A stretch of DNA of 64,000 nucleotides from Patescibacteria group bacterium (lineage in GTDB: Bacteria > Patescibacteriota > Patescibacteriia > Magasanikbacterales > UBA922), in contig JBAZIZ010000002.1 in the NCBI GenBank assembly GCA_041651535.1, positions 82,059 through 146,058 of the forward strand, written 5' to 3'. This document shows, piece after piece, positions 1 through 64,000 of the stretch. The stretch's first letter is position 1. Every line of letters starts with the position of its first letter. The translations under genes and the position numbers were made by a program. The notes beneath the pieces were generated by a model that ran no database searches, was not told the origin of the DNA, and saw nothing but the letters and a program-made list of their open reading frames with translations.

Positions 1-9
1 GATGTAGAA

Positions 10-921
10 TTGTTATTACCAAGTGCTAATTTAGAAACACAAATGGATTTTTTAGAATATCTTTTAAAAAAAGACATTATTCAAGCTTTATCTTTAATTG
101 AAAAAATGGCGGAAGATGGACAAAATATATCTTTTTTTAGCAAATCATTTATTGAATTTTTACATTTCTTTTTATTAGCTAGAGCTGATTTTAATTTAGC
201 AAAAAAACAAATGAATCTAGAAAAAAATACTGAAAAGAAAAGTTTAGAATTATTAAAACTTATAAATAACCAAGAATTAGTAAAATTGATAGATCTTTGT
301 TTAAAAAGAGATGCTGAAATAAAAACTTCTCCATTGCCTCAAATACCTTTAGAACTTTTGATTTTAGAATGGTCACAGATTGATAATCAAAATGAAATAA
401 ATCCAAAAAATAACACAGAAAACACTTTTTTAAATACAGAGATAAAAAAACCCGATATTACAACAAAGACTGTCTTAAAATCTAAAAACAAAGCTGAGAC
501 AGAGTCTTTAAATTCAGTTAACCAAACTGATCAAAAAGAAACAGAAAAAATTTGTGAAAAAGTAAAATCTTTTATTATTGGAAAAAACCGGGATATAAAT
601 TTTGAGGAAATGAAAGCAAAATGGCCAGAATGTTTAAAAAAAATAGAGATTGAATCCCCTTCTTTAATTTTTATCTTAAAAATGGCAGATTTAATAAAAA
701 TAGAAGATAATATTTTAACAGTAGAAGTTTCTTATGAATTTCATCGAGAAAAATTAACCGAAGCCGGTATAAAAAGTAAAATAGAAAATATCTTTTACCA
801 AATATTTGCTGAAAAAATTAAATTAGATGTGAATTTAAATAGTGAAAAAAAACAAGATATAGTAGAACCTCAAAGTGATATCCAAAATCTAGCTTCGGCT
901 CTAGGTGGAGAAATAATTTAA
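10..921 (+). CDS. dnaX: DNA polymerase III subunit gamma/tau, C-terminal portion (5' end lies outside window)
   Basis: ORF open from window edge; the 'SPLPQIPLELLILEW' region and surrounding helices resemble DnaX domain III/IV; TAA stop followed by a hairpin terminator. Confidence 0.5.
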   Translation: MLLPSANLETQMDFLEYLLKKDIIQALSLIEKMAEDGQNISFFSKSFIEFLHFFLLARADFNLAKKQMNLEKNTEKKSLELLKLINNQELVKLIDLCLKRDAEIKTSPLPQIPLELLILEWSQIDNQNEINPKNNTENTFLNTEIKKPDITTKTVLKSKNKAETESLNSVNQTDQKETEKICEKVKSFIIGKNRDINFEEMKAKWPECLKKIEIESPSLIFILKMADLIKIEDNILTVEVSYEFHREKLTEAGIKSKIENIFYQIFAEKIKLDVNLNSEKKQDIVEPQSDIQNLASALGGEII

Positions 922-933
922 AATATATTAAAA

Positions 934-956
934 ACACCGTTAACATGGTGTTTTTT
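934..956 (+). terminator. Rho-independent terminator (ACACC-gttaacat-GGTGT + T6)
   Basis: 5-bp GC-containing stem followed by TTTTTT directly after the dnaX stop. Confidence 0.5.
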
Positions 957-957
957 G

Positions 958-1028
958 AGCCCTCTATCAGAATCGGACTGATATTTATGGTTTACGATAC
1001 CACCGTTCTACCATTGAACTAAGAGGGC
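958..1028 (-). tRNA. tRNA-Thr (anticodon CGU)
   Basis: Minus-strand read GCCCTCT-TA-GTTC-AATGGTA-GAAC-G-GTGGT-ATCGTAA-ACCAT-AAAT-ATCAG-TCCGATT-CTGAT-AGAGGGC-T gives a complete cloverleaf: 7-bp acceptor, D-arm with GG, 5-bp anticodon stem, U33, T-arm. CCA is not encoded. Confidence 0.75.
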
Positions 1029-1063
1029 TTTTGGGAGAGATAAATAAAAAATACTTAAAAAAA

Positions 1064-2062
1064 TTAAAGTTGTTTTACAAATTCAATTTCTTCATCATAT
1101 TCAGGCAAAACACAAAAAGTCATAACTTGGCAATCAGCTGGATTTTTTATTTGTTTTTTATTAACACAAATTACAGTTTTTTCTGACCATTTTACACATT
1201 CTTCCATACAACTATCAAAAGCATCTTTTATATCAACTTCAGTCACATCTTCAGTATAACTAGCACAATCAGAATATTTTTTACAAGCTTCATTACAACT
1301 ATTAGAAATAATTTCTTTTTCATTGCTATTATTTTTTTCATCTTCACAAAGAGATTTTAAAGCAATAAGTTTTTCTACAATTTGTCTTTCAATATTTTCA
1401 ATTTCTGGCAAGACAGGAAGTTTGGGAATTTCATTTTTTGTATTATCAAAATAATTACCATCGGACAATTCTGGGACTTCTGAGCCAGGAATAGGTTCGA
1501 CAATTATATTATCTTCATTAATTTCTGGTAATTCGGGCACTTGATCAAAATAATTACCATCGGACAATTCTGGGACTTCTGAGCCTAATCGTGGATCATT
1601 ATTTGGATAATAATCTAATAATTCAGGAGTCTCTGAACCTGGGATAGCTTCTACGACTATATTATCTTCATTAATTTCTGGTAATTCGGGCACTTGATCA
1701 AAATAATTACCATCGGACAATTCTGGGACTTCTGAGCCAGGAATAGGTTCGACAATTATATTATCTTCATTAATTTCTGGTAATTCTGGAATAAAATTAG
1801 ATTCTTTTTCTGATTCAATAATTTTATTTTTTCTAGTTTGCAAATCTTCTAATCGATTTTCAAAATCTTTTATAGTATTTGCTATTATTTTTGGATTATC
1901 ACAATTATTAATAGCAGAAATATCATTTAACAGTTTATCATAATCAGAAAGAAGGGATTCAGGAAAATCAGTATCCTTTTTTGTTTCTGGTAAAAACAAA
2001 AAAGCACTGATTGCAATTATTGATATTCCGCTAATAATTGAAAATATTTTTCCAATAGACAT
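1064..2062 (-). CDS. Membrane-anchored/secreted acidic protein with three tandem ~40-aa repeats (VPELPEINEDNIIVEPIPGSEVPELSDGNYFDQ) and a Cys-rich C-terminal domain
   Basis: N-terminal hydrophobic segment (IFSIISGISIIAISAFLFL); internal repeat visible at both protein and DNA level; 8 Cys in the last 90 aa. Confidence 0.6.
   Translation of the reverse strand: MSIGKIFSIISGISIIAISAFLFLPETKKDTDFPESLLSDYDKLLNDISAINNCDNPKIIANTIKDFENRLEDLQTRKNKIIESEKESNFIPELPEINEDNIIVEPIPGSEVPELSDGNYFDQVPELPEINEDNIVVEAIPGSETPELLDYYPNNDPRLGSEVPELSDGNYFDQVPELPEINEDNIIVEPIPGSEVPELSDGNYFDNTKNEIPKLPVLPEIENIERQIVEKLIALKSLCEDEKNNSNEKEIISNSCNEACKKYSDCASYTEDVTEVDIKDAFDSCMEECVKWSEKTVICVNKKQIKNPADCQVMTFCVLPEYDEEIEFVKQL
1440..1800. 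repeat. ~120-bp tandem direct repeat x3 inside CDS 1064-2062
   Basis: Segment 'ttaccatcggacaattctgggacttctgagcc' recurs at ~1457, ~1555 and ~1697 together with flanking sequence. Confidence 0.7.
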
Positions 2063-2383
2063 AATTTTAATTTAAAAATTATTATAATATAATACTCTTT
2101 TTATATTTACTAGTCAAAAAATTTTTTATAAAAAAAGTCCACCGAAGCGGACTTTTGTATGTTGAAACCAATAAAGAACAAAAAACGGTGGTAGGTCTTA
2201 AAAACCATGACATAACCTCACAAGCTCAAAAAGAACTTGCGTATGAAATTTGCTTTTGCAAAATTCATAACCACCAAAAGGTACGTCTCTCAGACATGAG
2301 ATGATATAAAGATAACACAGAAAAAAAATTTTGTCAATATCCTATACTTTTTTATAAAAAACCAGTCTTTTACGAACTAGATC

Positions 2384-2412
2384 TTGACAAAATCTTTAAT
2401 CTATGAGATTAT
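2384..2412 (+). promoter_or_regulatory. Candidate sigma70-type promoter (TTGACA-17-GATTAT) for the DEAD-box helicase with a long 5' leader
   Basis: TTGACA at 2384-2389 and a -10-like hexamer 17 nt downstream; a second TTGTCA-16-TATAAA pair lies at 2331-2358. Confidence 0.25.
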
Positions 2413-2557
2413 ATAGTCCAACTTAGAATTTAATATTTTTATTATTAGATTCTGTACTTCGGAAAAAGTCTGTCATAAGTATTATATCACAAACTTTTTA
2501 GGTACACTTTACAAAAAGTTTTGATTTTTATTTAAAAAAATCAAATATAATAATTAT

Positions 2558-4279
2558 ATGACAACATTTAGAGAACTTGGCTTAAATTCAGATTTGATAA
2601 AAAGCCTTGAAGATTTAGGTTTTAGCGAACCTACTCCTATTCAGGAAAAAACAATTCCTTTTATTTTAAATTCAAAAAAGGATTTAATCGCTTTAGCTCA
2701 GACTGGTACTGGTAAAACCGCGGCTTTTGGTTTACCTATTTTAAATCAAATTGACAAAAATAATCGTAATCTACAAGCTATTATTCTTTGTCCAACTAGA
2801 GAACTTTGTTTACAAATTACTCAGGATTTAAAAAAAATGGCTAAATATTCCAAAGAAAATATTATTGCTATTTATGGTGGGTCTAGTATTGAACTGCAAA
2901 TTAGAGCAGTGAAAAATCGAGCTAATATTATAGTTGGTACTCCTGGTCGTGTTCATGATCTGATTCGACGACGTATTTTAAATTTACAAACAATAAAATT
3001 TTTAGTTTTAGACGAAGCTGACGAAATGCTTGATATGGGTTTCAAAGATGATTTAGACGCTATTTTAGATGAAACACCTGAAACTAGACAAACACTGCTT
3101 TTTTCAGCCACAATCAGTAAAAGTGTCCGTTTGATTGCTAAAAATTACATGCAAAACGCTGAGGAAATTAGTATTGGAAAAAATAATATCGGGGCAGACA
3201 AAGTTAGTCATGAATATTATGTGGTTGATGCTAATAAACGTTTTGAAGCTTTAAAAAGAATTTTAGATTCTTTACCAGGAGTTTATGGCATTTTATTTTG
3301 TCGTACTAGAAATGAAACTCAAGAAATTGCGGCAAAATTAAAACAAGCTCATTATGACACTGAGGCTCTTCATGGCGATGTTTCACAGTCGATGCGCAGT
3401 AAAATTATGGCTGATTTTAAAAATAAAAAAAGAGGTTTGCTGGTAGCTACTGATGTTGCAGCTCGTGGTATAGATATTTCTGATTTATCTCACGTGATAA
3501 ATTATAATTTGCCTGATAGTGACGAATCTTACACTCATAGAAGTGGTCGTACAGGAAGAGCGCAAAAAACAGGAATTGCTATTTCCATTGTGAGTCCAAG
3601 AGAAGTTCGCCGTATTAAAGATATTGAATATATAATAAATAAAGAAATTGAATATAAAAAAATTCCAGATGGAAAAGAAATTTGTCAAATACAAATCAAA
3701 AATTTTATTGAGGAAATTGAAAAATCAAATATTAAAGATTTTACTGACGAAGAATTTTTTTCTGAAATTAATAAAAATTTAAAAAAAACAAAAAAAGAAG
3801 ATTTGATCAGACATCTTATTTCTTATCGTTTTGGTCATTTGCTCAATTATTATAAAGATTCTTACAACTTAAATGTTCGGGTACCTGATGTTCGAAGCAA
3901 AAAAGATGGTCCATTAAAAGAAGGTGTTGATTTAAAAATAAATCTAGGAAAAGCACATGGTTTTGATATTCAAGCTTTATTTACTATAATCAACTCAAAT
4001 AAAAATTTAAATGGCATGGAAATTGGAAAAATTTCTCTTATGCCTGAATTTTCTTTTTTTGCTGTTGAAAAAGAACAAGCTGCAGAAGTAATTCAAACTC
4101 TTAACGGTCAAAAATTCCGTAATCATGAAATAGAAATAGAAACTGATGTTGAAATAAAAGATAATTCAAAAACCTATAAAAAAAGATCTGAGCATAACAA
4201 TTATAACAAAAATCATAGATCAAGAAATAGATCTTTTAACAGAAGAAGATTTGATTCACACCGAAGAAAAAGATATTAA
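2558..4279 (+). CDS. deaD: DEAD-box ATP-dependent RNA helicase with C-terminal DbpA-type RNA-binding domain and basic R/S-rich tail
   Basis: Motif I AQTGTGKT, Ia PTRELCLQI, II VLDEADEML, III SAT, VI HRSGRTGRAQKTG; C-terminal 'GMEIGKISLMPEFSFFAVEKEQAAEVIQTLNGQKFRNHEIEIE' RRM-like; tail RSRNRSFNRRRFDSHRRKRY. Confidence 0.9.
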   Translation: MTTFRELGLNSDLIKSLEDLGFSEPTPIQEKTIPFILNSKKDLIALAQTGTGKTAAFGLPILNQIDKNNRNLQAIILCPTRELCLQITQDLKKMAKYSKENIIAIYGGSSIELQIRAVKNRANIIVGTPGRVHDLIRRRILNLQTIKFLVLDEADEMLDMGFKDDLDAILDETPETRQTLLFSATISKSVRLIAKNYMQNAEEISIGKNNIGADKVSHEYYVVDANKRFEALKRILDSLPGVYGILFCRTRNETQEIAAKLKQAHYDTEALHGDVSQSMRSKIMADFKNKKRGLLVATDVAARGIDISDLSHVINYNLPDSDESYTHRSGRTGRAQKTGIAISIVSPREVRRIKDIEYIINKEIEYKKIPDGKEICQIQIKNFIEEIEKSNIKDFTDEEFFSEINKNLKKTKKEDLIRHLISYRFGHLLNYYKDSYNLNVRVPDVRSKKDGPLKEGVDLKINLGKAHGFDIQALFTIINSNKNLNGMEIGKISLMPEFSFFAVEKEQAAEVIQTLNGQKFRNHEIEIETDVEIKDNSKTYKKRSEHNNYNKNHRSRNRSFNRRRFDSHRRKRY

Positions 4280-4289
4280 TTATTCTAAA

Positions 4290-4314
4290 ACATCGCTTTA
4301 AGCGATGTTTTTTG
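4290..4314 (+). terminator. Rho-independent terminator (ACATCGC-ttta-GCGATGT + T6)
   Basis: Perfect 7-bp stem and U-tract 10 nt after the helicase stop. Confidence 0.6.
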
Positions 4315-4333
4315 TTAAAATATTTTTTTATTT

Positions 4334-7300
4334 TTATTTATTTTTTTCTATTGCGATATCTTTACTAATAGCTGATTCGTCATTTTCTGCAATATTTATA
4401 TTTTCTAATTTTCTTTCTTTAAACCCTTCTTTTTCAACTGTCAGATAATAATTATTTTTTCCAGCTAAAAATGAATAACGTCCTTTATTGTCTGTAACTT
4501 GAGTGCTGATAAGTTTATTAAATTTACTATCATAAAGTCTGATAATAGCTTTAGCCAAAGGTTTTTTTGTATCTTTATCAAAAATAATACCATAATTTTT
4601 GAATTTTTTCTGACTAGAAAATTTCTTATACAAAATATAAAATAAAATTTGTACTGCTAATAAAATTCCGACATATAAATTTGGTTTTACCACCATAGCT
4701 AAAATACCAACTACCAAAGAAACGCTAATAATCAGATGTCTAATATCAGTCAACAAATTGCTAATGATAATACGACGTGGAGTTTTATTTGCACCGACAG
4801 GATCAATCGGAATATTTTGAATAATTGCTGAAGTATTTTCATCAATATGAATTGGGGCTCCATGATAAATATTTTGGAAACTTGTGTCTTCACTAATATC
4901 TTGTAAAATTTTTGTTGGATAAATAAAATTCGCAGTTGCAACCACAATTCGGTAAATTCCTGGTTCAGCAAAAAATTTATAACGACCTTTACTATCAGTA
5001 ACTGCTGTTTGTACGATACGATCAGTCTTATCATCAACAAGTCTAACTGTAATTAAATCTACTGGCATTTTATTTAAAGAATTGTAAACTATTCCCCACT
5101 CTTTTCTTTTTTTCTTACTAAATAAAGTAAAAGGCAATAAAACTAAAGCTCGCAGATAACTAAGCAAACTTAAAAAAGATAAAGCTGGAACAGCTAAAGC
5201 TAAAGTTGTCGCAATAGCCGCTGGCGCCACTACTCTTTCTACTGTTTTTTCAATTTTTGGATCATTAAAAGAATCAATTACATTACCCGCAGTTTGTGTT
5301 CCGACATCAGCAAGATATCCAGCCTTTTCCGCTACTGTAATTTCTGGATCAAGTAAATTAATTTTTTTAATTAAATTAAAATTACGATTAACAATGAAAT
5401 TATCAACAGTAAAACCGCTAGTTTCACTGATTAAATAACCATCTTTTTTTACAGTAAGTTTATAAGCACCGTTTGGAACTGTAAAACCATAAAAACCATT
5501 TTCATCAGTTTCTACAGTTTGAATCAATTTGTATTTATTTTCTCCAGATAATTGTTGCAAAGTTACTACTGCTCCATCTATATTTTCAAAATCGTTATCA
5601 ATTTGACTGACAATTTTTCCATAAGGCAAAACAAAAACTGAAAAAGGTAAAATTTCTTCGCCGTCTGTGCCATGTTCTATTTTTATTAGTGCGCTATATG
5701 AACTGACTGCAGTTGGTGCTAATAAATCAGCAATATACATTTGACTACCTTGATCAAAATATAAATCATAGCTAGTATCTTTGAAATAAAGTTTAGCTGA
5801 TTTTATAGTTGCAGGAATTTTTGTAGTATTAACTGAAATACCTAGAGAAGAACCAGCTAAAACACTAACACTATTATAAGAATTTAAACGAGCATTTATA
5901 GTACGATTTGCTAAATAAACTTTTACATCACTAATATCTAAAACAGCTCCAACTGGTAAATGATATTCGCTATTATCCAAAGCATTTTCACAATCATTAT
6001 CATTTAAATCAACAAGTCCATCGCCATCATTATCAATTCCATCCTGACATTGAACTAAAATTATTGTATTATTTTCAAAAATAGTATTAGTGTCTGTTTC
6101 AGTTATAATTTTATCTTCACAAGTATTATCACTTAAAACATATTCGTTATTATCAGTTGGATCCACACAACCATTATCACTTAAATCAATAAATCCATCA
6201 CCATCATTATCAATTCCATCATTACACTGTGTTTCACAATTTCCACAAGTTCCTGGGTTTTCTTCACCACTATTATTTACTTCTGAATTATCATCATAAT
6301 TTTGACAACCTAAATCATTTAAATCAATAAGTCCATCACCATCATTATCAATTCCGTCATTACAAGCAGCTAAATATTCATTATTATCCACTGAATCATA
6401 AACTCCATTTAAATAACAACCAGAATCTTGATTATCAATTCGGCCATCACCATCATTATCAATTCCATCAGCACAATCTTTTATTTCAGCACAAGTTTCT
6501 GGATTACAAACATTATCATCGTATTCACTATTGTCAGTTGAATCATAAACTCCTGCTTCATTTTGACAGCCTGGATCCAGTTCATCAATAAAATTATCAC
6601 CATCATTATCTTGATTATCTGCACAATCTGTAATTGTTTCATCACCACCACTACAACCTAAATCAGCACAAGATAAATCATTAAAATAATAACTAACAAA
6701 TTTATTATTACCGGCTTTATCAGAAACAGAAACAGTCCAATCAACTTTTCTTTCTGAAACAAAATCAGTATCTTGATTAACTGTTATTGAATACAAATTA
6801 TCATTTATTTTTTCTGAAATTACATTGACTGAACCTGACCAACCAATTTGACTAACAGATACTTCTAAAGTATTTACATCAACTCCTGAACCGCCACTAT
6901 CAGAAATTTGAAAAGTAATTGGATCAGAAACTTTATGATTTGGTTTTTGATTGGCTGGATTAACATTTATTATTTGTGGTGGAGTTGATTCGCAAAAACC
7001 AGATTTTACTGTATAAGAGGCGCCACTAACTGAATTTAAAATATTTTCACTATTAACTGCATCAGCAATTTTTGAAGTAATAATTTCTGAAGAATTAAAG
7101 CGAATTGTCAATTCTTTTGTTTCTAATAAACTTGCACTTCTGACTGTAATTCTAGCAAAACGTAAATTTGAACCACTTTTATTTCCACCATAACCCACTA
7201 AACCAATAACTTTATTTCCAGAAACCACAGGGCTCGGTAAAATATCTGGTGAACTATAAGTATTAAAAAGTCCACCACCGCTGATAGAAATTGATTCACC

Positions 7301-7519
7301 AGAACCAACAAAATCATGTTCAATATAAATTTGAGCTCCATTTGTACTTTCTCCACTGTCAGTATTTATAAAAACATCAATGGTTTTACTACAACCACTG
7401 CCTCCCATAGCTGTCAGATCACCACTGGCTGGAGAAACAAAAAAACTTGCAGCTTCAACATTTGAAGCAAAAAATATTCCAACTGCAAATATAATTACTA
7501 AAAAAAATTTTTTAAACAT
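4334..7519 (-). CDS. Large (1061 aa) surface protein with signal peptide, ~6 Cys-bracketed calcium-binding 'CxDGxDNDGDGxIDxxDxGC' repeats, two membrane-spanning segments and three CarbopepD_reg/Cna-B-like beta-sandwich domains
   Basis: N-term MFKKFFLVIIFAVGIFFASNVEA; repeated DNDGDG motifs (thrombospondin-type-3-like); hydrophobic stretches at aa ~690-760; 'TDxxGxYxF...GxYxL' motifs typical of carboxypeptidase-regulatory-like domains. Confidence 0.6.
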   Translation of the reverse strand: MFKKFFLVIIFAVGIFFASNVEAASFFVSPASGDLTAMGGSGCSKTIDVFINTDSGESTNGAQIYIEHDFVGSGESISISGGGLFNTYSSPDILPSPVVSGNKVIGLVGYGGNKSGSNLRFARITVRSASLLETKELTIRFNSSEIITSKIADAVNSENILNSVSGASYTVKSGFCESTPPQIINVNPANQKPNHKVSDPITFQISDSGGSGVDVNTLEVSVSQIGWSGSVNVISEKINDNLYSITVNQDTDFVSERKVDWTVSVSDKAGNNKFVSYYFNDLSCADLGCSGGDETITDCADNQDNDGDNFIDELDPGCQNEAGVYDSTDNSEYDDNVCNPETCAEIKDCADGIDNDGDGRIDNQDSGCYLNGVYDSVDNNEYLAACNDGIDNDGDGLIDLNDLGCQNYDDNSEVNNSGEENPGTCGNCETQCNDGIDNDGDGFIDLSDNGCVDPTDNNEYVLSDNTCEDKIITETDTNTIFENNTIILVQCQDGIDNDGDGLVDLNDNDCENALDNSEYHLPVGAVLDISDVKVYLANRTINARLNSYNSVSVLAGSSLGISVNTTKIPATIKSAKLYFKDTSYDLYFDQGSQMYIADLLAPTAVSSYSALIKIEHGTDGEEILPFSVFVLPYGKIVSQIDNDFENIDGAVVTLQQLSGENKYKLIQTVETDENGFYGFTVPNGAYKLTVKKDGYLISETSGFTVDNFIVNRNFNLIKKINLLDPEITVAEKAGYLADVGTQTAGNVIDSFNDPKIEKTVERVVAPAAIATTLALAVPALSFLSLLSYLRALVLLPFTLFSKKKRKEWGIVYNSLNKMPVDLITVRLVDDKTDRIVQTAVTDSKGRYKFFAEPGIYRIVVATANFIYPTKILQDISEDTSFQNIYHGAPIHIDENTSAIIQNIPIDPVGANKTPRRIIISNLLTDIRHLIISVSLVVGILAMVVKPNLYVGILLAVQILFYILYKKFSSQKKFKNYGIIFDKDTKKPLAKAIIRLYDSKFNKLISTQVTDNKGRYSFLAGKNNYYLTVEKEGFKERKLENINIAENDESAISKDIAIEKNK

Positions 7520-7587
7520 ATAATTTTATTTTATTTTGCGTTTAAAAATTGTTAACTATTAAAAATTAAAAATTTTCAAAAGTAAAA

Positions 7588-8745
7588 TTATGGCAAAAGA
7601 TCACCTTGCATATTAAAATTAATAAGAACAATTGAAACATCTGAAATATCAGTTATTCCATCTCCATTTAAATCAGTATCTAAATCATTTAATTGATTAA
7701 ATTTTACATCCTCAGCCGAAAGATCCAGAACATCAACAATATTATCTTTTAATCCTGGCCAATCTCCTTGGGTATCACCAGCGTAAAGATAATAAGAACC
7801 CCAAGAATTTAAAATTGTACTATCTGTAAAATTTAAAATCAATTCACTAGTGTCCGCAGTAATATTTACTCCACTAATTTTTTTTGCTAAATGAGAACGT
7901 CCTTTTAAAAAAACAGAGAAATTATTATAAATTGGCAGACTAATATTAAGATTTTTATAATAACCGCTATTATCTAAATTTATTTGAACAATTTTAAAAA
8001 TTTCATGCGCAGAATTATCAGAAAAAACAAGTAAGGCTGGTAAAGAATAGTTATTTCCACCAACTCTTTTGTCTGGTCGGGCGTAAACTTCTAAACTTAA
8101 ACTTTTTTCTGGCAAAACAACTAAAGTTTCGAATTCACCAGTCGCAAAAACATAATTATTAGATGCATCATTACAACGAATTTGATAAAAATATTTTTTA
8201 GCTGATTCCAAGCCATTTAATTCTATCCAAAAATTTGAATTGTTATTATAAACCGCAGTATTTAAAGAATAAGACGTATCCAAACCATAATTAAAAACAC
8301 ATACTGGCAATTCTGGATTATTATCAACTGCTGACCAAGAAACTTTAGCATAAGTTAAACTACTAGAAGAAAAAATATTTGTTATTGTTGGTGGGGTTGT
8401 ATCTGCACTAGGTCCACCACCACCACAAGTATTTGTACACGCAGAACTATTTAAAGTACAATCACTTTCACAAGATAAAGTTCCACAAACAAAAGAAAAA
8501 TTAAAACAAGTTCTTCCGTTTAAATCTAAACCATCACATTCTTCTCCACCTTCAACAATACCATTACCGCAAACAGCTGAGCCAGCAGGTACAGAAAAAT
8601 TTATATTTAAATTAGAGCTAGTCGCAGTTCGGGTAATCGCAATTCCCAAAAAAACTCCGCCAAAAAATAACAGAGAAAAAAACAAACCAAAAATAAAAAA
8701 TTTTTTATTTTTCATACTTTGTTCTTTTGTAAAAAATAAAACCAA
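7588..8745 (-). CDS. Secreted Cys-rich protein with C-terminal dockerin/EF-hand-like 'DLNGDGITDISDVS' motif
   Basis: Signal peptide/TM at N-terminus; 'CGNGIVEGGEECDGLDLNGRTC...' cysteine-rich module; calcium-binding-like D-x-N-G-D-G loop near C-terminus. Confidence 0.55.
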   Translation of the reverse strand: MVLFFTKEQSMKNKKFFIFGLFFSLLFFGGVFLGIAITRTATSSNLNINFSVPAGSAVCGNGIVEGGEECDGLDLNGRTCFNFSFVCGTLSCESDCTLNSSACTNTCGGGGPSADTTPPTITNIFSSSSLTYAKVSWSAVDNNPELPVCVFNYGLDTSYSLNTAVYNNNSNFWIELNGLESAKKYFYQIRCNDASNNYVFATGEFETLVVLPEKSLSLEVYARPDKRVGGNNYSLPALLVFSDNSAHEIFKIVQINLDNSGYYKNLNISLPIYNNFSVFLKGRSHLAKKISGVNITADTSELILNFTDSTILNSWGSYYLYAGDTQGDWPGLKDNIVDVLDLSAEDVKFNQLNDLDTDLNGDGITDISDVSIVLINFNMQGDLLP

Positions 8746-9565
8746 TTAAAGATATAATTAAAATCAATATCAATCCTATTGACCAAAAAGGTAAATAAAC
8801 AAAATCTATTTGTGAATTTATTTTTTGTCCAGTTAAACCATAATCAATCGCAATTTCAGCATGATAAAATCCTGGCCAAAATATATTATTATTTTTTTCT
8901 ATGTCTATATCAGAATTACGAATTGCTCCAGCAAAAATTTTATCACCTAAATTTAATTTTTGAGAAAATTTTTCTTGCTTAAAGATATTTCTTAATTTAA
9001 TTTCTCCTGCAAAAGGAGTGGCTACATTTCCTTCATTTTTCAAAGCTAAATAAAAAGAAAAATCATTATTAAAAAATATTTTTTTGTTTGTTATAAATTT
9101 AAGCAAAGAAAATTTTTCTTGTACTTGTCCAGCAATTTCTAAATCTAAGATTGAAAGCAACTGAGTTTGAACATTTTTAGAACTAATTTGTGTGACTGAT
9201 AAACCTGCAAAATGAGAACCAACATAAAAATCATTTGGAATTATCAAAGAAAAATTTATTATTTTTTCTTCACCGGCTTTTAAAAAAATATTTTTTTCTA
9301 AGGGAACAATAATTTTTTTCATGTCTTCGCTAGTAAGTAAATTTAAACTACCATCTTCAGCTTGATCAATATCAAAAACAGCAATTTCATAATTATTGTC
9401 TATTTTTTCATCATTAATAACTTTTAATTGAATTAGTTTTGATTCACCACGTTCCGCAGTAATTAAAATTTTTGCTGGCATAATCCCAAAAGCCTGTACT
9501 CTTGAAATTAAAAAAAAGTTTAAAAATAAGAAAATTATTAAAAATAAACTAAAACGAAATTTCAT
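8705..9565 (-). CDS. Hypothetical cell-surface protein with signal peptide and C-terminal membrane anchor
   Basis: N-terminal MKFRFSLFLIIFLFLNFFLISRVQA; C-terminal WSIGLILILIISLIGFIFYKRTKYEK; 41-nt overlap with the downstream gene. Confidence 0.5.
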   Translation of the reverse strand: MKFRFSLFLIIFLFLNFFLISRVQAFGIMPAKILITAERGESKLIQLKVINDEKIDNNYEIAVFDIDQAEDGSLNLLTSEDMKKIIVPLEKNIFLKAGEEKIINFSLIIPNDFYVGSHFAGLSVTQISSKNVQTQLLSILDLEIAGQVQEKFSLLKFITNKKIFFNNDFSFYLALKNEGNVATPFAGEIKLRNIFKQEKFSQKLNLGDKIFAGAIRNSDIDIEKNNNIFWPGFYHAEIAIDYGLTGQKINSQIDFVYLPFWSIGLILILIISLIGFIFYKRTKYEK

Positions 9566-9569
9566 AAAA

Positions 9570-10187
9570 TTATGGATTGGCTATTAACAATAATGTAACT
9601 GTCTGACTATAATTTCCGTAAGTTGAAAATTCACTTATTGAAGCTCTTAAATTTAAATCTACATCTGTAGAAAGACTTGGGCTATTTAAATTATATAAAG
9701 TTTGATTAGCTAATAAAGGTAAATCTGGACCACCGTTTACTGAAAAACCTATTTCTTCTTCTCCAATACTAACATCACCACTTAAAGATCCAAAACTATC
9801 ACCACTTACCGAAGATATCTTTAGTGTACAACCATTTGTTAGATCAGTAGAAATATTTACAGTTGTACTGGCTGATGAAATTGATGATGTACTTAGAGTT
9901 GCTAAATTTAAATCATCTAATCCAGTAATCGTTAAAGACAAAAGTGGACCATTTTCTAAATCCATAGCTTGAAAACCAGCTTTAATTTCATAAATACCAG
10001 AAGAAGCTGAGATTCCAGTTGCTAATTCACCAATTGTATCTGTAAGAACATAATCTCCAACTGAGCTATGGGCACCCCCAACATTTATACTATCAGCAAA
10101 AATCGTAAAATTAGTTGAAGTCATGGATCCAAAAGCAGACAAAGGGAAAAAAGTAATTAAAAGAAAAAATAAATATTTTTTAAACAT
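9570..10187 (-). CDS. Hypothetical secreted protein (Ser/Thr-rich), first gene of the surface-protein operon
   Basis: Signal peptide MFKKYLFFLLITFFPLSAFGS; same 'MFKK' N-terminus style as the 1061-aa protein. Confidence 0.5.
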   Translation of the reverse strand: MFKKYLFFLLITFFPLSAFGSMTSTNFTIFADSINVGGAHSSVGDYVLTDTIGELATGISASSGIYEIKAGFQAMDLENGPLLSLTITGLDDLNLATLSTSSISSASTTVNISTDLTNGCTLKISSVSGDSFGSLSGDVSIGEEEIGFSVNGGPDLPLLANQTLYNLNSPSLSTDVDLNLRASISEFSTYGNYSQTVTLLLIANP

Positions 10188-10272
10188 TTGTTCAAATTAA
10201 AATAGATAAATTTTACAAATAAATTATATCATAAATTATATCTGAAGTCCAAATATTTTTGCTATTTTAATA

Positions 10273-10317
10273 AAAACAAAAAGACTCCGTTTAGAAGCGG
10301 AATCTCTTTGTTTTTTT
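10273..10317. terminator. Bidirectional hairpin terminator (GACTCCG-tttagaag-CGGAATC flanked by A-run/T-run)
   Basis: 7-bp stem (one mismatch) with T7 on plus strand and T5 on minus strand; it lies downstream of the minus-strand VanW gene after an unusually long 3' region. Confidence 0.45.
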
Positions 10318-10340
10318 GAACTTATTTGAAGTTTTTTTTA

Positions 10341-10450
10341 CCTGTGTCCAAGAAGATGTATTCTAGGTCAAAAGCGAGCCGTAGCCTGCTACAAGCCTAC
10401 AACACATCTCCATGCTTGTCGTGGACTCAGGATATTATTTTTTATTTATA
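10341..10450 (+). ncRNA. Candidate small structured RNA (GC-rich island closed by 10-bp stem CCTGTGTCCA/TGGACTCAGG and followed by a U-tract)
   Basis: Local GC rise in an AT-rich 410-bp intergenic region; long-range complementarity enclosing ~75 nt; 'ATATTATTTTTTATTT' follows the closing stem on the plus strand. Confidence 0.2.
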
Positions 10451-10601
10451 AAACTCAATATTCTAAGCACGACTTTTGAAAAATTTTAAAATAATACAAT
10501 CAATTAATTGACCACTCATAATAACAAAAATATTGGCTTTTGTCAATAGTAGTGCTGTGTATAAAATAAAAATTGGCTTATTTTAGCCAATTTTTTTTGT
10601 T

Positions 10602-12593
10602 TTAATTCTTAATTTCACCTTCTAAACTTGAATTTATTTCTTCACTATTTGAATTATTTTCTTCATTTTGGACTTGATCTGTATTTGTAATTTCTTCAGT
10701 ATTTTTTTCCTCTACTCCCAGTAAACACATTTTAGCTAGTGGACGGTAATAACTTTCATAAAGTGTCTCTTTTTTTTCTTTATTTGGCAAAATTCTTGTA
10801 TAAACAAAAGAAGCTTTTGCCCCAATATATTCGTGTTGGCACTCCATTACTCCTGGTTTTAAATCAGTAGTTTCAATTATTTTTTCTTCACCCGGTTGAA
10901 ACCATTCAGAAACAACTGGTGCACTATAATACCCCTGACGTCCATCATTTGTTCCCCAAAAAGTAAAAGACAGTTCATTTATTCCTAAATCTATGTTAGC
11001 TGTAATTAAAATATGTTTTCCAGTATCATTTAAAAATCTAAAATCTGGATGGGGCTCATAAATAGTGGCATCAGTTCCTGGCAAACCATTTCTAGCGTCA
11101 TTATAGTAAGAAACTACTAGAGAATGGTTTCTTCTTTCAGTAATTTCCAAACCAGAATTCATAGCTGTTCTAAACATTGTGGAACCAACCTGACATAGAC
11201 CACCACCAATTTCTGGCACTACTCTATCGCCTTTTATAACTAATTCTGGATAATAACCAGCTTCAGAAGTAAAAGGACTTAAAGCATTTACTAGAGAAAA
11301 TTCTTCTCCCGGTTCAATAATTAAACCATTTAGTTTATTATAAGCAGCATTTTTTATATTTTTTATTCTTAAATCGCTACTGCCTTTAAAATTTGAATAG
11401 CCGATTCCTAAAATTTCAGAAATTCCCAAATCATTTACTTCAGCAGTTTTAATTTTTGGCTCTATAGTATTTATAACAACATTAACTATTTTTAGAATAC
11501 CATTATCATTATAATAATTTCGAGAAATAAAAGCATTTTTTATAGCTTCAATTGTTTCGTCCAATTCTATCTTTATTCCTGGACGAGAACCTTGAAATTT
11601 ATTAACTTTATTTCCTTCGCCAAGTTCAAATTTTGCGTCCTGCGCTTCTACATTTACAATTGGGGCAATATCAGATTCTAAAAAATTTAAAAGTTTTTCT
11701 TCATCCAAAGAATAAATTACTTTTTCTTCAGTATTTTTTTCTAACAAAATCATTTCTTGTAATTCTTCTTGACTTAAATACCAATTATATTCTTTTTTAG
11801 TATGTGGATCATTATATAAAATATCTATTCGTCCATAAGAAAAAATCCTAGTTAGATCACTAATAACTGTTAAGATATCATTTTCTGAAATATTGGCTTT
11901 TCTTTCAAAAGTTTCTATTTTAATTTCTGGACTTTTTAAGATTGTCCAATCACTCAAAATTTTTCCTGCAACTTTTTCATAATTAAAAGTGACCCCAGCC
12001 GTAGAACTGCTAATTTGGTAATCAAGAGGATTAGTTGATTTTATCAAAATTTTTGCATCAATTGGCTCACTGATATAAGGTTTAACCAATTCTTCAATTT
12101 TTAAAAACATTTTTTGTTTTTGTAAATTAACAGTTTGTAGAGATAAATGAGGACAAGAAAATCTAGTAAAAACAGTGGACACAATATTAGATAAAAAATT
12201 ATCAGTTTTTCTAAATGATAAAAAATAATCACTTTCTTTTCTGATATCAATATCAATCAAATTTTCCACAATATCTTCCGTAGCCGCATTTGGATATAGA
12301 ATTATTTTCTCTTCTTTTCCATTTATATCAAAATAAAATTCAATTCCATGATCTGACAATTTTGTTTCCATTTTTTGTAAAAAATCAGTCAATTCTATCC
12401 GATTTAAACCACCAATATTTATTTCTCCAACATAAACTCCTGGTAAAACTTTATCTTTATAAGAATAAGAATAAAAAAACAATAAAGCAAATAGTATAAC
12501 AATCAAACCCAAACTAAACAAAAAAATAAAAAAAACTCTTTTCCAAGAAAATCTTATAATTTTTATATCTTTTAAATTCAAAAAATTAAACAT
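10602..12593 (-). CDS. VanW-domain protein (membrane-anchored)
   Basis: N-terminal TM; conserved VanW core 'PGEEFSLVNAL...GYYPELVIKGDRVVPEIGGGLCQVGSTMFRTAMNSGLEITERRNHS' (GGGxCQVSTTLF / ERxNHS signature). Confidence 0.75.
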   Translation of the reverse strand: MFNFLNLKDIKIIRFSWKRVFFIFLFSLGLIVILFALLFFYSYSYKDKVLPGVYVGEINIGGLNRIELTDFLQKMETKLSDHGIEFYFDINGKEEKIILYPNAATEDIVENLIDIDIRKESDYFLSFRKTDNFLSNIVSTVFTRFSCPHLSLQTVNLQKQKMFLKIEELVKPYISEPIDAKILIKSTNPLDYQISSSTAGVTFNYEKVAGKILSDWTILKSPEIKIETFERKANISENDILTVISDLTRIFSYGRIDILYNDPHTKKEYNWYLSQEELQEMILLEKNTEEKVIYSLDEEKLLNFLESDIAPIVNVEAQDAKFELGEGNKVNKFQGSRPGIKIELDETIEAIKNAFISRNYYNDNGILKIVNVVINTIEPKIKTAEVNDLGISEILGIGYSNFKGSSDLRIKNIKNAAYNKLNGLIIEPGEEFSLVNALSPFTSEAGYYPELVIKGDRVVPEIGGGLCQVGSTMFRTAMNSGLEITERRNHSLVVSYYNDARNGLPGTDATIYEPHPDFRFLNDTGKHILITANIDLGINELSFTFWGTNDGRQGYYSAPVVSEWFQPGEEKIIETTDLKPGVMECQHEYIGAKASFVYTRILPNKEKKETLYESYYRPLAKMCLLGVEEKNTEEITNTDQVQNEENNSNSEEINSSLEGEIKN

Positions 12594-12595
12594 AA

Positions 12596-13048
12596 TTATT
12601 CATCAATAACTTCTATTTTGATTTTTGTTTCAGTTTTTTTTATTGGAATACTTATTTGTAAAATTCCATTTTGATATTTAGCTTTTGCTAAATCACCTTT
12701 TACTTCTAAAGGTAGAACTATTGTCCTAGAAAACATCCCCCAAAAACATTCGCTATAAAAAAATTCTATATTTTTTTCTAAAGCCAAAGGATTACGACGA
12801 AAACCACGAACAGTCAATAAATCATTATGAATAAAAACTTCAATTTTTTCTGCTTCAGCTCCAGACATAGTTGAAATAATATATAAATTTTTGTCATCTT
12901 TTGCAACATCCACAGCCAATTTACCTTCATCATGGTTTGTTTTTAGATCACTAACTGGATAATTTATTTTTTGAGCCATGCTTTCGGTATCAGTTTGATT
13001 ACCTTTTTCCAAAATCATAGCAAAAATATCATTGTCATTATTATTCAT
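12596..13048 (-). CDS. Hsp20/alpha-crystallin family small heat-shock protein
   Basis: 150 aa; 'DLLTVRGFRR...KYQNGILQISIPIKK' alpha-crystallin domain pattern; 3-nt gap from VanW gene. Confidence 0.75.
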   Translation of the reverse strand: MNNNDNDIFAMILEKGNQTDTESMAQKINYPVSDLKTNHDEGKLAVDVAKDDKNLYIISTMSGAEAEKIEVFIHNDLLTVRGFRRNPLALEKNIEFFYSECFWGMFSRTIVLPLEVKGDLAKAKYQNGILQISIPIKKTETKIKIEVIDE

Positions 13049-13163
13049 ATAATAAAATTTATATTTTTATTATAACACAAAATATAGCGAAATGTCGAAA
13101 AATAAAAGCCGAAAGTCTAATCTAGAATCTTAATTCTAAAATTTTTATTCTTTTACTAAAAAA

Positions 13164-14093
13164 TTAATTTATCATTTCTTGACAAGATTCTAATTTTTTA
13201 AGTTTAATTTCTATTTTTGCATTTTTTAACATTTCTTGAGCCAAACTATTTGCACTCGGTTTTCTAATCAAAATTTGACTAGCTCTAATTTCTGAATCAG
13301 ATTCTGGATATTCCTCCCCTTTTTTGAAATCAGTCAATTTTACAAAATGATAACCAAACAAACTTTTTATTGCTTCGGGATAAATTTCATTTTTATGTAA
13401 AGAATATAAAACTTTTTCAACTTCAGGCACCATTGTATCTTTTGTAAACCAACCTAAATCTCCGCCTGATTCTGCTTTATCATCTTGACTATATTCTTTT
13501 GCTAAAACAGCAAAATCTTCATTGCTTTTTATTTTTTCAGTAATCAAATTTATTTTTTCAGTAATAATTTTATTTTGTTCTTCATCTTTTGCTAAATTAT
13601 TTTCAACTGCAAGTATCAATAAAGATTCATCAATTACAAAATAACGATAATCAGTTAAACTCAAATTATATTTTTCTCTAATTTGTTTTTTTGCTTCAGT
13701 TTTACTTTCAAACTGACGCAAAAATAAATTATAAGCATTTTCTTTTTCTGCTTTACTGATTTTTATTTCATAAAAATCAGCTTTTTCTTTTAATAATTCG
13801 CGATAAAGCAATTGTTCAAAAACTCGTTCATCTAAATTTTTATCTTGTTTAAAAAAAATCAAATCTTTCAAAAAAATATTTGCATTGGCTAAACGACTGG
13901 CAATTACATAATCTTTGTAATTTACATTTTCTCCATTGACGACTAATACAGATGAAGGAATTATTTTAGACACAAAAAAAGACAAAGAATCTGTTGAAGC
14001 AAAAAAACGCATTCTAATCCAAATGACACTAAAAAATAAAATGACAAGCAAAATTAGAGCAATGGAAATTTGTTTCCAGATTCTTTTATTCAT
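13164..14093 (-). CDS. PpiC/parvulin-type peptidyl-prolyl cis-trans isomerase (PrsA/SurA-like extracytoplasmic foldase), N-terminal membrane anchor
   Basis: 'SGGDLGWFTKDTMVPEVEKVLYSLHKNEIYPEAIKSLFGYHFVKL' matches the parvulin signature; N-terminal TM ISIALILLVILFFSVIWI. Confidence 0.75.
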   Translation of the reverse strand: MNKRIWKQISIALILLVILFFSVIWIRMRFFASTDSLSFFVSKIIPSSVLVVNGENVNYKDYVIASRLANANIFLKDLIFFKQDKNLDERVFEQLLYRELLKEKADFYEIKISKAEKENAYNLFLRQFESKTEAKKQIREKYNLSLTDYRYFVIDESLLILAVENNLAKDEEQNKIITEKINLITEKIKSNEDFAVLAKEYSQDDKAESGGDLGWFTKDTMVPEVEKVLYSLHKNEIYPEAIKSLFGYHFVKLTDFKKGEEYPESDSEIRASQILIRKPSANSLAQEMLKNAKIEIKLKKLESCQEMIN

Positions 14094-14096
14094 AAC

Positions 14097-14471
14097 TTAA
14101 TTGTTTGCTTTTTGTGATTCAGCAATAAGTAAAAGTAATAATTTTTTTACTTCAACTTGTGCTTGAGCTTCGGTAGAACTTTTTGTAAACAAATTCCATT
14201 GTTTCAAAATTTCTTCATTATTTAAAGAACGAACTCTATTTTCTAAATCCAATCTAGTTTCAAAATCAACTTCTTTATCAGTTTGTAAAACTTTTTCAAT
14301 AAAGACTTTCATGAAATCTAAATTTTGATTAGCAATACGAGCTCCGTTCAAAAGACTACTGTCGACTTCAGATTGTCTTTTTGCTTTAGCATAAGCTATA
14401 CCAAATAACACATTTCCCCCTAAAAGGACTACCGCTAAAAGCGAATAGATTATTTTGCCTGTTTTAGACAT
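14097..14471 (-). CDS. Small membrane-anchored hypothetical protein
   Basis: 124 aa; N-terminal TM (IIYSLLAVVLLGGNVLFGIAYA); sits 9 nt downstream of the giant gene. Confidence 0.5.
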   Translation of the reverse strand: MSKTGKIIYSLLAVVLLGGNVLFGIAYAKAKRQSEVDSSLLNGARIANQNLDFMKVFIEKVLQTDKEVDFETRLDLENRVRSLNNEEILKQWNLFTKSSTEAQAQVEVKKLLLLLIAESQKANN

Positions 14472-14479
14472 ATTAAAAA

Positions 14480-17400
14480 TTATGTTTTAATTTTTTTATT
14501 TTTATGGTTGTAATAATACAATAAAAACAATGAAAAAGCAATCGGCAATACAGTCTTCCAATCTAAATATTTTTTCCAAGTTGCAGCTGGATAAAGTTGA
14601 ATATTTTCAAAAATTGCATCATTAATATCTACTGTAAAATACTCGCCTCGATAATTTTTGTAACCTTTAGCCTTGGCTTCTAAATAATACTCACCTGGAG
14701 TAACTAAGAAAGAATAATCGCCAGTAACTCCGACTGTTTGTGGATTTATTTGTTGATATTTTGTAGCATTCCATAATTCAAATTCTCCGCTAGTTTCATT
14801 TTTTCGATAAAGAGAAACGACAGACCCTTTGACACGCATTTCTTTTTCACCAACTTTTTCATAAACATAACCTTCTGGATCAACAACTGTTAAAAGTCTA
14901 ATTTGTTTTCGTCCAAGTTCAGAATCAATATAATCAAAAACTGTAATAATTTCATATTCACCATCTTTTACTGGGATATCCACAAAAGCTGTATAAATTC
15001 CGTCACTATCAGGATCAGTATATTCAAATTCTTTTAAAACTAATCTTTCTTCAACTGGAATTTCTTTTTCAGCTGTTTCAGCAAAGACAGCTTCTCCAGC
15101 AAAAATATCTGATAAAATTTTATTTAGATTTGAACCAGCAGTTACAGCACTTTTAGCTTGGACAATTCCACTATTTTTATAAACAACATAACCTTTGACT
15201 GAATTTACTTTTGCTTGTGGTTTAACTATGAGTTCAACTGTCGTTCCAGAAATAGTATTAATTTTTTGAATTGGACGTCCGTTTTCATTTATAGCAACTT
15301 TTGTATTTAAATCTAAATCAGCCAAAGCATTTTTTACAAACATTATTTCTGTTGGAATTTGTTTCTTTTCTTCTTCGGATAATTTTGCTAAAGGCAATGA
15401 ATAAGAGAAAAATTCTCCTGTATCTAATTTTGAAGGATCTAAATCAATATTAAATGATGAACTTGAGTTTTCTAAATTTGTAATTTTAATATCTCCGTAT
15501 TTTACAGAACCAGTTGAAGAAATGACTGGGATATTAATTTCAGCAACTCTATTTAAAATAGTAGATGATAAACTAGGTAAAACAAAATTTATATTTTTCA
15601 TTTTGATCATATCAGTCATACGAGCTACACCAGTTTCAGTTAAAGTTGTAGAAAATTCAGGGAATTTTTCTGCTAACAAACGAACTTCGTTTGGTAATGG
15701 AGCTAAAATGAATTTTTTTACTGGAAATAAATTCCATCTTATTTCAAACGCAATTGGAGTAATCTGTGGTACAGCATCAACTAAAGGAATATTTACTGTT
15801 TCAGTTTCTGGCTCTTTTAACCAATCAGAAATTTTATCAACAATATCTTTTATTAATGGCAAATCTGTTATTTCTCCTAAAATTTCAACTCCTAATTCTT
15901 TTGCTTTTAACCATAGATCAGTTTCTTCTGTATTTTTTTCTTCTTCGATAAAATCTTCTTCATTTTCTTTTTCTTCATCATTAATTATATTTTCATTATC
16001 AACATTTACAATCAAAGAATTTTCTTTACCCAAATTTTGAGCTTGATCTTTTGCTTTTACTATTAAAGAATATTTTCCAAATGGTAAATAATTTAAATCT
16101 AAATTCCACTTTCCTTCATTGTCCGCAGAAATTTGTTTTTCACCAGCACCATCAATTTTTACAAAAATCAAACTATTAGCTTCAGTCAAACCAGAAATTT
16201 TAATTTTTTCATGAATACTGTAGCTACTTTTGTAATCAGTAAACGAGATGCTAGGTGGAGTGGTGTCTAAAATAATAGAATTAAAATATGTTTCTGAAGA
16301 TAAACCGCCAACTCTACCAAAAAATCTGACATAAACTTTTTTTAAACCATCACCACCACTTAAAATCCAATCTTTTACTTCAGCAAAACTTTCTTGTGGA
16401 ATTTGATCAAAAGAAATATCATTAGCTATTGCCATATCACTAACATCATTTCCAGCGCTTAAATTTAATTGAACATTTTTATTATTTGTGTATAAAGCTC
16501 CATTATTTATTTTTATACCTAAATTATCTGTACTTGGTCTAACATAGTTAAAAGAAGAACTTCCATCACCACCAAAACTAGGACAAGACTCGGTAGAAAA
16601 ACTATTATTTGCTGACCAACCAGATTCAACATTTTCAAAATTACGAGTTTTAATACGGAAAGAATAATTTACTCCACAAGATAAATTGGATATATTCCAA
16701 ACTGTTGTTGTTGTCCAACCAGAATTAGTTGTAGTTGAATTTATTTCTTCAATATAATATTCAGTACCACTAGGATTATCTCCAGCTGACCAATTTAAAG
16801 TCATTGAATTTTGTGTTGTCGAAGTAGCAGTTATCAAATCTGGAATTTCAGCTAAAGTATAAACAGCAGTGGAAGTTGCAGAAGCTTCTGATCTACCTCT
16901 ACTAGAATTAGCAGCATAAACTTTTACAGAATAAATTGTATTTGGTAATAAATCTTCAACTATAAAACTAGTATTAGTTACATTTATATTTTCAATATCT
17001 TCATGTTCTCCTTCAACAAATTCTAAAACAAATTCTTCAGCAAAATTACTATTATTTATCCAATTAAAGGTAATTGAATTATCTAAAATTGCTGATGGAG
17101 TATTTATAGTTGGAGCTAAAAGTCCTGTATAAATTACAGCGCTTGCTAAATTTTCTGATTCACCAATTTTATTAACACCACGAATACGATATTCATAAGC
17201 AGAATTTACACTGACTACTGTATCACTTAATGAAGAATTAGCATTAGTTGTTGTTGCTAAAACAGACCAAGAATTAAATCCAGAACCATAATTAACTCTT
17301 TTTTCAATCACAAAAGATTTACTATAAATATCTGTTGATAACCATGATAAATCAATCTGTGAATCACTTATATATTCAGCTGAAAAACTATTTGGAATTG

Positions 17401-20400
17401 ACGGCATTACACACAAACCAGTTTCCAAAGTAGATGTTACTGTCCAATCAGTTTCGACATTATCATGATTGCGAGCTTTAATAATATAATCATATGAAGT
17501 TTCACAATCCAAATTATTATCTGTCCAAGAATTATTTGTTATCCACTCACTTTCATCTCCAGTTGTAATATTTTTTACTTTATATTCTGTACTAGAAGGA
17601 TTAGAATTTTGATTCCAATTTAAAGTCAAAGTTTCATCAGTATTTGTAGAAACTTGTATATCAGTTGGTAAAGCAGCAAAAGTATACAAAAGAGTTGAAG
17701 TGTTTGAAGCAGGACTATATCCTCTATCTGATCTCCAAGTATATAAAACAATTTGATAACCAGTATTTGGAGTAAGATCATTAACTGTAAAACTATCACT
17801 AGAAGAATTGATATTTATATAATCTAGATGATTTGAACTAGTAAAATGTAATCTAAATTCAGTTGAAAATAATGCTGAAGAAGTCCAATCCCAAACCATT
17901 GAATTGGCTGACAAAACAGTACTGGTTGTTATTACTGGAGCAGGTAAAGAAGTATAAACTACATTAGAATAAACATAATCACTATTTCCATAAATATTTC
18001 CAGAGTAAACTCTATATTCATAACGTTTATTTCCTGCAGTATTGATATCAGAAAGAATTACAGCATTAGGTGATGTAGTTGCCAAAGTTGTCCAAGAACC
18101 AAAACCACTACCAGTCGTATCTGATCTTTTTTCGACAACATAGTAATCTTCAGCTGAAGAATTATCTGTCCAACTAATGTTAATTTGATTATCAGAAATA
18201 TAACTAGCCAAAACATTTAAAGGCAAATTTGGAGCCGCAATAATTTCTATTGAATCATAACCTGATGCTCCAGAATTTTGGGCAGTAAGAATGACATTAT
18301 TTAAATCATATAAATTATTTATCGATAAATTACCATACCAAATTCCATCATCAGTAAAATCAGATTGGGCAATACTATTTACACTTAAAGAACCGACACT
18401 AGCGGTCAAAGAAGTATTTCCACTTACTTGTTTAGTTATATTATTATAAATATCTCGAGCATAAATAATTGTCTCAAAAGCTAAATCAATTGAAGAAGTG
18501 GCTGGAATAGCGACTAAGAAATTATTTAAAGTTCCCGCAACAGCTGTAAGATTTAAATTATAAGAAGGGTGCGTATAAGAAGTATGAAGTCCATCAGTTG
18601 CTCGTAATAAAACAGTCTCTGCACGATATGGTGTAAAATTACACTGTCCAACTCCATCAACAAAATTTATAGTAGTAATAAGTCCAATATTAACTGGATT
18701 GCCACTTTTGTTTGTACAAGTTGCCTGTACACCAGTCAAAGAATTCGATGGGCCAGTTAAAATAATACTTTTGTCTCCATCATAATCAGTTATTATATTA
18801 TTTTCACCATCACGAATTGTCAAAGTTATAGTTTGAGATTCACCAACATTTTGTGTGTTTGATCCCGTCACAACTAAATGAGTTTCACTAGTTTGAGTTT
18901 GGTCAAAATCTGATAATAATTCAACATTACTAGCAGTTGCTGGAACATGAGATTTTATTCTAAATAAATAAGTTAATGTAGTTGAAGGAATAGTAAAATT
19001 ATAACTTTCTACATTAGCACCGACAGTATTTGTGCCTGGTGTAACTTCGGTAAAATGTTCAGCTGAATCATCAGAATACTCTATTCTAAAACCATCTTCA
19101 TAACTTGAGTTATCATCCCAATAAATATAGATAATATTTTCTTCAGTTTTTATAGCATTAACTCCACTTGGAGCTGCTGGTTTTGTATATTCATAATTTG
19201 AATAAGCAACTGCAGATACAGTACTTCCAGAAGAAGCTGGCGGTTTTACAGTAAAAGCATAACGATAACGATTATTTACATCTATATTTAAATTATCTGT
19301 ATAATTTATAGTTCCAGTAACAGTTTGACTTGGGATAAGTAAAATTGGAGTTGTTGTTATTGCACTAAAACTATTTGTGCTACAAGCTGCTCCATCACAA
19401 CGTTTTAAATCAAAATAATTTGTTACTAAAGCATTATCAACGAAGGTAATATCAAATCTATTATCTGAATATCTAACAGGACTGATAAAAGTTGGAGCTG
19501 TTGGAGTTGTATAAATACCACCTAAAGAATTTATTGGATCTTCAGCATAATCTGAATTAGCAAAACTTCCAATCGTACGTACTCGATATTTATATCTTCT
19601 ATTTGCAACTGTGCTGTAATCAGTATAACTATGAATATTTGTATTAACTTGAGCAACAAAAATCCATGAACCAAAACCAGAACCTTCGTCAACTTGACGT
19701 TCTATCGCATAACCACTTTCAATTGTAGAATTATCTGACCAACTTAAAGTAATTGATTCATTAGAATTACGAACTGAACTAACAGAAGTTGGGGCGTTTG
19801 GAACTCCTAAAACAGTGATATAAGCATTACCATAAATCGTTGTCGAAGAATAACTGTCAAATCCTCTAAATTCTACATTGACTGCTGGTCTTTCTATAAT
19901 ACTTGAAATAACTAAACTAATTGTAGCGATACCATTTTCAAACGAACTATCAAGAATTTGAAGTGGTGAAACAGAACCAGTAGAAACACTAACAGTAGTG
20001 GTGTTAAAAATTAAAGTTGTTGTATTATTCCAAAAATCTTGGGCAATAAGTCTAACAGTTGAAGGAACTGTTGATACTGCTTGTGTTGGTGCAGACACAC
20101 TAAATTTTCTAGCTACATTTGGTTCAACTTTTAAATCCAAATCATAGGCAGGACTTGAAGTTGAAGAAAATGAATCATCATAAACATCAATAGTTGTAGT
20201 AACAGCATTATATAAAGTTGTACTACAAGTAGCAGCGCCATTTATAAATGAAACTGTAGTATTTTCACCAAACATAATATTATTACCATCTTTATCACTA
20301 CAATATAAAGTTGGTTGTGTTCCATCACTAATAAATTTTAAAATTCTGTTACCCGTAAAATATGAAGCATTATTGCCGTTTACATCTCTTAAAGCAATTT

Positions 20401-23400
20401 GCAGAGCAGTCACTACACCTGCTGTAGTTGTAGCTGGAGCATAAATTTCAAAATGTAAATCAGAAATTTCAGCAATCGCTTCATTTGAATAACTAGAAAA
20501 TAATTCACTATTATTTGCAGTTTCTCCGATATGAGCTCTGACTCGATATTTATAGGTATTTGAAGAAGTTGAAGAAACAGTATGTAAATAAGTTCTGATA
20601 TTTTGTCCAGTTTGATCGTTGCCAGAATCTATTTCATTCCACGAACCACTATTTATTGATTCTTCTATTCTAAATCCGCTTTCAAACAAAGAATTATCCA
20701 CCCAACTTATTTGAACTTGGGTTTCATTTACTATTGCAGAAATTACAGAAGATGGAGCAACTGGAGTTGTATATTCATAAATAGAATAAGAATCATCAGA
20801 ATAAATTCCATCACTAGTTTTTGCTTTGACATTATATAAAAATCTGTTATTTGTTGTTATTTGGTAAGTATCACTATATGGTGAAGAAACAGAATAAAAA
20901 GAATTTGATTCATTACTTGTAAAATAATAATCACTACGGAAAATTCTATGTTCATTTGTAATTCCAGTTTGTGAAGTATAATAAACTGAAAATTGGCTGG
21001 AACTTATTCTTTTAGCATAAACATTTATTGGGGCATCAGGTTTTGTAAAATGATAATTAACTTCTGTTGCCCAATCAGAATAACCAATTGAATTAAATCC
21101 TCTAACTCGATATTTTATTTTACTATCTAACGAAACAGAATAATCTCGTGTATTATGAATATTAGCTGAGGTTGTAGTAGCTAAAGACCAATCACCTTCA
21201 GCACAACTAGCTCCAGAACTTGCTAAAACACATTTTTGAATTTCATAACCTGTTTCTACAACTGAATTATCACTCCAACCGATACTGAAATAGGATCCTT
21301 CTTCATCAGAATTCAAAGATGATGCCACACCACTTGGTTTATTTGGAATACCAATCACAGTTAAATAAATTTCACCATTTGCTGAACCGTTATTTACATA
21401 AAGATAAACTGTATTTCTGTCATTTATATTTGATAAAGTCACACTACCTTCCCAAATTCCATCATCAGTAAAATCAGCTTCCGCAATTCCAACCGGACTA
21501 ATGTCACCAATACTAGAACTTATATAAGTATTACCAAGCACAGCAGTTGTCGTATTTAAATATTCATCAAAAGCAGTAACACTTAAAGTAAAAGGAATTG
21601 TTGAAGTCACGGTAGACTGTTGGCTAGAAATAGTAAAACTATCAACTGATGCTGGATCAACTGAGACTCGAAGTTGATAAGAATTATTTTCTGCAGTTGA
21701 ATATGCTAATGTATCGGCATCAATATTATAAGAACCAACTGCTGGTAAAAACATATTTATTTCTGCTTCTCCATTTATAAAATTGATTGAAGTTATTGAA
21801 CCAAAATCAATTTGTTCACCATTAAAATTAATAACTGTTGGCTCAACTCCAGTAATTGATGAAGATGCTCCAGAAAAATAAACATTTTTTTCACCATTAT
21901 AATCACTGACAATATTTCCTCCGCTATCTTTTAAAGCCAAAGTAACTGTGGTTGTAGTTCCGGCTGTAGTTGTAATATCATTTAACGGAGAAAATTCAAA
22001 ATGATAACTTTGTGGTGAAAATACTTCTGTATATTCAGAAAATACTTCTGGAGCAAAAGTGTTTCCAGCAATATGAGATCGAACTCTAAATTGATAATCA
22101 TTGTTTAAATCTACATCAACTAAATCATAAGTTGTAATATTTGCTCCAACAGTATTAGTACTAGTAGTTATTTCACTCCATCCCCCACCATTTATTGAAA
22201 CTTCAATTCTAAATCCATCTTCATAATTTGAATCATCGTCCCAACTTAAACTAATTACAGTAGAGGTACTAAAAATTGCTGCTTGATTTATTGGTTTATT
22301 TGGTTGAGTATAAACATATTCTGTTCCACCAACATAACTTGAATACAAAGCTCCGTTACGCACTGTAGCTGAAATAGCTGAACGCATTTTGAAACGATAA
22401 GCATTATCAGGAGTAGAACTTGCAAAAGAAAAACCAGTCATATCAGCACCAACAGTTGTAATACCATTATTATAAATAGGAGTAAAAACACTAGAAGAAG
22501 CTACAGCATATTCAAGTAAATAACCTGATTCATAAAGTGCGTTATCAGTCCAAACAAATGAAATAGTATTTGATGTTGCTTCAGAAGCATAAAAAGCAGA
22601 AGGTGCTGCTGGTGAAGTAAATTCATAAGCTGAATATACATCACTAGAAATCAAACTTTCTGGAGATGGAGTTTCTGAATGAGAAACATATTTATAACGA
22701 TTATTAGCTAACAAACTTGCAGTGTCCGCATAAGGAGAAGAAGATGACTTACCTAAAAAATTAAAAGTTGAAGAATCACAACCTGCACTATCACAACGAG
22801 AAAAAACATGAGTATTTATAACATTAGCATTGTCTGTAAAATACAAATTAAATCTATTGTCATTTACATAAGTCGCATAAAAATTTGTCGGATAATCTGG
22901 TGTAGTATAATGAATTAAATTATCACTAGCTCCATAAGAAGAAACGATACTACCTGACGCAATTATTTGATACATATAACGACGATCAGCTTGTGGAGCA
23001 TCAAGCGGATTATTTGTGGCATTATCTACAAAACTTTGTGTATTAGTGGAAAGTGTCGCAATAGTTACCCATGTGCCTGGCAAACCTGAACCAGTATCTG
23101 TTTTTTTCTGAACTAAATAACCTGTTTCAATAGTACTTCTGTCTTGCCAAGTAATTTCAAATTCATTATCACTAATATAAGAAACTGCAACTGAACCAGG
23201 TGTGTTTGGTCTACCATTAAATAAAAATGAATCACTACCATTTGCTGAACCATTTACAGCCGTAATTACTACTGTTGGATTTTCATAAATATCAGTAACT
23301 GTTATATTACCTGCCCAAATTCCATCATCAGTAAAATTTGTAGCACTAATTATTGCTGGATTTATAGTTCCAGTTAAAACAGAATTTACATAAAGAGAAA

Positions 23401-26400
23401 GATTTGTATTTCCAGAAACACTCAAAGTATTATTATAATATGTGTCTAAAGCATAAACAGTGATCATTGTTGAGGAATTATAATTTATAGTTGCTGGAGC
23501 ATCAATCAAAAATCTATTCAAAGAATTTCCCACAACTGTAACTCCAAGAGAATAGCTATTATCAGCATTAGTTGAATAAAAATTATCTGTCACTTCTAAA
23601 ACAGCGTTTTCTGCTCGATATAAAATTAAATTACAAGAAGCAACACCGTTTGTAAAAGTAATTGTAGTTGTATTACCAAAAACAATTGGGCTATTATTTT
23701 TATCACTACAAGTTGGTACTATACCATTTACAGAAGAAGATGCTCCACTAAAAAATAATTCCTTATCACCAGACCAAAAAGTAGAAGTATTACCATTTAA
23801 ATCTTTTAAAATAATAGAAATAGTTTGTGAATTTCCAGCAATCTGACTACTATTACCTTTTATTTCATAATGAAAATCAGTTGATAAAACTTGTGAGCCG
23901 GCGCTATCACCACTATATAATTCAGAATTATTATCAGTTGCTGAAATGTAAGCTCGAACTTTAAATTGTAAATCATTTTGACTTGTTGGTGAAGAAAATA
24001 AATAAGTTTTTACATTTTGTCCGACTGTGGCTCCAGATATTACTGGTTCAAAATTTGAACCACCATCATAACTTACCTGAATTTCAAAACCATTTTCATA
24101 AGTTGAATTATCTTTCCAAGATAAAAACCATTGATTTGAACTAACTTGATAAAATTTTAAATCTGATGGTGTAGCTGGAGCTGTATATTCATAAGCTGAA
24201 TAAGCAAATGTGGAAGAAACATTAATAATTTCAGTTGCTGGAGCATCTGGAGGAACTATTGCTTTTACTCGATAACGATATCTACTATTACCTGACAAAC
24301 TTGTATCCAAAGTAGAAGTTCCATAAAGAGAAGAAGAAACACTAGAAAAAATATTACTAGCGCAAGAAATTCCCACACATCTATCAAGAGAAAAATAATC
24401 ACTTACTGCTGAATTATCTGTAAAAGTTAAATCAAATTTTAATGGTGAAGAATTATAAGTCGCGAGTAAATTACTTGGAGTACCAGGAACAGTATAATGA
24501 GCTACTGGATCACTGCCATAAGAAACTGAATAACCAACTGAATTAAAAGATCTAACACGATATTTATATCTTTCATTGCTTTGTGGAGGATCAATAATGT
24601 TATTTGCTACATTATCAATAAAACTATTGGTAGCTTGGGTTGTCGTTGCAATTGCTACCCAATTATTTCCAAAACCACTTCCTGTATCAGTATCTCTTTC
24701 TACCACAAAACCACTAGCAACTCCGCCAGAAGTATCACTCCAAGTTATTCTAAAAGAATTTAACGCAAAATAACTTGCAGCAACACCAGAAGGGGCAGTG
24801 GGAATTCCAACAGCTGACAAAAATACACTGCTTGTTGTAATGTTCCCATCATAATCATTATAATAATCAATTCTCAAAGTTTCTAAATTTGTTACGTTAT
24901 TAATCGTAAAATAAGTTTCTGCTAAACCATCATCAGTAAATTCACTAGATGAAACAATTGTTGGGCTAATAGACGCAAAAGTATCAACTGTGCTAGTGAC
25001 TGAAACTTGTGTGTCACTATTTACATAATTTGTTATATTTCCAAAAGCATCTTTAGAAATACTATCAATCGTAAAAGGAATACCAGAGATAACATTTGCT
25101 GATGATGATAAAATAAATTCATTTAAAATTTGAGAACCTACTGTCACTATTAAAGCATAATCATTGGAACCAGAAGTATTAAAATTATTTCCCGAAACAT
25201 CTATTTGAACTGTCTCATTTTTATAAAGTTTAAGAGTCGTTGTCGCTTCCCCATTTATAAAATTTAAAGTGGTAGTAGAACCAAAATTTCTATTATTTTC
25301 AAAGATATCTTTTGCTGTCGGACGATCAGAATATGGACTATTGTTTGCTCCATAAAAAATAATATCGTAATTTCCATTATAGGTACTACTGACTGAACCA
25401 AATTCATCAATCAAAAATATAGAAATAACCAAATCTTCTCCGGCAGTTACACTAGCAGAAGAAGCTCCTGATTTTCTCACTTCATAATGAGGAGGCGCAG
25501 TGACAAAAGTAAAATTTATATTATTACCACTATCGACACAACCATTAATACATAAAACTGCCGAACTATTGAAATTTACTATATCTTTGACATCCAAAAA
25601 TTCTACTGCTCTAGCGCCAGCAAAATCTATATTTGCTTGAGTACCACTGACTGTAGAATGTAAGCTGAGTAAATTGTTTGGAATTCCAGATAAATTTGCC
25701 GAACCTTCGATTTTTATATCTGAGCCAGCAGTAACATATAAAATTTGAGAGGAAGTAACAGTTTTTGTTAAATCATTGAAAACGATAAATCCACCGATAG
25801 TTTGAACTTCACCATTTAAAATCACTAAACCAGAATTAGCATCAAAAATACCTGGAGATAACATCAAAATATTTCCACCTACATATAAAGTAGTAGAAGG
25901 AGCGATAAAATTTCCATTACTACCTTCGAGATTATTATAAATAGAAAAAGAATCCGTAGCTTCATACAAAGGATTAACACTGACCAAATCAGAAATTTCA
26001 CTGACAGGTAAAACACGATAATAAAAAGCTACATCGTCTAAAATACCACTGAAATAATACTGTCCATCTATACGACTTCCTAATCTAGTCAAAGAAAAAG
26101 GAGTAAGTCCAGTAGAAGAAAGACATTGTTCTACTAAAATACCATCACGATAAATTTTCCAATCAACATTACTACCAGTAACATTTATTGTCGAAGTATA
26201 ATGATGCCAACCAGTAGTAAGATTTGTATTACAAGTAATTTGATTAGAAGAAGCATCTCTCAAAGAATTATACAATGTTCCACCAATGTTACTAAAAAAA
26301 TAATCATAAACAGAACCACCAGCAATCGGGACCTGAGTGTTTGAAAGATTAGAATAATTTATCCAAGCAGACACAGAAAATGTTTTATCCAATTCACCAT

Positions 26401-29400
26401 GACTTGCTGAAACATAATCATCTACTCCATCAAAACTTAATCCAAAATTATTTTTTCCAGCTACCCAAGTAGGAGCTAAACTACCAGCGCCTAAAGTCCC
26501 ATGTCTTCCGTTGCCAGATAAATCATTGATTGTGTTTCCACTTCCTTCATCCATGTTCCAATAACTAAGTAGCCCAGATTTTAAATTTCCGGCTAACTTT
26601 TTAACATCTTCAGCTTTGATCGCTTTATTATAAATTTTTACTTCATCTAGAACACCTTTATAAGCACGAGCGCTAGAATAAGCAGAATATCCAAAATATA
26701 AATTACTGGATGCACAAGTATATTTAGACCAAGTGTAGCTACCAGCCAAAACACCGTCAATATACAGACTCATATATCTACCATCATAAGTACCGACCAT
26801 ATGATGCCAATTATTATCAGTTACAACTCCTTTTATGAGACTATAATATCCCACTCCCCAACCACCGCTGTTATCTCCTACTGTATAAGTAATAGTTTTT
26901 GCTGTTTTTTCTTTCAACCCAATAGCCCAACCTGCCAAACCATAATCAGGACCAAATTTTTCAATAAGTGTTGGGTAATCATTTGCTTGTGTACCAGCTT
27001 TCATCCAAAATTCTACGGAAAAATTAGCTGTACAAAAATAATTACTAGCTCCAAAATTTACAAAATCACTACCATCAAAAGAAACAGCTGAGCCAGATTT
27101 TCCACTTGTCCAAGTCGGCGCTGAACCACCAGTACCAAAAACTCCATTCATGCCATTACCTGATTGATCATAAACTGTAGTTCCATTACCTTCGTCCATA
27201 CTCCAATAAGCAATCAAATTATCATTCATATCCCCGACTGTATTAAAAATATCATCACCATCTGTAAAATTTATTTTTAAATTATAATAATAAGGAAATA
27301 AAGTATCATAAAAAGTAGCTAAGCCATCATTATTTCCCACATAAGAAACAGTACCAGAATCAGTATCATTTACTAAATTTGTATATTCATTACCAGCGAC
27401 GTCTAGAGTACCTTCATTAAAAAAATTTGTTGGAGAAGATAAAATCAAAGTATTAGAATTTAAAAACAAAGTTCCATCTTCATTTATTTGTAAATAACCA
27501 TTTACTGTCAAACTAGAATTATTTAAACGAAAAATAGAACCTTCTATACCATTTATTATCATATTACCCACACTACTTGCTGATAAAATATTATAAGTAC
27601 CTGTGTTTGTCCTATAATATTCAACGATACTATTATTAGCAAATTGCGGATAACCGGTATTAAAAGAATAAGTAGCACCGCTCATAAGACGAAGTCTGGC
27701 ATCATTAGCAACTATAAAAGTTGATCCGCTTCCTGTCACTCTAAGACTTTTATCTGATAAATCAAAAGTACCAGAATTTAAAAGTAGATTTTTTGAATTA
27801 TCCATTGTCAAATCTGATAAAAGAAGCAAAGACCCGCCTGTTTTATTTATTCTAATTTCTCCATCAAGACTTGAAACTACGGTATTTAAATTTATATTTT
27901 GTTCATTATCTCCAGAAAAAGTAATAAGTGGTTGAATAAAACCATCAGTAATTTCTAAATTTCCTCTGAGATTTAAATTGGAAACAGTGTTATCTCCATA
28001 AATATATCCTTTACTGATCAAAGTATCACCATATATATTTACAGTATCACTACCAGCAATTTGTAGATAATAAGAATTGCTAGATTTATTGAGTTTAAAA
28101 TTATAAAAATTTATAGACGAAACTACATCTAAAGTCGTATAACTACTTCCTCTAAAATCTACCGTTCCAATCCCTGGATCAAAAATACCACCAGTATGAG
28201 TGAAATTATTATAAAAATAAGCATTACCTTGCGGGGCGTTGAAAATTCCACCAGACAAAGTAAAAAGAGAATTAAAATATAAATTATGAGATCCAAAAGT
28301 AGCAGTTCCATTTGAATGAGTGTAAGAACCAGCAAAATTCCAATTGGTATTAGTAGTGCTTAAATTTCCGCCGGATTGAAAAGAGGCTGTACTAAATTGC
28401 AATTGTCCACCTTGCCCAATGTAATGAGTATTTCCAGCAGTAGTTTCAATAGTATAAGCATAGGTAGTGGCACTTGGACCATAAACAGTGGTAGATGCCC
28501 CAGCAAAAACAAGACGAGGTAAGTATGTTCCACCAGCAATAGACAATGTTTGCGATCCTGTGCCTGCTAAAAGTAATTGCACTATATTTCTCGCACTTGG
28601 AGTTATATATGTTGATTCTACCACTACATCACCTCTTGCTTCCAAAGCTGAATAAGTATTTCCTCCATAAAGCCAGCCGATATTTTTAAGCGTAGTTGTC
28701 CCAGTGACAACTATCCTATCATTATCATCTATTCGTAAATGATAACCAGCATATGATTTATTTAAAACAAAATTATTGAAAGTGACTGAATTTCCAGTAG
28801 TTGCTACTACATTGATATTCTGATCAACAGTAGATCCCACAAAATGCACTGTTCCACTTCCTCCACCAAAGACACCGCCAGTATGAGTGAAATTATTATA
28901 AAAATAAGCATTGCCTTGTGGGGCGTTGAAAATTCCACCAGACAAAGTAAAAAGAGAATTAAAATATAAATTATGAGATCCAAAAGTAGCAGTTCCATTT
29001 GAATGAGTGTAAGAACCAGCAAAATTCCAATTGGTATTAGTAGTGCTTAAATTTCCGCCGGATTGAAAAGAGGCTGTACTAAATTGCAATTGTCCACCTT
29101 GCCCAATGTAATGAGTATTTCCAGCAGTAGTTTCAATAGTATAAGCATAGGTAGTGGCACTTGGACCATAAACAGTGGTAGATGCCCCAGCAAAAACAAG
29201 ACGAGGTAAGTATGTTCCACCAGCAATAGACAATGTTTGCGATCCTGTGCCTGCTAAAAGTAATTGCACTGTATTTCTCGCACTTGGAGTTATATATGTT
29301 GATTCTACCACTACATCACCTCTTGCTTCCAAAGCTGAATAAGTATTTCCTCCATAAAGCCAGCCGACATTTTTAAGCGTAGTTGTCCCAGTGACAACTA

Positions 29401-31474
29401 TCCTATCATTATCATCTATTCGTAAATAATAACTAGCATATGATTTATTTAAAACAAAATTATTGAAAGTGACTGAATTTCCAGTAGTTGCTACTACATT
29501 GATATTCTGATCAACAGTAGATCCCGCAAAATGCACTGTTCCACTTCCTCCATCAAAAACACCACCAGTATGCGTGAAATTATGATAAAAATAGGCGTTG
29601 CCCTCTGAAGAATAAAAAGTCCCACCAGATAAAGTAAAAACATTACTAAAATAAATATTACCTTCAGGGGCATTGAATATTCCACCAGACAAAGTAAAAG
29701 TAGAAGCAAAAGTGATATTTCCTAAGCCAAAAGTAGAAATACCGTTTGAATGAGTATAAGTACTACCAAAATACCAATTTGTATTGGTAGTAGTCAGGTT
29801 TCCGCCTGATTGTAGTGAAGGACCACTCATCTGAAGTTGTCCACCTTGTCCGATATAGTGAGTATTTCCTGATATTGTCTCAAAAGTATAAGCATAGGCA
29901 GCCGCTTCTGGACCATAAACTGTGGTAGATACTCCAGAAAAAATCAATCGTGGTATATAAGTAGCACTGGCAATATTGACTGTTTGTGGTCCTGTACCAG
30001 CAATATTTAATCTAAAACTATTTCTTCCATAAGAATAATTATGGGTTGATTCTATCACCACATCACCTCTAGCTTCTAAATTTGAATTAGCATCACCACC
30101 ATATAAATAACCTCTTCTTAAAGTAGTAGTGCCATTAACTATCAGTTTGTCAGCCGAAGAAATTGTTAAATAATAACTAGTATCATTTTGATTTAAAATA
30201 AAATTATTGAATGTAACAGTATTTCCGCTAGAAGCTGCAATATTAAAAGTTGTATTAATTCCTCTAAAATGTGCAGTTCCAATTCCTCCATCAAAGATAC
30301 CTCCAGTGTGAGTAAAATTACTATCAAAATATGTATTTGTCTCAGAAGCGGTAAATGTTCCTCCAGATAAAGTAAAAGTAGAATAAAAAATAACATTTCC
30401 CACACCAAAAGTAGAAGTTCCATTGGAGTGAGTATAAGAACTACCAAAATACCAATTAGTATTCGTAGTTGTCAGATTGCCCCCAGACTGAAGTGATGGA
30501 CCACTCATCTGCAACTGTCCACCTTGTCCAATATAGTGAGTATTTCCTGATATTGTCTCAAAAGTATAAGCATAGGCAGCCGCTTCTGGACCATAAACTG
30601 TGGTAGATACTCCAGAAAAAATCAATCGTGGTATATAAGTAGCACTGGCAATATTGACTGTTTGTGGTCCTGTACCAGCAATATTTAATCTAAAACTATT
30701 TCTTCCATAAGAATAATTATGGGTTGATTCTATCACCACATCACCTCTAGCTTCTAAATTTGAATTAGCATCACCACCATATAAATAACCTCTTCTTAAA
30801 GTAGTAGTGCCATTAACTATCAGTTTGTCAGCCGAAGAAATTGTTAAATAATAACTAGTATCATTTTGATTTAAAATAAAATTATTGAATGTAACAGTAT
30901 TTCCGCTAGAAGCTGCAATATTAAAAGTTGTATTAATTCCTCTAAAATGTGCAGTTCCAATTCCTCCATCAAAGATACCTCCAGTGTGAGTAAAATTACT
31001 ATCAAAATATGTTGTTCCTTGTGAAGCATTGAAAGTACCACCAGATAAAGTAAAAGTAGAAGCAAAAGAAATATTTCCTAAACCACCATTGAAAACACCG
31101 TTTGATTGGGAAAAAGTACCACTAAGAGAAAAAGTATAACCGCTTTCACGAGTAATAGTTCCAGTGTAACCAGAAGAAATTGTAAAACTATTTAAATTGA
31201 CATTGGCATCTATAGAACAATCAGCTGTAGCTGTACCATTAAAAACAACAAGATCGCCAGTTCCAGGAGTACCTACAGGAGACCAGTTATTACTATTTGT
31301 CCAGAGTCCATCTCCTCCACTGTTTGTCCAAGTGTAAGTTGTGCCCGCAGCAAAAGATTGCCAAGTTACAAAAGCACCAATAAATACTAAAAACAAAAAA
31401 AATGTCCAAGGGTGTTTGGAAAAAAAGCTTAATGATTTTGTTAAGTTTTTCAATGAAAAACGTTTCTTTTTCAT
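14480..31474 (-). CDS. Giant (5664 aa) cell-surface protein: signal peptide, 4-5 tandem ~226-229-aa Gly/Thr/Asn-rich beta-repeats, two LamG/concanavalin-like lectin domains, ~5 large FN3/Ig-like repeat modules, CarbopepD_reg-like domain, C-terminal TM anchor
   Basis: Uninterrupted 17-kb ORF; N-term MKKKRF...FLFLVFIGAFVTWQSFA; LamG-like 'LIAYWSMDEGNGTTVYDQSGNGMNGV...NWHHMVGTYDG' twice; repeated 'TAPSxV/L...W.D.S..E.GF.IE' FN3-like units; C-term WKKYLDWKTVLPIAFSLFLLYYY. Confidence 0.85.
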   Translation of the reverse strand: MKKKRFSLKNLTKSLSFFSKHPWTFFLFLVFIGAFVTWQSFAAGTTYTWTNSGGDGLWTNSNNWSPVGTPGTGDLVVFNGTATADCSIDANVNLNSFTISSGYTGTITRESGYTFSLSGTFSQSNGVFNGGLGNISFASTFTLSGGTFNASQGTTYFDSNFTHTGGIFDGGIGTAHFRGINTTFNIAASSGNTVTFNNFILNQNDTSYYLTISSADKLIVNGTTTLRRGYLYGGDANSNLEARGDVVIESTHNYSYGRNSFRLNIAGTGPQTVNIASATYIPRLIFSGVSTTVYGPEAAAYAYTFETISGNTHYIGQGGQLQMSGPSLQSGGNLTTTNTNWYFGSSYTHSNGTSTFGVGNVIFYSTFTLSGGTFTASETNTYFDSNFTHTGGIFDGGIGTAHFRGINTTFNIAASSGNTVTFNNFILNQNDTSYYLTISSADKLIVNGTTTLRRGYLYGGDANSNLEARGDVVIESTHNYSYGRNSFRLNIAGTGPQTVNIASATYIPRLIFSGVSTTVYGPEAAAYAYTFETISGNTHYIGQGGQLQMSGPSLQSGGNLTTTNTNWYFGSTYTHSNGISTFGLGNITFASTFTLSGGIFNAPEGNIYFSNVFTLSGGTFYSSEGNAYFYHNFTHTGGVFDGGSGTVHFAGSTVDQNINVVATTGNSVTFNNFVLNKSYASYYLRIDDNDRIVVTGTTTLKNVGWLYGGNTYSALEARGDVVVESTYITPSARNTVQLLLAGTGSQTLSIAGGTYLPRLVFAGASTTVYGPSATTYAYTIETTAGNTHYIGQGGQLQFSTASFQSGGNLSTTNTNWNFAGSYTHSNGTATFGSHNLYFNSLFTLSGGIFNAPQGNAYFYNNFTHTGGVFGGGSGTVHFVGSTVDQNINVVATTGNSVTFNNFVLNKSYAGYHLRIDDNDRIVVTGTTTLKNIGWLYGGNTYSALEARGDVVVESTYITPSARNIVQLLLAGTGSQTLSIAGGTYLPRLVFAGASTTVYGPSATTYAYTIETTAGNTHYIGQGGQLQFSTASFQSGGNLSTTNTNWNFAGSYTHSNGTATFGSHNLYFNSLFTLSGGIFNAPQGNAYFYNNFTHTGGIFDPGIGTVDFRGSSYTTLDVVSSINFYNFKLNKSSNSYYLQIAGSDTVNIYGDTLISKGYIYGDNTVSNLNLRGNLEITDGFIQPLITFSGDNEQNINLNTVVSSLDGEIRINKTGGSLLLLSDLTMDNSKNLLLNSGTFDLSDKSLRVTGSGSTFIVANDARLRLMSGATYSFNTGYPQFANNSIVEYYRTNTGTYNILSASSVGNMIINGIEGSIFRLNNSSLTVNGYLQINEDGTLFLNSNTLILSSPTNFFNEGTLDVAGNEYTNLVNDTDSGTVSYVGNNDGLATFYDTLFPYYYNLKINFTDGDDIFNTVGDMNDNLIAYWSMDEGNGTTVYDQSGNGMNGVFGTGGSAPTWTSGKSGSAVSFDGSDFVNFGASNYFCTANFSVEFWMKAGTQANDYPTLIEKFGPDYGLAGWAIGLKEKTAKTITYTVGDNSGGWGVGYYSLIKGVVTDNNWHHMVGTYDGRYMSLYIDGVLAGSYTWSKYTCASSNLYFGYSAYSSARAYKGVLDEVKIYNKAIKAEDVKKLAGNLKSGLLSYWNMDEGSGNTINDLSGNGRHGTLGAGSLAPTWVAGKNNFGLSFDGVDDYVSASHGELDKTFSVSAWINYSNLSNTQVPIAGGSVYDYFFSNIGGTLYNSLRDASSNQITCNTNLTTGWHHYTSTINVTGSNVDWKIYRDGILVEQCLSSTGLTPFSLTRLGSRIDGQYYFSGILDDVAFYYRVLPVSEISDLVSVNPLYEATDSFSIYNNLEGSNGNFIAPSTTLYVGGNILMLSPGIFDANSGLVILNGEVQTIGGFIVFNDLTKTVTSSQILYVTAGSDIKIEGSANLSGIPNNLLSLHSTVSGTQANIDFAGARAVEFLDVKDIVNFNSSAVLCINGCVDSGNNINFTFVTAPPHYEVRKSGASSASVTAGEDLVISIFLIDEFGSVSSTYNGNYDIIFYGANNSPYSDRPTAKDIFENNRNFGSTTTLNFINGEATTTLKLYKNETVQIDVSGNNFNTSGSNDYALIVTVGSQILNEFILSSSANVISGIPFTIDSISKDAFGNITNYVNSDTQVSVTSTVDTFASISPTIVSSSEFTDDGLAETYFTINNVTNLETLRIDYYNDYDGNITTSSVFLSAVGIPTAPSGVAASYFALNSFRITWSDTSGGVASGFVVERDTDTGSGFGNNWVAIATTTQATNSFIDNVANNIIDPPQSNERYKYRVRSFNSVGYSVSYGSDPVAHYTVPGTPSNLLATYNSSPLKFDLTFTDNSAVSDYFSLDRCVGISCASNIFSSVSSSLYGTSTLDTSLSGNSRYRYRVKAIVPPDAPATEIINVSSTFAYSAYEYTAPATPSDLKFYQVSSNQWFLSWKDNSTYENGFEIQVSYDGGSNFEPVISGATVGQNVKTYLFSSPTSQNDLQFKVRAYISATDNNSELYSGDSAGSQVLSTDFHYEIKGNSSQIAGNSQTISIILKDLNGNTSTFWSGDKELFFSGASSSVNGIVPTCSDKNNSPIVFGNTTTITFTNGVASCNLILYRAENAVLEVTDNFYSTNADNSYSLGVTVVGNSLNRFLIDAPATINYNSSTMITVYALDTYYNNTLSVSGNTNLSLYVNSVLTGTINPAIISATNFTDDGIWAGNITVTDIYENPTVVITAVNGSANGSDSFLFNGRPNTPGSVAVSYISDNEFEITWQDRSTIETGYLVQKKTDTGSGLPGTWVTIATLSTNTQSFVDNATNNPLDAPQADRRYMYQIIASGSIVSSYGASDNLIHYTTPDYPTNFYATYVNDNRFNLYFTDNANVINTHVFSRCDSAGCDSSTFNFLGKSSSSPYADTASLLANNRYKYVSHSETPSPESLISSDVYSAYEFTSPAAPSAFYASEATSNTISFVWTDNALYESGYLLEYAVASSSVFTPIYNNGITTVGADMTGFSFASSTPDNAYRFKMRSAISATVRNGALYSSYVGGTEYVYTQPNKPINQAAIFSTSTVISLSWDDDSNYEDGFRIEVSINGGGWSEITTSTNTVGANITTYDLVDVDLNNDYQFRVRSHIAGNTFAPEVFSEYTEVFSPQSYHFEFSPLNDITTTAGTTTTVTLALKDSGGNIVSDYNGEKNVYFSGASSSITGVEPTVINFNGEQIDFGSITSINFINGEAEINMFLPAVGSYNIDADTLAYSTAENNSYQLRVSVDPASVDSFTISSQQSTVTSTIPFTLSVTAFDEYLNTTTAVLGNTYISSSIGDISPVGIAEADFTDDGIWEGSVTLSNINDRNTVYLYVNNGSANGEIYLTVIGIPNKPSGVASSLNSDEEGSYFSIGWSDNSVVETGYEIQKCVLASSGASCAEGDWSLATTTSANIHNTRDYSVSLDSKIKYRVRGFNSIGYSDWATEVNYHFTKPDAPINVYAKRISSSQFSVYYTSQTGITNEHRIFRSDYYFTSNESNSFYSVSSPYSDTYQITTNNRFLYNVKAKTSDGIYSDDSYSIYEYTTPVAPSSVISAIVNETQVQISWVDNSLFESGFRIEESINSGSWNEIDSGNDQTGQNIRTYLHTVSSTSSNTYKYRVRAHIGETANNSELFSSYSNEAIAEISDLHFEIYAPATTTAGVVTALQIALRDVNGNNASYFTGNRILKFISDGTQPTLYCSDKDGNNIMFGENTTVSFINGAATCSTTLYNAVTTTIDVYDDSFSSTSSPAYDLDLKVEPNVARKFSVSAPTQAVSTVPSTVRLIAQDFWNNTTTLIFNTTTVSVSTGSVSPLQILDSSFENGIATISLVISSIIERPAVNVEFRGFDSYSSTTIYGNAYITVLGVPNAPTSVSSVRNSNESITLSWSDNSTIESGYAIERQVDEGSGFGSWIFVAQVNTNIHSYTDYSTVANRRYKYRVRTIGSFANSDYAEDPINSLGGIYTTPTAPTFISPVRYSDNRFDITFVDNALVTNYFDLKRCDGAACSTNSFSAITTTPILLIPSQTVTGTINYTDNLNIDVNNRYRYAFTVKPPASSGSTVSAVAYSNYEYTKPAAPSGVNAIKTEENIIYIYWDDNSSYEDGFRIEYSDDSAEHFTEVTPGTNTVGANVESYNFTIPSTTLTYLFRIKSHVPATASNVELLSDFDQTQTSETHLVVTGSNTQNVGESQTITLTIRDGENNIITDYDGDKSIILTGPSNSLTGVQATCTNKSGNPVNIGLITTINFVDGVGQCNFTPYRAETVLLRATDGLHTSYTHPSYNLNLTAVAGTLNNFLVAIPATSSIDLAFETIIYARDIYNNITKQVSGNTSLTASVGSLSVNSIAQSDFTDDGIWYGNLSINNLYDLNNVILTAQNSGASGYDSIEIIAAPNLPLNVLASYISDNQINISWTDNSSAEDYYVVEKRSDTTGSGFGSWTTLATTSPNAVILSDINTAGNKRYEYRVYSGNIYGNSDYVYSNVVYTSLPAPVITTSTVLSANSMVWDWTSSALFSTEFRLHFTSSNHLDYININSSSDSFTVNDLTPNTGYQIVLYTWRSDRGYSPASNTSTLLYTFAALPTDIQVSTNTDETLTLNWNQNSNPSSTEYKVKNITTGDESEWITNNSWTDNNLDCETSYDYIIKARNHDNVETDWTVTSTLETGLCVMPSIPNSFSAEYISDSQIDLSWLSTDIYSKSFVIEKRVNYGSGFNSWSVLATTTNANSSLSDTVVSVNSAYEYRIRGVNKIGESENLASAVIYTGLLAPTINTPSAILDNSITFNWINNSNFAEEFVLEFVEGEHEDIENINVTNTSFIVEDLLPNTIYSVKVYAANSSRGRSEASATSTAVYTLAEIPDLITATSTTQNSMTLNWSAGDNPSGTEYYIEEINSTTTNSGWTTTTVWNISNLSCGVNYSFRIKTRNFENVESGWSANNSFSTESCPSFGGDGSSSFNYVRPSTDNLGIKINNGALYTNNKNVQLNLSAGNDVSDMAIANDISFDQIPQESFAEVKDWILSGGDGLKKVYVRFFGRVGGLSSETYFNSIILDTTPPSISFTDYKSSYSIHEKIKISGLTEANSLIFVKIDGAGEKQISADNEGKWNLDLNYLPFGKYSLIVKAKDQAQNLGKENSLIVNVDNENIINDEEKENEEDFIEEEKNTEETDLWLKAKELGVEILGEITDLPLIKDIVDKISDWLKEPETETVNIPLVDAVPQITPIAFEIRWNLFPVKKFILAPLPNEVRLLAEKFPEFSTTLTETGVARMTDMIKMKNINFVLPSLSSTILNRVAEINIPVISSTGSVKYGDIKITNLENSSSSFNIDLDPSKLDTGEFFSYSLPLAKLSEEEKKQIPTEIMFVKNALADLDLNTKVAINENGRPIQKINTISGTTVELIVKPQAKVNSVKGYVVYKNSGIVQAKSAVTAGSNLNKILSDIFAGEAVFAETAEKEIPVEERLVLKEFEYTDPDSDGIYTAFVDIPVKDGEYEIITVFDYIDSELGRKQIRLLTVVDPEGYVYEKVGEKEMRVKGSVVSLYRKNETSGEFELWNATKYQQINPQTVGVTGDYSFLVTPGEYYLEAKAKGYKNYRGEYFTVDINDAIFENIQLYPAATWKKYLDWKTVLPIAFSLFLLYYYNHKNKKIKT
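28190..31150. repeat. Intragenic tandem direct repeats: two perfect 678-bp units (~29790-31145) and two near-perfect 687-bp units (~28190-29563), plus a diverged fifth unit
   Basis: Identical strings recur with periods of 678 bp ('ccactcatct' at 29823 and 30501) and 687 bp ('gtatgagtga' at 28194 and 28881; 'gtatgcgtga' at 29568); mirrored as identical 226-aa protein repeats. Confidence 0.85.
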
Positions 31475-31711
31475 TTTAAATTATTTTTGTTTTTTACAAG
31501 TAAATTATAACATTTTTTTGATTTATTGCCAAACTTTTTTTACTATTTACTTGTTGATAAACCAAGCAAAAATTAATTTTAAAAAAATATTCAAAAAAAT
31601 TTACTTTTTCTTTTAATTTTTATGTTTATTTTTTTGTTTTTGTTTCCCTTCCCTACTGGAAGGTGGGGTTATTTTAAATTCAACAATTAAAAGAATTAGA
31701 AACATTTAAGA

Positions 31712-31917
31712 GATTTCTTCAACCCGATTAAATCGGGATTACGAAATTACAAAAGATTATGTTAGTATTTTTTAAATCATTTTTTTAATAAAATTATCCA
31801 AATAAATAAAAACGTTTTAAAAATAATTGCACTCTCACTTTGTCATATCGTAGCCCCGACGAAACGTCGGGATGGAGACGAAGAATCGCTTAAACAATGA
31901 ATTATTAATTATTTTAA
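31712..31917. repeat. MITE-like structured repeat unit A (imperfect inverted halves each carrying a GC hairpin: CCCGAT-taa-ATCGGG / CCCCGACG-aaa-CGTCGGG)
   Basis: Left half 'GATTTCTTCAACCCGATTAAATCGGGATTACGAAATTACAAAAG' and right half 'ACTTTGTCATATCGTAGCCCCGACGAAACGTCGGGATGGAGACGAAGAATC' are reverse-complement-related; same architecture recurs in units B and C. Confidence 0.65.
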
Positions 31918-31998
31918 ATACAAAAGTTAATAACTATTTAAAATTTTATTTTTATTTTATCTTATATTGCTAAAATATAATTATTATAAAATTTTTTT

Positions 31999-32301
31999 AT
32001 GAAAAAAATTTACAGATTTTTTATTTATATCTTAGCTAGTGATTCAGGAACACTTTATGTTGGTTTGACTAATAATATATATAGAAGAATAGAAGAACAT
32101 AAAACTAAAGCAAATAAAAAAAGTTTTTCTAAAAAATATAATTGTTATAAATTAGTTTATTTTGAAGAACATAAGTATGTAAATAACGCAATAAATAGAG
32201 AGAAAGAGATAAAAGACTGGAACAGAAAGAAAAAAGAAGAACTTACCAAAAAATTTAACCCACATTGGATTGATTTATACGATAAAATAGATTTAATTTA
32301 G
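31999..32301 (+). CDS. GIY-YIG nuclease superfamily protein (YhbQ/UPF0213-like, 100 aa)
   Basis: 'YRFFIYILASDSGTLYVGLTNNIYRRIEEHKTK...YKLVYFEEH...AINREKEIKDW' matches the GIY-(10-11)-YVG, R, E and N motifs of small GIY-YIG proteins. Confidence 0.75.
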   Translation: MKKIYRFFIYILASDSGTLYVGLTNNIYRRIEEHKTKANKKSFSKKYNCYKLVYFEEHKYVNNAINREKEIKDWNRKKKEELTKKFNPHWIDLYDKIDLI

Positions 32302-32317
32302 TTAAAGATTGTTTAAG

Positions 32318-32515
32318 GGATTTCTTCGTCCCGATTAAATCGGGACTACGAAATGACAAAATGTATGGGAAGTTTTTTAAAGACGTTTAAAGATAATTGA
32401 ATAAAGAAATTAAATAGACAAACTAAAAAACAATCACACTCTAACTTTGTCATATCGTAGCCCCGACGAAACGTCGGGATGGAGACGAAGGATCCCTTAG
32501 ACAATGAATTATCAC
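32318..32515. repeat. MITE-like structured repeat unit B (near-identical to unit A)
   Basis: 'GGGATTTCTTCGTCCCGATTAAATCGGGACTACGAAATGACAAAATG' ... 'ACTTTGTCATATCGTAGCCCCGACGAAACGTCGGGATGGAGACGAAGGATCCC'. Confidence 0.65.
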
Positions 32516-32557
32516 TAAACACTTTTAATTCAATAATAAGTGGATTAAAAAAGTTTA

Positions 32558-32820
32558 ACCTGCCTGCCGGTAGGCAGGGGGATTCTTCGCCCCCGACGTC
32601 ACGTCGGAGGACTCAGAATGACAAAAAAGTAAGTTTTGACTATTTTAATTTGTTAATTTTTTAGTGTTTAATTTTTGTTTTAAATTTATTTTTAAAATAA
32701 AAAAACATCCTGATAAGTTTAAACAGACTGAAAAACAAACATCCATTCACTTTTGTCATCCCGAACCCCGACTTAACGTCGGGGGGATCCCTTAAATAGT
32801 GAATTATTAATTATTTTAAA
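32558..32820. repeat. MITE-like structured repeat unit C (diverged copy; extra GC hairpin CCTGCC-tgccggta-GGCAGG at its start)
   Basis: 'GGGGGATTCTTCGCCCCCGACGTCACGTCGGAGGACTCAGAATGACAAAAAAG' ... 'CACTTTTGTCATCCCGAACCCCGACTTAACGTCGGGGGGATCCC'; tail 'GAATTATTAATTATTTTAAA' shared with unit A. Confidence 0.6.
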
Positions 32821-32835
32821 ACAATAATCAACAAA

Positions 32836-32860
32836 CTAAAAACAGCTTTTAAGCTGTTTA
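32836..32860 (-). terminator. Rho-independent terminator (AACAGCTT-aa-AAGCTGTT + U-run) ending the rseP-pheST-hypotheticals operon
   Basis: Perfect palindrome followed by TTTTTAG on the minus strand, 25 nt after the stop of CDS 32885-33271. Confidence 0.55.
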
Positions 32861-32884
32861 AAATCTTAATTCTAAAATTTTAAA

Positions 32885-33271
32885 TTATTCCTCTGTACTA
32901 AACGGTCCCATGTTTAAAATTTTATTTTTTTTAGCACTGTATAAAACAGCTTTACCTGCTTCTTTATAAATCAAAAGGTAATCACCATTTTCAGCTCCCG
33001 CAAAAAAAGCTTGCTTCAAAGCTGGTTGATTAATATCCGAAATTCGACTAATTATTGGAACTTCTTCTGGGGCATCAAAAAGTTTACTGATCTTTTTTAA
33101 GACATCGTCAGATTCTTCTTTGTTTTCATTTTCAATCTGTTCTTTATTTTGTTCTTTATTTTTTTCAATATTTTCTTCTTGTTCATTGTTATCAAAATAA
33201 AAAAATATTGCGCTTCCAATTAAAAAAGTCACAATTATAATTATTAAAATCATATATTTTTTTTTATTCAT
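32885..33271 (-). CDS. Hypothetical membrane-anchored protein (128 aa)
   Basis: N-terminal TM ILIIIIVTFLIGSAIFFYF, charged Glu/Lys-rich linker, globular C-terminus. Confidence 0.45.
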   Translation of the reverse strand: MNKKKYMILIIIIVTFLIGSAIFFYFDNNEQEENIEKNKEQNKEQIENENKEESDDVLKKISKLFDAPEEVPIISRISDINQPALKQAFFAGAENGDYLLIYKEAGKAVLYSAKKNKILNMGPFSTEE

Positions 33272-33274
33272 AAA

Positions 33275-34012
33275 TTATTCATTATAGTTTAATTTTTTAT
33301 TTTTTAAAACACGGGGATTTTCTTTTATATTTTCTATTATAAATTTTAAAATTTCTTCTGCCTCATCTTCGGGAATATTATTGATTTTAAACCAAAAATC
33401 ATAAGCTGAATCAAAGTCATGTTGTCTAGCATTAAAATCAAATTTAAAAGGAAATTTATTTTCAAAATTTTTCTTTAAAATATCAACTGTTGGTTTATTT
33501 TCAAAAAAATCATAATTCCAAAGTTCTTCAACAATCATTGCAAATTCATTTTCATTAAAATCAGACTTTAAAATTTGTAATTCTATGTAATCGCCATAAC
33601 CGCCATGTTTCCAAAAATCAAAATCAGTATACTGTACTCCCACAAATTTTTTATTTATTTTAACTTCTTCAAAAATTTTTTTTATTAATTCTTCTTTATC
33701 AAATTTAAAAAAATCAATCTGATATTTTTCATTTTCCTTAACCTTATTTTCTGCTTTCTCTTTCAATTCTTTGTATTCTTTTAATAAAGAATCGTAAATC
33801 TCATAGATCTGATAATATTTATCATCATTTTCAAAATCCATTTTATTCAATTTTTCATAAAGTTCTGTCGCTTTTTCTCTTATTTTTGATTTTTCAAAAA
33901 AATAAAAAATATTTTTATCTTTTGAAGACCAAGTGATTATTTCTGAACACAAATCAATAACTTCTTTTTCTTTATTTCCTAAATACTCTGGCGGTTTTTT
34001 AAAAACTTCCAT
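33275..34012 (-). CDS. Hypothetical protein (245 aa, acidic, Phe/Asp/Glu-rich)
   Basis: Clean ORF with 3-nt spacing to neighbours; no recognisable motif. Confidence 0.45.
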   Translation of the reverse strand: MEVFKKPPEYLGNKEKEVIDLCSEIITWSSKDKNIFYFFEKSKIREKATELYEKLNKMDFENDDKYYQIYEIYDSLLKEYKELKEKAENKVKENEKYQIDFFKFDKEELIKKIFEEVKINKKFVGVQYTDFDFWKHGGYGDYIELQILKSDFNENEFAMIVEELWNYDFFENKPTVDILKKNFENKFPFKFDFNARQHDFDSAYDFWFKINNIPEDEAEEILKFIIENIKENPRVLKNKKLNYNE

Positions 34013-34040
34013 ACAAACTTATTTTATTTATTCTTTCTTT

Positions 34041-34367
34041 TTATTTTTTATTTTTCTTTTTATCTTTTTTATCGAGTGAAATATCAGAAAAAGAATCTGT
34101 AATTTTATTTATAATAAATTTTTCCACTAAACTACTGATCATACCACTAACTGAATTTACTGAATCAGTCAAATGTTCTACTCGCTTACGTACAAATTCA
34201 ATCGCGTCAACAATTAATTCTAATTTATAAGCTAAACTTTCCACAATAGAATTAAAATTTCGAAGCAAAACTATAGCACGATATAAAAACCATGATAAAA
34301 AAATAGCTACTCCAAAAATTGAAACAGATAAAACTAAATATAAAATATCCGCACTAGTAGAAAACAT
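34041..34367 (-). CDS. Small membrane protein, DUF948-like architecture (N-terminal TM + coiled coil + Lys-rich tail)
   Basis: 108 aa; TM ILYLVLSVSIFGVAIFLSWFL; weak resemblance to Firmicutes YtxG/DUF948-type proteins. Confidence 0.35.
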   Translation of the reverse strand: MFSTSADILYLVLSVSIFGVAIFLSWFLYRAIVLLRNFNSIVESLAYKLELIVDAIEFVRKRVEHLTDSVNSVSGMISSLVEKFIINKITDSFSDISLDKKDKKKNKK

Positions 34368-34522
34368 ATAAATACAATTAAAAATAAATTTTTAATAAGA
34401 TATTTTTATTATAGCAGAAAAAAAGAAAAATTAAAAATAATTCTTAGAACACCAAGGGGTCCGGGGTAAATACTTGTTTTGTTTATTTTCCCTCCCCTAT
34501 TAGGGGGAGAAAAATTAAAATT

Positions 34523-36958
34523 TTATTTTCTAAGTTCAGCCCCAAATTTATTTTTTAATTCTTGACAAATTTTTTCAAAAATTTTATCAACTTCGTTAGT
34601 TTCTAATGTTTTTTCTTTAGAAGAAAATATAATATGATAAGCCAAACTTTTTTTATCAGCTGAAATCTTTTCACCTTCATAAACATCAAACAATTCTACA
34701 TTTTTTATTAAAAAATCTTGTGCTAAAATTGTTTGTAAAATATCTTTATGTTTTATATCTTTAGAAACTGTAAATGCTAAATCTCGTAAAACTGGTGGAA
34801 AAATTGACAGAGTATTATAATTATTTTTTTCCGAAAACTCTTCAACAATTTTATTTAAATTTATTTCTAATAAAGCAACTTTGTAATTTAAACCAAAATC
34901 TTTTTGTGTTTGTGGATGAAGTTCAGCGATAAAACCAATTTTTTCTTTTTCTAAACTAATAACTCCAGCTCGATTTGGATGAATAAATTTTTCTGTAAAA
35001 ATATCATTTTCAATTTCTGCTTTTAAACCTAATTCTTTAAACAAAAAATTTAAAACATTAGCTAATTCAAAAAAAGGTTTCTCATCATTTTTATTCATGT
35101 AAACAATACTAAGTAAATTGTCTTGTCGTGGCAAAAGTTCATCGCTTTGTGGTTCCATCCTCTCCCCTGGTTCTTCTTTTTTAAAAACTTTTCCAATTTC
35201 AAAAAAAGCTAATTCATCATAATCATGAGAATTTTTTTCTAAATTTGTTAATAAAGAACCAAGCAGATCACGACGTAAAAAAGGTTCATCTTTAGCAATT
35301 GGATTATCCAATTCAACAAAATCATCTTTTTCTGAACCCATTTTTTCAATTAATTTTGGTGAGATAAAAGAATAATTTAAATTTTCTGTAAAACCAAATT
35401 TCCAAGCCAAAATATCTTTAATTTTTCTTTCTAATTTTCGTAAACGATTTTCTTGCGGTGGAATAATCGGAAAATTTGGTAATACTTTTTTAAAATTATC
35501 ATAACCATAAATTCTAGCAACTTCTTCAACTATATCTTCTTTGATAGAAATATCTTTAGTTGCTCGCCAGCTTGGAATCTCTACAGATAGAATATCTTTT
35601 TTTTCTTTTACAACAAAACCAAGCGAATCCAAAATTTTTAGTACTTGTTTTTTATCCATTTCTTCACCCATTTTTTCAAATAAAAATTCATAAGAAATTT
35701 CTATTGGCCCTTTATTTACTGCAAAATTATTAATATCAACAACATTAGAAACAACTTTGGCTTTTGGACAAGATTTTAAAATTAATTCCACAGCTTTTTT
35801 CAAAGCTAATTCTGCTAAATTTGGATCCAAAGATTTTTCAAATCTAGCTGAAGAATCAGTTCTAATTCCTAATTTAAGAGCAGTTTTTCGAACTCCACTT
35901 GGTTCAAAATTTGCTGATTCAAAAATTATAGTTTTAGTCTCATTTTTTATTTCACTATTTAGTCCACCCATAACTCCAGCAATAGCAATCGCCTTTTCAG
36001 TATCGGCAATCACTAAATTATCTGAGTTCAAATTGTGTTCTTTTCCATCTAAAGTAAAAAATTTTTCATTTTCTTTTGCTGATCTAACTATGATTTTATT
36101 TGTCGCCAAATTATTTTTATCAAAAGCGTGAAGCGGTTGTCCTAAATCAAGCATAACATAATTTGTAATATCAACTATATTATTTATTGGTCTAAGTCCA
36201 GCAGCTAATAATCTTTCTTGAATTTCGCTAGTAGATTCTTTTACTTCAACATTGTCAATCATAACTGCCATATATCTTGGGCATAATTTTGTTTCTTTTA
36301 CTTCCACTTCTATTTTTTCTTTTTCTTCACTTTTTATTTCTTTTACTAAATATTCTTTTAATTTTTTATTATAAACAGCAGTAATTTCTCTAGCCATACC
36401 ATAATGTCCCCACAAATCAGGTCTATGAGTCATTGATTTATTATCAATATCAAAAATAATATCATCCAAACCTAAAGCTGTAGCTAAATTTGTACCAGCT
36501 AAAGATTTTAAATGTGTTAGATCAAGAATTTCAGTCTCGCCTTGATTAAACATATTTTCTAATCCAAGTTCTGAAGCAGCACAAATCATTCCAAAAGACT
36601 CAACACCACGAATTTTTGCTTCTTTCATTTCTACCAAATCTCCTTCTCCATGCCAACGCACTTTGGAGCCAATTTTTGCCACAGCAACTTTCATTTTTTC
36701 TTTTAAATTTGTGCCACCACAAACTATTTGTACAGTTTTTTCTCCCAAATCTACTTGAGCAATTTTTAATTTATCAGCATCAGGATGTTTTTCAACTTTT
36801 TTAACCACACCGACAACTATATTTTCTAAATTTTTTCCTTGTTTAAAAATTTCTTCCACTTCTACAATTGCCATTGTCATTTTTAAAGCAATTTCTTCAG
36901 CAGTTAAAGAATCCGGTAAATTTATATATTGTTTTAACCATTTGTAAGATATTTTCAT
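34523..36958 (-). CDS. pheT: Phenylalanine--tRNA ligase beta subunit
   Basis: 811 aa; N-terminal 'MKISYKWLKQYINLP' tRNA-binding domain, B3/4 and B5 regions, C-terminal FDX-ACB-like domain; immediately downstream of pheS. Confidence 0.9.
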   Translation of the reverse strand: MKISYKWLKQYINLPDSLTAEEIALKMTMAIVEVEEIFKQGKNLENIVVGVVKKVEKHPDADKLKIAQVDLGEKTVQIVCGGTNLKEKMKVAVAKIGSKVRWHGEGDLVEMKEAKIRGVESFGMICAASELGLENMFNQGETEILDLTHLKSLAGTNLATALGLDDIIFDIDNKSMTHRPDLWGHYGMAREITAVYNKKLKEYLVKEIKSEEKEKIEVEVKETKLCPRYMAVMIDNVEVKESTSEIQERLLAAGLRPINNIVDITNYVMLDLGQPLHAFDKNNLATNKIIVRSAKENEKFFTLDGKEHNLNSDNLVIADTEKAIAIAGVMGGLNSEIKNETKTIIFESANFEPSGVRKTALKLGIRTDSSARFEKSLDPNLAELALKKAVELILKSCPKAKVVSNVVDINNFAVNKGPIEISYEFLFEKMGEEMDKKQVLKILDSLGFVVKEKKDILSVEIPSWRATKDISIKEDIVEEVARIYGYDNFKKVLPNFPIIPPQENRLRKLERKIKDILAWKFGFTENLNYSFISPKLIEKMGSEKDDFVELDNPIAKDEPFLRRDLLGSLLTNLEKNSHDYDELAFFEIGKVFKKEEPGERMEPQSDELLPRQDNLLSIVYMNKNDEKPFFELANVLNFLFKELGLKAEIENDIFTEKFIHPNRAGVISLEKEKIGFIAELHPQTQKDFGLNYKVALLEINLNKIVEEFSEKNNYNTLSIFPPVLRDLAFTVSKDIKHKDILQTILAQDFLIKNVELFDVYEGEKISADKKSLAYHIIFSSKEKTLETNEVDKIFEKICQELKNKFGAELRK

Positions 36959-36995
36959 ATAATTTGATTAACTGTTTTTTCGTAAATTAATTCAA

Positions 36996-38027
36996 TTAAA
37001 ATTGTTCTAAAAATTTCATATTTCCTTCATGCAAATAACGTATATCTTCTATTCCATATTTTTGCATTACTAAACGCATTGAACCAAGACCAAAAGCAAA
37101 ACCTTGATATTCATTTGGATCAAGACCACCAGCTTTGATAACTTTTGGATGAATAAGACCGCAAGGTAAAGTTTCTATCCAACCACTGTGTTTACAAGCT
37201 CCGCAACCTTTACCACCACAAACTAAACATTTCATATCAAGTTCAAAACCAGGTTCCACAAAAGGAAAATAACCAGGTCTAAGTCTAACTTCAATTTCTC
37301 TTTTAAAAACTCCTTGCAAAAGTTCTTTCATAACAGCAATCACATTATCAATCGAAATTTTTTTATCAACTACCAAACCTTCCATTTGATAAAAAGTATG
37401 TTCATGGCAAGCATCAGTTGCTTCATTTCTAAAAACACGACCAGAACCAACAGCTCGAAGCGGAGCACCATATTTTTGCATTGCACGTACTTGCATTGAT
37501 GAAGTGTGAGTTCGCATTACCCAATCAGAATGATCTTTGATAAAAAAAGTATCATGTGAATCACGAGCTGGATGAGTTTTGGAAACATTTAAAGCTTCAA
37601 AATTATAATAATCACTTTCCAGTTCTGGACCATCCAAAATTATAAAACCCATTGAAGTAAAAAGATCTTCAAGTTCATTATGTAATAAAGTAACAGGATG
37701 AAGATGACCCGAACGACTATTACTTATTTTTGGCTGTGAAATATCTATTTTTTCTTTTGCAATAGAATCTTCCCAAAGAGTTTTTTCTAAATCCTGTTTT
37801 TTTTGTATATAAATATTTTCTAAATCATTTTTGATATCATTTGCCAAAGCACCGATTTCTCTTTTTTCAATTTCATTAAGATTTTTCAAATCTTTCATAA
37901 ACAAAGTCAAAATTCCAGATTTACGTGAAAAATATGTTTGATAAAATTCTTCCAATTCTACCAAATTTGAAATTACTTTTATTTTTTCTTTGTATTCTTT
38001 TTGAATTACTTGTAATTTTTCTTTCAT
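36996..38027 (-). CDS. pheS: Phenylalanine--tRNA ligase alpha subunit
   Basis: 343 aa; class II motifs 'FRNE', 'PGYFPFVEPGFELD', 'GFAFGLGSMRLVM'. Confidence 0.9.
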   Translation of the reverse strand: MKEKLQVIQKEYKEKIKVISNLVELEEFYQTYFSRKSGILTLFMKDLKNLNEIEKREIGALANDIKNDLENIYIQKKQDLEKTLWEDSIAKEKIDISQPKISNSRSGHLHPVTLLHNELEDLFTSMGFIILDGPELESDYYNFEALNVSKTHPARDSHDTFFIKDHSDWVMRTHTSSMQVRAMQKYGAPLRAVGSGRVFRNEATDACHEHTFYQMEGLVVDKKISIDNVIAVMKELLQGVFKREIEVRLRPGYFPFVEPGFELDMKCLVCGGKGCGACKHSGWIETLPCGLIHPKVIKAGGLDPNEYQGFAFGLGSMRLVMQKYGIEDIRYLHEGNMKFLEQF

Positions 38028-38035
38028 ATAAATAT

Positions 38036-39247
38036 TTATCTAATTAAATTTAAAATATCACGCCAAGTGACAAGCACAATCAAAGCCATCAAAAGTATAA
38101 AACCTATTGTATGGGCAAAATTTTCATATTTTTGTTTTACTGGACTACCTTTTATTTTTCCAATCAAAATAAACAAAATACGTCCACCGTCAAGAGCTGG
38201 AATTGGTAAAATATTTATTGCTGCTAAACTAAGCGATAACATGGCGATTAAGTTTAAAATATAATTAAAACCAAGTTTAGCACTTTCACCAACTAAATTT
38301 ACTATACCAACTGGACCAGAAACATCAAAAATTAAACCCTGACCTAAAATCAAATTTTTTAATAAAAGATAAAATGAAATAAAAATATTTACAAAACCAA
38401 TAATCGCAGCTAGAAAACCTTTATAAAAAGCAATATACCAAGGATAACGTACTATTCCAGCATCAGCAATCATGACTCCAATCAAATAACGATTTTCATT
38501 TTTTTCTGGAATAATCTTAAAATTTATTTTTTCATTATTTCGTAAAACTATCATTTCCATTTCTTTATCTTGATTAGCAGTAATAAAAGCATTTAATTCT
38601 AAAGTATTTTTTATGGCAGTTTCATTTAAAAATAAAATTTTATCACCATAACTTAGACCAACTTTTTCGGCTGGACTATTTTTTACAATTTGTTCAATAA
38701 TTACACTTGGTTCTTCAATTACAATTGCTTTTTCATCAACACCACCAGAAAAATCAGCTGGCAAACCTACCATCAAACCAAAACCTAAAACTAAAGACGC
38801 TAAAATAAAATTCATAAAAACTCCAGCTGACAAAACAACTATTTTTTGCCAAGATTTTTTTGCTGAAAAACTATCTTGAACACAATTTTCAATTGAATCA
38901 GATCCATCTTGGGTGGATTCATCTCCATTTTCACCTTTTATTTGGCAGAAACCACCAAGCGGTAATAAATTTAAAGAATATAAAGTTGCGGGAAATTCAT
39001 TTTTTTCAATTAAATCATTTTTGTCTTGTCCAGAAACAGTATTTTTTAAACTACTTTTGCCTTTTCCCCAAACAAAAACTTTTTTTCCTGTTTTTGGATC
39101 ATGATAAAAACCACACAAACGTGGTGGAAAACCTATCCCAAATTCATGAACTTTCATCCCAAAAAAACGCGCAGTAAAAAAATGGCCCCATTCATGAGCT
39201 AAAACTAAAATTGCCAAAATAAGCAAAAATAATAAAATTGTCGTCAT
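38036..39247 (-). CDS. rseP: RIP metalloprotease RseP/site-2 protease (M50) with PDZ domain
   Basis: HEWGHFF HExxH motif in TM1, PDZ-like 'KNSPAEKVGLSYGDKILFLNETAI', C-terminal 'LNLIAMLSLSLAAINILPIPALDGG' LDG motif. Confidence 0.85.
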   Translation of the reverse strand: MTTILLFLLILAILVLAHEWGHFFTARFFGMKVHEFGIGFPPRLCGFYHDPKTGKKVFVWGKGKSSLKNTVSGQDKNDLIEKNEFPATLYSLNLLPLGGFCQIKGENGDESTQDGSDSIENCVQDSFSAKKSWQKIVVLSAGVFMNFILASLVLGFGLMVGLPADFSGGVDEKAIVIEEPSVIIEQIVKNSPAEKVGLSYGDKILFLNETAIKNTLELNAFITANQDKEMEMIVLRNNEKINFKIIPEKNENRYLIGVMIADAGIVRYPWYIAFYKGFLAAIIGFVNIFISFYLLLKNLILGQGLIFDVSGPVGIVNLVGESAKLGFNYILNLIAMLSLSLAAINILPIPALDGGRILFILIGKIKGSPVKQKYENFAHTIGFILLMALIVLVTWRDILNLIR

Positions 39248-39369
39248 AAATAAATTGACTTAAACGGACAAATAAACTAAAATAATAAGTGAATATATTA
39301 TCACACATTTTGATATTTTATTCAAGTTTAATTTTATTTTTTAATTATTAAATTTAAATTATTAAATAT

Positions 39370-39936
39370 ATGAAAGAATTTTTAATTTTTTTTGTGATTT
39401 TAACTGCTATTTTAGTAGTCTGGATTATCGCTTTATACAATACAATTGTGAGATTAAAAAATCGCACAAAAGAAGCTTGGAGTGATATTGAAGTCCAATT
39501 AAAAAGAAGACACGATTTAATTCCAAACTTGATAAATTCAGTCAAAGGTTATATGACCCACGAAAAAGAACTTTTAGAAAAAATAACTCTTGCTCGAGCT
39601 GGTGCTTTAAATTCCCAAAAAAATAATGATACTGCCCAGTTAGCAAAAATTGAAAATGACCTTACTGGCATGCTCGGAAAATTACAAATTGCGGTTGAAG
39701 CTTATCCTGATTTAAAAGCCAATACCAATGTTTCAAATCTTATGGACGAATTAGCTGATACTGAAAATAAAATTCAAGCTGCACGCCGATTTTATAATAC
39801 TATGGTTAGAGATTTTAAAACTAAAATTGAAACTTTCCCAAATAATTTAATTGCAGAAAAATTAAAAACAGAAAATTTTTCTTATTTTGAAATAGAAGAC
39901 AAAAAAGAAAAAGAAAATATCGAAGTAAAATTTTAA
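39370..39936 (+). CDS. lemA: LemA family protein
   Basis: N-terminal TM followed by 'YNTIVRLKNRTKEAWSDIEVQLKRRHDLIPNLI...' characteristic LemA core. Confidence 0.8.
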   Translation: MKEFLIFFVILTAILVVWIIALYNTIVRLKNRTKEAWSDIEVQLKRRHDLIPNLINSVKGYMTHEKELLEKITLARAGALNSQKNNDTAQLAKIENDLTGMLGKLQIAVEAYPDLKANTNVSNLMDELADTENKIQAARRFYNTMVRDFKTKIETFPNNLIAEKLKTENFSYFEIEDKKEKENIEVKF

Positions 39937-39945
39937 TTTACCAAA

Positions 39946-40818
39946 ATGTATAATCAAATAGAATCAAACAAAAGAAAAACAAATATTTTAATAATTATTT
40001 TTTGTCTATTTATTATTTCTGTAGCTTGGCTTTTAAATAATTATTTAAACTATGGTTATGAAATGGTAATTTTTGCTGTATTACTTTCCATTTTCATGTC
40101 AGTATTTAGTTATTTTGGTAGTGACAAAATTGCTTTAGCCAGTACTGGCGCTAAAAAAATTATCAAAGAAAATAATCCGCAAGTTTATCGTTTAGTGGAA
40201 AATTTATGTATTACTGCTGGTATTCCAACTCCTCAAATTTATATTATAAATTCTCCAGCTCTAAATGCTTTTGCAACTGGTCGCGACCCAAAACACGCTT
40301 CAATTGCTCTCACTAGCGGAATTATAAATGCTTTGGAAAATGAAGAATTAGAAGGCGTGATTGCTCATGAGCTTTCTCATATAAAAAATTATGATATTCG
40401 TTTGATGACTATTGTCGTGGTTTTAGTTGGGACTTTATCTCTTTTGGCTGATATGTTTTATAGAATAAAAATATTTGGTGGACGAGACAGCGAAAATAAA
40501 AATAATAATGCTTTTTTCTTAATTTTTAGTTTAATTTTACTTTTAATTTCACCTTTGGTAGCTAATTTGATTAAACTGGCAATTTCGCGAAAAAGAGAAT
40601 ATTTAGCTGATGCTGATGGAGCAATGCTCACTCGTTATCCAGAAGGTTTAGCTCGAGCTTTAGAAAAAATAAATTCTTCAAATCAAACATTAAAAACTGC
40701 TGATGCAGCAACTGCTCATTTATTTATTGCTAATCCTTTTAATAAAAAATCTTTTTTAAATTTATTTTCTACTCATCCACCGATTGATGACCGAATAAAA
40801 AAATTAAGAGGAATCTAA
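39946..40818 (+). CDS. htpX: Zinc metalloprotease HtpX (M48)
   Basis: 'VIAHELSHIKNYD' HExxH, TM topology and C-terminal 'ATAHLFIANPF...STHPPIDDRIKKL' typical of HtpX. Confidence 0.8.
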   Translation: MYNQIESNKRKTNILIIIFCLFIISVAWLLNNYLNYGYEMVIFAVLLSIFMSVFSYFGSDKIALASTGAKKIIKENNPQVYRLVENLCITAGIPTPQIYIINSPALNAFATGRDPKHASIALTSGIINALENEELEGVIAHELSHIKNYDIRLMTIVVVLVGTLSLLADMFYRIKIFGGRDSENKNNNAFFLIFSLILLLISPLVANLIKLAISRKREYLADADGAMLTRYPEGLARALEKINSSNQTLKTADAATAHLFIANPFNKKSFLNLFSTHPPIDDRIKKLRGI

Positions 40819-40855
40819 AATAAAAAATTTTTAATTTATTTTTAATTTATTAACT

Positions 40856-41197
40856 ATGTACAATATGTATAACATGGGATTTGGAACAGGAGTCGGCGCT
40901 GGTTTTTTTGCTGGTAGCCTACTTCTTTTTTTCATTTTTATGCTTTGGTCAATTTTCTGGAAAGCTATTGCTCTTTGGTTAGCTGCTAGAAATAATCACA
41001 AACCTTGGTTTATAATTTTAATGGTGATAAACACAGCTGGAATTTTAGAAATCGTTTATATTTTTGCGGTAGCTATGAAAAGAACTGGCGCAAAAAAAAA
41101 TTTAATTGACGAAATTGATAATTGTTGTAACACTTGTGAAACTAAATCTGAACAAAAAGAAAATAATTCAAAAAATGAAGAAACAGAAATTAAATAA
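40856..41197 (+). CDS. Small two-TM membrane protein (PLDc_N/DUF-like)
   Basis: 113 aa; 'LWSIFWKAIALWLAARNNHKPWFIILMVI' pattern reminiscent of PLD-nuclease N-terminal-type small membrane proteins; weak. Confidence 0.4.
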   Translation: MYNMYNMGFGTGVGAGFFAGSLLLFFIFMLWSIFWKAIALWLAARNNHKPWFIILMVINTAGILEIVYIFAVAMKRTGAKKNLIDEIDNCCNTCETKSEQKENNSKNEETEIK

Positions 41198-41220
41198 AAT
41201 TTTCGTCTACTGATTATTTT

Positions 41221-41673
41221 ATGAGAACGGAAAAATCTTGTGGAGCCATAATTTTTAAAAAAATAAAACCAATAAATTCTGAAAAAGAATCTTTGGTTTT
41301 TTTGATAGTTAGAGAAATTAAAAAACATGGTGGACATTGGAATTTTCCTAAAGGACATGTGGAAAAAGATGAAACCGAATTAGAGACAGCCAAAAGAGAA
41401 ATTATGGAAGAATTAAAAATGGAAATAGATATTATAGATGGTTTTCGTGAAGAAATAAAATATCGAGTAAAAATAAATAAAAGTGAAAAAACCGTTATTT
41501 ATTTTTTAGCAATTTCTAAATCAGAAAAAATAGAATTACAAAAATCTGAATTAGCTGATTTTGCTTGGTTAGAATATGAAGAATGTTTAAAAAAATTGAC
41601 TTTTGAAAATAGTCGCGATTTATGTCGTAAAGCTTATAATTTTTTGATTTTTGAATCTAGGTTTAAAAATTAA
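41221..41673 (+). CDS. NUDIX hydrolase
   Basis: Nudix box 'GGHWNFPKGHVEKDETELETAKREIMEELKMEI' (Gx5Ex7REUxEExGU). Confidence 0.8.
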   Translation: MRTEKSCGAIIFKKIKPINSEKESLVFLIVREIKKHGGHWNFPKGHVEKDETELETAKREIMEELKMEIDIIDGFREEIKYRVKINKSEKTVIYFLAISKSEKIELQKSELADFAWLEYEECLKKLTFENSRDLCRKAYNFLIFESRFKN

Positions 41674-41683
41674 ATATTATTTA

Positions 41684-41716
41684 AAAAACAGACCACTTGA
41701 AAAAGTGGTTTTTGTT
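41684..41716 (+). terminator. Terminator for NUDIX gene (ACCACTT-gaaaa-AGTGGT + T5)
   Basis: Hairpin plus T-run 12 nt after stop. Confidence 0.5.
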
Positions 41717-41734
41717 TTAAAATAAAATCAAAAT

Positions 41735-41757
41735 AAAAAAGGAAGCCTTAGGCTTCC
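41735..41757 (-). terminator. Terminator for ndk (GGAAGCC-tta-GGCTTCC + U6)
   Basis: Perfect 7-bp GC-rich palindrome with T6 on the minus strand, 27 nt after the ndk stop. Confidence 0.6.
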
Positions 41758-41783
41758 TAAAATAAAAAACAGTAAAAAATCAT

Positions 41784-42233
41784 TCATTCAACCCTGAAAT
41801 CAGGGCTGAATTGTTGAACAACAATTTCTTCTGGTGAAAACCAGAAAGAAATTTCTTCCATTGCATTCTCCAAACTGTCTGAAGAATGCACCACATTTTC
41901 AGCTTTATTATCAGCAAAAATGTATCTTATTGTTCCAGGTAAGGCTTCGGCTGGATCAGTTGCTCCATTTAATTGTCTGGCGATTGAAACAGCATTTTCT
42001 CCTTCGAGTACAATCAACACTGAAGGCCCAGAAGACATAGATTTTGTCAATTCAGGAAAAAATCTTCTTTCTTTGTGAACTTTGTAAAAAAGACCCGCCT
42101 TTTCAGACGTCATTTTTACAATTTTTATTCCCACAACTTTTAACCGAGCTAATTCATAAAAATGAATTATCTGTCCAATGAGACCAGCTTTTACCGCATT
42201 AGGCTTTATCATAACAAAAGTTCTGCTGATCAT
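41784..42233 (-). CDS. ndk: Nucleoside diphosphate kinase
   Basis: 'ERTFVMIKPNAV', 'NVVHSSDS' active-site His region. The longest ORF starts at 42248, but 'ATGGAGGAGGATAAAATG' places a GGAGG RBS inside it, so the likely start is the second ATG at 42233. Confidence 0.85.
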   Translation of the reverse strand: MISRTFVMIKPNAVKAGLIGQIIHFYELARLKVVGIKIVKMTSEKAGLFYKVHKERRFFPELTKSMSSGPSVLIVLEGENAVSIARQLNGATDPAEALPGTIRYIFADNKAENVVHSSDSLENAMEEISFWFSPEEIVVQQFSPDFRVE

Positions 42234-42575
42234 TTTATCCTCCTCCAAAAGAAATTAAAGAAAATGTAAAAATGGCAATTCCTGAAATCAGTAATACCAT
42301 AAGTATCACTGAACAAACAAGCCCTGTGTAAAACAAAAAGTCTGACATTTGTAGTTCCTCACAAACATTATTAAATAATATAAATTGTATTTTAAAGAGC
42401 CATTATTTTAATAAAAAAATAATAAATATTTATATCATAAAAAACATTTTTTGTCAATACAAAAATAAGTAAGCTGTTAAAAAATTTTAAAATTAAGACT
42501 TATAATTTAAAATTTTAAAAAAGCAGTTTTTTAAACTGCCTTATAAAATTAATTCAAAAATCTAAATTCAAAAAT

Positions 42576-43943
42576 CTAAATTTTTTTTATTATCTCACTT
42601 ATTTCCTCAACTTTTTCTCTCATCAACTCTTCGCTATTAGCTTCTAAATTTAGACGTATAACTGATTCAGTATTACTACAACGCACACTAAACCAAAAAT
42701 CTTTATAATTTATTAATATTCCATCAAGTTCATTTAGTTCACCGTCACTGTATTTATTTTTAATTTTTTCCATAACCTCTTCTTTATTTTCAACCTCAAA
42801 ATTAATTTCTCCAGAATGATATTTTTCTTTGCCCATTTTTTCCCAAATTTCACTCATCTTTTTATTTTCTCGTGATAATAAATCAATTATATAAAGAAGA
42901 GATAAATCACCAGACTCAACATCATGTAAATCACGATAATAAAGGTGAAGAGAAAGTTCACTGGCAAAAATAGCATTATTTTCTTTCATCATTTTTTTGA
43001 TATTGCTGTGACCAACTGGACAAATATCAGTTTTTGCGCCAGCTTTTTCCCAAATTTCTTTTACAGCTCGACTGGTTCGTAAATCATAAAGCATAAGTCC
43101 TTTTTGTTTTCGCAAAACTTCAAGTCCAATTATAGCTCCAACAAAAGAAGCTGGAATAATTTGACCTTTTTCATCAACTAAACCAACTCGATCAGCATCA
43201 CCATCAAGAGCAAAACCAAAATCAGCTTTAACAGCTAAAACTTTTTCCTGTAAAGATTTTAAAGTTTCCGTTTTGAGTGGATTAGCCTCATGATTAGGAA
43301 AATTTCCATCTGGTTCTAAAAATAAATATTCAACATCAATATTAAAATCTTTTAAAATTTCTGGAAAAGTAGCTTTGGCCATACCATTGCCAGCATCAAT
43401 AACAATTTTCATTTTTTTAAAATTTTGAACATCAACTAAACTAAACAACTTACTTTTATAATCAATAAAAACATTTTTTTCAAAAACTTGGCCGATGTTT
43501 TCTGTTTTTTCAAAATTAAAATTTTTACACATCTCTTTTATTTCCATCAAACCATTGTCCCCAGCGATTGGTAATCCGTCCCCCATTGTTAATTTGAAAC
43601 CATTATATTCTGCCGGATTATGACTGGCTGTGATCATAATTCCGGCCACATGTTCAGCATAATTTACACAAGCAAAATTAAAAAGTGGTGTGGTTGCCAA
43701 ACCGATATCAACAACATCAATTCCTTGATCAATTATTCCAGCAATCAATTTTTCTTTGTATTTTAAACCTGATTCACGCATATCACGACCAATAACAATT
43801 TTTTTTCCATTCAAATCAATATTTTTCTTTTTTAAAAAATTAACAAAAGAAGCTCCAAGTAAATAAGCAAATTCAATCGATAATTCATCTTTTATCAAAC
43901 CACGAATATCATAGGCTCGAAAAATTTTTTCTGAAAAAGACAT
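42576..43943 (-). CDS. Phosphomannomutase/phosphoglucomutase (alpha-D-phosphohexomutase family)
   Basis: Active-site 'GIMITASHNPAEYNGFK', N-terminal 'FRAYDIRG', Mg-binding 'DGDADR'. Confidence 0.85.
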   Translation of the reverse strand: MSFSEKIFRAYDIRGLIKDELSIEFAYLLGASFVNFLKKKNIDLNGKKIVIGRDMRESGLKYKEKLIAGIIDQGIDVVDIGLATTPLFNFACVNYAEHVAGIMITASHNPAEYNGFKLTMGDGLPIAGDNGLMEIKEMCKNFNFEKTENIGQVFEKNVFIDYKSKLFSLVDVQNFKKMKIVIDAGNGMAKATFPEILKDFNIDVEYLFLEPDGNFPNHEANPLKTETLKSLQEKVLAVKADFGFALDGDADRVGLVDEKGQIIPASFVGAIIGLEVLRKQKGLMLYDLRTSRAVKEIWEKAGAKTDICPVGHSNIKKMMKENNAIFASELSLHLYYRDLHDVESGDLSLLYIIDLLSRENKKMSEIWEKMGKEKYHSGEINFEVENKEEVMEKIKNKYSDGELNELDGILINYKDFWFSVRCSNTESVIRLNLEANSEELMREKVEEISEIIKKI

Positions 43944-44051
43944 ATAATTTTATTTTAATTTAACATTGTATTTTTTGTGTAATTATTATATAATAACAAT
44001 AGATTTTAATAAAGTAAATACATAACAATTTTACCAAATTTTTTTGTATAT

Positions 44052-46517
44052 ATGGATGCTCACAAACTTATAGACAATTTCTCTACTCATCTAAAAAATG
44101 TTATTGCTCGTGCTATTTCGACAGCTGATAGTTTACACAATGAAAAAGTTGAGCCTATTCATTTACTCTATGCTTTGAGCCAAGAAAAAGGTTCTATTGG
44201 AGCAGAAATTTTAAACAAATTAGTCATAACTGAAAAACTAATTTTTGAAAATGCTATAAAATTTAAACAAAAACAAGATATAAACAAAGATATCCCAGAA
44301 CTTGGTGGACTAGCTAAAAAAATTATTGAAAAAGCTTTGATTTTAGCTCATGATCGAAAACACAATTATATTGGGACTGAACATTTGCTTTTTGGAATTT
44401 CTGAATCTGATGATAAAGAATTAAATAATTTTTTTGCGACGATTGCTCTAAGTCACGAAACTTTAGCAAAAGAAATTTCTCTAGCTTTTTCCAATGTTGA
44501 TCGATTTTCCCAAATTGAAGAAACTACTGAGGAAAATTTTTCTGATATTATCCAAAATCTTACTGAAAACTCTTTACCAGAAGATACAAACGGTTTTAAT
44601 CCTGATTTAATTCCTTTGTTAAACCAAAATAAAACAAAAAATAAACAAAATATTTTAAATTTATTTACCAAAGATTTAACAACTCGTGCTAATCAAGAAA
44701 AAATTGATCCAGTAATCGGTCGCGAAGCAGAAATTGAAAGAATTATAAATATTTTAGCCAGAAGAACAAAAAATAATCCAATTTTAGTTGGTGAACCAGG
44801 TGTAGGAAAGACAGCTATTGTCGAAGGATTAGCAAAAAAAATATCTGAAAAAAAAGTTCCTGAATTTTTAAAAAGAAAAAAAATTTTATCTTTAGATTTA
44901 ACTTCTCTTATTTCAGGTACTATTTATCGTGGTGAGTTTGAATCTCGACTAAAACAAATAATTGATGAATGTGCAAAAAATCCAAATTATATTTTATTTA
45001 TAGATGAATTACATAATATTATAGGCGCTGGTTCAAATCAAGGTACAATGGACGCTGCTAATATTTTAAAACCAGCTTTAGCCCGAGGAGAACTTCGTTG
45101 TATCGGAGCTACAACTTTGGACGAATACAAAAAATATATCAGTAATGATCCAGCTTTAGAACGTCGTTTTCAAAAAATTGATATTGAAGAACCAACCATT
45201 TCTGATACTATTAAAATTATCAAGGGTATAAAAAAATATTATGAAAATTTTCATAATGTAATTATTAATGATGAAATTATAGAAGAAACCGTCAAACTCA
45301 GTGACCGCTATACACATGATAATTTTCAACCAGACAAATCCATTGATTTGATCGATGAAGCTTGTGGTTTAGCAAAAATGCGACAAAAACTAAATCCAGA
45401 TACAAAAAAAATAAATGAAATTGAAATGGAAATTGAAGAAAAAAATATACAAAAAGAAGAAATGATAAATAAGGAAAATCTCAAAGAAGCTTTAAAAATA
45501 AAAAAAGAAATTCAAAAATTAGAAAAAAAAATAACAGAATTAAAAACAAAAAAAATTGTTGAGAAAAAAAATAAATTGACTTTAGCTGATATTCGCCATG
45601 TCTTAGCTGAAAAAATTCATTTGGATGAAAAAATATTATCACAAGATGAATGGGAAAATTTAAAAAATTTAGAAAAAAATCTCAATCAAAAAATAATTGG
45701 TCAAGAAACAGCTATAAAAACTTTGTGTGATAATTTAAAAAAATCTTATTTAGGAATAAAAAAAGACAAAAAACCTTTGGCTTCTTTTTTGTTCGTAGGA
45801 CCTAGTGGAGTTGGTAAAACTGAATTAGCAAAAATTTTAGCGACTGAATTATATCACGATGAAAAATCATTAATTAAAATTAACATGACTGAATTTACTG
45901 AAGGACATAGTGTTTCTAAATTTCTTGGTTCCCCTGCTGGTTATATTGGTTATAAAGATCGCAATCCACTTATTGAAAAAATAAAACAAAGACCTTACAG
46001 CGTAATTTTATTTGATGAAATAGACAAAGCTCATAATGATATAAAAAAACTTTTGTTACAAATTTTAGATGAAGGTTTTTTAAATGATAATAATGGCAAA
46101 AAAATAATTTTTAAACACAGTGTTATTGTTTTAACAGCTAATTTTGGTTCAGATTTTTACAAAAAAGCTGATATCGGTTTTGGAGAAAATTTTTCTAAAG
46201 ATAAAAAAATAAATGAAACAGTCCAGAAAAATATTATCAAAAAAGCAGAGCAAGAATTAGGCACTGATTTAATCGGACGATTAAACGAAGTTTGTGTTTT
46301 CAATCCTCTGTCAGAAGACAGTTTGGAAATTATTATAAAAAAAGATGCAAACAAAATCGCAGAAGAATTACAAAAAGATCTAAAAAAAGTTTTTGATCAA
46401 GAACAAATTAAAAAAATAAAAGAAAAAATTAATGTTCATGATTTCGGTGCTAGACAAATTGAAAAAGAATTAGAAAAAACAATTCATGAATTTTTATTGG
46501 CTGAAAAAGAAAAATAA
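44052..46517 (+). CDS. clpC: ATP-dependent Clp protease ATP-binding subunit (ClpC-like, two AAA+ modules, Clp_N repeats)
   Basis: Clp_N domain at N-terminus; D1 Walker A '[15 protein letters not shown]', D2 '[12 protein letters not shown]'; length 821 aa with short middle coiled coil. Confidence 0.8.
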
Positions 46518-46519
46518 AT

Positions 46520-47590
46520 ATGATTGCAGAAGATTATATAAAATTTAATGAGGAAAAAAATAAAGATAAACTAAACAAAAAATCATCTCCAGCTGCAACT
46601 ACTTTTTCTAACACCAAAAATAATATTGATGTTGATGAAGAAATTAATGAAAAAAAATTAGATGATGATTTAAAAAATATTGATGTAAAAATAAAAGATG
46701 TTGAATTTGATTTAAGTAAAATAAACGAAGACGCAAAAAACGAAAATTATACGCAAACAAATAATTCTACAAAAAATTCTGATTTTGATACTGAAGACGA
46801 ACAAGAAAATGAAGATGATCAAGAAGAAACTCAAAACAAACAACAAACTCCAAAAGATTTATCTGAAGATTTAGCCCAAGATTTAATTAATAATACCAAT
46901 CCAGAAAATTCTGAAATGCCAGTTGAAAATAACCCTGATAACTCAATAAATGAAACTCCGACAGCTAATGCTGAAAATAATAATCAAAATAATTACAATC
47001 CTTATCCTTTAGATAATTCTGTTATAAAAAATCAAACAAACAATAATGAAAATATAGACGAAGAAGGAAATAATAATCAAACTAAAAATAATGAACAACA
47101 AAATAGAGAAAGAAACCAAAAAAGTGGGTTAACCCAAACTGTAAACACTTTTAGATATCGTAAAAAAATAAAAGATTTGGATACAAAAATTAGTGAATTA
47201 CAAACTCAGGAAATACCTTTCAAAAAACAAAAGAAAATTTTAGACTTAAAAATAAATTCAGCACAACTAAAAAAATATTTTCTTGAAGCCCAACTTATTT
47301 TTTGGTTAATTGTCCTCATAATTTTAGGAATAGTTTGGCTTTTATTAGGAATTTCAATTATTGGTTGGGCAATATTGCCTTTTGTCACTGGTGGAATTTA
47401 TCGAGTAGCCACATCTTTAGGAAAAATTCTTGTCCAAATTAAACAAATCAATTCAAAAATTGAAAATTACAAAGAAAAAACTGAAAAAATAAATAAAGCA
47501 ATTAAACAACTAGAAAAATTGATCATGAATTTTTACCGCACAAAACAAGAACTTTTAAATAAAGGTTTATTAGAAAAAACCGAATCATAA
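46520..47590 (+). CDS. Hypothetical low-complexity acidic (N/E/D/Q-rich) protein with C-terminal double-TM anchor and coiled coil
   Basis: 356 aa; start 3 nt after clpC stop; TM 'IFWLIVLIILGIVWLLLGISIIGWAILPFVTGGI'. Confidence 0.5.
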   Translation: MIAEDYIKFNEEKNKDKLNKKSSPAATTFSNTKNNIDVDEEINEKKLDDDLKNIDVKIKDVEFDLSKINEDAKNENYTQTNNSTKNSDFDTEDEQENEDDQEETQNKQQTPKDLSEDLAQDLINNTNPENSEMPVENNPDNSINETPTANAENNNQNNYNPYPLDNSVIKNQTNNNENIDEEGNNNQTKNNEQQNRERNQKSGLTQTVNTFRYRKKIKDLDTKISELQTQEIPFKKQKKILDLKINSAQLKKYFLEAQLIFWLIVLIILGIVWLLLGISIIGWAILPFVTGGIYRVATSLGKILVQIKQINSKIENYKEKTEKINKAIKQLEKLIMNFYRTKQELLNKGLLEKTES

Positions 47591-47612
47591 ATAAAATATT
47601 TAATATCAAAAT

Positions 47613-48866
47613 ATGGATAAGAAAAAAATTTTATATATCATTTTATTCATTACAGTTTGTTGTCTACTGGCTTATGCTATTTATTTTGTGTTTTTTAGAA
47701 AAGCCACAACGCCTGAAGGTGGTGAAACTGGTACTACTCCAGGTGGAAATTTTCCAACTGTAAATGAAGGCGGTACTAAAACTGGTGGAGAAAGCACAGG
47801 TACTTTACCAGAAACTGGTGAGAAACCAGATACAGAAGATGGAAAAAAACCTTTAGAAACAGCTAATGAAATTATAAATTTACAACCAACAGTAAATACC
47901 CAAAAATCAAAAGAAACTCAAGTGGTAAATACAAAAGTTGCCAATGTTAGTTATAGCCAAAATGGAGCAAAATTTTATAACCCACAAGACGGCAAGTTTT
48001 ATTTTTTAAATTCAGAAGGAAAACTTGAACTCTTAAGTGATAAAGTTTTTTATAATGTAGAAAATGTCACTTGGTCACCAACCCAAAATGAAGGAATTAT
48101 TGAATACCCAGATGGCTCAAACATTTATTATAATTTTGAAGAAGAAAAACAAGTAACATTACCAAAACATTGGGAAGATTTTGATTTTTCAACTGATGGC
48201 GGTTCTATTGTTTCAAAAAGTATGGCCGAATTAGCTGACAATCGTTGGCTCATCACTAGTGATCCAACTGGAAATAATATTGAACTTATAGAATCTATGG
48301 GAAATAATGCTGATAAAGTAATAGTTGATTGGTCACCAAACAACCAAATTATAGCTTTATCTGCTACTGGCGAAGCTAGTGGAAATAATCAAGAAATACT
48401 TTTGGTTGGTTTAAATAACGAAAATTACGCATCACTGACTGTAGCTGGACGTGGTTTAGAAACAAAATGGTCCCCTGATGGTAAAAGACTTCTACATAGT
48501 GTTTATAATTCTGCAAATAATTACAAACCAGAATTATGGATAAGTGATGCTACACCAGAAACTGTGGGAGAAAATCGTCAACCGCTCGGACTTAATACTT
48601 GGGCTGATAAATGTGCTTTTAGCTCTGATTCACGTTATATTTATTGTGGTGTGCCGACAGAACTTCGTGATGGCGCTGGTTTTGCACCAGAAGTTGCAAA
48701 TTCTATCGCTGACTCATTATATAAGATAGATTTAATTACTGGAACAAAAACTAAAATAAGTTTAGACGAAACATATACAATAAACACAATTATAATTGAC
48801 CAAAATGGAAAAAATCTTTATTTTACTGACAAAAATAAAAATGGAATATTTAAAATAAATTTATAA
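47613..48866 (+). CDS. Membrane-anchored periplasmic beta-propeller protein (PD40/TolB-like repeats)
   Basis: N-terminal TM; repeated 'WSPxxxx(I/L)' motifs (VTWSPTQNEGII, VDWSPNNQIIALS, TKWSPDGKRLL). Confidence 0.5.
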   Translation: MDKKKILYIILFITVCCLLAYAIYFVFFRKATTPEGGETGTTPGGNFPTVNEGGTKTGGESTGTLPETGEKPDTEDGKKPLETANEIINLQPTVNTQKSKETQVVNTKVANVSYSQNGAKFYNPQDGKFYFLNSEGKLELLSDKVFYNVENVTWSPTQNEGIIEYPDGSNIYYNFEEEKQVTLPKHWEDFDFSTDGGSIVSKSMAELADNRWLITSDPTGNNIELIESMGNNADKVIVDWSPNNQIIALSATGEASGNNQEILLVGLNNENYASLTVAGRGLETKWSPDGKRLLHSVYNSANNYKPELWISDATPETVGENRQPLGLNTWADKCAFSSDSRYIYCGVPTELRDGAGFAPEVANSIADSLYKIDLITGTKTKISLDETYTINTIIIDQNGKNLYFTDKNKNGIFKINL

Positions 48867-48867
48867 T

Positions 48868-49512
48868 ATGACAAATTTAAAAAAAATATTATTTTTTTTC
48901 TTACCAATTATTGGTTTAGTTTTTTTATTATTTTATTTCAGTTTAAAAACTAATAATAGTTTATTTTCTTATTCCCAAAATAAACAAAATGATAAAACTG
49001 GTCAAATTTTACAAATACCAATTAGTGTAAATGATCCGATAATTGGAGATAAAAAAAATTCTGATACTTTGATTGTTTTTGCTGATTTTGCTTGTTCTGC
49101 TTGTAAAAATGATAGTTTGATTTTAGAAAATCTACTCACTAATTATCCTAATAAATTTAAAATAATTTGGAAAGGTTTGCCGATCGCTGTTTATCCTTAT
49201 GATTCAACATTAGCTATAGAGTATGCTTATTGTGCAAATGAACAGAAAAAATTTCCTGAATTTGAAAAATATTCTTATACAAACAATTCTGATCTTTCCT
49301 CTTCTACTCTATCTCAAATTATTACAGAAATTAATTTGGATCAAAAAAAATTTAATAAATGTTTAAATGAAGAAAATAAAGATAATTATATAAAAATAAA
49401 TGAATATTATGCTGAGATGTTAAATATTCAAGAAATTCCAACTTATTTTTTTAATAACAAACAAATAACTCCCAAAGACGAAAATGATTGGAAATTAATT
49501 TTAAACTTATAA
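48868..49512 (+). CDS. DsbA-like thiol-disulfide oxidoreductase (thioredoxin fold)
   Basis: N-terminal TM; 'FADFACSACKNDS' CxxC active site; 'IWKGLP' region. Confidence 0.55.
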   Translation: MTNLKKILFFFLPIIGLVFLLFYFSLKTNNSLFSYSQNKQNDKTGQILQIPISVNDPIIGDKKNSDTLIVFADFACSACKNDSLILENLLTNYPNKFKIIWKGLPIAVYPYDSTLAIEYAYCANEQKKFPEFEKYSYTNNSDLSSSTLSQIITEINLDQKKFNKCLNEENKDNYIKINEYYAEMLNIQEIPTYFFNNKQITPKDENDWKLILNL

Positions 49513-49513
49513 T

Positions 49514-51238
49514 ATGAAAAAATATTTTAAAATTTTTATTACAATAATATTTTTCACTTTATTTTTTTTAGTTAATAATGTTTCCGCGGCAACAAATTTA
49601 AAAATTGGAGAAAAATGTTATGACAATAGCCAATGTAAATCAGGAGATTGTGAAGATGGTTTTTGTGATTGTGATGATGCCTCAGATTGCTCCCAAGAAT
49701 ATGACGGGCAAACTAAAGATTGGACTTGTGAAAATGAAGATAGTAATTCTTTCGGTTTAGATTATTGTAAAAAAACAGATGGTACAAAAAAATATCCGCG
49801 TGTTTATGGCTTAGCTATCGGCGAAATTTGTTACAACAATTCAAATTGTGTTTCTGATGATTGCGAAAAAAGTGATCAAAAAAGTACAAAAGAGAATGAT
49901 CCTGATTGGTACCCTGACCGAGATGAAGTTTGGTATTGTGATTGTAGTAAAAATAGTGATTGCGCCCAAGCTTATGGCAGTGGTACTTGGGAATGTAAAG
50001 ACGGTGCAAATTTAAGTTACGACATTGATTATTGTCGCGATAAAAATACTGGAACAATCAAACTTCCTTTTGATGGAAATAATAGTACTGGATTCTGGGG
50101 AAACTTAAGTGATGTAGTGTTTGATTCTGAAGCTTATGTAAAAAATTTTGGTGAAAATTTTGAAGAAAATTTAGTAAAACCACAACCACAAATAAATATT
50201 CCGGGTTTAGAATTTTCTGACATTAATGCAAAAAACAATCTACAAGTTGACGACAATGGAGACACTTATCTTACTATACCTTTTTTAGGAGAATATATAG
50301 TAGGAATTTACAAATATTTAATTGTAGCAGCTGTAATTGTAGCAATTATTATAATTATTATTTCGGGAATTCAATGGATTTTATCAGCAGGAAATCCAGA
50401 TACTATTAGTTCAATCAAAAAAAGAATTTTTGGAGCCATTATTGGAATTGTTTTAATTTTTAGTTCTTATACAATTTTATATATTATCAATCCTTATTTA
50501 ACACAATTCAAAGATTTAAAAATTCTTTATGTCAAACAGACAATTTATGATGCACAAGAAGAAAATGAAAATGTTAATTTAACAGACTTACAAAAATCTT
50601 CAGTTCCTCTTAGTACAAAAAAAACAGAAATTATAACACCGACTACTACATATAAAACATTTGATTGCACAAAATGGAAAAAAGATAGATTAAATGTTTA
50701 TAAACCAGCTGGTGTTTTACCTTCGCAATATACTGAAACTTATACTTGTGAAAATATTAAAGATTTAAAAAATAATAATTTAATTTCAATTACTACAATT
50801 CCAGAAATGAAAATTCCTCTTTGCCAAGCAGCTACCAATGCAGCGAGACTTGGTTATAAATTATTAGTAACTGACTCTTATCGTAGTTTTGAAGAACAGG
50901 CTGATTTATGGTGTGGTAAAGGAGCCGCTAGATTTCCTGATGAAGCTGAACGAAAAAAATATTATGCTGTTCCAGGATTTTCTATTCATGGACTCGGACA
51001 AGCTGTCGATGTGTTTTTATATGACAAATCAGGCAATCGCCTAACTTTTTTTGGCGGAGAACAATGTAACTCTTCTCCAGAAGATGTTGCTAGATTAGCA
51101 AATATTTTTTATAATACTTCTGAATATTTTTATCGATTAGAAACTGAAATTTGGCATTTTGAATATACTGACGGACCTCTAAATAATTCTCGCTTACGCA
51201 CAACATCTTTACCAACAAAATGTGCTAAAACTAACTAA
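49514..51238 (+). CDS. Bimodular envelope protein: duplicated Cys-rich N-terminal domain, two TM helices, C-terminal M15 (VanY-type) D,D-carboxypeptidase
   Basis: Two ~90-aa Cys-rich repeats ('GEKCYDNSQCKSGDCEDGFCDCDD...', 'GEICYNNSNCVSDDCEK...WYCDCSKNSDC...'); C-terminal 'LLVTDSYRSFEEQADLW...YAVPGFSIHGLGQAVDV' matches M15 metal-binding His/Asp motifs. Confidence 0.65.
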   Translation: MKKYFKIFITIIFFTLFFLVNNVSAATNLKIGEKCYDNSQCKSGDCEDGFCDCDDASDCSQEYDGQTKDWTCENEDSNSFGLDYCKKTDGTKKYPRVYGLAIGEICYNNSNCVSDDCEKSDQKSTKENDPDWYPDRDEVWYCDCSKNSDCAQAYGSGTWECKDGANLSYDIDYCRDKNTGTIKLPFDGNNSTGFWGNLSDVVFDSEAYVKNFGENFEENLVKPQPQINIPGLEFSDINAKNNLQVDDNGDTYLTIPFLGEYIVGIYKYLIVAAVIVAIIIIIISGIQWILSAGNPDTISSIKKRIFGAIIGIVLIFSSYTILYIINPYLTQFKDLKILYVKQTIYDAQEENENVNLTDLQKSSVPLSTKKTEIITPTTTYKTFDCTKWKKDRLNVYKPAGVLPSQYTETYTCENIKDLKNNNLISITTIPEMKIPLCQAATNAARLGYKLLVTDSYRSFEEQADLWCGKGAARFPDEAERKKYYAVPGFSIHGLGQAVDVFLYDKSGNRLTFFGGEQCNSSPEDVARLANIFYNTSEYFYRLETEIWHFEYTDGPLNNSRLRTTSLPTKCAKTN

Positions 51239-52571
51239 CATGAAAAATAAAAACAAAACAATATTTAACTGCGAAAAATGTGGTGCTCAATATGATAAAT
51301 GGATTGGGCGCTGTCTTGAATGCGGAACTTGGGGTTCAGTAAAAGAAGAAATATTAGAAACCAAAAATGAAAATCGTCAAAATGTTTATAAAGCAGGAGC
51401 TGTAAAAAAAATATCTGAAATTGCACCTGAAGATACAAAAAGAATTGAAACTAAAATTAGTGAACTTGACCGAGTTTTAGGTGGTGGTTTGATTCCTTCT
51501 AGTTTAATTTTGCTTGGTGGTGAACCAGGAGTCGGTAAATCTACTTTAGCTATACAAACCGCTGTGTCTATTCCCTCTTCTCTTTATATCTCAGCAGAAG
51601 AATCAATTGGACAAATAAAAATTCGTGCCGATCGTCTAAAATTAAATTCAGCTAATTTAAAATTATCAAATGAAACTTGTGTAGAAAAAATTTGTGCAAC
51701 GATTGAACAAGAAAAACCAATACTAGCAATTATTGACTCTATCCAAACAATTTATTCTGAAGAAACTATTGGCGAAGCTGGTAATATAAATCAAATAAAA
51801 GCTTGTGCTGTAAAACTTTTAGAAATTGCGAAAAAAAATAAAACTTCAATTATAGTTATTGGTCATGTAACCAAAGATGGAAATGTGGCTGGTCCAAAAA
51901 CTTTAGAACATTTAGTTGATACTGTTATTTATCTTGAGGGTGAACGCAATCATAATTATAGAATTTTACGAACTGTAAAAAATCGTTTTGGAGCTACAGA
52001 CGAAATTGGAATTTTTGATATGGCAGAAACTGGACTAAAAAGTGTTATCAATCCTTCTGCAAATTTTTTAGAAGATCGAGAAGATGAAATGAGTGGGAGT
52101 GTAATTACTTGTCTGATGGAAGGCACTCGACCACTTTTAGTTGAAGTCCAATCTTTAGTAAATAAAACTGTTTTTGGTTACCCTGTCAGAAAATCAAGCG
52201 GTTTTGATTTAAATCGTCTTCATGTCTTAACTGCAGTTTTACAAAAAAGAACTGGTATAAATTTATCGCAATACGATATCCATATAAACATAGCTGGTGG
52301 AATAAAAGCAAATGAACCGGCGGCTGATTTAGCAGTCTGTTTAGCAATTGCTAGTTCTTTCAAAGATAAAAAATTAAGTAAAAATTTAGCAGTGTTTGGT
52401 GAGGTAGGACTCGGAGGTGAAGTTAGAAAAATAAATTTTTTAGAAAAAAGAATTAAAGAATGTGAAAATCTAGGAATTAAAACTATTATTACAGGCAAAA
52501 GTGAAAACAAAACTAAAAAAATAAAAATAATAGAAGTAAAAAATATTACTGAATTAGTGAAACACACTTAA
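51222..52571 (+). CDS. radA: DNA repair protein RadA (Sms)
   Basis: C4 zinc finger 'CEKCGAQYDKWIGRCLECGTWG', Walker A 'GGEPGVGKST', 'KNRFG' motif, Lon-like C-terminal domain; true start may be the ATG at 51240. Confidence 0.9.
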   Translation: MLKLTNMKNKNKTIFNCEKCGAQYDKWIGRCLECGTWGSVKEEILETKNENRQNVYKAGAVKKISEIAPEDTKRIETKISELDRVLGGGLIPSSLILLGGEPGVGKSTLAIQTAVSIPSSLYISAEESIGQIKIRADRLKLNSANLKLSNETCVEKICATIEQEKPILAIIDSIQTIYSEETIGEAGNINQIKACAVKLLEIAKKNKTSIIVIGHVTKDGNVAGPKTLEHLVDTVIYLEGERNHNYRILRTVKNRFGATDEIGIFDMAETGLKSVINPSANFLEDREDEMSGSVITCLMEGTRPLLVEVQSLVNKTVFGYPVRKSSGFDLNRLHVLTAVLQKRTGINLSQYDIHINIAGGIKANEPAADLAVCLAIASSFKDKKLSKNLAVFGEVGLGGEVRKINFLEKRIKECENLGIKTIITGKSENKTKKIKIIEVKNITELVKHT

Positions 52572-52608
52572 AATTTTAGATTTAGGATTTTAGAATTATG
52601 AATTAAAA

Positions 52609-52632
52609 ACCCGCTTGATGGCGGTGTTTTTG
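52609..52632 (+). terminator. Terminator for radA (ACCCGC-ttgatg-GCGGTG + T5)
   Basis: GC stem followed by TTTTTG 38 nt after the stop. Confidence 0.5.
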
Positions 52633-52660
52633 TTTTAAATTAAAAAGCTGGTAAGGAAAC

Positions 52661-52686
52661 AAAAAAACAGCCTTTTCAGACTGCCA
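52661..52686 (-). terminator. Terminator for recG (GGCAGUC-UGAAAA-GGCUG + U7)
   Basis: Hairpin with one G-U pair then TTTTTTT on the minus strand 25 nt after the recG stop. Confidence 0.45.
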
Positions 52687-52710
52687 AAATCTTAAATCAA
52701 AAATCTAAAA

Positions 52711-54828
52711 TTATTCTAAGTGTACTTTTTCCTCCCATTCAATCACCTTTTCTTTCAAACTTTTATATTTATCAAAATCAATATCTCGAGCTAAATTTCT
52801 CGCAGTTCGAATAATTTCATAATCTTTCATACTAGCTAATTTTAATCTCATTTCCCCACTTTGTGCTGTGCCATAAACTTCTCCAGCACCTCGCATTTTT
52901 AAATCATATTCTGCTAAAGAAAATCCATCATTAGTAGATTCAAATAAATTTAATCTTTCTAGTGCTTTACTAGCGTTTGATTCTGTAAATAAAAAACAAT
53001 AAGATTGATGTTCACTTCTACCGACTCGTCCACGAAATTGATGCAGTTGTGCTAAACCAAAATGATCCGCTCCTTCTATCATCATTACTGTTGCATTTGG
53101 GATATCTATCCCCACTTCTATTACTGAAGTAGAAACTAAAATATCAATTTTTTTATTTTTGAAATCAGACATAATTTCATCTTTTTCAGCTGTTTTCATT
53201 TTACCATGCAAATAAGCAATATTTAATTTTGGAAAAATTTTGTCTTTTAATTTTTCATACTCTGATAAAACAGTCTTTTTTTCATCAGAAATTATCAAAG
53301 AATTTTCTTCTTCAGTATCTTTTTTACTTTCAATAAGAGGGCAAATTACAAAAGCTTGCCGGCCTTGTTTAATTTGTTCAGCAATAAATTCGTAAGCTTT
53401 TTGACGATTTTTTGCCTCAACTAATCTAGTTTTTATACTTTTACGATTTTTTGGCATGGTTTTGATAATAGATAAATCTAAATCACCATATAAAGTTAAA
53501 GCAAACGAACGTGGAATTGGAGTAGCTGTCATGCTAAAAAAATGTGGCACCAAAACTTTATTTTTATTTTGTTCTTTAATTTTTTTTCTTTGCTCCACGC
53601 CAAAACGATGTTGTTCATCAACTATTACTAAAGCTAAATTTGCAAAAATTATTTTTTCATTTAATAATGCCTGAGTACCAATAACTAAATCAATTTCTCC
53701 TGAACTTATTTTTTCAAAAATTATTTTTTTATTTTCTGTTTGTTTTTTTATTTTTAAACCAATTTCATTTGTTTCTAAACTTTTAGAAGTAATTAATGCT
53801 ATTTTTATTTTTGAATCAAAAAACTTTTTAAAAGATTCAAAATGTTGTTTGGCTAAAATTTCAGTTGGAGCCATAATAACAACTTGTAAATTATTTTTGA
53901 TCACATTTAATGCACTAATTACAGCTACCAGAGTTTTACCTGAACCTACATCACCTTCTAATAATCTATTCATTGGTTTTTCATTTTCCATATCTTTAAT
54001 AATTTCCCAAGCGGCAATTTTTTGATCTTTAGTTAATTCAAAAGGTAAATTTTTTACAAAATTACGAATTGGTTTTTCTTGAAATTTTATTTTATGCGCC
54101 TTAGTTTTTTTTATTGATTGTCGTAAAGTTTCAGCTCGCAGTTGTAATAAAAATAACTCATCAAATTTAAGTCTTCTTTGGGCTTCAATTATATCATCAT
54201 AATTTTGCGGAAAATGGATTAATTCAATCGCTTTTTTTAAATCAATAATTTTAGCTTTTTCTAATATTTCTTTTGGTAACCACTCTTGAACTTCTGAAAT
54301 TGCTTTCAGAGATTCGCTAATTAAAAACCTAATTTGTTTTTGTGTGATCCCTGTAGTCAGAGGATAAATCGGTAAAATTCTAGCGGTATGAGTATTTTTT
54401 GGTTCTATCTGTTGATTAGCAAAATGTTCTTTTTCATAAATTGGGCTTATCATTTGAATACCATAAAAACCTTCGGAAACTTTACCAGAAAAGAAAACAG
54501 TATCGCCTGCTTTTAAATTTTTTATTATAAATGCTTGATTAAACCAAACTATTTTCATTTGTCCACTGTCATCAGAAACTAAAGCTTCGGTAAGTATTTT
54601 TCTAGTTTTTCTACTTCTTTTATTATTTATAATTTCAATTTTTGCTTTTATACTAGCATCAATTTCAGCTTTCAATTCATTTATTTTAAAAGTTTTACTA
54701 TAATCTTCATAACGAAAAGGAAAATAATAAAGTAAATCCGCAACTTTTTCTATTTTAAGTCGATTTAATTTTTTTTCAGTTGTCTTGCCAACTTTACTAA
54801 GTAAAGATATTTTAGTGTCTAATTTCAT
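52711..54828 (-). CDS. recG: ATP-dependent DNA helicase RecG
   Basis: N-terminal wedge domain; helicase motif I 'GDVGSGKT', DEQH box 'VIVDEQHRFGV', motif VI 'QFRGRVGRSEHQSYC'. Confidence 0.85.
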   Translation of the reverse strand: MKLDTKISLLSKVGKTTEKKLNRLKIEKVADLLYYFPFRYEDYSKTFKINELKAEIDASIKAKIEIINNKRSRKTRKILTEALVSDDSGQMKIVWFNQAFIIKNLKAGDTVFFSGKVSEGFYGIQMISPIYEKEHFANQQIEPKNTHTARILPIYPLTTGITQKQIRFLISESLKAISEVQEWLPKEILEKAKIIDLKKAIELIHFPQNYDDIIEAQRRLKFDELFLLQLRAETLRQSIKKTKAHKIKFQEKPIRNFVKNLPFELTKDQKIAAWEIIKDMENEKPMNRLLEGDVGSGKTLVAVISALNVIKNNLQVVIMAPTEILAKQHFESFKKFFDSKIKIALITSKSLETNEIGLKIKKQTENKKIIFEKISSGEIDLVIGTQALLNEKIIFANLALVIVDEQHRFGVEQRKKIKEQNKNKVLVPHFFSMTATPIPRSFALTLYGDLDLSIIKTMPKNRKSIKTRLVEAKNRQKAYEFIAEQIKQGRQAFVICPLIESKKDTEEENSLIISDEKKTVLSEYEKLKDKIFPKLNIAYLHGKMKTAEKDEIMSDFKNKKIDILVSTSVIEVGIDIPNATVMMIEGADHFGLAQLHQFRGRVGRSEHQSYCFLFTESNASKALERLNLFESTNDGFSLAEYDLKMRGAGEVYGTAQSGEMRLKLASMKDYEIIRTARNLARDIDFDKYKSLKEKVIEWEEKVHLE

Positions 54829-54916
54829 ATAATCTTAATCTTAGTAATATTTTAACACAAATAGTCTAAAGTCTAAAGTCGAATGTCAAAAGTAAAAATT
54901 AAAAAAACTTTTTAAG

Positions 54917-54941
54917 ACAAAAAACAGCCTTTTAAGCTGTT
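54917..54941 (-). terminator. Rho-independent terminator (AACAGC-ttaaaag-GCTGTT + U6)
   Basis: Hairpin plus TTTTTTG on minus strand 26 nt after the stop of CDS 54967-55473. Confidence 0.5.
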
Positions 54942-54966
54942 AAATCTTAAATCTAAAATCTTAAAT

Positions 54967-55473
54967 CTAAAATATAGCTCTCAATGTTGTACCTGCAAAA
55001 AGAGTAACAAGTGTAATAATAGTTGCTGCCAAACAATCTCCAACTAAAATCATTGGTAAGGATTTTTTAAAAGGGATATTAAATATAAAAGCCACAAGTG
55101 ATCCAGTCCACGAACCAGTAAATGGAAGTGGAATCGCCACAAAAGTAATAAGTGCTATTGCTCCATATTTTGCATATTTACCAGCAAAAGCTTTTTCTGC
55201 TTTTTCCATTTTTTTTCTAAGTAATTTTCCAACAATTTTCTTTTCTATAAGCCAATCATGCAATTTTGGCAACAAATATAAAATAAACATTGCTGGAATA
55301 ATATCGCCTATAACTGCGATTATCCAGACTAAAAAAACATTCATTTTAAAAAATTCAATCCCAATCGGAATTGAAACTCTAATTTCTGTGATAGGAATCA
55401 TTGATAAAAATAAAACAGAATATTCACCTGGTAATTTTGTAAAAAAGTCTATTATAAAAGATACATCAAACAT
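54967..55473 (-). CDS. Hypothetical polytopic membrane protein (4 TM)
   Basis: 168 aa, four hydrophobic helices; no confident family assignment. Confidence 0.45.
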   Translation of the reverse strand: MFDVSFIIDFFTKLPGEYSVLFLSMIPITEIRVSIPIGIEFFKMNVFLVWIIAVIGDIIPAMFILYLLPKLHDWLIEKKIVGKLLRKKMEKAEKAFAGKYAKYGAIALITFVAIPLPFTGSWTGSLVAFIFNIPFKKSLPMILVGDCLAATIITLVTLFAGTTLRAIF

Positions 55474-55481
55474 ATTTTATA

Positions 55482-56534
55482 TTATTTCCAAATATAATTA
55501 TCAAAAACCCAATTAGAAACATCACGTGCTTCTATAAAACGACTTTCATTACTGTCTGCTCCCAAAACTACAGTATTTAAAATATGATTTTCAGCATCGC
55601 CAACTTGCATAGTAAAATTATACAAAGAAGCATCAATATAACCGGTTTTTCCACCTTTAAAAATATTAAACGAATTATTTATCCAACCAAGAAGTAACCA
55701 ATTTGTATTCCACATGTGATTATCTTTTTCTTTTAAACTAGAATGAACTGTTAAATCTTTTTTGTTTAAAGTAGTACTTATTTTTTCATTTTTTAAAGCT
55801 TCACTGAGTAAAATAACTAAATCAGAAGCAGTTGATAAATTTGTTTCTTCTAAACCTGTTGGATCAGTAAAAATTGTATCGGTCATTCCTAATTCTTGTG
55901 CTTTTTCATTCATACGAACTACAAATTCTTCTTGGTTAGGATAAATTTCTTTAATCAAAGACAAAATCGCTTTATTTGAAGAAGCAACTAAAGCTATTTC
56001 CCATAATTCTTCTAAAGAATAATTTTCACCAGCATAAATATGTGTGTCTAAATTATCTTCACCAATTACAGTTGTCATTTTTTGCCAATCAATATTTTTT
56101 TCTTTTTCTAACAAAACTAAAGCGGACATAAGTTTAGTGATGCTAGCCACTGGTCGTTTTTCATAAATATTTTTTCCATACAAAATTTTACCAGTCGCAT
56201 CATCTTTGACTATCAAAGCTTTAGCTGAAAAATTTTCTGGAAAAGAAACATTTTTATCTTTTAAAATTGGAGTTGGAGATTTTTCAATTTTTTCTGCAAT
56301 AATTTTTGGTTGTCGATAAACATAAGTTGAATTTTTTACTGCTACAAAATCTTCTTTTTTAATATTAATTTTTGCGATTTTTTCTCCACCAATAAATATT
56401 TCTTTGCCAGTTCCTTTTGCTAAAGCAAAAAAATACAAAGAAATTAAAATGAGTATTGCCAGTAAAATAAAAAAACTCTTCAAAAATATCTGCGGAGTTT
56501 TTTTTGTATCATTTGTCGGTAAAAAACTATTCAT
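55482..56534 (-). CDS. D-alanyl-D-alanine carboxypeptidase (S11, PBP5-like), membrane-anchored
   Basis: SxxK 'ASITK', SxN 'SSNKA', KTG 'KGGKTGY' motifs in correct order; N-terminal TM. Confidence 0.75.
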   Translation of the reverse strand: MNSFLPTNDTKKTPQIFLKSFFILLAILILISLYFFALAKGTGKEIFIGGEKIAKINIKKEDFVAVKNSTYVYRQPKIIAEKIEKSPTPILKDKNVSFPENFSAKALIVKDDATGKILYGKNIYEKRPVASITKLMSALVLLEKEKNIDWQKMTTVIGEDNLDTHIYAGENYSLEELWEIALVASSNKAILSLIKEIYPNQEEFVVRMNEKAQELGMTDTIFTDPTGLEETNLSTASDLVILLSEALKNEKISTTLNKKDLTVHSSLKEKDNHMWNTNWLLLGWINNSFNIFKGGKTGYIDASLYNFTMQVGDAENHILNTVVLGADSNESRFIEARDVSNWVFDNYIWK

Positions 56535-57147
56535 AATCTTCTGTATCTGAATTAGCTATTTTTTCTTTTACATAATCATGGTTATGAAATTCTTGATACT
56601 TTGGCAAATCTTCAATAGAATTTAGACCTAAACCTTTTAAAGCTTCCAGTGATAAAGAATAAATTGGAGTTAATTTTTCTGAAGAGTCTTTTTCTTGAAT
56701 AAGCCCACGAATAAGTAAATTTCTAATAATTACTGCACAATTTACTCCTCGTATTTCTTCAATTTCTGGTCTAGTCACTTCATTTTGATAAGCAATTATA
56801 GTCAAAGTTTCAAGTTGAGCTTTGGTAAGCTCTTCAGAAATTTCTGTTTTAATAAAAGAATCTAACAAACTAAAATTTTCTGAATTTGTAGTCATTTCAA
56901 AATTATCATCATTAAAAACAATCTGGATTCCAGAATTTTCATGATTATATTTAATTTTTAAATTTTCTAAAGCTTCACTAACTTCTGATTCAGTTTTTTC
57001 ACATGCTTTAGCAATTTGTTTTATTTTGAGCGGTTTTGAGGCTACAAAAAGTATTGATTCTATTTGGGCAGTCAATTCCATAATTTTTAAATAAGATAAA
57101 ACAATTATAACAAATTTTTCTAGCAACAGCAAGATTTGAAAAAACAA
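56527..57147 (-). CDS. scpB: Segregation and condensation protein B
   Basis: 'IESILFVASKPLKIKQIAKA' and 'TLTIIAYQNEVTRPEIEEIRGVN...IRNLLIRGLI' tandem winged-helix pattern. Confidence 0.7.
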   Translation of the reverse strand: MFFQILLLLEKFVIIVLSYLKIMELTAQIESILFVASKPLKIKQIAKACEKTESEVSEALENLKIKYNHENSGIQIVFNDDNFEMTTNSENFSLLDSFIKTEISEELTKAQLETLTIIAYQNEVTRPEIEEIRGVNCAVIIRNLLIRGLIQEKDSSEKLTPIYSLSLEALKGLGLNSIEDLPKYQEFHNHDYVKEKIANSDTEDYE

Positions 57148-57193
57148 AAAACAAGCTTTTACAGAGCCTGTTTTTTTCTTTGCTTAAAAACAA

Positions 57194-57673
57194 TTATTTT
57201 TCTGATTTATTTTTAAAATCTTTAAAATTATGCTGATTATTTTTTATACCATCCAATCTTTCTGGTTTTTTATGTCCAAAATCAATACCTAATTCTTCAG
57301 CAATAATTTTAGCTTCATCAAAGTTTTTATTTTTTAAAAGTTCATGCATTTCAATAAAACGCGAAAAATTTTCTTTGGTTATTTTTTCAGCGATTTTAGA
57401 ATCACTACCCTCAGCTGTTATCCAAGCATCATAATCTTGATTTTGAATAGCTTCTTGAACTTTTTCAATTTGTTCTCTGTCAAATTTTATAGTTGTTGAA
57501 GACAATGAGTTTGTTTTTTCTTTAAAATTAAAATCACAACGACAATCACATTTTTTGTTATCTAAATTAGAATCTATATTATCTTGATCTTCTGCTTGAA
57601 CAAAACTATATGTTAAAAATACAGAAATTAAAAATAAAGAAAAAAGTAAAAAATTTCTTTTTTTGTTATCCAT
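57194..57673 (-). CDS. Hypothetical secreted protein
   Basis: Signal peptide FLLFSLFLISVFLTYSFVQA; Cys cluster 'KKCDCRCDFNFKEK'. Confidence 0.45.
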   Translation of the reverse strand: MDNKKRNFLLFSLFLISVFLTYSFVQAEDQDNIDSNLDNKKCDCRCDFNFKEKTNSLSSTTIKFDREQIEKVQEAIQNQDYDAWITAEGSDSKIAEKITKENFSRFIEMHELLKNKNFDEAKIIAEELGIDFGHKKPERLDGIKNNQHNFKDFKNKSEK

Positions 57674-57744
57674 AAATAAAATTTTTATAAATTAACTATA
57701 AACGAATGACGTCTACAATTAGTAATACAAAAATTTTAACTTTT

Positions 57745-58644
57745 TTATTTCATTTTTTGAGACATACATTTTTCACATTCTTCTTTTGATTGCCAATCAC
57801 TCAAAACACAAGCTTTAAAACAGTCTTCACCCCCTGTTTCTAAAACAGCCCCTGGACCTTGTTTAATAAAATTACATTTTATAGAATTATTATTTAAACA
57901 ATTATTTTCCAATTCTCTTTCTGTCCTTTTTCGATTCATTTCTAATTCATTATCATCCACAACTCTATAATCAATAGCTTGAAAAGAATATTCTCCAGTT
58001 TTTTCACCAACAAATACCACAAAATCACCTTTTTCTAAAGTCTTTTTTTTACACGCTGATAAATTGACAATAACTTCATTTTCAAACATTGGCAATTGAA
58101 TTATAGCTTCTGGATAATTGACATATAAAATCATTCCGGCAATACTATGATCTCGCATATTATCAATATTTTGTGAAAATGGTTTAAATTTTTTTCCAAG
58201 ATCACTGTTAGGATTAAAAAAATGATATTCTAATTTATGATTCATTGAAGTAAAAGCAAGTAACGCACCAAATAAAAATATATTTAACACAAATATAATT
58301 GTAATAAAACCAAAAGATTTTTTATAAGCAAACTCGGTTTTACTGATTAAATAACCAGCTAAAAAAATTAAAGCAATAAAACAACTGACTAGCAAAAATG
58401 GAAAAGATTCCAAAAAAGCAAATAATCCTCTGCTGCCGAAACTTAAATAGATTAAATTATCAGTTGATTTAAAATAAAATAAAACTAAACTTAAAAATAA
58501 AATTGATAAAATTACACTAAAAATCAAAATACTACTAAAACCTAATTTTTCAGCTAAAAAAATATATTTTGATCTTAGAGAGACTTTGCCACTTTTTATT
58601 TTTTCCATTATTTCTTTTTCTAAATTTCTTTTTTCTTCTGACAT
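57745..58644 (-). CDS. Putative anti-sigma factor / membrane protein co-transcribed with the ECF sigma factor
   Basis: Starts 5 nt after the sigma-factor stop; 3-4 TM helices followed by an extracytoplasmic Cys-containing domain; assignment by context only. Confidence 0.4.
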   Translation of the reverse strand: MSEEKRNLEKEIMEKIKSGKVSLRSKYIFLAEKLGFSSILIFSVILSILFLSLVLFYFKSTDNLIYLSFGSRGLFAFLESFPFLLVSCFIALIFLAGYLISKTEFAYKKSFGFITIIFVLNIFLFGALLAFTSMNHKLEYHFFNPNSDLGKKFKPFSQNIDNMRDHSIAGMILYVNYPEAIIQLPMFENEVIVNLSACKKKTLEKGDFVVFVGEKTGEYSFQAIDYRVVDDNELEMNRKRTERELENNCLNNNSIKCNFIKQGPGAVLETGGEDCFKACVLSDWQSKEECEKCMSQKMK

Positions 58645-58648
58645 AATT

Positions 58649-59212
58649 TTATTTTTTATTTTTAGAATTTAATTCTTTTATTAAATTTTTTTTAGCTCGA
58701 TGAATATAAATACCAACGGTATTTTTAGGAATTCTTAAAATATCACTGATTTCATCATAACTTTTTTCTTCAAAATAATACAACAATAAAACTTCGCGGT
58801 ATTTTGTCTTAATTAAATTTAAATAATCTGCCATTTCTTTTTGTAAAAATTTTTGATCCAATTTATCTTCTAAAAAGTTTTTTTCAGCAAAAATATTTTC
58901 GTCAATTTCATCTAAATTTAAATTTATTTTTGTCCGTCCGTGTTTTTTTAAATAATTTATTGTTTCATTATGTGCGATACGATAAGCCCAAGAAGAAAAC
59001 TTCTTTTTTGTATCAAAACCAAATAAATTTCTATAAATTTTTAAATAAACTTCTTGCAAAATATCTTCACTATCGTTAGAATTGTAACTCAAACGATTTA
59101 TATAACTAGATAAAGGAGTTTTATATCTAGCAATTATTTCACTATATAAATCCATGTTTCCGTTTCTGATCTCTTCTACCAGAACTTCGTCACTTTTTTG
59201 GCTTTTTTCCAT
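58649..59212 (-). CDS. RNA polymerase sigma-70 factor, ECF subfamily
   Basis: Region 2 'DILQEVYLKIYRNLFGFDTKKKFSSWAYRIAHNETINYLKK', region 4 HTH 'SYDEISDILRIPKNTVGIYIHRAKKNL'. Confidence 0.8.
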   Translation of the reverse strand: MEKSQKSDEVLVEEIRNGNMDLYSEIIARYKTPLSSYINRLSYNSNDSEDILQEVYLKIYRNLFGFDTKKKFSSWAYRIAHNETINYLKKHGRTKINLNLDEIDENIFAEKNFLEDKLDQKFLQKEMADYLNLIKTKYREVLLLYYFEEKSYDEISDILRIPKNTVGIYIHRAKKNLIKELNSKNKK

Positions 59213-59280
59213 AAAATTGGCTAATTTTAGTCTATCTAATATATTACAATTATACTTGTAAAATTATTTCAAAGCAATAC

Positions 59281-59305
59281 AAAAAAACACCTCGTTTAAG
59301 GTGTT
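59281..59305 (-). terminator. Terminator for Ltp-domain gene (AACACCT-taaacg-AGGTGTT + U7)
   Basis: Perfect 7-bp stem plus TTTTTTT on the minus strand 22 nt after the stop. Confidence 0.6.
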
Positions 59306-59326
59306 TTATGTTTAATTGATTTTTAT

Positions 59327-60037
59327 TTATAATCCAACTGAATTAACTCCGTATTCTGCTTGTCCTTGCGTAAAACCCTCATATAATAGTTGGCCTATTA
59401 AACCACCACGTGAAAATGAAGAATAATCCAAATATTGTTCGGCACTTTTAGCTGCCTGTTCATTCCAATCAGCACCAGAATTATCTGTTCCATAAACTGC
59501 ATCAACATGTGAAAATTTTTCGTATTCCAATTGTTTAATCAATCCCTCACGAGAAAAAGCAGAATAATCCAAATAAGCTTTTGCACTTCTGATAGCATTT
59601 TTTTGACTAACTGTTTCGGTTGATACTGGTATAATATCTTGTTTATCTACTTCTTCGGTCTGAGTTTGTGTTGGTAAAGATACTGGTGTAGTTTCTGATG
59701 CTGTTTGAATTTCATCTTCTTTTACAGGAGCGACTGTTATATTACCACTCTCTTCTACTATCATAGGAATATTTTCTTCTTTTTCTTCTACAATTTCTGT
59801 ATTTTGTGTATTCTCTACTACAACATGATTTTCTGTCTGATTATCAGTATCCTCAGGTGTTTCAGTTGTAATTCCAAATAGAACAAAAGAAACAATAATT
59901 GAAATACCAAAAATTTTTCCTATTCTTTTCCTAGTTATCTCACCTTTTAAAAATTTAGAAAAAGACGATGGTTTAATAAGCCCGATTATCAAACAGACGA
60001 AAGAACCTAAAAATATTAGCAAAAATAAATTTTCCAT
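59327..60037 (-). CDS. Membrane-anchored protein with two C-terminal Ltp-family (host cell surface-exposed lipoprotein, PF07553-like) domains
   Basis: N-terminal TM; tandem 'AKAYLDYSAFSREGLIKQLEYEKFSHVDAVYGT' and 'AEQYLDYSSFSRGGLIGQLLYEGFTQGQAEYGVN' match the Ltp 'A..YL....FSR.GLI.QL...GF....A.YAV' signature. Confidence 0.65.
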   Translation of the reverse strand: MENLFLLIFLGSFVCLIIGLIKPSSFSKFLKGEITRKRIGKIFGISIIVSFVLFGITTETPEDTDNQTENHVVVENTQNTEIVEEKEENIPMIVEESGNITVAPVKEDEIQTASETTPVSLPTQTQTEEVDKQDIIPVSTETVSQKNAIRSAKAYLDYSAFSREGLIKQLEYEKFSHVDAVYGTDNSGADWNEQAAKSAEQYLDYSSFSRGGLIGQLLYEGFTQGQAEYGVNSVGL

Positions 60038-60082
60038 ATTATGTTATACTTAAATAAATAAATCCACTGCACCTTTGTATTT

Positions 60083-60198
60083 AAAAACACAAAAGGCTCT
60101 CCATGCAATGGTGATCTCTTACGAGACCCAGTAACCTTTCGGTTAAAGACTGGATAAACAATACCAAAGATGAGAGAGCCATCTCTATGTTTATCCAG
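60083..60198 (-). ncRNA. Candidate structured leader/sRNA with pseudoknot-like interleaved stems and terminal U-tract (attenuator or riboswitch-like) upstream of the Ltp gene
   Basis: GC-rich island; GGCTCTC(60095)/GAGAGCC(60174) and CTGGATAAACA(60150)/TGTTTATCCAG(60188) are interleaved; nested CCAGT-AACC-tttc-GGTT-ACTGG; on the minus strand the closing helix is followed by UUUUGUGUUUUU. Confidence 0.3.
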
Positions 60199-60441
60199 TT
60201 TTAGACCATGCCCACAAAGCGAGTTTAGGTCTTTAAATTGTTGCTTATATTCTAGCAAAATATTTTTTAAAAAGCAAGGTAAAAAACAAAAAAACACCTG
60301 TAAAAAAAGTATTTTATTTATTATGGACAAATTATAATTATTATATTGACAATAAAAATTATATTGTGTATAGTTTATATACAAACGGCTTCGGCCTCCG
60401 AGACCCTGTTTTCCTCTTATGGATCACAGGGATCGTTTTTT

Positions 60442-60726
60442 TTATAAAAAGTCTTTTATCTTTTTTCTAACTTCATTAAATTCTTCTTTTGAAATTGTTC
60501 TTACTTTTCTTAATAATCTCTTAGAACTGATAAGTCTTAATTGGGATAAAATTAAATATGACGTTTCATTTTTATATTTTACAGGAAAATAATATTTCTT
60601 ATTATTAGTTTTATCTTGACTGGTCATCGGAATAATCCACATTATTTCCAGATTAAATTGTTTTATTATAAGAACAGGTCTTTCAAAAGTTTCGTTTTTC
60701 CCATTTTGTTCAAAGCCAATATTCAT
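60442..60726 (-). CDS. MazF/PemK-family endoribonuclease toxin (N-terminally short)
   Basis: 'GFEQNGKNETFERPVLIIKQ' aligns to the MazF 'VGSEQGGVRPVLVIQ' segment; 'ILSQLRLISSKRL' = MazF 'LxQxRTIxxxRL'; C-terminal 'ISKEEFNEVRKKIKDFL'. Confidence 0.6.
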   Translation of the reverse strand: MNIGFEQNGKNETFERPVLIIKQFNLEIMWIIPMTSQDKTNNKKYYFPVKYKNETSYLILSQLRLISSKRLLRKVRTISKEEFNEVRKKIKDFL

Positions 60727-61024
60727 CCCTATACTAGCTCACCAATTTTCTCGTACTTTAAAAAAAATATTTTGTTTTGCTAAGTGTATTCTTATTTTTA
60801 ATTTTGTCCATTCTATAAAATTTTTTATTTTCCCCTCCATATTTTAAAGTTATTTTAATAATATATATTTTATCAAAAAATAATACAAAAACAAAAAATT
60901 TTATTTTACAAAACCATTTTTAAATGTAACCCAATTGTCTGAAACTTTTATTTCAGAGCAAGAAAAAAACCTTTATTTAAAAATAAAAATATGTTAAAAT
61001 AAACACAAAATATAATAAGTAAAT

Positions 61025-61975
61025 ATGATTCTTTCAATAGCTTTATTAATTTTATCTTTGCTAACTGTAATAAAAAGTGCTGATTACGCAATTCATTATT
61101 CAGGAAAAATTGCCAGAAGTTTAAATCTTTCTAAATATATAGTTGGTTTTTTAATTGTGGCCGTAATTTCAATTTTACCTGAAACTTTAGTATCAGTAAA
61201 TTCAGCTTTAAAAGGTGTACCTGCTTTTGGTTTAGGTACACTTTATGGATCAAATATTGCTGATTTAACATTAGTTTTTGCTTTAGTGGTTTTATTATCA
61301 AGTAGAAACCTAAAAATTGAAAGTAAAATAATAAAAAATCGTTTTTTTTATATAGGACTTGTAGCTATACCAATTTTATTAGGTTTGAATGGACATTATT
61401 CACGTCTAGAAGGAATTATTTTAATAATATCTGGCCTGAGTTTTTATTTTTATATTTTAAACAAAAATCATTGTTCTCCAAAAGATATTAAAGAAAAAAT
61501 CAATTTATCTGATTTAACATTATTGATTATTAGCATGATTGGTTTGATTTTTGGATCACATTTTACTGTAAAATATGGGATTACTTTTGCAAATAGTTTA
61601 AAAATTAATCCAGTTTTAATCGGTATGTTTGTTGTGGGGGTTGGAACAACCTTACCTGAATTATTTTTTTCTGTCAGAGCCGCAAAAAATCACAATGATG
61701 ATTTGGCTTTAGGAGATATTTTAGGGACTGTTATGGCTGATGCTACCATAGTTGTTGGAATTATAGCTGTTATTATACCTTTTGCTTTTAATCCAAAAAT
61801 AATTTATATAACTGGTACATTTATGTTTTTGGCAATAAATTTGCTTTTTCATTTTATAAAAACTGAAAAACTTTTAACAAAAAAAGAAGCAGTTTTGCTA
61901 TTATTTTTTTATTTTATTTTTGTCTTCACTGAATTAGCCATAAACGATCAACGTTTTATAGAATTATTTAAATAA
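61025..61975 (+). CDS. Ca2+/Na+ antiporter (CaCA family, YrbG-like)
   Basis: 10 TM; duplicated alpha-repeat motifs 'GTLYGSNIADLTLVFALVVL' and 'LGDILGTVMADATIVVGIIAVI'. Confidence 0.6.
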   Translation: MILSIALLILSLLTVIKSADYAIHYSGKIARSLNLSKYIVGFLIVAVISILPETLVSVNSALKGVPAFGLGTLYGSNIADLTLVFALVVLLSSRNLKIESKIIKNRFFYIGLVAIPILLGLNGHYSRLEGIILIISGLSFYFYILNKNHCSPKDIKEKINLSDLTLLIISMIGLIFGSHFTVKYGITFANSLKINPVLIGMFVVGVGTTLPELFFSVRAAKNHNDDLALGDILGTVMADATIVVGIIAVIIPFAFNPKIIYITGTFMFLAINLLFHFIKTEKLLTKKEAVLLLFFYFIFVFTELAINDQRFIELFK

Positions 61976-61978
61976 AAA

Positions 61979-62002
61979 AACACTCAAATAAAAAAGTGTT
62001 TT
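61979..62002 (+). terminator. Terminator for CaCA gene (AACACT-caaataaaa-AGTGTT + T4)
   Basis: Hairpin + TTTTG immediately after the stop and abutting the tRNA 3' end. Confidence 0.45.
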
Positions 62003-62003
62003 G

Positions 62004-62075
62004 TGCTCCCGCCAGGAATCGAACCTGGATTTTTGGTTCCGCAAACCAATGTCCTATCCGTTGAACGACAGGAGC
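62004..62075 (-). tRNA. tRNA with anticodon GCG as read (would decode CGY = Arg); needs tRNAscan confirmation
   Basis: Minus-strand GCTCCTG-TC-GTTC-AACGGATA-GGAC-A-TTGGT-TTGCGGA-ACCAA-AAAT-CCAGG-TTCGATT-CCTGG-CGGGAGC-A: full cloverleaf with TTCGATT T-loop; anticodon loop U32-U33-G34-C35-G36-G37-A38. Confidence 0.65.
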
Positions 62076-62078
62076 TTT

Positions 62079-62342
62079 TTAAATTATCATTTTTATTTTT
62101 CCATCATTAATCATTTTTTGTAAATAATCTTTTCTTTTTAGTTTTTTAATTTTTCTCTCAATTTTTCTAGCCACTTCTAAATTATTATATTCTTGAACTA
62201 ACACTAATTCAATATTTTTCATGTTTCTAGTTGTTTGAGTATGGCCATTTTTATGTTGTTTCAATCTCCTATCTATATTTGATGTGCTTCCAACATAAAA
62301 TCTGTTATCATTACTTTTTAATATATATACATATCCCCCCAT
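62079..62342 (-). CDS. GIY-YIG nuclease superfamily protein (YhbQ-like, 87 aa)
   Basis: 'GYVYILKSNDNRFYVGSTSNIDRRLKQHKNG...' GIY-(10)-YVG + R + 'VLVQEY...E..IK' motifs; starts 21 nt after the tRNA-fragment duplicate and ends 3 nt before the intact tRNA. Confidence 0.75.
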   Translation of the reverse strand: MGGYVYILKSNDNRFYVGSTSNIDRRLKQHKNGHTQTTRNMKNIELVLVQEYNNLEVARKIERKIKKLKRKDYLQKMINDGKIKMII

Positions 62343-62365
62343 ATATTTTATATATTATTTTAATT

Positions 62366-62444
62366 TCCTATCCGCCCCGATGTTTCGCTTTAGCGAAAAT
62401 CGGAACTCCGACTCCACAGGACGTCGGAGTTGAACGACAGGAGC
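62366..62444 (-). other. Duplicated 5' fragment of the adjacent tRNA (positions 1-16 + D-arm 3' part GGATAGGA) interrupted by a 55-nt two-hairpin insert
   Basis: 'GCTCCTGTCGTTCAAC' (identical to tRNA nt 1-16) + 'TCCGACGTCCTGTGGAGTCGGAG' (9-bp hairpin) + 'TTCCGATTTTCGCTAAAGCGAAACATCGGGGC' (hairpin) + 'GGATAGGA' (= tRNA nt 17-24); 3' 'TTGAACGACAGGAGCTTTTTAAATT' repeated at 62061 and 62431. Confidence 0.6.
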
Positions 62445-62625
62445 TTTTTAAATTCAAAAAAATTATATATTAAAATTATTAAAAAGTCAACCGTATACAA
62501 TCAATTATGTCTGTCAGCAGGCAAGAAGTCGAAAATTTATTGTTTAAAATCTTTTTATTTTTTAATTTTTACTTTTTAATTTTCTTTTGCTATAATAAAA
62601 AGTATAGTAATCACCAGTTTAATAT

Positions 62626-64000
62626 TATGTCTAAAGAACAAAATCGAACAATTAGTAGCTTGATTGAAAAAATAAAAAATTATGACACAAAAGCTGATTT
62701 AGACATGATCAGATTAGCTTATGATTATGCTGAAAAAGCTCACCAAGGACAAACTAGAAAATCTGGTGAACCATATATAATTCATCCTCTAGCAACCGCC
62801 CATATTTTAGCAGACATGAAAACTGACTATATTTTAGTAATTGCAGCTTTACTCCATGATGTCCCAGAAGATACAGAGAAAACCTTGGAAGATTTAGAAA
62901 AAGAATTCGGACCAGAAGTTATGAATTTAGTAAAAGGCATAACTAAACTTGGCAAATTAAAATATCGAGGTGTGGCACGATATATTGAAAATTTAAGAAA
63001 AATGTTTGTAGCTATGGCAGAAGATGTCCGAGTTATGATTATAAAATTTGCTGATCGAATTCACAATTTAAGTACTTTAGATTCTCTGCCACCACAAAAA
63101 AGATATCGCATTGCTTTAGAAAGTTTAGAAATTTATGCACCTTTAGCAGACAGATTGGGAATGGATGAAATAAAAAGTCAACTTGAAGATTTATCTTTTA
63201 AATATGTTTATCCAAAAGAATACGAAAGAATTAGTGAATTACGCCAAGAAAAATTAAAAGGTAAAGAAAAATATTTTAAATATGTAATTGAAAAAACAAA
63301 AAGAGAATTAGAAAAAACAAATATTCATTTTTTATTTATTGGTGGCAGAAATAAAACTTTATACAGCCTTTATAAAAAAATGCAGAAAAAAAACAATGAT
63401 ATAAATAAAATTTATGACATTGTAGCTGTCCGAGTTATTGTAAAAGATTTGTCTGATTGTTATTCTACTCTTGGTATTATTCATAATATTTGGCGCCCGA
63501 TGAAAGGAAGAATAAAAGATTATATTTCACAACCAAAACCAAATGGTTATCAGTCTCTACATACCACAGTTTTTGGTGATGCAGACGGACAGCCGATAGA
63601 ATTTCAAATTCGTACTGAAGCTATGCATGAACATGCAGAATATGGTATTGCTGCCCATTGGCATTATGATGAATATGGCTCTAGAATGCCAAAAAGAGAA
63701 GTTGATTGGGCTAGAGAATTAGCTGATATCCAAAAAGATATTTTAAATAAACTTTCTGATCTAGAACAAATTAAAATTGATTTTTTACAAACCAGAATTT
63801 TTGTTTTTACTCCAAAAGGTGATGTTATAGATTTACCCGAAGGTTCTACTCCAGTTGATTTTGCTTATAGTATTCATACTGACATTGGAAACAAATGCAC
63901 TGGCGTTTTAATCAATGAAAAAATGTCACCGCTTGACACTTCATTAAATAATGGTGATGTAGTTGATATTATTATAGATAAAAAAAGAAAAGGTCCAAAT
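62626..64000 (+). CDS. Bifunctional (p)ppGpp synthetase/hydrolase RelA/SpoT family (3' end beyond window)
   Basis: HD domain 'YIIHPLATAHILADM...LLHDVPED', synthetase region 'YSLYKKMQKK...IRTEAMHEHAEYGIAAHWHY'; ORF open to window end; TATAAT-like box at ~62592. Confidence 0.85.

What the first reader, a model, noticed from the sequence alone, without database searches (positions are those of the whole stretch)
10602..31474. 17-kb giant surface-protein gene followed by a co-directional PrsA-like foldase / Hsp20 / VanW module
A single 5664-aa ORF encodes a multidomain cell-surface protein. Its parts are a signal peptide, a Gly/Thr/Asn-rich beta-repeat array, two LamG-type lectin domains, about five large FN3/Ig-like repeat modules and a C-terminal TM anchor. 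Four genes follow on the same strand: a small membrane protein, a membrane-anchored parvulin PPIase, an Hsp20 chaperone and a VanW-domain protein. A secreted 5664-aa protein would need an extracytoplasmic foldase, and PrsA-type PPIases do that job in Gram-positive bacteria. The gene order suggests a dedicated export/folding/anchoring cassette for a giant adhesin. Such giant LamG-bearing proteins are typical of episymbiotic CPR bacteria and are candidates for host attachment.
Basis: partly seen in the sequence, partly recalled or inferred. Interest (0 to 1): 0.7.

Follow-up and report, generated by a model that had tools for sequence, protein, structure and literature searches.

The report
Giant CPR surface protein with partner gene
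A 5664-residue surface protein of an ultra-small (Patescibacteria) bacterium is a hugely enlarged member of a widespread, undescribed two-gene pair (a surface protein with a conserved membrane "foot", plus a tiny membrane protein); the folding-enzyme gene was added only in this clade, and the heat-shock and cell-wall genes behind it are unrelated neighbours.

Summary
In detail: all five ORFs, their coordinates and their domains are real. Comparative genomics shows three grades of linkage.

1. The giant protein's last ~415 residues form a "base module" found throughout Patescibacteria. In 75 of 75 testable metagenome loci, a protein ending in this module lies directly upstream of a homolog of the 124-aa membrane protein (g124). 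The g124 family has 435 cluster representatives and no Pfam or NCBIfam model. This pair is the conserved unit. Its payloads and sizes vary (189 to ≥3335 aa, median 705).

2. The PrsA-like parvulin follows g124 only in the window's own clade (5 lineages). It is absent from 50 of 50 other loci, including four with partner proteins of 2245 to ≥3335 aa. It is a clean presence/absence difference between two syntenic loci (L006 versus L017). Distant CPR parvulins sit at an unrelated locus; the one with annotated neighbours lies among cell-division genes.

3. Hsp20 and VanW have their own conserved promoter and occur only in the two closest lineages. Hsp20 is cytoplasmic. The VanW protein has the architecture of a peptidoglycan L,D-transpeptidase.

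So this is not a five-gene adhesin cassette. It is a giant+g124(+foldase) operon next to a stress/cell-wall unit.

The parts
31504..31532 (-). Promoter-like site of the giant-gene operon: TTGGCA, 17 nt, TGtTATAAT (extended -10), ending 29 nt upstream of the ATG
   Evidence: Read directly from the sequence. It is a consensus match only, with no transcript data.
14480..31474 (-). Giant surface-protein gene (5664 aa)
   Evidence: Single ORF. Orthologous fragments are 63-69% identical over 1667-3207 aa.
31346..31474 (-). N-terminal signal peptide or anchor (aa 1-43; h-region aa 25-43, then SFA/AG)
   Evidence: Hydropathy analysis and the sequence itself.
28175..31177 (-). Five T/G/N/S-rich repeats of ~220-240 aa (aa ~100-1100). 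This is the distal part of the protein. Pairs are 89-98% identical in protein and 94-98% in DNA.
   Evidence: Self-comparison, DNA identity and composition. No Pfam or PDB sequence match.
25985..27217 (-). Two LamG-type (Laminin_G_3, concanavalin-like lectin) domains, aa ~1420-1830
   Evidence: Pfam PF13385, 5e-35, two stretches.
18125..25507 (-). Stalk of five ~520-620-aa modules of Ig-like and FN3-like domains (aa ~1990-4450), 28-43% identical to each other
   Evidence: Self-comparison and Pfam fn3.
16595..18124 (-). Two ~280-aa FN3 repeats (aa ~4451-4960)
   Evidence: Self-comparison. Best fn3 stretch is aa 4795-4869.
14483..15727 (-). Conserved C-terminal 'base module' (aa ~5250-5664): small helical subdomain, beta-sandwiches, transthyretin-like domain, TM helix and basic tail
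14097..14471 (-). g124: small membrane protein with an N-terminal TM helix and a ~95-aa helical-bundle ectodomain. It is the universally linked partner of the base module.
   Evidence: No Pfam or NCBIfam family. 435 cluster representatives. 75 of 75 testable loci have a base-module ORF directly upstream. AF2 pLDDT 87.
13164..14093 (-). PrsA/PpiD-like parvulin foldase anchored by an N-terminal TM helix; a clade-specific third gene of the operon
   Evidence: Rotamase 1e-20 plus weak SurA_N_2. Aligns to full-length PrsA structures 6vj6 and 5htf. Present in 5 lineages, absent in 50 of 50 others and in syntenic L017.
13069..13098 (-). Promoter-like site of the Hsp20-VanW unit: TCGACA, 18 nt, TGtTATAAT
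   Evidence: 11 of 12 matches with TG. The extended -10 block is conserved in L010 at the same distance from the ATG.
12596..13048 (-). Small heat-shock protein (Hsp20/alpha-crystallin), cytoplasmic; not part of the giant-protein module
   Evidence: PF00011 7e-13. No hydrophobic segment. Linked only in the window and L010.
10602..12593 (-). Membrane-anchored PG_binding_4 + VanW protein, a probable VanW-type peptidoglycan L,D-transpeptidase; not part of the giant-protein module
   Evidence: PF04294 9e-36 and PF12229 6e-11. Same architecture as C. difficile Ldt4/Ldt5 (PMC11348318). GGGLCQ..RRNHS..GTDAT present.
10568..10595 (.). Bidirectional terminator-like hairpin (11-bp stem flanked by A and T runs) that closes the co-directional gene row
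   Evidence: and the sequence.

Best explanation
The region holds two adjacent transcription units, not one cassette.

Unit 1 runs from the promoter-like site at ~31532 to the stop at 13164 on the minus strand. It encodes the giant protein, g124 and a PrsA-like parvulin. The giant protein is a lineage-specific, greatly enlarged member of a Patescibacteria-wide family of surface proteins. These proteins share a ~415-aa C-terminal base module made of a helical subdomain, beta-sandwiches, a transthyretin-like domain, a TM helix and a basic tail. They are always encoded directly upstream of a g124-family gene, and the two genes often overlap.

Proposed mechanism:
- The protein is exported through Sec by its N-terminal signal sequence (inferred).
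- The C-terminal TM helix stops transfer and leaves the protein anchored, with its C-terminus in the cytoplasm (inferred from the sequence).
- g124 has its N-terminus in the cytoplasm and a four-helix ectodomain outside. It is made in step with the giant protein and pairs with the base module, giving a two-helix membrane foot (inferred from strict adjacency and complementary topology; not shown).
- A stalk of roughly 30 Ig/FN3 domains holds two LamG lectin domains and the T/G/N-rich repeat array far from the cell, on the order of 100 nm, for contact with a partner cell or a polymer (inferred).
- In this clade only, a membrane-anchored PrsA-like foldase gene was inserted after g124 and is co-transcribed. 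It probably assists folding after translocation, and the giant protein is an obvious but not necessarily exclusive client.

Unit 2 encodes Hsp20 and a VanW-type L,D-transpeptidase, with its own promoter. It is a general stress and cell-wall unit whose adjacency is specific to this lineage.
For: ORFs, domains and gaps.

Promoter-like sites before the giant gene and before Hsp20, and a terminator after VanW. The Hsp20 extended -10 is conserved in L010.

The triad giant-g124-PPIase occurs in 5 lineages with four different downstream neighbours.

The base module is a large CPR family. Three distant members are each followed by a g124 homolog.

The metagenome scan confirmed 293 g124 relatives. In 75 of 75 testable loci the base-module ORF is directly upstream, and in 65 of 75 the gap is <=32 nt or the genes overlap.

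The g124 family has 435 representatives, all standalone proteins of ~80-160 aa. The g124 ectodomain is nearly invariant within the clade while the PPIase falls to 32% identity.

Payloads vary between members: LamG, SdiA-regulated, DUF2341, fn3. Two pairs lie on one contig (L056 and L089).

The PPIase is present in 0 of 50 loci outside the clade, shows a clean presence/absence between L006 and L017, and sits elsewhere in L096 and L097.

The PPIase aligns with full-length PrsA structures. Hsp20 has no TM or signal sequence. VanW domains are L,D-transpeptidases (PMC11348318).
Against: - No direct evidence exists that g124 binds the base module. Only single-chain models could be made, and the g124 fold is a generic four-helix bundle.
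- No transcript data exist. No terminator was found between the PPIase and Hsp20 in the window, so read-through into Hsp20-VanW is possible.
- The C-terminal hydrophobic segment is weak on the Kyte-Doolittle scale (below the 1.6 threshold), although AF2 models it as a helix and it is conserved.
- The parvulin lacks the canonical first His strand, so its catalytic activity is uncertain.
- Whether this PPIase is the only PrsA-type gene of the genome is unknown. If it is, it would be a general foldase.
- Every related contig breaks inside the giant gene, so no relative shows the full gene.
- Host binding is not shown.
Confidence: 0.6

Rival explanations
1. One reading: all five genes form one dedicated export/folding/anchoring cassette for the giant adhesin. 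PrsA folds it outside the membrane, Hsp20 holds it inside, and VanW anchors it to the wall.
For: All five genes are co-directional with short gaps. No terminator was detected until after VanW. The same five-gene order appears in L010. A VanW homolog also lies near another pair in L084.
Against: Hsp20 and VanW are absent next to the triad in 3 of 5 clade lineages. Outside the clade, within the fetched flanks (up to 10 kb each side), Hsp20 occurs in 2 of 50 loci and VanW in 1 of 50. That matches the chance expectation of 1-1.7 per 50 for a 0.6-1 Mb genome. A separate promoter-like site is conserved. Hsp20 is cytoplasmic.
Confidence: 0.07
2. The PPIase is simply the cell's general PrsA-type secretion foldase, and it happens to lie downstream of the giant-gene pair in this clade. 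It has no special relation to the giant protein.
For: CPR-type parvulins of the same architecture occur at another locus in other lineages: DivIC-PPIase-..-FtsEX in L096, and also L097. There is no PPIase next to 50 of 50 other pairs, including four with partner proteins of 2245 to >=3335 aa. L017 lacks it in the same syntenic slot. L012 lacks it as well.
Against: The 3-4-nt spacing after g124 is kept in all five lineages although the PPIase has diverged to 32% identity and the genes beyond it have changed four times. This argues that selection keeps it in the operon.
Confidence: 0.25
3. g124 is not a structural anchor partner. Instead it is a dedicated assembly chaperone or quality-control factor that acts transiently on the base module during or after translocation, or a sensor that couples display to the state of the envelope.
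Confidence: 0.2
4. The 17-kb ORF is inflated or chimeric because near-identical repeats were mis-assembled, and the true gene is much shorter.
For: The gene has a 482-nt exact internal repeat and repeat pairs 94-98% identical in DNA. Every related contig breaks inside the gene.
Against: An independent contig carries an orthologous gene called at >=4573 aa. The older 28-43% identical modules cannot be collapsed or expanded by an assembler. The reading frame is intact over 16,995 nt. Only the copy number of the aa 100-1100 repeats is in doubt.
Confidence: 0.05

Closest known systems
PrsA (Bacillus, Listeria, Streptococcus) and PpiD (E. coli): membrane-tethered parvulin-type post-translocation foldases
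   Same: g309 has a parvulin domain flanked by SurA-N-like chaperone segments and faces the extracytoplasmic side. phmmer aligns residues ~82-302 to full-length PrsA structures (6vj6, 5htf, 4wo7). Its size (309 aa) is PrsA-like. Its N-terminal TM signal-anchor is PpiD-like.
   Different: It has no lipobox Cys and so is not a lipoprotein like PrsA. The canonical first strand 'KASHIL' before the domain is missing, and a conserved 'RASQILIR' strand lies after it. It is encoded inside a surface-protein operon. All NCBIfam PrsA models score far below their cut-offs (55-59 bits against 343-361).
Giant repeat adhesins of other bacteria (SiiE, LapA/MpIBP-type 'Ca_tandemer' adhesins, Ebh; named from own knowledge)
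   Same: A very long stalk of tandem beta-sandwich domains carries ligand-binding domains at the distal end. The repeats have recently been amplified.
   Different: It has no RTX or T1SS C-terminus (0 GGxGxD motifs) and no LPxTG motif. Only a sub-threshold Ca_tandemer hit was found (21.5 bits against 50). Anchoring is by a conserved C-terminal base module with a TM helix and a dedicated small partner protein.
VanW-type L,D-transpeptidases Ldt4/Ldt5 of Clostridioides difficile (PMC11348318)
   Same: g663 has the same architecture: an N-terminal TM helix, PG_binding_4 and a VanW domain. It contains Cys, His and Asp in conserved motifs.
   Different: It is longer (663 aa) and has an N-terminal region with no annotation. 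Activity has not been tested. It is encoded directly behind an Hsp20 gene.
Pam pilus system of CPR bacteria (bioRxiv 10.64898/2026.03.03.709456)
   Same: It is a CPR-specific surface structure built by Sec export with membrane-anchored accessory proteins and no trans-envelope machine. The neighbouring gene g205 gives a weak PamT hit (39 bits against cut-off 240).
   Different: Pam components are Ig-fold pilins assembled by donor-strand exchange, with C-terminally anchored two-domain chaperones. Neither g124 (an N-anchored helical bundle) nor the base module matches any Pam model.
Giant LamG-bearing surface proteins of DPANN archaea (for example the nanohaloarchaeal SPEARE proteins; named from own knowledge and not tested here)
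   Same: A very large secreted or anchored protein with LamG lectin domains, in an ultra-small, probably host-dependent organism.
   Different: A different domain of life and no detectable homology of the anchoring part. No g124-type partner is known there.

Membership tests
PrsA/PpiD-type membrane-anchored parvulin foldase | Parvulin (PpiC-type rotamase) domain | tested here: met
   PF00639 1.3e-20 and PF13616 1.5e-19, aa 162-255.
PrsA/PpiD-type membrane-anchored parvulin foldase | SurA-N-like chaperone (NC) domain flanking the parvulin domain | tested here: met
   phmmer aligns aa 84-302 to full-length PrsA 6vj6 (1.6e-15) and aa 82-301 to 5htf. Pfam SurA_N_2 scores 26.2 bits, just under its cut-off of 28.5.
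PrsA/PpiD-type membrane-anchored parvulin foldase | Tether to the outer face of the cytoplasmic membrane (lipobox in PrsA, N-terminal TM helix in PpiD) | tested here: met
   TM segment aa 8-26. There is no Cys in the first 45 residues, so the tether is a PpiD-type anchor, not a PrsA lipoprotein.
PrsA/PpiD-type membrane-anchored parvulin foldase | Catalytic dual-histidine motif of active parvulins | tested here: inconclusive
   The second His is present (GYHFVKL). The first His strand is absent before the domain, and a 'RASQILIR' strand with Gln lies after it. Chaperone function of this family does not require PPIase activity (established knowledge).
PrsA/PpiD-type membrane-anchored parvulin foldase | Foldase or chaperone activity on secreted clients | not testable with these tools
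   Needs biochemistry or genetics.
Small heat-shock protein (Hsp20/alpha-crystallin) | Alpha-crystallin domain in a ~150-aa cytoplasmic protein | tested here: met
   PF00011 7.4e-13, aa 50-147. No hydrophobic segment.
VanW-type peptidoglycan L,D-transpeptidase (Ldt4/Ldt5 family) | Architecture of TM helix + PG_binding_4 + VanW domain | tested here: met
   TM aa 20-38. PF12229 6e-11 and PF04294 9e-36. Architecture as described in PMC11348318.
VanW-type peptidoglycan L,D-transpeptidase (Ldt4/Ldt5 family) | Conserved Cys-His-Asp catalytic triad | tested here: inconclusive
   GGGLCQ (Cys467), RRNHS and GTDAT are present in the VanW domain.
Sortase-anchored LPXTG surface proteins | C-terminal LPXTG motif followed by a hydrophobic segment and a basic tail | tested here: not met
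   No LPxTG-like motif in the last 120 residues. The hydrophobic segment and basic tail are present.
T1SS-secreted RTX/'Ca_tandemer' giant adhesins | RTX nonapeptide repeats and a C-terminal secretion signal | tested here: not met
   0 GGxGxD motifs. No HemolysinCabind hit. Ca_tandemer scores 21.5 bits against a cut-off of 50. An N-terminal signal peptide is present instead.
Base-module + g124 gene pair of Patescibacteria (defined here; no curated family exists) | C-terminal ~415-aa module homologous to the family and ending in a TM helix plus basic tail | tested here: met
   238 or more hits at E<=1e-5, the best at about 1e-100 and 40-47% identity. phmmer detects the module in 90 locus ORFs.
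Base-module + g124 gene pair of Patescibacteria (defined here; no curated family exists) | A g124-family gene immediately downstream on the same strand | tested here: met
   The gap is 8 nt in the window. The same arrangement holds in 75 of 75 testable loci outside the clade and in all clade loci.
Pam pilus system (CPR) | Match to PamT, Pam pilin or Pam chaperone models at their curated cut-offs | tested here: not met
   Only g205, which lies outside the finding, hits PamT, at 39 bits against a cut-off of 240. The giant C-terminus, g124 and g309 have no Pam hits.

The most novel reading that the evidence does not exclude
The C-terminal base module and the g124-family protein together form a previously undescribed, Patescibacteria-wide system for mounting surface proteins on the cytoplasmic membrane. 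It would be a split two-helix 'foot' on which very different ectodomains are displayed, from 400-aa proteins to giant lectin-tipped fibres, some encoded next to diversity-generating retroelements. It would play the role that sortase/LPXTG or S-layer anchors play in other bacteria. One clade has added a dedicated PrsA-like foldase to the operon that carries its largest cargo.
Probability: 0.4. Interest if true: 0.75.

Novelty: new variant of a known kind. Interest (0 to 1): 0.55.

Why it matters
Patescibacteria are thought to live attached to other cells, yet little is known about how they build and anchor their surface structures apart from type IV pili and the newly described Pam pili.

This locus shows that a conserved ~415-aa membrane-proximal module and a ~120-aa partner protein always occur together across many CPR lineages. 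The partner family has 435 cluster representatives and no curated family model. The pair carries highly variable ectodomains. That gives a concrete, testable candidate for a general CPR surface-display system, and a simple marker (g124) for finding the cell-surface repertoire in these genomes.

It also corrects an attractive but wrong operon story. The Hsp20 and VanW genes are neighbours, not parts of the module, and the foldase is an optional, clade-specific addition.

Tried and rejected
- **YfgM-PpiD analogy.** I considered g124 plus PPIase as an analog of the E. coli pair. I dropped it because g124 is too small for a YfgM-type TPR domain and is linked to the base module, not to the PPIase (L012-L015, L017).
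- **afdb50 Foldseek.** The library was unavailable.
- **Possible second g124-like gene at 32885..33271.** Rejected: the 16-bit match comes from the TM helix plus low-complexity K/E sequence.
- **Species-representative genome scan with g124.** It found one locus only (L012), so the taxonomy of the clade stays at 'Patescibacteria group bacterium'.
- **Lipocone preprint.** It concerns VanZ, not VanW, and is irrelevant.
- **N-terminal 1357 aa.** No PDB sequence match, so the repeats remain without a fold assignment.
- **Rfam on the 10.2-10.6 kb gap.** No family matched.
- **Literature searches.** They found no prior description of the pair and no direct evidence that such LamG giants mediate CPR host attachment.
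Full report
**Observation.**

The window is 25-36% GC and otherwise encodes housekeeping genes: pheST, an M50 protease, a Clp ATPase, RadA, RecG, DnaX and a DEAD helicase. An identical copy of the PPIase is recorded from an NCBI MAG named 'Patescibacteria group bacterium', on a 186,920-bp contig.

Pfam confirms the domain calls. The giant has two Laminin_G_3 domains, fn3, and weak Big_13 and CarboxypepD_reg. The small genes give Rotamase plus weak SurA_N, HSP20, and VanW plus PG_binding_4; the 124-aa protein has no match.

Self-comparison confirms the repeat plan. There are five ~220-240-aa T/G/N/S-rich repeats, with pairs up to 98% identical. There are five ~520-620-aa Ig/FN3 modules (28-43% identical) and two ~280-aa FN3 repeats.

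Hydropathy gives an N-terminal signal-like segment in the giant and single N-terminal TM segments in the 124-, 309- and 663-aa proteins. Hsp20 has none.

The gene contains a 482-nt exact repeat. This explains why every related contig breaks inside it, and it leaves the copy number of the N-terminal repeats uncertain.

**Transcription signals.**

A good sigma-70-like site (TTGGCA, 17 nt, TGtTATAAT) ends 29 nt before the giant ATG. No convincing terminator lies between the giant, g124 and the PPIase.

The 115-nt gap before Hsp20 holds the best promoter-like site of the region (TCGACA, 18 nt, TGtTATAAT). A bidirectional hairpin closes the row right after VanW at 10568-10595.

In the only relative that also has Hsp20 (L010), the spacer has diverged, but the extended -10 block TGnTATAATAAAA is kept at the same distance from the ATG. 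These are consensus matches, not transcript data.

**Synteny within the clade.**

Close relatives of the PPIase are few, and the first word-based search found only nine g124 clusters. Their contigs, compared by BLASTP, all show giant C-terminus, then g124, then PPIase, with gaps of about 9 and 3 nt. The genes after the PPIase differ between lineages:

| Lineage | What follows the PPIase |
|---|---|
| Window and L010 (g124 87% identical) | Hsp20 then VanW |
| L005, L008, L009 | An unrelated 304-375-aa gene |
| L001-L004 | A convergent NUDIX gene |
| L006, L007 | A convergent gyrA |

In L006 the PPIase is only 32% identical to the window's, while g124 is 67% identical and the giant C-terminus 53%. 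The g124 ectodomain is nearly invariant across the clade. The triad is therefore kept as a unit while its flanks changed, and Hsp20-VanW is not part of it.

**The wider family.**

The last 515 residues of the giant found a very large family: 238 hits at E<=1e-5 within a capped candidate list, the best around 1e-100 and ~40-44% identical. Most are 600-870-aa proteins from Nomura-, Brenner-, Doudna-, Staskawicz-, Portnoy- and Magasanikbacteria, Minisyncoccales and others. Sources label them only 'carboxypeptidase-like regulatory domain-containing'.

In three distant members on long contigs (L013-L015), the next gene is a 119-120-aa protein that is a clear g124 homolog (40-48% identity, E 1e-29 to 1e-31). 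A Paceibacterota MAG shows the same pair (L012).

The 80 retrieved loci gave the following outside the window's clade:
- 75 of 75 loci with enough upstream sequence have a co-directional base-module ORF directly upstream.
- In 65 of these 75 the gap is at most 32 nt or the genes overlap.
- Complete partner proteins range from 189 to 2654 aa, median 705. One is at least 3335 aa.

An exhaustive HMMER search gives 435 g124 representatives at 50% clustering, and all 150 listed are standalone proteins of ~80-160 aa.

Payloads differ between members. L059 has LamG ×2, an SdiA-regulated propeller, DUF2341 and fn3; L049 has DUF2341. Ordinary members have 'GYAWSENxGWINF' repeats. Two pairs occur on one contig (L056 and L089).

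The conserved unit is thus a two-gene pair, and the window's giant is one enlarged member of it.

**The PPIase.**

It aligns with full-length PrsA structures and with SurA parvulin domains. It has an N-terminal TM anchor and no lipobox. It is therefore PrsA-like in size and domain order and PpiD-like in its tether.

The evidence that it is a clade-specific addition is as follows:
- Outside the clade, no PPIase lies anywhere in the 50 loci that have at least 1.2 kb downstream of g124. These include loci with partner proteins of 2245, 2245, 2654 and at least 3335 aa.
- L017 shares the syntenic frame of L006: base module 61% identical, g124 63%, and a convergent gyrA 71%. It lacks the PPIase, and tblastn finds no remnant.
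- More distant CPR parvulins of the same architecture sit elsewhere. L096 has the order DivIC, PPIase, one small gene, FtsE, FtsX. Neither L096 nor L097 has a giant, g124 or base-module homolog.

Its retention in five lineages still suggests a benefit from co-expression with the giant protein.

**Hsp20 and VanW.**

Hsp20 is a cytoplasmic alpha-crystallin protein. VanW domains were shown in 2024 to be catalytic domains of a new family of peptidoglycan L,D-transpeptidases. C. difficile Ldt4 and Ldt5 have the same TM + PG_binding_4 + VanW architecture and a Cys-His-Asp triad (PMC11348318). g663 has that architecture and the motifs GGGLCQ, RRNHS and GTDAT.

Outside the clade, Hsp20 occurs within the fetched flanks (up to 10 kb each side) of a pair in 2 of 50 loci and VanW in 1 of 50. 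None of these is adjacent in the window's arrangement. This equals the 1-1.7 per 50 expected by chance for a single-copy gene in a 0.6-1 Mb genome (the genome size comes from general knowledge of CPR).

**Structure.**

**Mechanism (mostly inferred).**

- Sec exports the giant protein through its N-terminal signal sequence.
- The C-terminal TM helix and basic tail stop transfer, leaving the C-terminus inside the cell.
- g124 has the opposite orientation (N-terminus inside) and is made by coupled translation. It pairs with the base module to form a membrane foot.
- About 30 beta-sandwich domains hold the LamG lectins and the repeat array far from the cell.
- The PrsA-like protein assists folding at the membrane surface.

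What is shown: strict gene adjacency, family breadth, topology-compatible sequence features, and the graded synteny. What is not shown: any physical interaction, transcription, localisation or ligand.

**Comparison with known systems, and novelty.**

The giant protein works like other giant stalk adhesins but lacks RTX/T1SS and LPXTG features. The foldase works like PrsA or PpiD, but all NCBIfam PrsA models score far below their cut-offs. The Pam pilus system recently described in CPR uses different components.

No Pfam or NCBIfam model covers g124 or most of the base module. Literature searches found no description of the pair.

I therefore rate the finding as a new variant of a known kind: a membrane-anchored modular adhesin with an undescribed conserved anchor-and-partner pair. 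There is a real chance that the pair is a general CPR surface-display system.

Noticed in passing
window 10275-10512, minus strand: Candidate small RNA between the VanW terminator and g205. It has a strong promoter-like site (TTGACA, 17 nt, TGtTATTAT at 10546-10518), a GC-richer core and a terminal hairpin with a U-run. The MFE is -67.9 kcal/mol against -42.3 ± 4.2 for shuffles (z = -6.1). No Rfam family matches.
   Followed up: partly
window 4334-10187, minus strand: A second surface-protein cluster lies downstream of the finding. g205 has a signal peptide and a weak hit to the CPR pilus tip protein PamT (39 bits against cut-off 240). g286 has a signal peptide, beta domains, a C-terminal TM helix and a weak WxLIP_PGBD hit, so it is shaped like a PamC/D chaperone. 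It is followed by g385 and a 1061-aa CarboxypepD_reg/SdrD_B protein. This may be a divergent Pam-like pilus operon.
   Followed up: partly
window 31480-32880: The 1.4-kb intergenic region upstream of the giant gene is packed with GC-rich hairpin repeats (for example ...cccgacgtttcgtcgggg... and ...cccgatttaatcggg...). They flank a plus-strand GIY-YIG nuclease ORF at 31999-32301 (PF01541, 3e-16). It looks like a small mobile or REP-like element field.
   Followed up: no
window 60113-60231, minus strand: LOOT RNA (RF03000), 70.9 bits against a gathering score of 46.4, full length. It overlaps a probably spurious 122-aa ORF at 60016-60384.
   Followed up: no
window 13164-14093 (g309), aa ~160-281; also P0002-P0007 and the L006 PPIase: The CPR-type parvulins lack the canonical first beta-strand 'xKASHILx' before the domain. 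They carry a conserved 'IRASQILIRKP' or 'VRASQILFRFP' strand after it, which phmmer aligned to the first strand of SurA's second parvulin domain. This looks like a circular permutation with His replaced by Gln.
   Followed up: partly
L013, L026, L041, L050, L056, L074 (just upstream of the base-module gene): Parts of a diversity-generating retroelement recur immediately upstream of the base-module/g124 pair in 5-6 loci: a reverse transcriptase (RVT_1), bAvd and an Lcl_C-type target protein. In L013 bAvd ends 18 nt before the pair.
   Followed up: partly
L035, L042, L065, L079, L082 and others (directly downstream of g124): In 13 of the 14 loci where this family occurs, the pair is followed by a further large surface protein (up to 2399 aa). 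It has a conserved N-terminus 'PG(D/E)TLNPxCxPTDxxC' and no Pfam match.
   Followed up: partly
A3 consensus; ordinary family members such as P0130-P0249: Most 600-870-aa members of the base-module family carry N-terminal repeats with the motif 'GYAWSENxGWINF' as their payload, and Pfam has no model for them.
   Followed up: no
window 49514-51238, plus strand: A 574-aa protein combines a T4SS_pilin-like segment (weak) with a VanY D-Ala-D-Ala carboxypeptidase domain. It lies in a plus-strand row with a Clp ATPase and RadA.
   Followed up: no
window ~13120 and ~32870, minus strand: The motif 'ttttagaattaagatt(c/t)t' occurs just after the PPIase stop and again just after the stop of the 128-aa gene at 32885. 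It may be a shared 3' element or a chance match in AT-rich DNA.
   Followed up: no

Follow-up and report, generated by a model that had tools for sequence, protein, structure and literature searches.

Evidence for recent recombination within an in-frame array of predicted beta-helix repeats in a giant gene of an uncultivated Patescibacteria group bacterium

Introduction

Surface proteins of variable length, for example SasG/Aap, Rib/alpha C and Sgo0707, are known as Periscope proteins (PMC9704523). Their repeats are autonomous domains of 50-165 residues, usually present in many copies, and build a rod-like stalk that connects the wall anchor to a functional domain at the N-terminus (PMC9704523). 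Size variation of the streptococcal M and alpha C proteins through gene conversion and unequal crossing-over between intragenic repeats was shown experimentally in cultured pathogens, according to the work cited as references 12-13 of PMC9704523. Very large, membrane-anchored, extracellular proteins with repeated domains and a predicted role in adhesion are described in Omnitrophota, where the repeats cause assemblies to fragment (bioRxiv 10.1101/2023.11.21.568195).

Here, a tandem array inside a giant gene of a Patescibacteria group bacterium is analysed; the 64,000-nt stretch of DNA that carries it is referred to as the window. The locus resembles the Periscope systems in that a single-chain, surface-anchored protein (predicted here from its sequence) carries in-frame tandem repeats whose DNA identity is very high, in that homologous recombination is proposed for the change in repeat number, and in that short-read assemblies fail on the repeats. 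It differs in that its units are 226-249-aa segments of a predicted beta-helix, which lie at the distal, N-terminal end and include no more than two near-identical pairs. Copy variation at the level of strains is a Periscope feature, whereas the comparison made here is with a diverged orthologue only. DNA identity of the Periscope kind is found in two pairs only (99.0% over 675 nt and 100% over 482 nt), and the units of the array do not have the Periscope architecture of 50-165-residue stalk domains under an N-terminal head. Judged by analogy, the array would work like Periscope repeats; it is not classed as a member of that group.

With the M and alpha C proteins the locus shares mosaic tracts of identity in older repeats, a higher similarity within than between genomes and a unit number that varies among relatives, although the evidence here is comparative only and comes from metagenome assemblies. 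The Omnitrophota giants share its large size, predicted membrane anchoring and extracellular location, repeated domains, predicted adhesion and fragmented assemblies; in contrast to their length of more than 30 kaa, the present protein has 5.7 kaa, belongs to another phylum and is composed of beta-helix units, LamG and fn3/Ig domains. Beta-helix adhesins and passengers (the autotransporters UpaB and Hap, TpsA/EtpA, Tapirin and L. reuteri SRRP) and phage tailspikes have only 5-16% sequence identity to it. Unlike these, the giant ORF lacks a beta-barrel translocator and has a C-terminal TM helix as a putative anchor in a Patescibacteria envelope, and its helix is composed of a super-repeat of ~226 aa.

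Results

The giant gene and its genomic setting

With 25-36% G+C, the window is an AT-rich piece of chromosome; it carries the housekeeping genes pheST, Clp ATPase, recG, radA, a phosphomannomutase/phosphoglucomutase-type enzyme and a DEAD-box helicase. The whole array is enclosed by one ORF on the minus strand. Its product begins with a signal peptide and the beta-helix repeat region, followed by two LamG domains, repeated Ig-like/fn3 modules (several modules of ~520-535 aa C-terminal of the LamG pair) and then Big_13; the C-terminal portion has a CarboxypepD_reg-like domain and then a TM helix. In the list below, both hydrophobic segments were read from the sequence.

14480..31474, minus strand: giant ORF, 5,664 aa, a single frame enclosing the whole array
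31346..31474, minus strand: signal peptide region, aa 1-43, with the hydrophobic core WTFFLFLVFIGAFVTW and then SFA/AG
26600..27076, minus strand: first Laminin_G_3 (concanavalin-like) domain, aa 1467-1625
~26572 and below, minus strand: second LamG domain, from ~aa 1635
14510..14554, minus strand: C-terminal hydrophobic helix TVLPIAFSLFLLYYY, aa 5641-5655, then a basic tail

The NCBI entry for the ORF is MFA5211145.1 ('LamG-like jellyroll fold domain-containing protein', Patescibacteria group bacterium). Its start is 26 codons too late; in the JGI gene call the product is 5,664 aa long. Conservation of the upstream N-terminus in two orthologous fragments speaks for the ATG at 31474. One of them, on JGI contig L044, is 90.6% identical to aa 5-89 of the giant ORF, and the other, P0002, has the same N-terminus, MKKKRFSLKNL. 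The signal peptide, together with the LamG, fn3 and Big_13 domains and the C-terminal hydrophobic helix, points to a surface protein. The C-terminal helix is a putative membrane anchor, and the product would be a C-terminally anchored surface protein with its beta-helix region distal; this topology and the function are predictions.

Organization of the repeat array

At the 5′ end of the giant gene, four full units of 226-249 aa (U1-U4) are followed by a diverged terminal unit (U5). Unit limits were set by motif anchors together with self-shift profiles.

31076..31345, minus strand: N-terminal cap (aa 44-133) of the beta-helix region, not repeated, partly overlapped by the family D4 copy 30944-31118
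30398..31075, minus strand: U1, aa 134-359, 226 aa
29720..30397, minus strand: U2, aa 360-585, 226 aa, with 95.6% aa and 94% nt identity to U1
28973..29719, minus strand: U3, aa 586-834, 249 aa, with an extra 20-aa coil (n=1) at its start
28286..28972, minus strand: U4, aa 835-1063, 229 aa, with 93% aa identity to U3
27599..28285, minus strand: U5, diverged terminal unit, aa 1064-1292, with 35-39% aa identity to U1-U4

The final ~25 residues of the cap are already similar to the 20-aa coil motif. Among U1-U4, mutual aa identity ranges from 61 to 96%. The unit starts are spaced by 678, 747 and 687 nt, each divisible by 3, so that the frame is kept. An in-frame tandem array inside the giant gene had been predicted earlier for the interval 28190-31150, and these spacings confirm it. 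The further diverged unit of the original prediction is also present as U5, although most of this unit (27599-28285) lies below the start of that interval.

Tandem Repeats Finder made no call at the array, since the longest period it handles is 500. Shuffled windows contain no exact direct repeat longer than 16-18 nt, and the rest of the real window none longer than 90 nt. With exact tracts of 482 and 351 nt against 16-18 nt in the shuffles, the repeats of the array are far above chance. Other functions of the region were considered and rejected. Over the array there is no plus-strand ORF of at least 150 aa, which argues against a functional element on that strand, and the neighbours covered by the scan yielded neither a reverse transcriptase nor an invertase, which argues against a diversity-generating retroelement or a phase-variation cassette.

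Identity tracts and divergence of the units

Self-comparison at the shifts of 678 and 687 nt identified two pairs of tracts.

30531..31012, minus strand: 482-nt exact tract, copy 1, in U1 (shift 678)
29853..30334, minus strand: 482-nt exact tract, copy 2, in U2 (shift 678)
28878..29552, minus strand: 675-nt tract, copy 1, covering the C-terminal 193 aa of U3 and the first 32 aa of U4
28191..28865, minus strand: 675-nt tract, copy 2, covering the C-terminal 193 aa of U4 and the first 32 aa of U5
28233..28583, minus strand: 351-nt exact run, within copy 2 of the 675-nt tract

The first pair had been predicted to be perfect over 678 bp. The identity is in fact exact over 482 nt only: the whole units differ at 41 of 678 sites (94% identity), and outside the tract U1 and U2 have 71-84% nt identity. 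Diverged flanks of this pair lie at 29690-29852 and 30335-30530. When 41 differences were placed randomly on 678 sites, a gap of 482 nt was obtained in 0 of 100,000 trials (p < 1e-5). The near-perfect 687-bp pair was recovered as predicted, with 7 mismatches over 675 nt (99.0%) between 28191-28865 and 28878-29552 at shift 687, and a longest exact run of 351 nt. The seven mismatches fall at 28226, 28232, 28584, 28681, 28741, 28747 and 28839. This tract is out of register with the structural units, and codons 1-32 of U5 are part of the near-identical sequence.

Synonymous (dS) and non-synonymous (dN) divergence was estimated by the Nei-Gojobori method in codon-level comparisons.

U1/U2 exact tract, codons 155-315 (161 codons): dS 0.009, dN 0
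U1/U2 N-terminal flank, codons 134-154: dS 0.74, dN 0.27
U1/U2 C-terminal flank, codons 316-359: dS 1.04, dN 0.04
687 pair, tract, codons 642-866: dS 0.019, dN 0.010
687 pair, adjoining codons, 606-641: dS 0.81, dN 0.16

Between U1/U2 and U3/U4, dS is ~0.9 and dN ~0.27, and the flank dS is at the same level (U1 vs U3, dS ~0.9). Since the divergence of the flanks equals that between units, the four units are old and under purifying selection; at codons 316-340 of the U1/U2 comparison, 12 codon differences are synonymous and none is non-synonymous. The contrast between dS of ~0.01-0.02 within the tracts and 0.7-1.0 just outside indicates old units that were recently homogenised. The earlier proposal of a very recent duplication or gene conversion agrees with these values (0.009 and 0.019 in the tracts against 0.74-1.04 in adjoining codons).

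The two tracts differ in what they indicate. In the U1/U2 pair, a block of near-zero dS is shorter than the unit and has old flanks on both sides. As the 482-nt tract is below the period length, with old sequence on either side within both U1 and U2, it is attributed to gene conversion. The 675-nt tract is close to one period (within ~2% of 687), which suggests a one-unit duplication or a conversion. Duplication of one unit, by unequal exchange or slippage, would be the simplest origin, and a long conversion is possible. Of the 8 codon differences within the 675-nt tract, 5 change the amino acid and 3 are synonymous, a ratio that fits very young, unfiltered changes and would fit consensus errors too.

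Predicted fold of the units

AlphaFold2 models of one unit (pLDDT 68, pTM 0.72) and of two units (pLDDT 75.5, pTM 0.74, 53 short strands) were obtained from alignments of 4-8 sequences and have moderate confidence. Both models are all-beta with short regular strands. The predicted three-stranded coils of ~20-25 residues, wound into a right-handed solenoid, correspond to a right-handed parallel beta-helix of the pectin-lyase-like type, and each unit is predicted to contribute ~9-10 coils. With the textbook beta-helix rise of 4.8 Å per coil, ~9-10 coils would add roughly 4-5 nm per unit, and the units probably stack as one rod at the end farthest from the putative C-terminal membrane anchor. The two-unit model had no significant Foldseek match in the PDB, and the repeat region had no significant match in Pfam, NCBIfam or PDB sequences (sub-threshold or spurious hits, or none).

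Relatives of the repeat and the closest orthologue

When 1.84 billion representatives were searched exhaustively with a profile, 302 proteins were found at E <= 1e-3. The best 150 of these 302 are mostly 1,000-4,000 aa long, with 2-13 matched stretches each. In a scan of species-representative genomes, 43 loci with 25-55% identity were found in CPR groups, Bacteroidota, Acidobacteriota, Planctomycetota, Omnitrophota and others. At four loci from other phyla (L005, L006, L013, L014) the matched region is itself tandem, with a period of 600-780 nt and 92-100% DNA identity. When four relatives were scanned with Pfam, the repeat was without annotation in all four, and one of them carried a T9SS sorting domain. 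In word-indexed protein searches, a single unit as query gave no match and the unit profile gave three fragments only; the gene itself is in the searched collection, and the word index evidently misses it. A literature search with the sample and protein accessions gave no match.

The closest relative, on contig L044, has five full units and a terminal unit with periods of 692-776 nt, compared with four plus one here. Its unit number was derived from motif and HSP spacing, and its many frameshifts mark it as a noisy assembly. L044 has a perfect patch of its own, where 3792-4064 equals 4556-4829 in units that are 90.6% identical. U1-U4 have 38-54% identity to any L044 unit, and positional orthology can be assigned for the terminal unit only, with U5 corresponding to L044 segment f. 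The higher likeness within a genome (61-96%) than between genomes (38-54%) suggests concerted evolution, or independent turnover of units, in both lineages. Searching metagenomes with the N-terminal 134 aa yielded only one locus, L051, whose contig stops ~400 nt past the N-terminal region; its end is suggestive of a repeat-caused break, although not conclusive. L044, L051 and another orthologue, L045, are fragments.

Assembly support for the array

The ENA MEGAHIT k141 assembly ERZ27247363 contains the same strain, and its contigs match the window at 100% identity. One contig, of 64,057 bp, ends at 30872, exactly 141 nt inside the 482-nt tract, and another, of 132,687 bp, begins at 28373, exactly 141 nt inside the 351-nt exact run. 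The strain appears to be present in the reads of SRR8542065.

28373..30872, unstranded: stretch missing from both flanking MEGAHIT k141 contigs, from the contig ends placed on the window

These contig ends are branch points of the de Bruijn graph. Breaks at the k-mer length require two contexts at 31012/31013 and at 28232/28233, so the repeat is real and is no invention of an assembler. The second assembly confirms the outer edges of the array and, of the 482-nt tract, the outer 141 nt only; the interior (28373-30872) is spanned by the 186,920-bp JGI/NCBI contig alone, on which unit number and order rest. The copy number is provisional, as this single assembly spans the array and the short-read assembly breaks at its edges. 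The original prediction had called the region a classic site of assembly collapse, and it is supported as to the hazard, by contigs that end 141 nt into the exact tracts. Further identical units may be collapsed into the written ones, and polishing could have erased true differences within the 482-nt tract. Fragmentation of giant genes by repeats is a documented problem (bioRxiv 10.1101/2023.11.21.568195).

Discussion

Origin of the array

The most probable reading, to which a probability of about 0.8 is given, is that of a genuine in-frame array of old beta-helix units in a giant Patescibacteria surface protein, parts of which were overwritten by recent recombination through gene conversion and a probable one-unit duplication. 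The units are old, with synonymous sites near saturation between them, and homologous recombination between adjacent units, a pathway that we infer, would recently have replaced stretches of their sequence. On this reading, gene conversion over 482 nt removed all differences between U1 and U2 in 161 codons, and the 675-nt tract (99% identity, close to one period in length) joins U3/U4 with U4/U5, most simply by duplication of one unit. The same recombination could alter unit number over evolutionary time and keep units of the same genome alike, that is, lead to concerted evolution. Over 482-675 nt of identity, recombination could plausibly depend on RecA, as judged from general knowledge of repeat recombination; radA and recG are present in the window, and recA was not found within it. 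The array had been proposed as a substrate for RecA-dependent copy-number variation, and for the variation in copy number the support is indirect, from the orthologue L044 with 5+1 units against 4+1 here. A change of length may have functional effects.

If both tracts were very recent tandem duplications of whole units without any gene conversion, the 675-nt tract (within 2% of the 687-nt period) and a unit number unlike that of the orthologue would both be explained. Such duplications, however, predict identity over all 678 nt, whereas the U1/U2 tract covers 482 nt and its flanks, with dS of 0.74-1.04, are as old as U1 vs U3; the orthologue is equally patchy. Whole-unit duplication is disfavoured for the 678 pair, and as the source of both tracts it is very unlikely. 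A partial assembly product, in which the copy number is too low or otherwise wrong, or in which consensus building or polishing has made the copies artificially alike and the identity is overstated, is brought to mind by the failure of the k141 short-read assembly to cross the array, with breaks at both edges, by the JGI/NCBI contig being the sole spanning assembly, by exact tracts of 482 and 351 nt that exceed typical reads, and by the documented fragmentation of giant genes by repeats (bioRxiv 10.1101/2023.11.21.568195). Yet the breakpoints match the window's own repeat boundaries, so that these boundaries, and no fewer than two contexts, are genuine. The copies also stay distinguishable, by 7 differences in the 687 pair and by diverged flanks in the 678 pair, unlike a collapsed consensus, and the ORF is unbroken across 5,664 codons. 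An assembly origin of this kind is considered unlikely.

It is similarly doubtful that the array is a selected, rapidly switching device for length or antigen variation in the Periscope style, in which unit number differs among cells of one population and tunes the reach of the adhesin tip or allows escape from recognition. The high DNA identity of adjacent units, changes that keep the frame, the different unit number of L044 and the like behaviour of relatives from several phyla would all suit such a device, and the Periscope class is defined by such repeats (PMC9704523). Against it, there are two near-identical pairs only and no long homogeneous array, the repeats lie at the distal N-terminus and not in a stalk between anchor and functional head, and repeat recombination occurs without a selected role. 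A broader proposal, that the array is the host-contacting tip of an adhesin of an episymbiotic Patescibacteria cell, with unit number and mosaic varying in populations by recombination, and that the ~226-aa super-repeat is a widespread module used likewise across uncultured phyla, is quite unlikely. Were it true, the variable tip would permit a heritable, reversible change of reach or binding surface.

Significance of the locus

Under the preferred reading of an old array recently overwritten by recombination, the locus offers a clean worked example of concerted evolution within a surface-protein gene of an uncultivated CPR bacterium, in which a conversion tract that can be dated, and probably the duplication of one unit, overlie an old repeat scaffold. 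The feature is of an ordinary kind and leaves the current understanding of how such repeats behave unchanged. In practice it matters mainly as a warning about the assembly and because it points to a beta-helix super-repeat family that has not been curated. For users of MFA5211145.1 or of the MAG, the first ~1,100 residues are to be treated as provisional. The beta-helix super-repeat of ~226 aa has no curated family, although it occurs in ~300 representative proteins from several phyla, often in tandem, and the definition of a family could be worthwhile.

Base composition of the array

The G+C content of the array is 36% against 28%. GC-biased gene conversion was considered as a cause and rejected, since the excess sits in second codon positions, where it follows from a composition rich in Gly, Thr, Ser and Ala. 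The GC3 of the converted U1/U2 tract is 0.118, matching that of other genes.

Middle modules and start of the giant protein

The middle of the giant protein (the predicted surface protein encoded by the minus-strand ORF 14480-31474) is built at 18300-25500 of modules of about 1.55-1.6 kb (520-535 aa) with Ig-like and fn3 domains. In contrast to the N-terminal array of in-frame predicted beta-helix units, these modules retain a DNA identity of only 60-80%, in short patches, and so, unlike the array, are not undergoing homogenisation. The NCBI record of the protein (MFA5211145.1, 5,638 aa) begins 26 codons 3′ of the ATG at 31474 (region 31397-31474). This start is probably too late, truncating the signal peptide, because the residues upstream of it (MKKKRFSLKNL...) are kept in orthologous fragments.

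Repeats and contig ends in related loci

Two further orthologous fragments, at 7154-7935 of locus L051 (JGI contig Ga0116171_10009592) and on a contig of 1,159 nt (L045), share 53% and 60% identity, respectively, at the N-terminus. Both contigs stop within the first repeat unit, a pattern that would fit assemblies breaking at the repeats in other lineages as well. At another matched locus, on the Omnitrophota MAG contig CAVYLG010000003.1 (L041), a tandem array with a period of 315 nt and 99.9% identity was observed at 16430-20210 of L041. It spans at least 3.8 kb, reaching the end of the fetched locus. As it sits several kb away from the beta-helix match of that locus, this array is a distinct repeat, far more homogeneous than the beta-helix one.

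GIY-YIG ORF and its flanking repeats

The giant gene begins shortly downstream of a GIY-YIG ORF. The region, 31705-32512, is arranged as follows.

31705-31905, direct repeat of about 200 nt
31999-32301, plus strand, GIY-YIG ORF of 100 aa
32312-32512, direct repeat of about 200 nt

The two repeats, with a spacing of 607 and relatively high GC, are 81-92% identical, and the hairpins CCCGATTAAATCGGG and CCCCGACGAAACGTCGGG are present in both. The Rfam search of this repeat region gave no family match. The ORF and its bracketing repeats could represent a small mobile element or a structured-RNA element.

Other features of the window

The following features were also identified in the window.

49514-51238, plus strand, VanY D-Ala-D-Ala carboxypeptidase domain protein of 574 aa
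51222-52571, plus strand, RadA, immediately downstream of the VanY-domain gene
52711-54828, minus strand, RecG, downstream of the VanY-domain gene, after RadA
60113-60231, minus strand, LOOT RNA (Rfam RF03000; 70.9 bits vs gathering score 46.4)

A T4SS_pilin match in the VanY-domain protein was sub-threshold (24.7 bits vs a cut-off of 26.6). A second, smaller intragenic repeat lies at 1445-1837 within the minus-strand ORF 1064-2062, whose 332-aa product has a weak match to DUF7006 as its sole domain match. It comprises a direct repeat, exact over 90 nt, with one copy at 1445 and the other at 1697. Copies of 126 nt, 72-88% identical, lie at 1460, 1613 and 1712. At 4334-7519 (minus strand), near the giant gene, a protein of 1,061 aa combines CarboxypepD_reg domains with acidic double-disulfide repeats (NF033662, 100.8 bits); it is another large repeat protein and probably extracellular.

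Follow-up and report, generated by a model that had tools for sequence, protein, structure and literature searches.

Introduction

The Ssn/SRM system described by Chenal et al. (Nat Commun 2025; PMC11893778) pairs single-domain GIY-YIG nucleases with hairpin repeats, the Ssn-related motifs (SRMs), which are the generalised form of the NTS/dRS3 repeat of Neisseria (NTS, CGTCATTCCCGCGMAVGCGGGAATCYRG). NTS-like hairpins (CGTCATTCCCGCG...GCGGGAATC) are bound by these nucleases only when the DNA is single-stranded, and the cut falls immediately upstream; the GTC before the palindrome is important for cutting and the C after it for binding, the characterised enzyme does not bind RNA, and the Ssn enzymes were presented as the first endonucleases to combine site specificity with cleavage of single-stranded DNA alone (PMC11893778). 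Proteins are assigned to the family by membership of the cd10448 clade or by homology to N. meningitidis SsnA at E<1e-10, and are expected to consist of a single GIY-YIG domain of ~94 aa without a DNA-binding extension; the residues mutated in SsnA were the two GIY-YIG tyrosines (Y6 and Y17) and the metal-binding glutamate (E64) (PMC11893778). At least one SRM is found near 71% of ssnA homologs and SRMs on both sides of 42% of them, and one role has been demonstrated in Neisseria, where recombination of incoming repeat-bearing DNA is limited (PMC11893778).

We analysed a window of DNA (the whole stretch under study, 64 kb in length) from a metagenome-assembled genome (MAG) of the Patescibacteria, a group unmentioned in PMC11893778. 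The window contains a locus that is best read as a new Patescibacteria example of the published Ssn/SRM system and not as a new kind of element. From sequence comparison, the locus very probably consists of an ssnA-type nuclease gene of the Ssn family together with a short array of cognate SRM hairpin repeats. The basic published picture of Ssn/SRM is unchanged by it.

Nuclease gene and protein

The ssnA-like gene (31999–32301, forward strand) encodes a single-domain GIY-YIG nuclease of 100 aa, of which residues 7–79 match Pfam PF01541 (E=2.8e-16). The sole other Pfam match above its cut-off is the overlapping and GIY-YIG-related T5orf172 (22.8 bits, cut-off 20), and no second domain or DNA-binding extension passes the Pfam cut-offs. 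The protein is identical in sequence to one annotated 'GIY-YIG nuclease family protein [Patescibacteria group bacterium]' (P0001) and, like the Ssn enzymes, belongs to the ~95–100 aa single-domain type. Counterparts of the published Ssn catalytic residues (the two GIY-YIG tyrosines and the metal-binding glutamate) are present; Y10, Y20 and E68, as well as R30 and H34, occupy invariant or nearly invariant columns in two alignments of relatives (A2 and A3). The equivalent residues of one NTS-flanked relative (L159) are Y7, Y18 and E65, with the spacing seen in SsnA.

The protein is placed in the Ssn family by way of such relatives. It is 48–51% identical (E 1e-31 to 2e-27) to relatives flanked by near-exact NTS repeats, a feature shared with the published system, against 31% to UPF0213 proteins, and by this indirect route membership is probable. 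Neisseria proteins are absent from the best 120 of its 2986 relatives. Small GIY-YIG proteins of the UPF0213/YhbQ type (PDB 1zg2 and 1ywl) have the fold and size of the window protein, and were the only solved structures matched by the family profile (E=3e-11), but they lack its GFTKKY...KLVYFE and NP.W.DL motifs. A second GIY-YIG gene in the window (62079–62342) is of this UPF0213/YhbQ type and is without modules. A homing endonuclease (I-TevI type, group I intron) was considered for the window protein and rejected, as the 18 bits for TIGR01453 fall short of its cut-off of 56 and a second domain is lacking. Literature searches on GIY-YIG with REP, MITE or COG2827/UPF0213/YhbQ returned nothing relevant. 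The gene of one relative of the window protein is convergent with comEC.

Hairpin modules

The earlier note had described three units (A, B and C) with two types of arm, a GC hairpin in each arm and the GIY-YIG reading frame between A and B, and all of these are present where it placed them. Its parsing of each unit as left arm, spacer and right arm does not hold; the basic unit is the single arm, a hairpin module of 35–50 nt with the form TTTGTCAT-xyz-[GC hairpin]-z'y'x'-ATC. Six modules, on alternating strands, lie across 31710–32791. Five of the six arms read GTC-AT...AT-C, the exception being A-left with GTA. A GTC directly 5' of the palindrome and a C directly 3' of it give the motif an orientation. 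A covariance model (R1), trained solely on modules from other genomes, recovers three of the six arms (B-left, C-left and C-right) at E <= 5e-4 and has no matches elsewhere in the 64-kb window, in which the motif is confined to this one cluster.

Module A-left (31710–31753, reverse strand) is a degenerate SRM-like hairpin (R1 14.9 bits, E=0.18). Its head on the minus strand is GTAAT rather than GTCAT, the outer stem (ATTTC/GAAAT) pairs in full, as does the inner hairpin (CCCGAT/ATCGGG), and its fold as single-stranded DNA is worth -6.7 kcal/mol. Module A-right (31839–31887, forward strand), identified by arm comparison upstream of the nuclease gene, is atypical: the head TTTGTCAT, an inner hairpin CCCCGACG-aaa-CGTCGGG and a tail ...GAATC are joined by a non-complementary outer stem, and the module carries a 12-nt insertion, ATGGAGACGAAG. 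R1 matches its head alone (E=5.4), and the single-stranded DNA fold is robust for the inner hairpin only.

Downstream of the gene, B-left (32317–32360, reverse strand) is a canonical module (R1 25.2 bits, E=5e-4) that reads TTTGTCAT-TTC-GTAG-TCCCGAT-tta-ATCGGGA-CGAA-GAA-ATCCC on the minus strand; it folds as single-stranded DNA with -10.9 kcal/mol (z=-4.7), and a Melioribacteraceae MAG (L065) has a module of ~95% identity to it. B-right (32446–32494, forward strand) was again identified by arm comparison and has a core with 100% identity to 31840–31879 of A-right; like A-right, it has an outer stem that is not complementary, is matched by R1 in its head only and fails the covariance model. Between A and B, at an offset of exactly 607 nt, identity is 92% across 87 nt of the right arms and 81% across 67 nt of the left arms. 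The two units had been taken as ~90% identical, a figure that falls to 75% overall, with 75–100% in the arms and 30–50% in the AT-rich spacer.

The remaining pair is canonical. C-left (32579–32625, reverse strand; R1 27.5 bits, E=1.4e-4) reads GTCAT-TCT...AGA-ATC on the minus strand, with the inner hairpin CCTCCGACG/CGTCGGGGG and a single-stranded DNA fold of -9.9 kcal/mol. Its tail is abutted by an accessory hairpin, CCTGCCTGCCGGTAGGCAGG (32560–32579, no strand assigned), which is also found within or beside modules of two loci from other genomes (L031 and L065). C-right (32752–32791, forward strand), GTCAT-CCC-GAA-CCCCGAC-ttaa-CGTCGGGG-GGG-ATC, is the top R1 match in the window (31.3 bits, E=1.6e-5) and folds with -8.9 kcal/mol.

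The window modules, at 44–49 nt, are longer than NTS and SRM repeats and are nested, a GC-rich inner hairpin being set within an outer stem and separated from it by an internal loop. The published SRM pattern, HGTCWYN(0-2)YYVSBRHN(0-5)WNVSBRGN(0-2)RNCYNB, spans at most ~35 nt, and neither this pattern nor the NTS consensus has a match in the window.

Module family in other genomes

A pattern derived from the arms was scanned against contigs of GTDB representative genomes, among which the source genome of the window is not included, and matched 103 stretches in more than ten phyla. The chance expectation is ~3 matches by our own uniform-composition estimate, made without a tool. A strict module definition gave 219 matches in these 103 loci (~680 kb) against 11 in reversed-sequence controls. 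The earlier note's view of the arms as members of a repeat family holds; the family consists of small hairpins and is widespread, and this spread across many phyla is a property shared with the SRMs. Exact NTS strings occur in loci L009, L025 and L159. The published SRM pattern matches six of 305 unique modules from environmental loci and misses the other 299.

Within the window the repeats stand at one locus only and A and B are in exact register, so local duplication of a promoter or terminator, with no family behind it, could be read from the window itself. This reading is refuted by the presence of the module in 103 stretches across phyla and by its frequency beside relatives of the nuclease gene (~20–30 times the control rate; see below), and it retains next to no probability.

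The outer stem covaries. Since the tails are out of register in the MAFFT alignment, the test was anchored on the tails, the 3' half of the module being absent from the search pattern; 63 of 81 modules have a complementary tail of their own, against 3% for mismatched pairings. Whole units of the window are also far more stable than shuffled sequences on either strand (z = -8.2 and -7.4). Stable folding and covariation are what would be expected if the modules were structured RNA elements (a cis-regulatory hairpin, an mRNA stabiliser, a terminator or a small RNA), as the earlier note had suggested they might be, although covariation alone cannot tell RNA from single-stranded DNA; the reverse module is, moreover, probably transcribed, because it lies a few nucleotides from the stop codon. 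Against this, none of 4227 Rfam covariance models gives a gathering-score match in the window, and at the locus, searched with E up to 10, the best E-values are ~1.4 or worse and belong to unrelated miRNA models. Successive modules lie on alternating strands and can face either way with respect to the genes beside them, no U-tract follows them, and their conserved head and tail are the bases required by a nuclease that binds single-stranded DNA and not RNA (PMC11893778). We therefore regard an RNA element as very improbable. By-eye comparison with a hammerhead-type ribozyme core was negative, the GA/GA loop being on the wrong sides and a CUGA box being absent.

Arrangement of gene and modules

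The nuclease gene is preceded by the atypical forward module A-right, with 111 nt between the end of the module (31887) and the ATG, and is followed by the reverse module B-left, which begins at 32319, 17 nt past the stop codon. The GTCAT heads of both face outward. In the window as in the published system, strand-specific hairpins with GTCAT as head and ATC as tail lie to either side of the gene. Among the pattern-scan loci, three (L053, L031 and L001) share the window's arrangement of gene and modules.

Relatives were collected from metagenomes with a query alignment of ten sequences, and 80 of the loci encoding them were examined. Upstream of the gene, 50 of 72 loci have a forward module; downstream, 39 of 75 have a reverse one; and 30 of 67 have the two together. 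Control positions gave 4/167 and 2/167 (~2%), so that modules are found at the relatives' genes at ~20–30 times the control rate. The suggestion in the earlier note that the nuclease is a partner of the repeats is borne out by these counts. The linkage is also biased in orientation: among 69 loci, upstream modules are forward in 44 and reverse in nine, and downstream modules are reverse in 36 and forward in eight. With forward modules upstream and reverse modules downstream, the gene lies inside a module pair and not between two units. In the other genomes, 64 of 91 adjacent module pairs are likewise forward-then-reverse, with spacers of 3–57 nt.

By analogy with the enzyme characterised by Chenal et al. 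(2025; PMC11893778), the window protein may be expected to bind and cleave single-stranded DNA specifically. Each module would act as a strand-specific hairpin comprising a GTC head, a palindrome (a 5-bp outer stem, a small internal loop and a GC-rich inner hairpin) and a C. The substrate would arise when the DNA becomes single-stranded, as in incoming transforming DNA, replication or repair; on the GTCAT...ATC strand the nuclease would bind the folded module and cut a few nucleotides 5' of the head, and it would ignore double-stranded DNA, RNA and the complementary strand. As the heads of the flanking modules face outward, the predicted cuts would bracket the gene and fall on opposite strands.

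Mobility and comparison with other repeats

The architecture of module, ssnA and module is IS-like, as in the Ssn/SRM loci of Chenal et al., who also remarked on it (PMC11893778). It could represent an autonomous selfish element mobilised by the GIY-YIG nuclease, with gene-less pairs and extra arms as MITE-like derivatives moved in trans. The outward heads give the geometry of terminal inverted repeats, and the forward-then-reverse pairs that predominate among neighbouring modules are gene-less. Composite units that contain a module pair are dispersed within individual genomes: a Calditrichaceae MAG has at least 17 copies of ~155–165 nt, and in a Syntrophaceae MAG three contigs share a ~185-nt unit at 99% identity; these composites, however, have outer inverted repeats of their own, so another transposase could move them. 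Modules can be nearly identical across phyla, as are B-left and its counterpart in L065, which would reflect horizontal spread and not host function if the element were mobile. Beside one ssnA gene a 53-nt module is polymorphic for presence and absence, with an 11-nt direct repeat at its bounds, but recombination between tandem heads accounts for this indel equally well.

Other observations weigh against autonomous movement. Two ssnA genes tracked by identical proteins were each found in one conserved context, in ten samples each, among the matches listed. The predicted cuts are on opposite strands, and neither target-site duplications nor clean empty sites were found. To our knowledge, the GIY-YIG fold has no strand-transfer activity, and this enzyme class has never been shown to act as a transposase. 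Three Smithella loci (L009, L044 and L080), when compared, differ by a cassette swap with modules at its flanks and not by a clean insertion. We consider a self-mobilised element unlikely, though its probability is not negligible, and favour the reading of the locus as an Ssn nuclease gene with its cognate repeats. MITE-like mobility, as proposed in the earlier note, is plausible; the 64-kb window itself holds no dispersed copies and no target-site duplications.

MITEs such as the Correia elements of Neisseria resemble the window units in being small, non-coding and bearers of inverted repeats, and the composites dispersed in some other genomes extend the resemblance. The window 'units', unlike MITEs, sit next to each other in a single alternating array that surrounds a partner gene. 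REP/BIME repeats and their RAYT enzymes are similar in another way: they too are short imperfect palindromes with a head that gives orientation, are clustered in alternating orientation and flank the gene of an enzyme, and RAYT recognises them as single-stranded DNA hairpins. This system is ruled out by the flanked gene, which encodes a GIY-YIG enzyme and not an HUH/Y1 (IS200/IS605-like) transposase, and by the head, which is GTCAT and not GTAG; no RAYT gene is present at the window locus. The published Ssn/SRM repeats occur in hundreds of copies; in the 64 kb of the window one local cluster of six modules is seen.

Each pair of enzyme and repeat is a potential new specificity for single-stranded DNA tools, and the present locus adds a Patescibacteria pair with unusually long, nested hairpins that the published search pattern misses. 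As most of the collected environmental modules are also missed by that pattern, the diversity of these repeats has probably been under-counted. The genomes of Patescibacteria are small and the group probably relies on DNA uptake, so a nuclease that acts on incoming single strands would be of interest in it.

Other hairpins in the window

Two GC-rich hairpins outside the array (31643–31668 and 34487–34510) had been proposed as further relatives of the units. They have neither the GTCAT head nor the ATC tail, are missed by the covariance model, and are set apart from the module family on these grounds; a 15-nt motif, TTTCCCTYCCCTAYT, is common to both. The hairpin at 31643–31668 scores as terminator-like.

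The GIY-YIG protein and its flanking modules

The ORF at 31999–32301 encodes a protein of 100 residues with a GIY-YIG domain (PF01541, E = 2.8e-16) that is identical to the NCBI entry 'GIY-YIG nuclease family protein [Patescibacteria group bacterium]'. Residues Y10, Y20 and E68 are conserved and are equivalent to Y6, Y17 and E64 of SsnA from Neisseria meningitidis, the residues that Chenal et al. 2025 (PMC11893778) mutated; SsnA has 94 residues, consists of a single GIY-YIG domain and belongs to CDD family cd10448. Relatives include the product of the locus L159 (51% identity, E = 1e-31) and proteins P0186 and P0201 (48% each; P0201 is from a Moranbacteria genome), while relatives of solved structure are UPF0213 proteins only, at 31% identity. 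A giant ORF on the minus strand (14480–31474; 5664 residues with long internal repeats) starts ~240 nt from the first module.

The three repeat units A, B and C of the earlier note, each a left arm, an AT-rich spacer and a right arm, are present between 31700 and 32830 with the arm sequences described. Units A and B, reported as ~90% identical, share 75% overall identity, because the AT-rich spacer is only 30–50% identical. With a repeat finder, their right arms are 92% identical over 87 nt and their left arms 81% identical over 67 nt, both pairs at the same offset of exactly 607 nt; the right-arm hairpins of A, B and C and the left-arm hairpin of C are also connected. The actual repeating unit is the single arm (here termed a module) rather than the left arm–spacer–right arm assembly, and A, B and C are out of phase with the pairs in other genomes. 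There, adjacent modules are ordered forward-then-reverse in 64 of 91 pairs, with a spacing of 3–57 nt, and few pairs (12 of 91) have the reverse-then-forward order seen in units A, B and C.

Read on the strand starting TTTGTCAT, the arms all follow a common plan: a GTCAT head, three bases xyz, usually CGA or CGTAG, a GC-rich inner hairpin, usually GA, the complement of xyz and finally ATC. Folded as ssDNA, the arm is a hairpin in which a small internal loop rich in purines lies between an outer 5 bp stem and the inner hairpin. Strands alternate along the locus, with A-left (head mutated to GTAAT), B-left and C-left on the minus strand and A-right, B-right and C-right on the plus strand; the gene lies between A-right, the module directly upstream of it, and B-left.

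Distribution and structure of the module

A pattern built on the inner hairpin plus the arm's 5' half, run against one genome per species, matched 103 stretches (~3 expected by chance, estimated on uniform base composition); the repeat family proposed earlier is widespread. Matches occur in Calditrichaceae, Bacteroidota including Ignavibacteria, Desulfobacterota (Smithella, Syntrophaceae), Zixibacteria, Planctomycetota, Chloroflexota, Elusimicrobiota, Nitrospirota, Fibrobacterota and several Patescibacteria. By a strict module definition these loci contain 219 modules, compared with 11 in reversed sequences. One canonical module (locus L102, contig CAYRSQ010000052.1) is in a bin labelled 'uncultured archaeon' and could reflect a binning error or a true archaeal occurrence.

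The search pattern did not include the 3' half of the outer stem. The two stem halves are nevertheless complementary in 63 of 81 distinct sequences, compared with just 3% when heads are combined with the tails of other sequences, and the pairs observed include TTC/GAA, TGC/GCA, TCC/GGA, CAC/GTG, GCC/GGC and GTC/GAC. This covariation, a check that the earlier note had suggested, means that selection acts on the hairpin as a structure.

A covariance model built from 67 modules of other genomes only, with the outer stem alone modelled, was used to search the whole 64 kb window unfiltered. It recovered C-right (E = 1.6e-5), C-left (E = 1.4e-4) and B-left (E = 5e-4), with A-left marginal (E = 0.18) and A-right and B-right matched by their heads alone; no further match was found elsewhere in the window. 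The locus therefore contains three canonical modules, one decayed and two atypical, the forward module adjoining the gene (A-right) being one of the atypical pair.

Probable membership of the Ssn/SRM system

SsnA binds the Neisseria repeat NTS (CGTCATTCCCGCGMAVGCGGGAATCYRG) solely as ssDNA and cleaves a few nucleotides upstream of it, without acting on dsDNA, RNA or the opposite strand; the GTC preceding the palindrome has the greatest weight for cutting and the C following it for binding (PMC11893778). SsnA homologs of other species cleave beside their own repeat variants, and at least one Ssn-related motif (SRM), the generalized NTS, lies near 71% of ssnA homologous genes, with motifs on both sides in 42% (PMC11893778). 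The authors described the NTS–ssnA–NTS layout as IS-like and analogous to REP/RAYT, and in Neisseria SsnA reduces transformation by repeat-bearing DNA (PMC11893778).

The proportions counted here are close to these. Scanning metagenomes with aligned close relatives of the window protein gave 80 loci. Of these, 50 of 72 have a forward module no more than 200 nt upstream of the gene, 39 of 75 have a reverse module no more than ~100 nt downstream and 30 of 67 have both; control positions in the same loci have modules at 4/167 and 2/167. The proposed partnership of nuclease and repeat is real. Upstream modules are mostly forward (44 versus 9 reverse) and downstream modules mostly reverse (36 versus 8 forward), and in the clearest loci, such as L114, the flanking modules are exact reverse complements. 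In three pattern-scan loci a GIY-YIG ORF likewise lies between an upstream forward module and a reverse module right after its stop, the same layout as A-right, gene and B-left.

Exact NTS strings are present in L009, L025 and L159; in L159, an NTS with one internal mismatch and a differing leading C ends ~25 nt before the ATG of the relative. The genes of P0186 and P0201 are also flanked by NTS-type repeats. The modules collected here form a continuum with NTS, and we infer that the locus belongs to the Ssn/SRM system published in 2025, the protein being tied in through its NTS-flanked relatives.

The published SRM pattern gave no match in the 64 kb window and, as printed in PMC11893778, matched only six of 305 distinct GTCAT…ATC hairpin modules from loci L105–L184 and L001–L103; repeat counts in environmental lineages based on it would therefore be large underestimates. 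The pattern was made for simple hairpins of up to ~35 nt, whereas the window modules are nested and 44–49 nt long. The earlier observation of repeats with a nuclease is real; what is new is a Patescibacteria instance with divergent, nested modules, the system itself having already been published. Its importance is modest and would be greater only on demonstration of the IS-like reading.

RNA role and mobility

Nothing supports the modules as structured RNA elements, an option raised earlier: Rfam gave no match for them, the module strands alternate, no U-tract follows the modules and the conserved bases are those that an ssDNA nuclease requires.

Mobility is possible, an IS-like module–ssnA–module element being a less probable reading of the locus. 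Composites with a forward/reverse pair are scattered within single genomes, each type with its own outer inverted repeats. In the Calditrichaceae MAG CSMAG_2922 a composite of ~155–165 nt has at least 17 copies (L001, L003, L011, L012, L027, L030, L035, L037, L058, L060, L072, L084, L087, L097 and L099), with outer inverted repeats TAATTAGTGYCTGAACGAAAA around the module pair and flanks that diverge right outside them; in a Syntrophaceae MAG a ~185 nt unit recurs on three contigs at 99% identity. Further, a 53 nt degenerate module, bounded by the 11 nt direct repeat GAATGACATTG that includes the head, is present in two samples (L195:2092–2181 and L199) and missing from three (L196, L197 and L201) in an otherwise ~98% identical ssnA locus. 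Between other orthologous ssnA loci (L119 versus L123, and L161 versus L180 and L184) the differences are a hairpin CCGCCGTAGGCGG nested in the loop of an upstream module and a single additional 47 nt module flanked by the repeat GAGAAATCTCTCT; they suggest a route by which nested and tandem modules may arise. However, such indels are explained equally well by recombination between tandem heads, and two ssnA genes tracked by identical protein have a single conserved context in all places listed (ten samples each). Of the mobility suggested earlier, dispersal is seen for the composites of other genomes; no target-site duplications were found. The ssnA homolog beside the 53 nt module is convergent with comEC (PF03772).

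Other features of the window

Two intergenic GC hairpins, at 31643–31668 (terminator-like, plus strand) and 34487–34510 (directly 3' of the pheT stop), contain two exact copies of the 15-mer TTTCCCTYCCCTAYT, one each, for which ~0.4 matches are expected by chance at up to two mismatches. Earlier seen as likely kin of the arms, neither hairpin is related to the SRM modules; the arm-defining bases are absent and the covariance model misses both.

A second GIY-YIG ORF (62079–62342, minus strand) is UPF0213-like, 36% identical to BH0048, and lies directly upstream of tRNA-Arg(gcg) (62003–62075) in a minus-strand region (62079–62453) without SRM modules. The five A's that precede the tRNA and its initial 16 nt (AAAAAGCTCCTGTCGTTCAAC) recur upstream of this ORF at 62429–62449, and after that copy come two hairpins and then the D-loop bases CGGATAGGA. 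The arrangement looks like a tRNA-targeted insertion; a GIY-YIG ORF of L052 (7438–7701) likewise has a tRNA on one side and part of a tRNA, repeated, on the other. A LOOT RNA (Rfam RF03000) is located at 60113–60231 on the minus strand, with a score of 70.9 bits (E = 2.6e-11) where the gathering score is 46.4.

Follow-up and report, generated by a model that had tools for sequence, protein, structure and literature searches.

A LOOT RNA ahead of an ltp lipoprotein gene on a patescibacterial chromosome, with a conserved loop-tail helix and a terminator-like 3' end

The analysed stretch of DNA (the window, 64,000 nt in length) carries, in order, genes for ParA, ParB and RelA/SpoT, a tRNA-Arg, genes for a GIY-YIG protein, a Na/Ca exchanger and a PemK-like toxin, a structured RNA element, the gene ltp, and genes for an ECF sigma factor, ScpB and RecG; the contig belongs to an ENA metagenome assembly, and the context of the locus is chromosomal. 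The stretch that was initially flagged between the toxin gene and ltp (60083-60198) is a G+C island (0.36-0.41 G+C, surroundings ~0.2-0.3), whose folding relative to shuffles is strongest on the minus strand (z = -5.7; plus strand z = -3.4). The original prediction had proposed a structured RNA there, and a non-coding RNA on the minus strand is indeed supported by this fold, by an Rfam match and by covariation among homologues. The flagged coordinates were nevertheless too narrow, as they omit hairpin 1 (60204-60231), the candidate promoter and leader (to ~60277) and a downstream hairpin (to 60064). The features of the locus are, in the direction of transcription:

60249-60277, minus strand: candidate promoter, with -35 TTGCTT (60277-60272), a 17-nt spacer ending in TG and -10 TAGAAT (60254-60249)
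near 60242, minus strand: predicted transcription start, read from the candidate promoter
60232-60241, minus strand: A-rich 5' leader ACAAUUUAAA, before hairpin 1
60113-60231, minus strand: LOOT core of four hairpins as modelled in RF03000 (cmscan)
60204-60231, minus strand: hairpin 1, with internal loop CCUAAAC/GCAUGG (Rfam alignment)
60188-60198, minus strand: 5' strand of the outer stem of hairpin 2 (helix B'), TGTTTATCCAG, pairing with 60150-60160
60161-60187, minus strand: apical region L of hairpin 2, forming the inner hairpin AGAGAUGG/UCAUCUUU or pairing with the 3' tail
60150-60160, minus strand: 3' strand of the outer stem of hairpin 2 (helix B), CTGGATAAACA (Rfam alignment, relatives and shuffles)
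60129-60148, minus strand: hairpin 3 with its GAAA tetraloop, the nested hairpin of the original prediction (Rfam alignment)
60113-60128, minus strand: hairpin 4, GATCTCTTACGAGACC, with a GUAA (GNRA) tetraloop (Rfam alignment and family covariation)
60095-60112, minus strand: 3' tail T, ACCAUUGCAUGGAGAGCC, 18 nt beyond the Rfam model, pairing with L
60083-60094, minus strand: U-run UUUUGUGUUUUU, directly after the loop-tail helix (family-wide position)
60064-60082, minus strand: downstream segment pairing back onto the tail (minimum-free-energy fold)
59327-60037, minus strand: ltp, encoding an Ltp-type surface lipoprotein with two Ltp repeats (Pfam PF07553, E = 1.5e-26)

The covariance-model scan proposed with the original prediction identified the element. 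Using cmscan, LOOT RNA (RF03000) matched 60113-60231 on the minus strand with 70.9 bits (gathering score 46.4, E = 2.6e-11), over the full length of the model (positions 1-121 of 121). This was the sole non-tRNA Rfam match in the whole window, and within 59900-61100 no Rfam family other than LOOT was found even at E <= 5; C4 and related models likewise went unmatched, both across the window with the gathering threshold applied and across 59900-61100 with E <= 5. It is thus near certain that the element is a LOOT RNA, a catalogued family without assigned function, which Rfam types as sRNA. LOOT was reportedly first described in the survey of 224 motifs by Weinberg et al. in 2017. The main text of that survey (PMC5737381) never names LOOT, and RF03000 was taken by Rfam from Weinberg's ZWD alignment collection (PMC7779021). 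The CaCoFold paper gives LOOT ~43 base pairs in six helices, which is the model lacking the loop-tail helix described below. In our literature search, which covered the discovery survey by its main text, mentions of LOOT came only from the Rfam papers and the CaCoFold paper, and these report no function.

The copy in the window is an ordinary member of the family, with which it shares the four hairpins, the CCUAAAC/GCAUGG loop and the GAAA and GNRA tetraloops. Its hairpin 1 internal loop reads GACCUAAAC...GCAUGGUC followed by a UAAAA linker (60231-60199), matching the CCUAAaC...GCAUGG and A-rich linker of LOOT; the long hairpin 2, variable but paired in the family, has 11 bp here; and the tetraloops are found as GAAA at 60140-60137 (hairpin 3) and GUAA at 60122-60119 (hairpin 4). 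Its relatives likewise come from uncultivated-bacterium and metagenome sources, and nothing in the window copy conflicts with membership. Compared with the model, its inner helix is longer, a subtype common to Magasanikbacteria-type loci, and its hairpin 3 carries two mismatches, i.e. two non-standard pairs at the base (marked 'vv' in the Rfam alignment), while 8 of 8 pairs of this hairpin covary across the family. In terms of the helices originally proposed, helix B corresponds to the outer stem of hairpin 2 and the nested hairpin to hairpin 3, whereas helix A, formed by the apical loop and the tail, is absent from the Rfam model. What is new with respect to RF03000 is this 3' extension pairing with the apical loop and followed by a U-run, its rivalry with the hairpin 2 inner helix, and the setting of the family among mobile elements. 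With the extension, we propose a length of ~160 nt for the LOOT RNA at this locus.

Homologues were searched with a pattern of invariant LOOT nucleotides, which recovered at least 118 loci in species-representative genomes and at least 120 in metagenomes, plus one viral contig. Since the pattern demanded the conserved nucleotides, their invariance in this set is by construction; the pattern placed no constraint on the tail, on stem sequences or on gene context. Family frequencies given here are sample estimates, from loci among the matches listed. Eight pattern-found loci were confirmed by Rfam with 80-95 bits. On viral contigs, a looser pattern gave chance matches only and a stricter one returned a single true LOOT (L124). 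Among the matches listed, the named records are overwhelmingly metagenome-assembled genomes (MAGs) of Patescibacteria (CPR), including Saccharibacteria, Levy-, Gottesman-, Magasanik- and Roizmanbacteria, Parcubacteria/Paceibacterota and others; outside the CPR, these matches comprise one TM6 and a few MAGs labelled Gammaproteobacteria. The alignments referred to below are a structure-blind MAFFT alignment of 76 copies and an alignment of the six closest relatives of the window copy among the matches listed.

Both helices of the original prediction were recovered from the sequence. On the forward strand, GGCTCTC (60095-60101) complements GAGAGCC (60174-60180), forming helix A, and CTGGATAAACA (60150-60160) complements TGTTTATCCAG (60188-60198) over 11 bp, forming helix B, a complementarity matched in none of 100 shuffles of the window. 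The two are interleaved in the order A..B..A'..B', as had been stated, and the nested hairpin CAGTAACC-TTTC-GGTTAAAG occupies 60129-60148, at 2 nt from the helix B arm (60150-60160), which the longer ACTGG arm of this hairpin overlaps. On the RNA, the L strand pairing with the tail is GGCUCUC.CAU (60180-60174 and 60172-60170) and the tail contributes GAGAGCC (60101-60095) and AUG (60104-60102), so that GGCUCUC:GAGAGCC is followed by a bulged U and then by CAU:AUG.

The comparative alignment suggested with the original prediction revealed that these pairings are conserved, with covariation of both helices in homologues. In the six closest relatives among the matches listed, helix A is 95% paired with 4 of 10 pairs compensated, and helix B is 100% paired with 5 of 11 pairs changed on both sides. 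At the scale of the family, L and its own 28-nt tail pair with a mean of -26.6 kcal/mol over 227 non-redundant copies, compared with -15.7 for the tails of other loci and -11.9 for shuffled tails (p ~1e-101). On the 76-copy alignment, RNAalifold picked the loop-tail helix unprompted. Its 9-pair core is 94.9% paired there and 7 of the pairs are changed on both sides (for example UA 37/CG 31 at one pair, CG 29/AU 15/GC 15/UG 10 at another), while a 7-pair extension joining the A-run of the loop with the U-run is 82% paired. The covariation score of the helix in this alignment reaches 0.634, against 0.224 for shuffled alignments (0 of 500 as high) and 0.09-0.16 when the partners are slid, and over ~200 homologues its covariation is as strong as that of the accepted LOOT helices. 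Furthermore, many pairs of the family are G-U on the LOOT strand only, leaving A-C mismatches on the opposite strand, which indicates an RNA structure rather than duplex DNA. The two interleaved helices are real and conserved.

The original prediction had left the choice between a pseudoknot and mutually exclusive structures, and the evidence points to both. Exclusivity does hold between the inner apical hairpin and the loop-tail helix; helices A and B share no strand. The inner apical hairpin, which is the inner helix of hairpin 2 in the Rfam model, is more stable than shuffles (mean z = -2.0 over 197 copies; z = -2.3 in the window), while tails alone have no self-structure (z = -0.2). As the nucleotides of this hairpin also serve the loop-tail helix, the family has two mutually exclusive structures, both conserved. 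On steric grounds, the full 16-19 bp loop-tail helix is also probably incompatible with an intact 11-bp outer stem. A third pairing is present in the minimum-free-energy fold of the window copy, where UGCAGUGG (60071-60064) pairs with CCAUUGCA (60111-60104); AAUACAAAGG (60081-60072) pairs with the U-run, as an alternative to the loop-tail helix. A compensated version of this downstream-segment pairing occurs in one close relative (L317), and the pairing is moderately enriched family-wide (own segments -10.1, cross-locus segments -8.4 kcal/mol, p = 1.5e-6; -13.7 in the window). The pairing of the tail with the downstream segment is an optional third structure.

Directly behind the loop-tail helix stands the U-run. 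It begins 12-15 nt past hairpin 4 in 87% of copies, and 91% of copies hold at least 6 U in 9 nt. In the window, the GAGAGCC strand of helix A abuts UUUUGUGUUUUU (60094-60083), which ends 45 nt short of the ltp ATG at 60037, as originally noted. A simple terminator scan returned no terminator on the minus strand here. Intrinsic terminators are normally short-looped. LOOT resembles Rho-independent terminators and attenuators in its G+C-rich helix abutting a U-run, in the A-run on its 5' strand and in its competing pairings, but differs in that the two strands of the helix lie ~70 nt apart, enclose hairpins 3 and 4 and are interleaved with hairpin 2, instead of forming a short-looped local hairpin. 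We know of no documented natural terminator type in which the stem is interrupted by ~70 nt and interleaved with another helix. Of the terminator/antiterminator-like geometry that had been proposed, the first half stands, a U-run behind a loop-tail helix being terminator-like; the second does not, as helix B shares no strand with helix A and is no classical antiterminator. Among the competing structures, one is situated past the U-run and hence cannot act as a classical antiterminator either. From this architecture, we infer that transcription would end at the U-run. The alignment of 76 copies bears on this reading in two ways. The Us are near-invariant even opposite a non-A loop base, with 33/76 and 27/76 unpaired cells in two columns, while the columns of the loop A-run show some covariation with part of the U-run, so that the Us may be kept for static pseudoknot pairing rather than for termination. 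In addition, U-run strength, loop-tail energy and the downstream hairpin do not differ according to whether a co-oriented gene follows closely; were the tail the 3' end of the RNA itself, it and the U-run should indeed be unchanged where no such gene is present.

At the other end of the element, the region 60249-60277 is a candidate promoter. It scores 8/12 to consensus, below the threshold of a simple scan, and TTGATT-17(TG)-TAGAAT/TAATAT/TAGGAT sequences stand at the same distance in the close relatives L342, L317, L311 and L216. Across the whole family no fixed upstream motif was found, only A-rich sequence, and the promoter position is seen only within the Ltp subfamily. The same holds for the leader, kept as ACAATTyAwA in the Ltp-linked subfamily and merely A-rich across the whole family. 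No promoter-like site was detected by scanning between LOOT and the ltp ATG, and ltp is therefore most likely transcribed through LOOT. Within the core, the internal loop of hairpin 1 (CCUAAAC/GCAUGG) is close to the 11-nt GAAA-tetraloop receptor motif, CCUAAG/UAUGG (PMC2615604), from which it differs by an extra A and by a C-G pair instead of a G-U pair; with a GAAA loop on hairpin 3 that is invariant, it is plausible that this loop docks into the receptor-like loop of hairpin 1.

Gene context was compared across the loci among the matches listed. The downstream neighbour is co-oriented with LOOT in 164 of 185 loci (89%), with a median gap of ~65 nt from the end of the model and ~40 nt past the U-run, a distance too short to accommodate a further promoter. 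On the upstream side, the neighbour is divergent in 113 of 179 loci, and LOOT thus usually heads a transcription unit. Which genes follow is highly variable: in these loci, 144 downstream proteins form 111 BLAST clusters, and 136 scanned proteins represent 57 Pfam families, of which Ltp is the largest with 5 members; the Ltp group includes the window. The others include DUF4352 and SHOCT proteins, DNA methyltransferases, small membrane proteins, and PD-(D/E)XK-type nucleases (Mrr_cat, NucS_C, NOV_C, DUF559 and YhcG). Of 174 loci among the matches listed whose downstream sequence was long enough, 43 (25%) lack any co-oriented ORF of 70 aa or more within 400 nt while showing the same loop-tail energy and U-run, which argues for LOOT as a self-contained unit and not a leader alone.

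A further relation between LOOT and the following gene concerns a subset of loci. In ~9-14% of those among the matches listed, a copy of the 5' strand of hairpin 2 stands directly before the start codon of the next gene, and the 3' strand of hairpin 2 pairs with the downstream region at <=-14 kcal/mol in 14% of loci, versus 2% of cross-locus controls; in this subset, the 3' strand could sequester the initiation region. In the window copy, the best duplex of this strand with the downstream 130 nt reaches -5.4 kcal/mol, which is background. The start-codon copy was consequently discarded as a general expression platform, being restricted to ~9-14% of loci and absent from the window. At one locus (L165), a partial second LOOT is fused to an ATG.

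The neighbourhood of LOOT in the matches listed is rich in genes of mobile elements. Large serine recombinases are found nearby, often upstream, in 42 loci and DUF5659 proteins in 22, and further neighbours comprise tyrosine integrases, rolling-circle Rep, SpoVG, large and small terminase subunits, ParB-methyltransferases and replication-initiator O-like proteins. The divergent ~250-aa proteins beside LOOT lack a PHROG annotation and are spread over many small families, and no universal protein partner was found. In the window, 101 mobile-element hallmark proteins from other LOOT loci had no homologue over the 64 kb, while Ltp, used as positive control, gave a match. The closest LOOT-Ltp modules among the matches listed (L311, L317 and L216) adjoin serine recombinase and Rep genes, so that the pair in the window looks like a module derived from a mobile element and now on the chromosome. 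Duplication of LOOT as an att site was also considered and rejected: repeats of LOOT segments are rare, the recurring ones lie within ~230 nt downstream besides a few isolated 13-nt matches, and no distant half-copies turned up. LOOT-like sites were not seen in arrays, which makes an integron-like platform unlikely.

Our leading interpretation, held tentatively and at a little below an even chance, is that LOOT constitutes an RNA gene, transcribed from a promoter of its own and closed by a long-range terminator-like 3' end, which would attenuate read-through into ltp. Under this reading, minus-strand transcription would start from the promoter near 60250-60277, and the RNA would fold into its four hairpins, with the GAAA loop of hairpin 3 probably docked in the receptor-like loop of hairpin 1. 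The 18-nt tail would then pair with the apical loop of hairpin 2, hairpins 3 and 4 lying between the two strands and the U-run directly behind, and this loop-tail helix would end most transcripts, releasing a compact LOOT RNA. The inner apical hairpin and, in the window, the tail-downstream hairpin would compete with the loop-tail helix and let a fraction of polymerases reach the promoterless ltp. LOOT may thereby be a mobile-element RNA gene of Patescibacteria that doubles as promoter, leader and attenuator for the accessory gene behind it. Against attenuation speaks an elaborate conserved tertiary architecture, which exceeds what a simple attenuator needs.

The same observations can be arranged around a stand-alone RNA acting in trans for a mobile element, in immunity or lysogeny as do c4 of P1/P7 and CI of P4, the loop-tail helix and U-run being its terminator and the downstream genes passengers. 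We consider this rather unlikely. In its favour, the Rfam type is sRNA, the ~25% of loci without a co-oriented gene retain tail and U-run, and many loci face a divergent operon with replication-initiator O-like, DUF5659 and serine recombinase genes, i.e. the position of the repressor gene in a temperate-phage switch. LOOT would share with c4 and CI the encoding by mobile elements at the head of an operon, and the match, in ~14% of loci, of the hairpin 2 3' strand to the region where translation of the following gene starts obeys a logic like that of c4 on icd (PMC8198154), the copying of a variable segment at this start recalling c4 and its a2/b2 targets (background partly from PMC8198154). 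However, LOOT has no sequence or model similarity to these RNAs, including the Rfam C4 family, is larger and more elaborately folded, and precedes accessory genes, not antirepressors; the window copy has no target match at the ltp start (-5.4 kcal/mol) and no recognisable phage backbone around it. A crude test, amounting to a weak negative, gave -53.3 kcal/mol for LOOT with the 5' region of its own divergent mRNA and -51.3 kcal/mol for cross-locus pairs (p = 0.16), and the 89% co-orientation with short gaps is unusual for free-standing sRNA genes. That co-orientation and proximity would suit, instead, a static, compact, pseudoknotted 5' leader protecting the mRNA 5' end and insulating the expression of its cargo, with the U-run kept for pairing with the A-run. 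The extreme diversity of the cargo fits such a generic expression module, tetraloops and a receptor-like loop are typical of rigid folds, and the A-run:U-run columns do show some covariation. We nevertheless hold it to be improbable, as the Us are near-invariant opposite non-A bases and unpaired in many cells of two columns (33/76 and 27/76), the inner apical hairpin that excludes the loop-tail helix is itself under selection, and LOOT is unchanged where the downstream gene is absent.

A regulatory leader of the riboswitch kind, as evoked in the original prediction, fares worse and appears very improbable. It would make the four-hairpin core a ligand-sensing aptamer and the loop-tail helix with its U-run the expression platform, in agreement with the joining of a conserved core to a conserved alternative pairing and U-run, with the 5' UTR-like position in most loci, and with the ~14% of loci that add a pairing that would sequester the ribosome-binding site. 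Yet the downstream genes share no pathway (111 clusters for 144 proteins, 57 Pfam families), a quarter of the copies keep their tail without a nearby gene to regulate, structural motifs (receptor-like loop and GNRA loops) account for most of the conserved nucleotides, with no obvious binding pocket, and no ligand candidate emerged. Finally, a signal lying not in an RNA but in the 122-aa ORF (60016-60384, minus strand) or in a DNA-level recombination site is scarcely credible. The ORF exists, serine or tyrosine recombinase genes adjoin LOOT in about a quarter of the sampled loci, and a few loci have partial LOOT copies nearby; but the ORF, which the original prediction already considered probably not real, is spurious, with no Pfam match and a frame broken by indels of 1-2 nt in close relatives. 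The covariation pattern also contradicts this reading, as helices are kept through G-U pairs whose opposite strand would carry A-C mismatches. GNRA loops and a covariance-model match over the full length likewise indicate RNA, and neither distant half-sites or arrays nor, in the window, a recombinase were found.

These results give an orphan RNA class a fuller anatomy, with a covarying loop-tail helix and U-run, mutually exclusive conserved structures and a probable tetraloop-receptor contact, and set it in front of the accessory-gene slot that phages and integrative elements carry in Patescibacteria. To our knowledge, almost no gene regulation has been studied by experiment in these bacteria. 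If the loop-tail helix truly terminates transcription, LOOT would provide a natural long-range, pseudoknot-type intrinsic terminator and also a portable promoter-leader module, by which defence or exclusion genes swapped into a mobile element, ltp for instance, could be expressed. A more speculative and clearly improbable extension would see in LOOT an RNA 'lysogeny gene' of temperate phages and integrative elements of Patescibacteria, occupying the repressor-gene position opposite the replication operon and next to the integrase, with a pseudoknot-type terminator, possibly responsive to phage or host factors, that meters superinfection-exclusion and defence cargo; were it true, the terminator would be of a new kind, and so would the RNA-based module controlling the cargo of mobile elements. 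The conserved 3' extension and the mobile-element cargo context make the function of LOOT approachable by experiment.

The strand of LOOT (Rfam RF03000) that opens its long hairpin, hairpin 2, recurs at downstream start codons in about 9–14% of the LOOT loci listed, against 0.5–2% in controls. In seven of these homologous loci (L148, L156, L158, L167, L177, L322 and L351), a 10–18 nt copy of this 5' strand follows an A-rich linker, lies 36–56 nt past the end of the LOOT model, and terminates at, or a few nucleotides from, the start codon. With this placement, the 3' strand of hairpin 2 could base-pair with the initiation region of the downstream gene. At locus L165, a second, partial LOOT (~4261–4349, minus strand) lies downstream of the full LOOT at 4435–4555 and comprises hairpin 1, the linker and the opening (5') strand of hairpin 2; 27 nt of it are an exact repeat, and the ATG of the next ORF is fused directly to it. 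Either a recombination scar or the RBS-sequestering design taken to an extreme could account for this partial copy.

Two genomic layouts recur around LOOT. In L204, L247, L338, L358, L179, L348 and L276, a serine recombinase gene of ~440 aa runs in the same direction as LOOT, which starts at a constant 36–38 nt past its stop codon; recombinase, LOOT and cargo (the downstream accessory gene) form a fixed arrangement in this one group of seven loci. Terminase genes precede the recombinase in L204, L247 and L358, the loci with visible neighbours. Often, as in L124, L145, L185, L201, L239, L273 and others, the first upstream gene lies on the opposite strand, 40–130 nt from LOOT, and encodes a fast-evolving protein of ~230–290 aa for which no Pfam or PHROG annotation was found. 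DUF5659 and a replication-initiator O-like gene usually come next, and the whole layout resembles a phage switch region.

In the window, three further features lie near LOOT and its downstream ltp gene:

60346–60443, plus strand: near-consensus promoter, hairpin pair and U8 run (fold z = −3.6)
60442–61020, minus strand: PemK/MazF-like ORF of just 94 aa, by Pfam match
62003–62342, minus strand: tRNA-Arg (GCG), with a small GIY-YIG/T5orf172 nuclease gene directly after it

The Pfam match of the PemK/MazF-like ORF begins at profile position 13, and no antitoxin-sized ORF was found upstream on the same strand; the toxin gene may be truncated or lack a partner. Convergent with its 3' end, a near-consensus promoter (TTGACA, 17 nt, TATAGT; 11/12), then a stable hairpin pair and the U8 run, delineate a candidate plus-strand RNA of ~60 nt, for which no Rfam match was found. 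The tRNA/nuclease pair, a pairing typical of mobile or homing elements, lies ~2 kb from the LOOT-Ltp pair.

Finally, several true LOOT loci (L154, L158, L169, L173, L183 and L191) came from MAGs of the species-representative genome collection (genome_contigs) labelled Gammaproteobacteria or Pseudomonadales. L158 is nearly identical to the Levybacteria locus L156, which points to mis-binning of CPR or mobile-element contigs more than to a wider host range.
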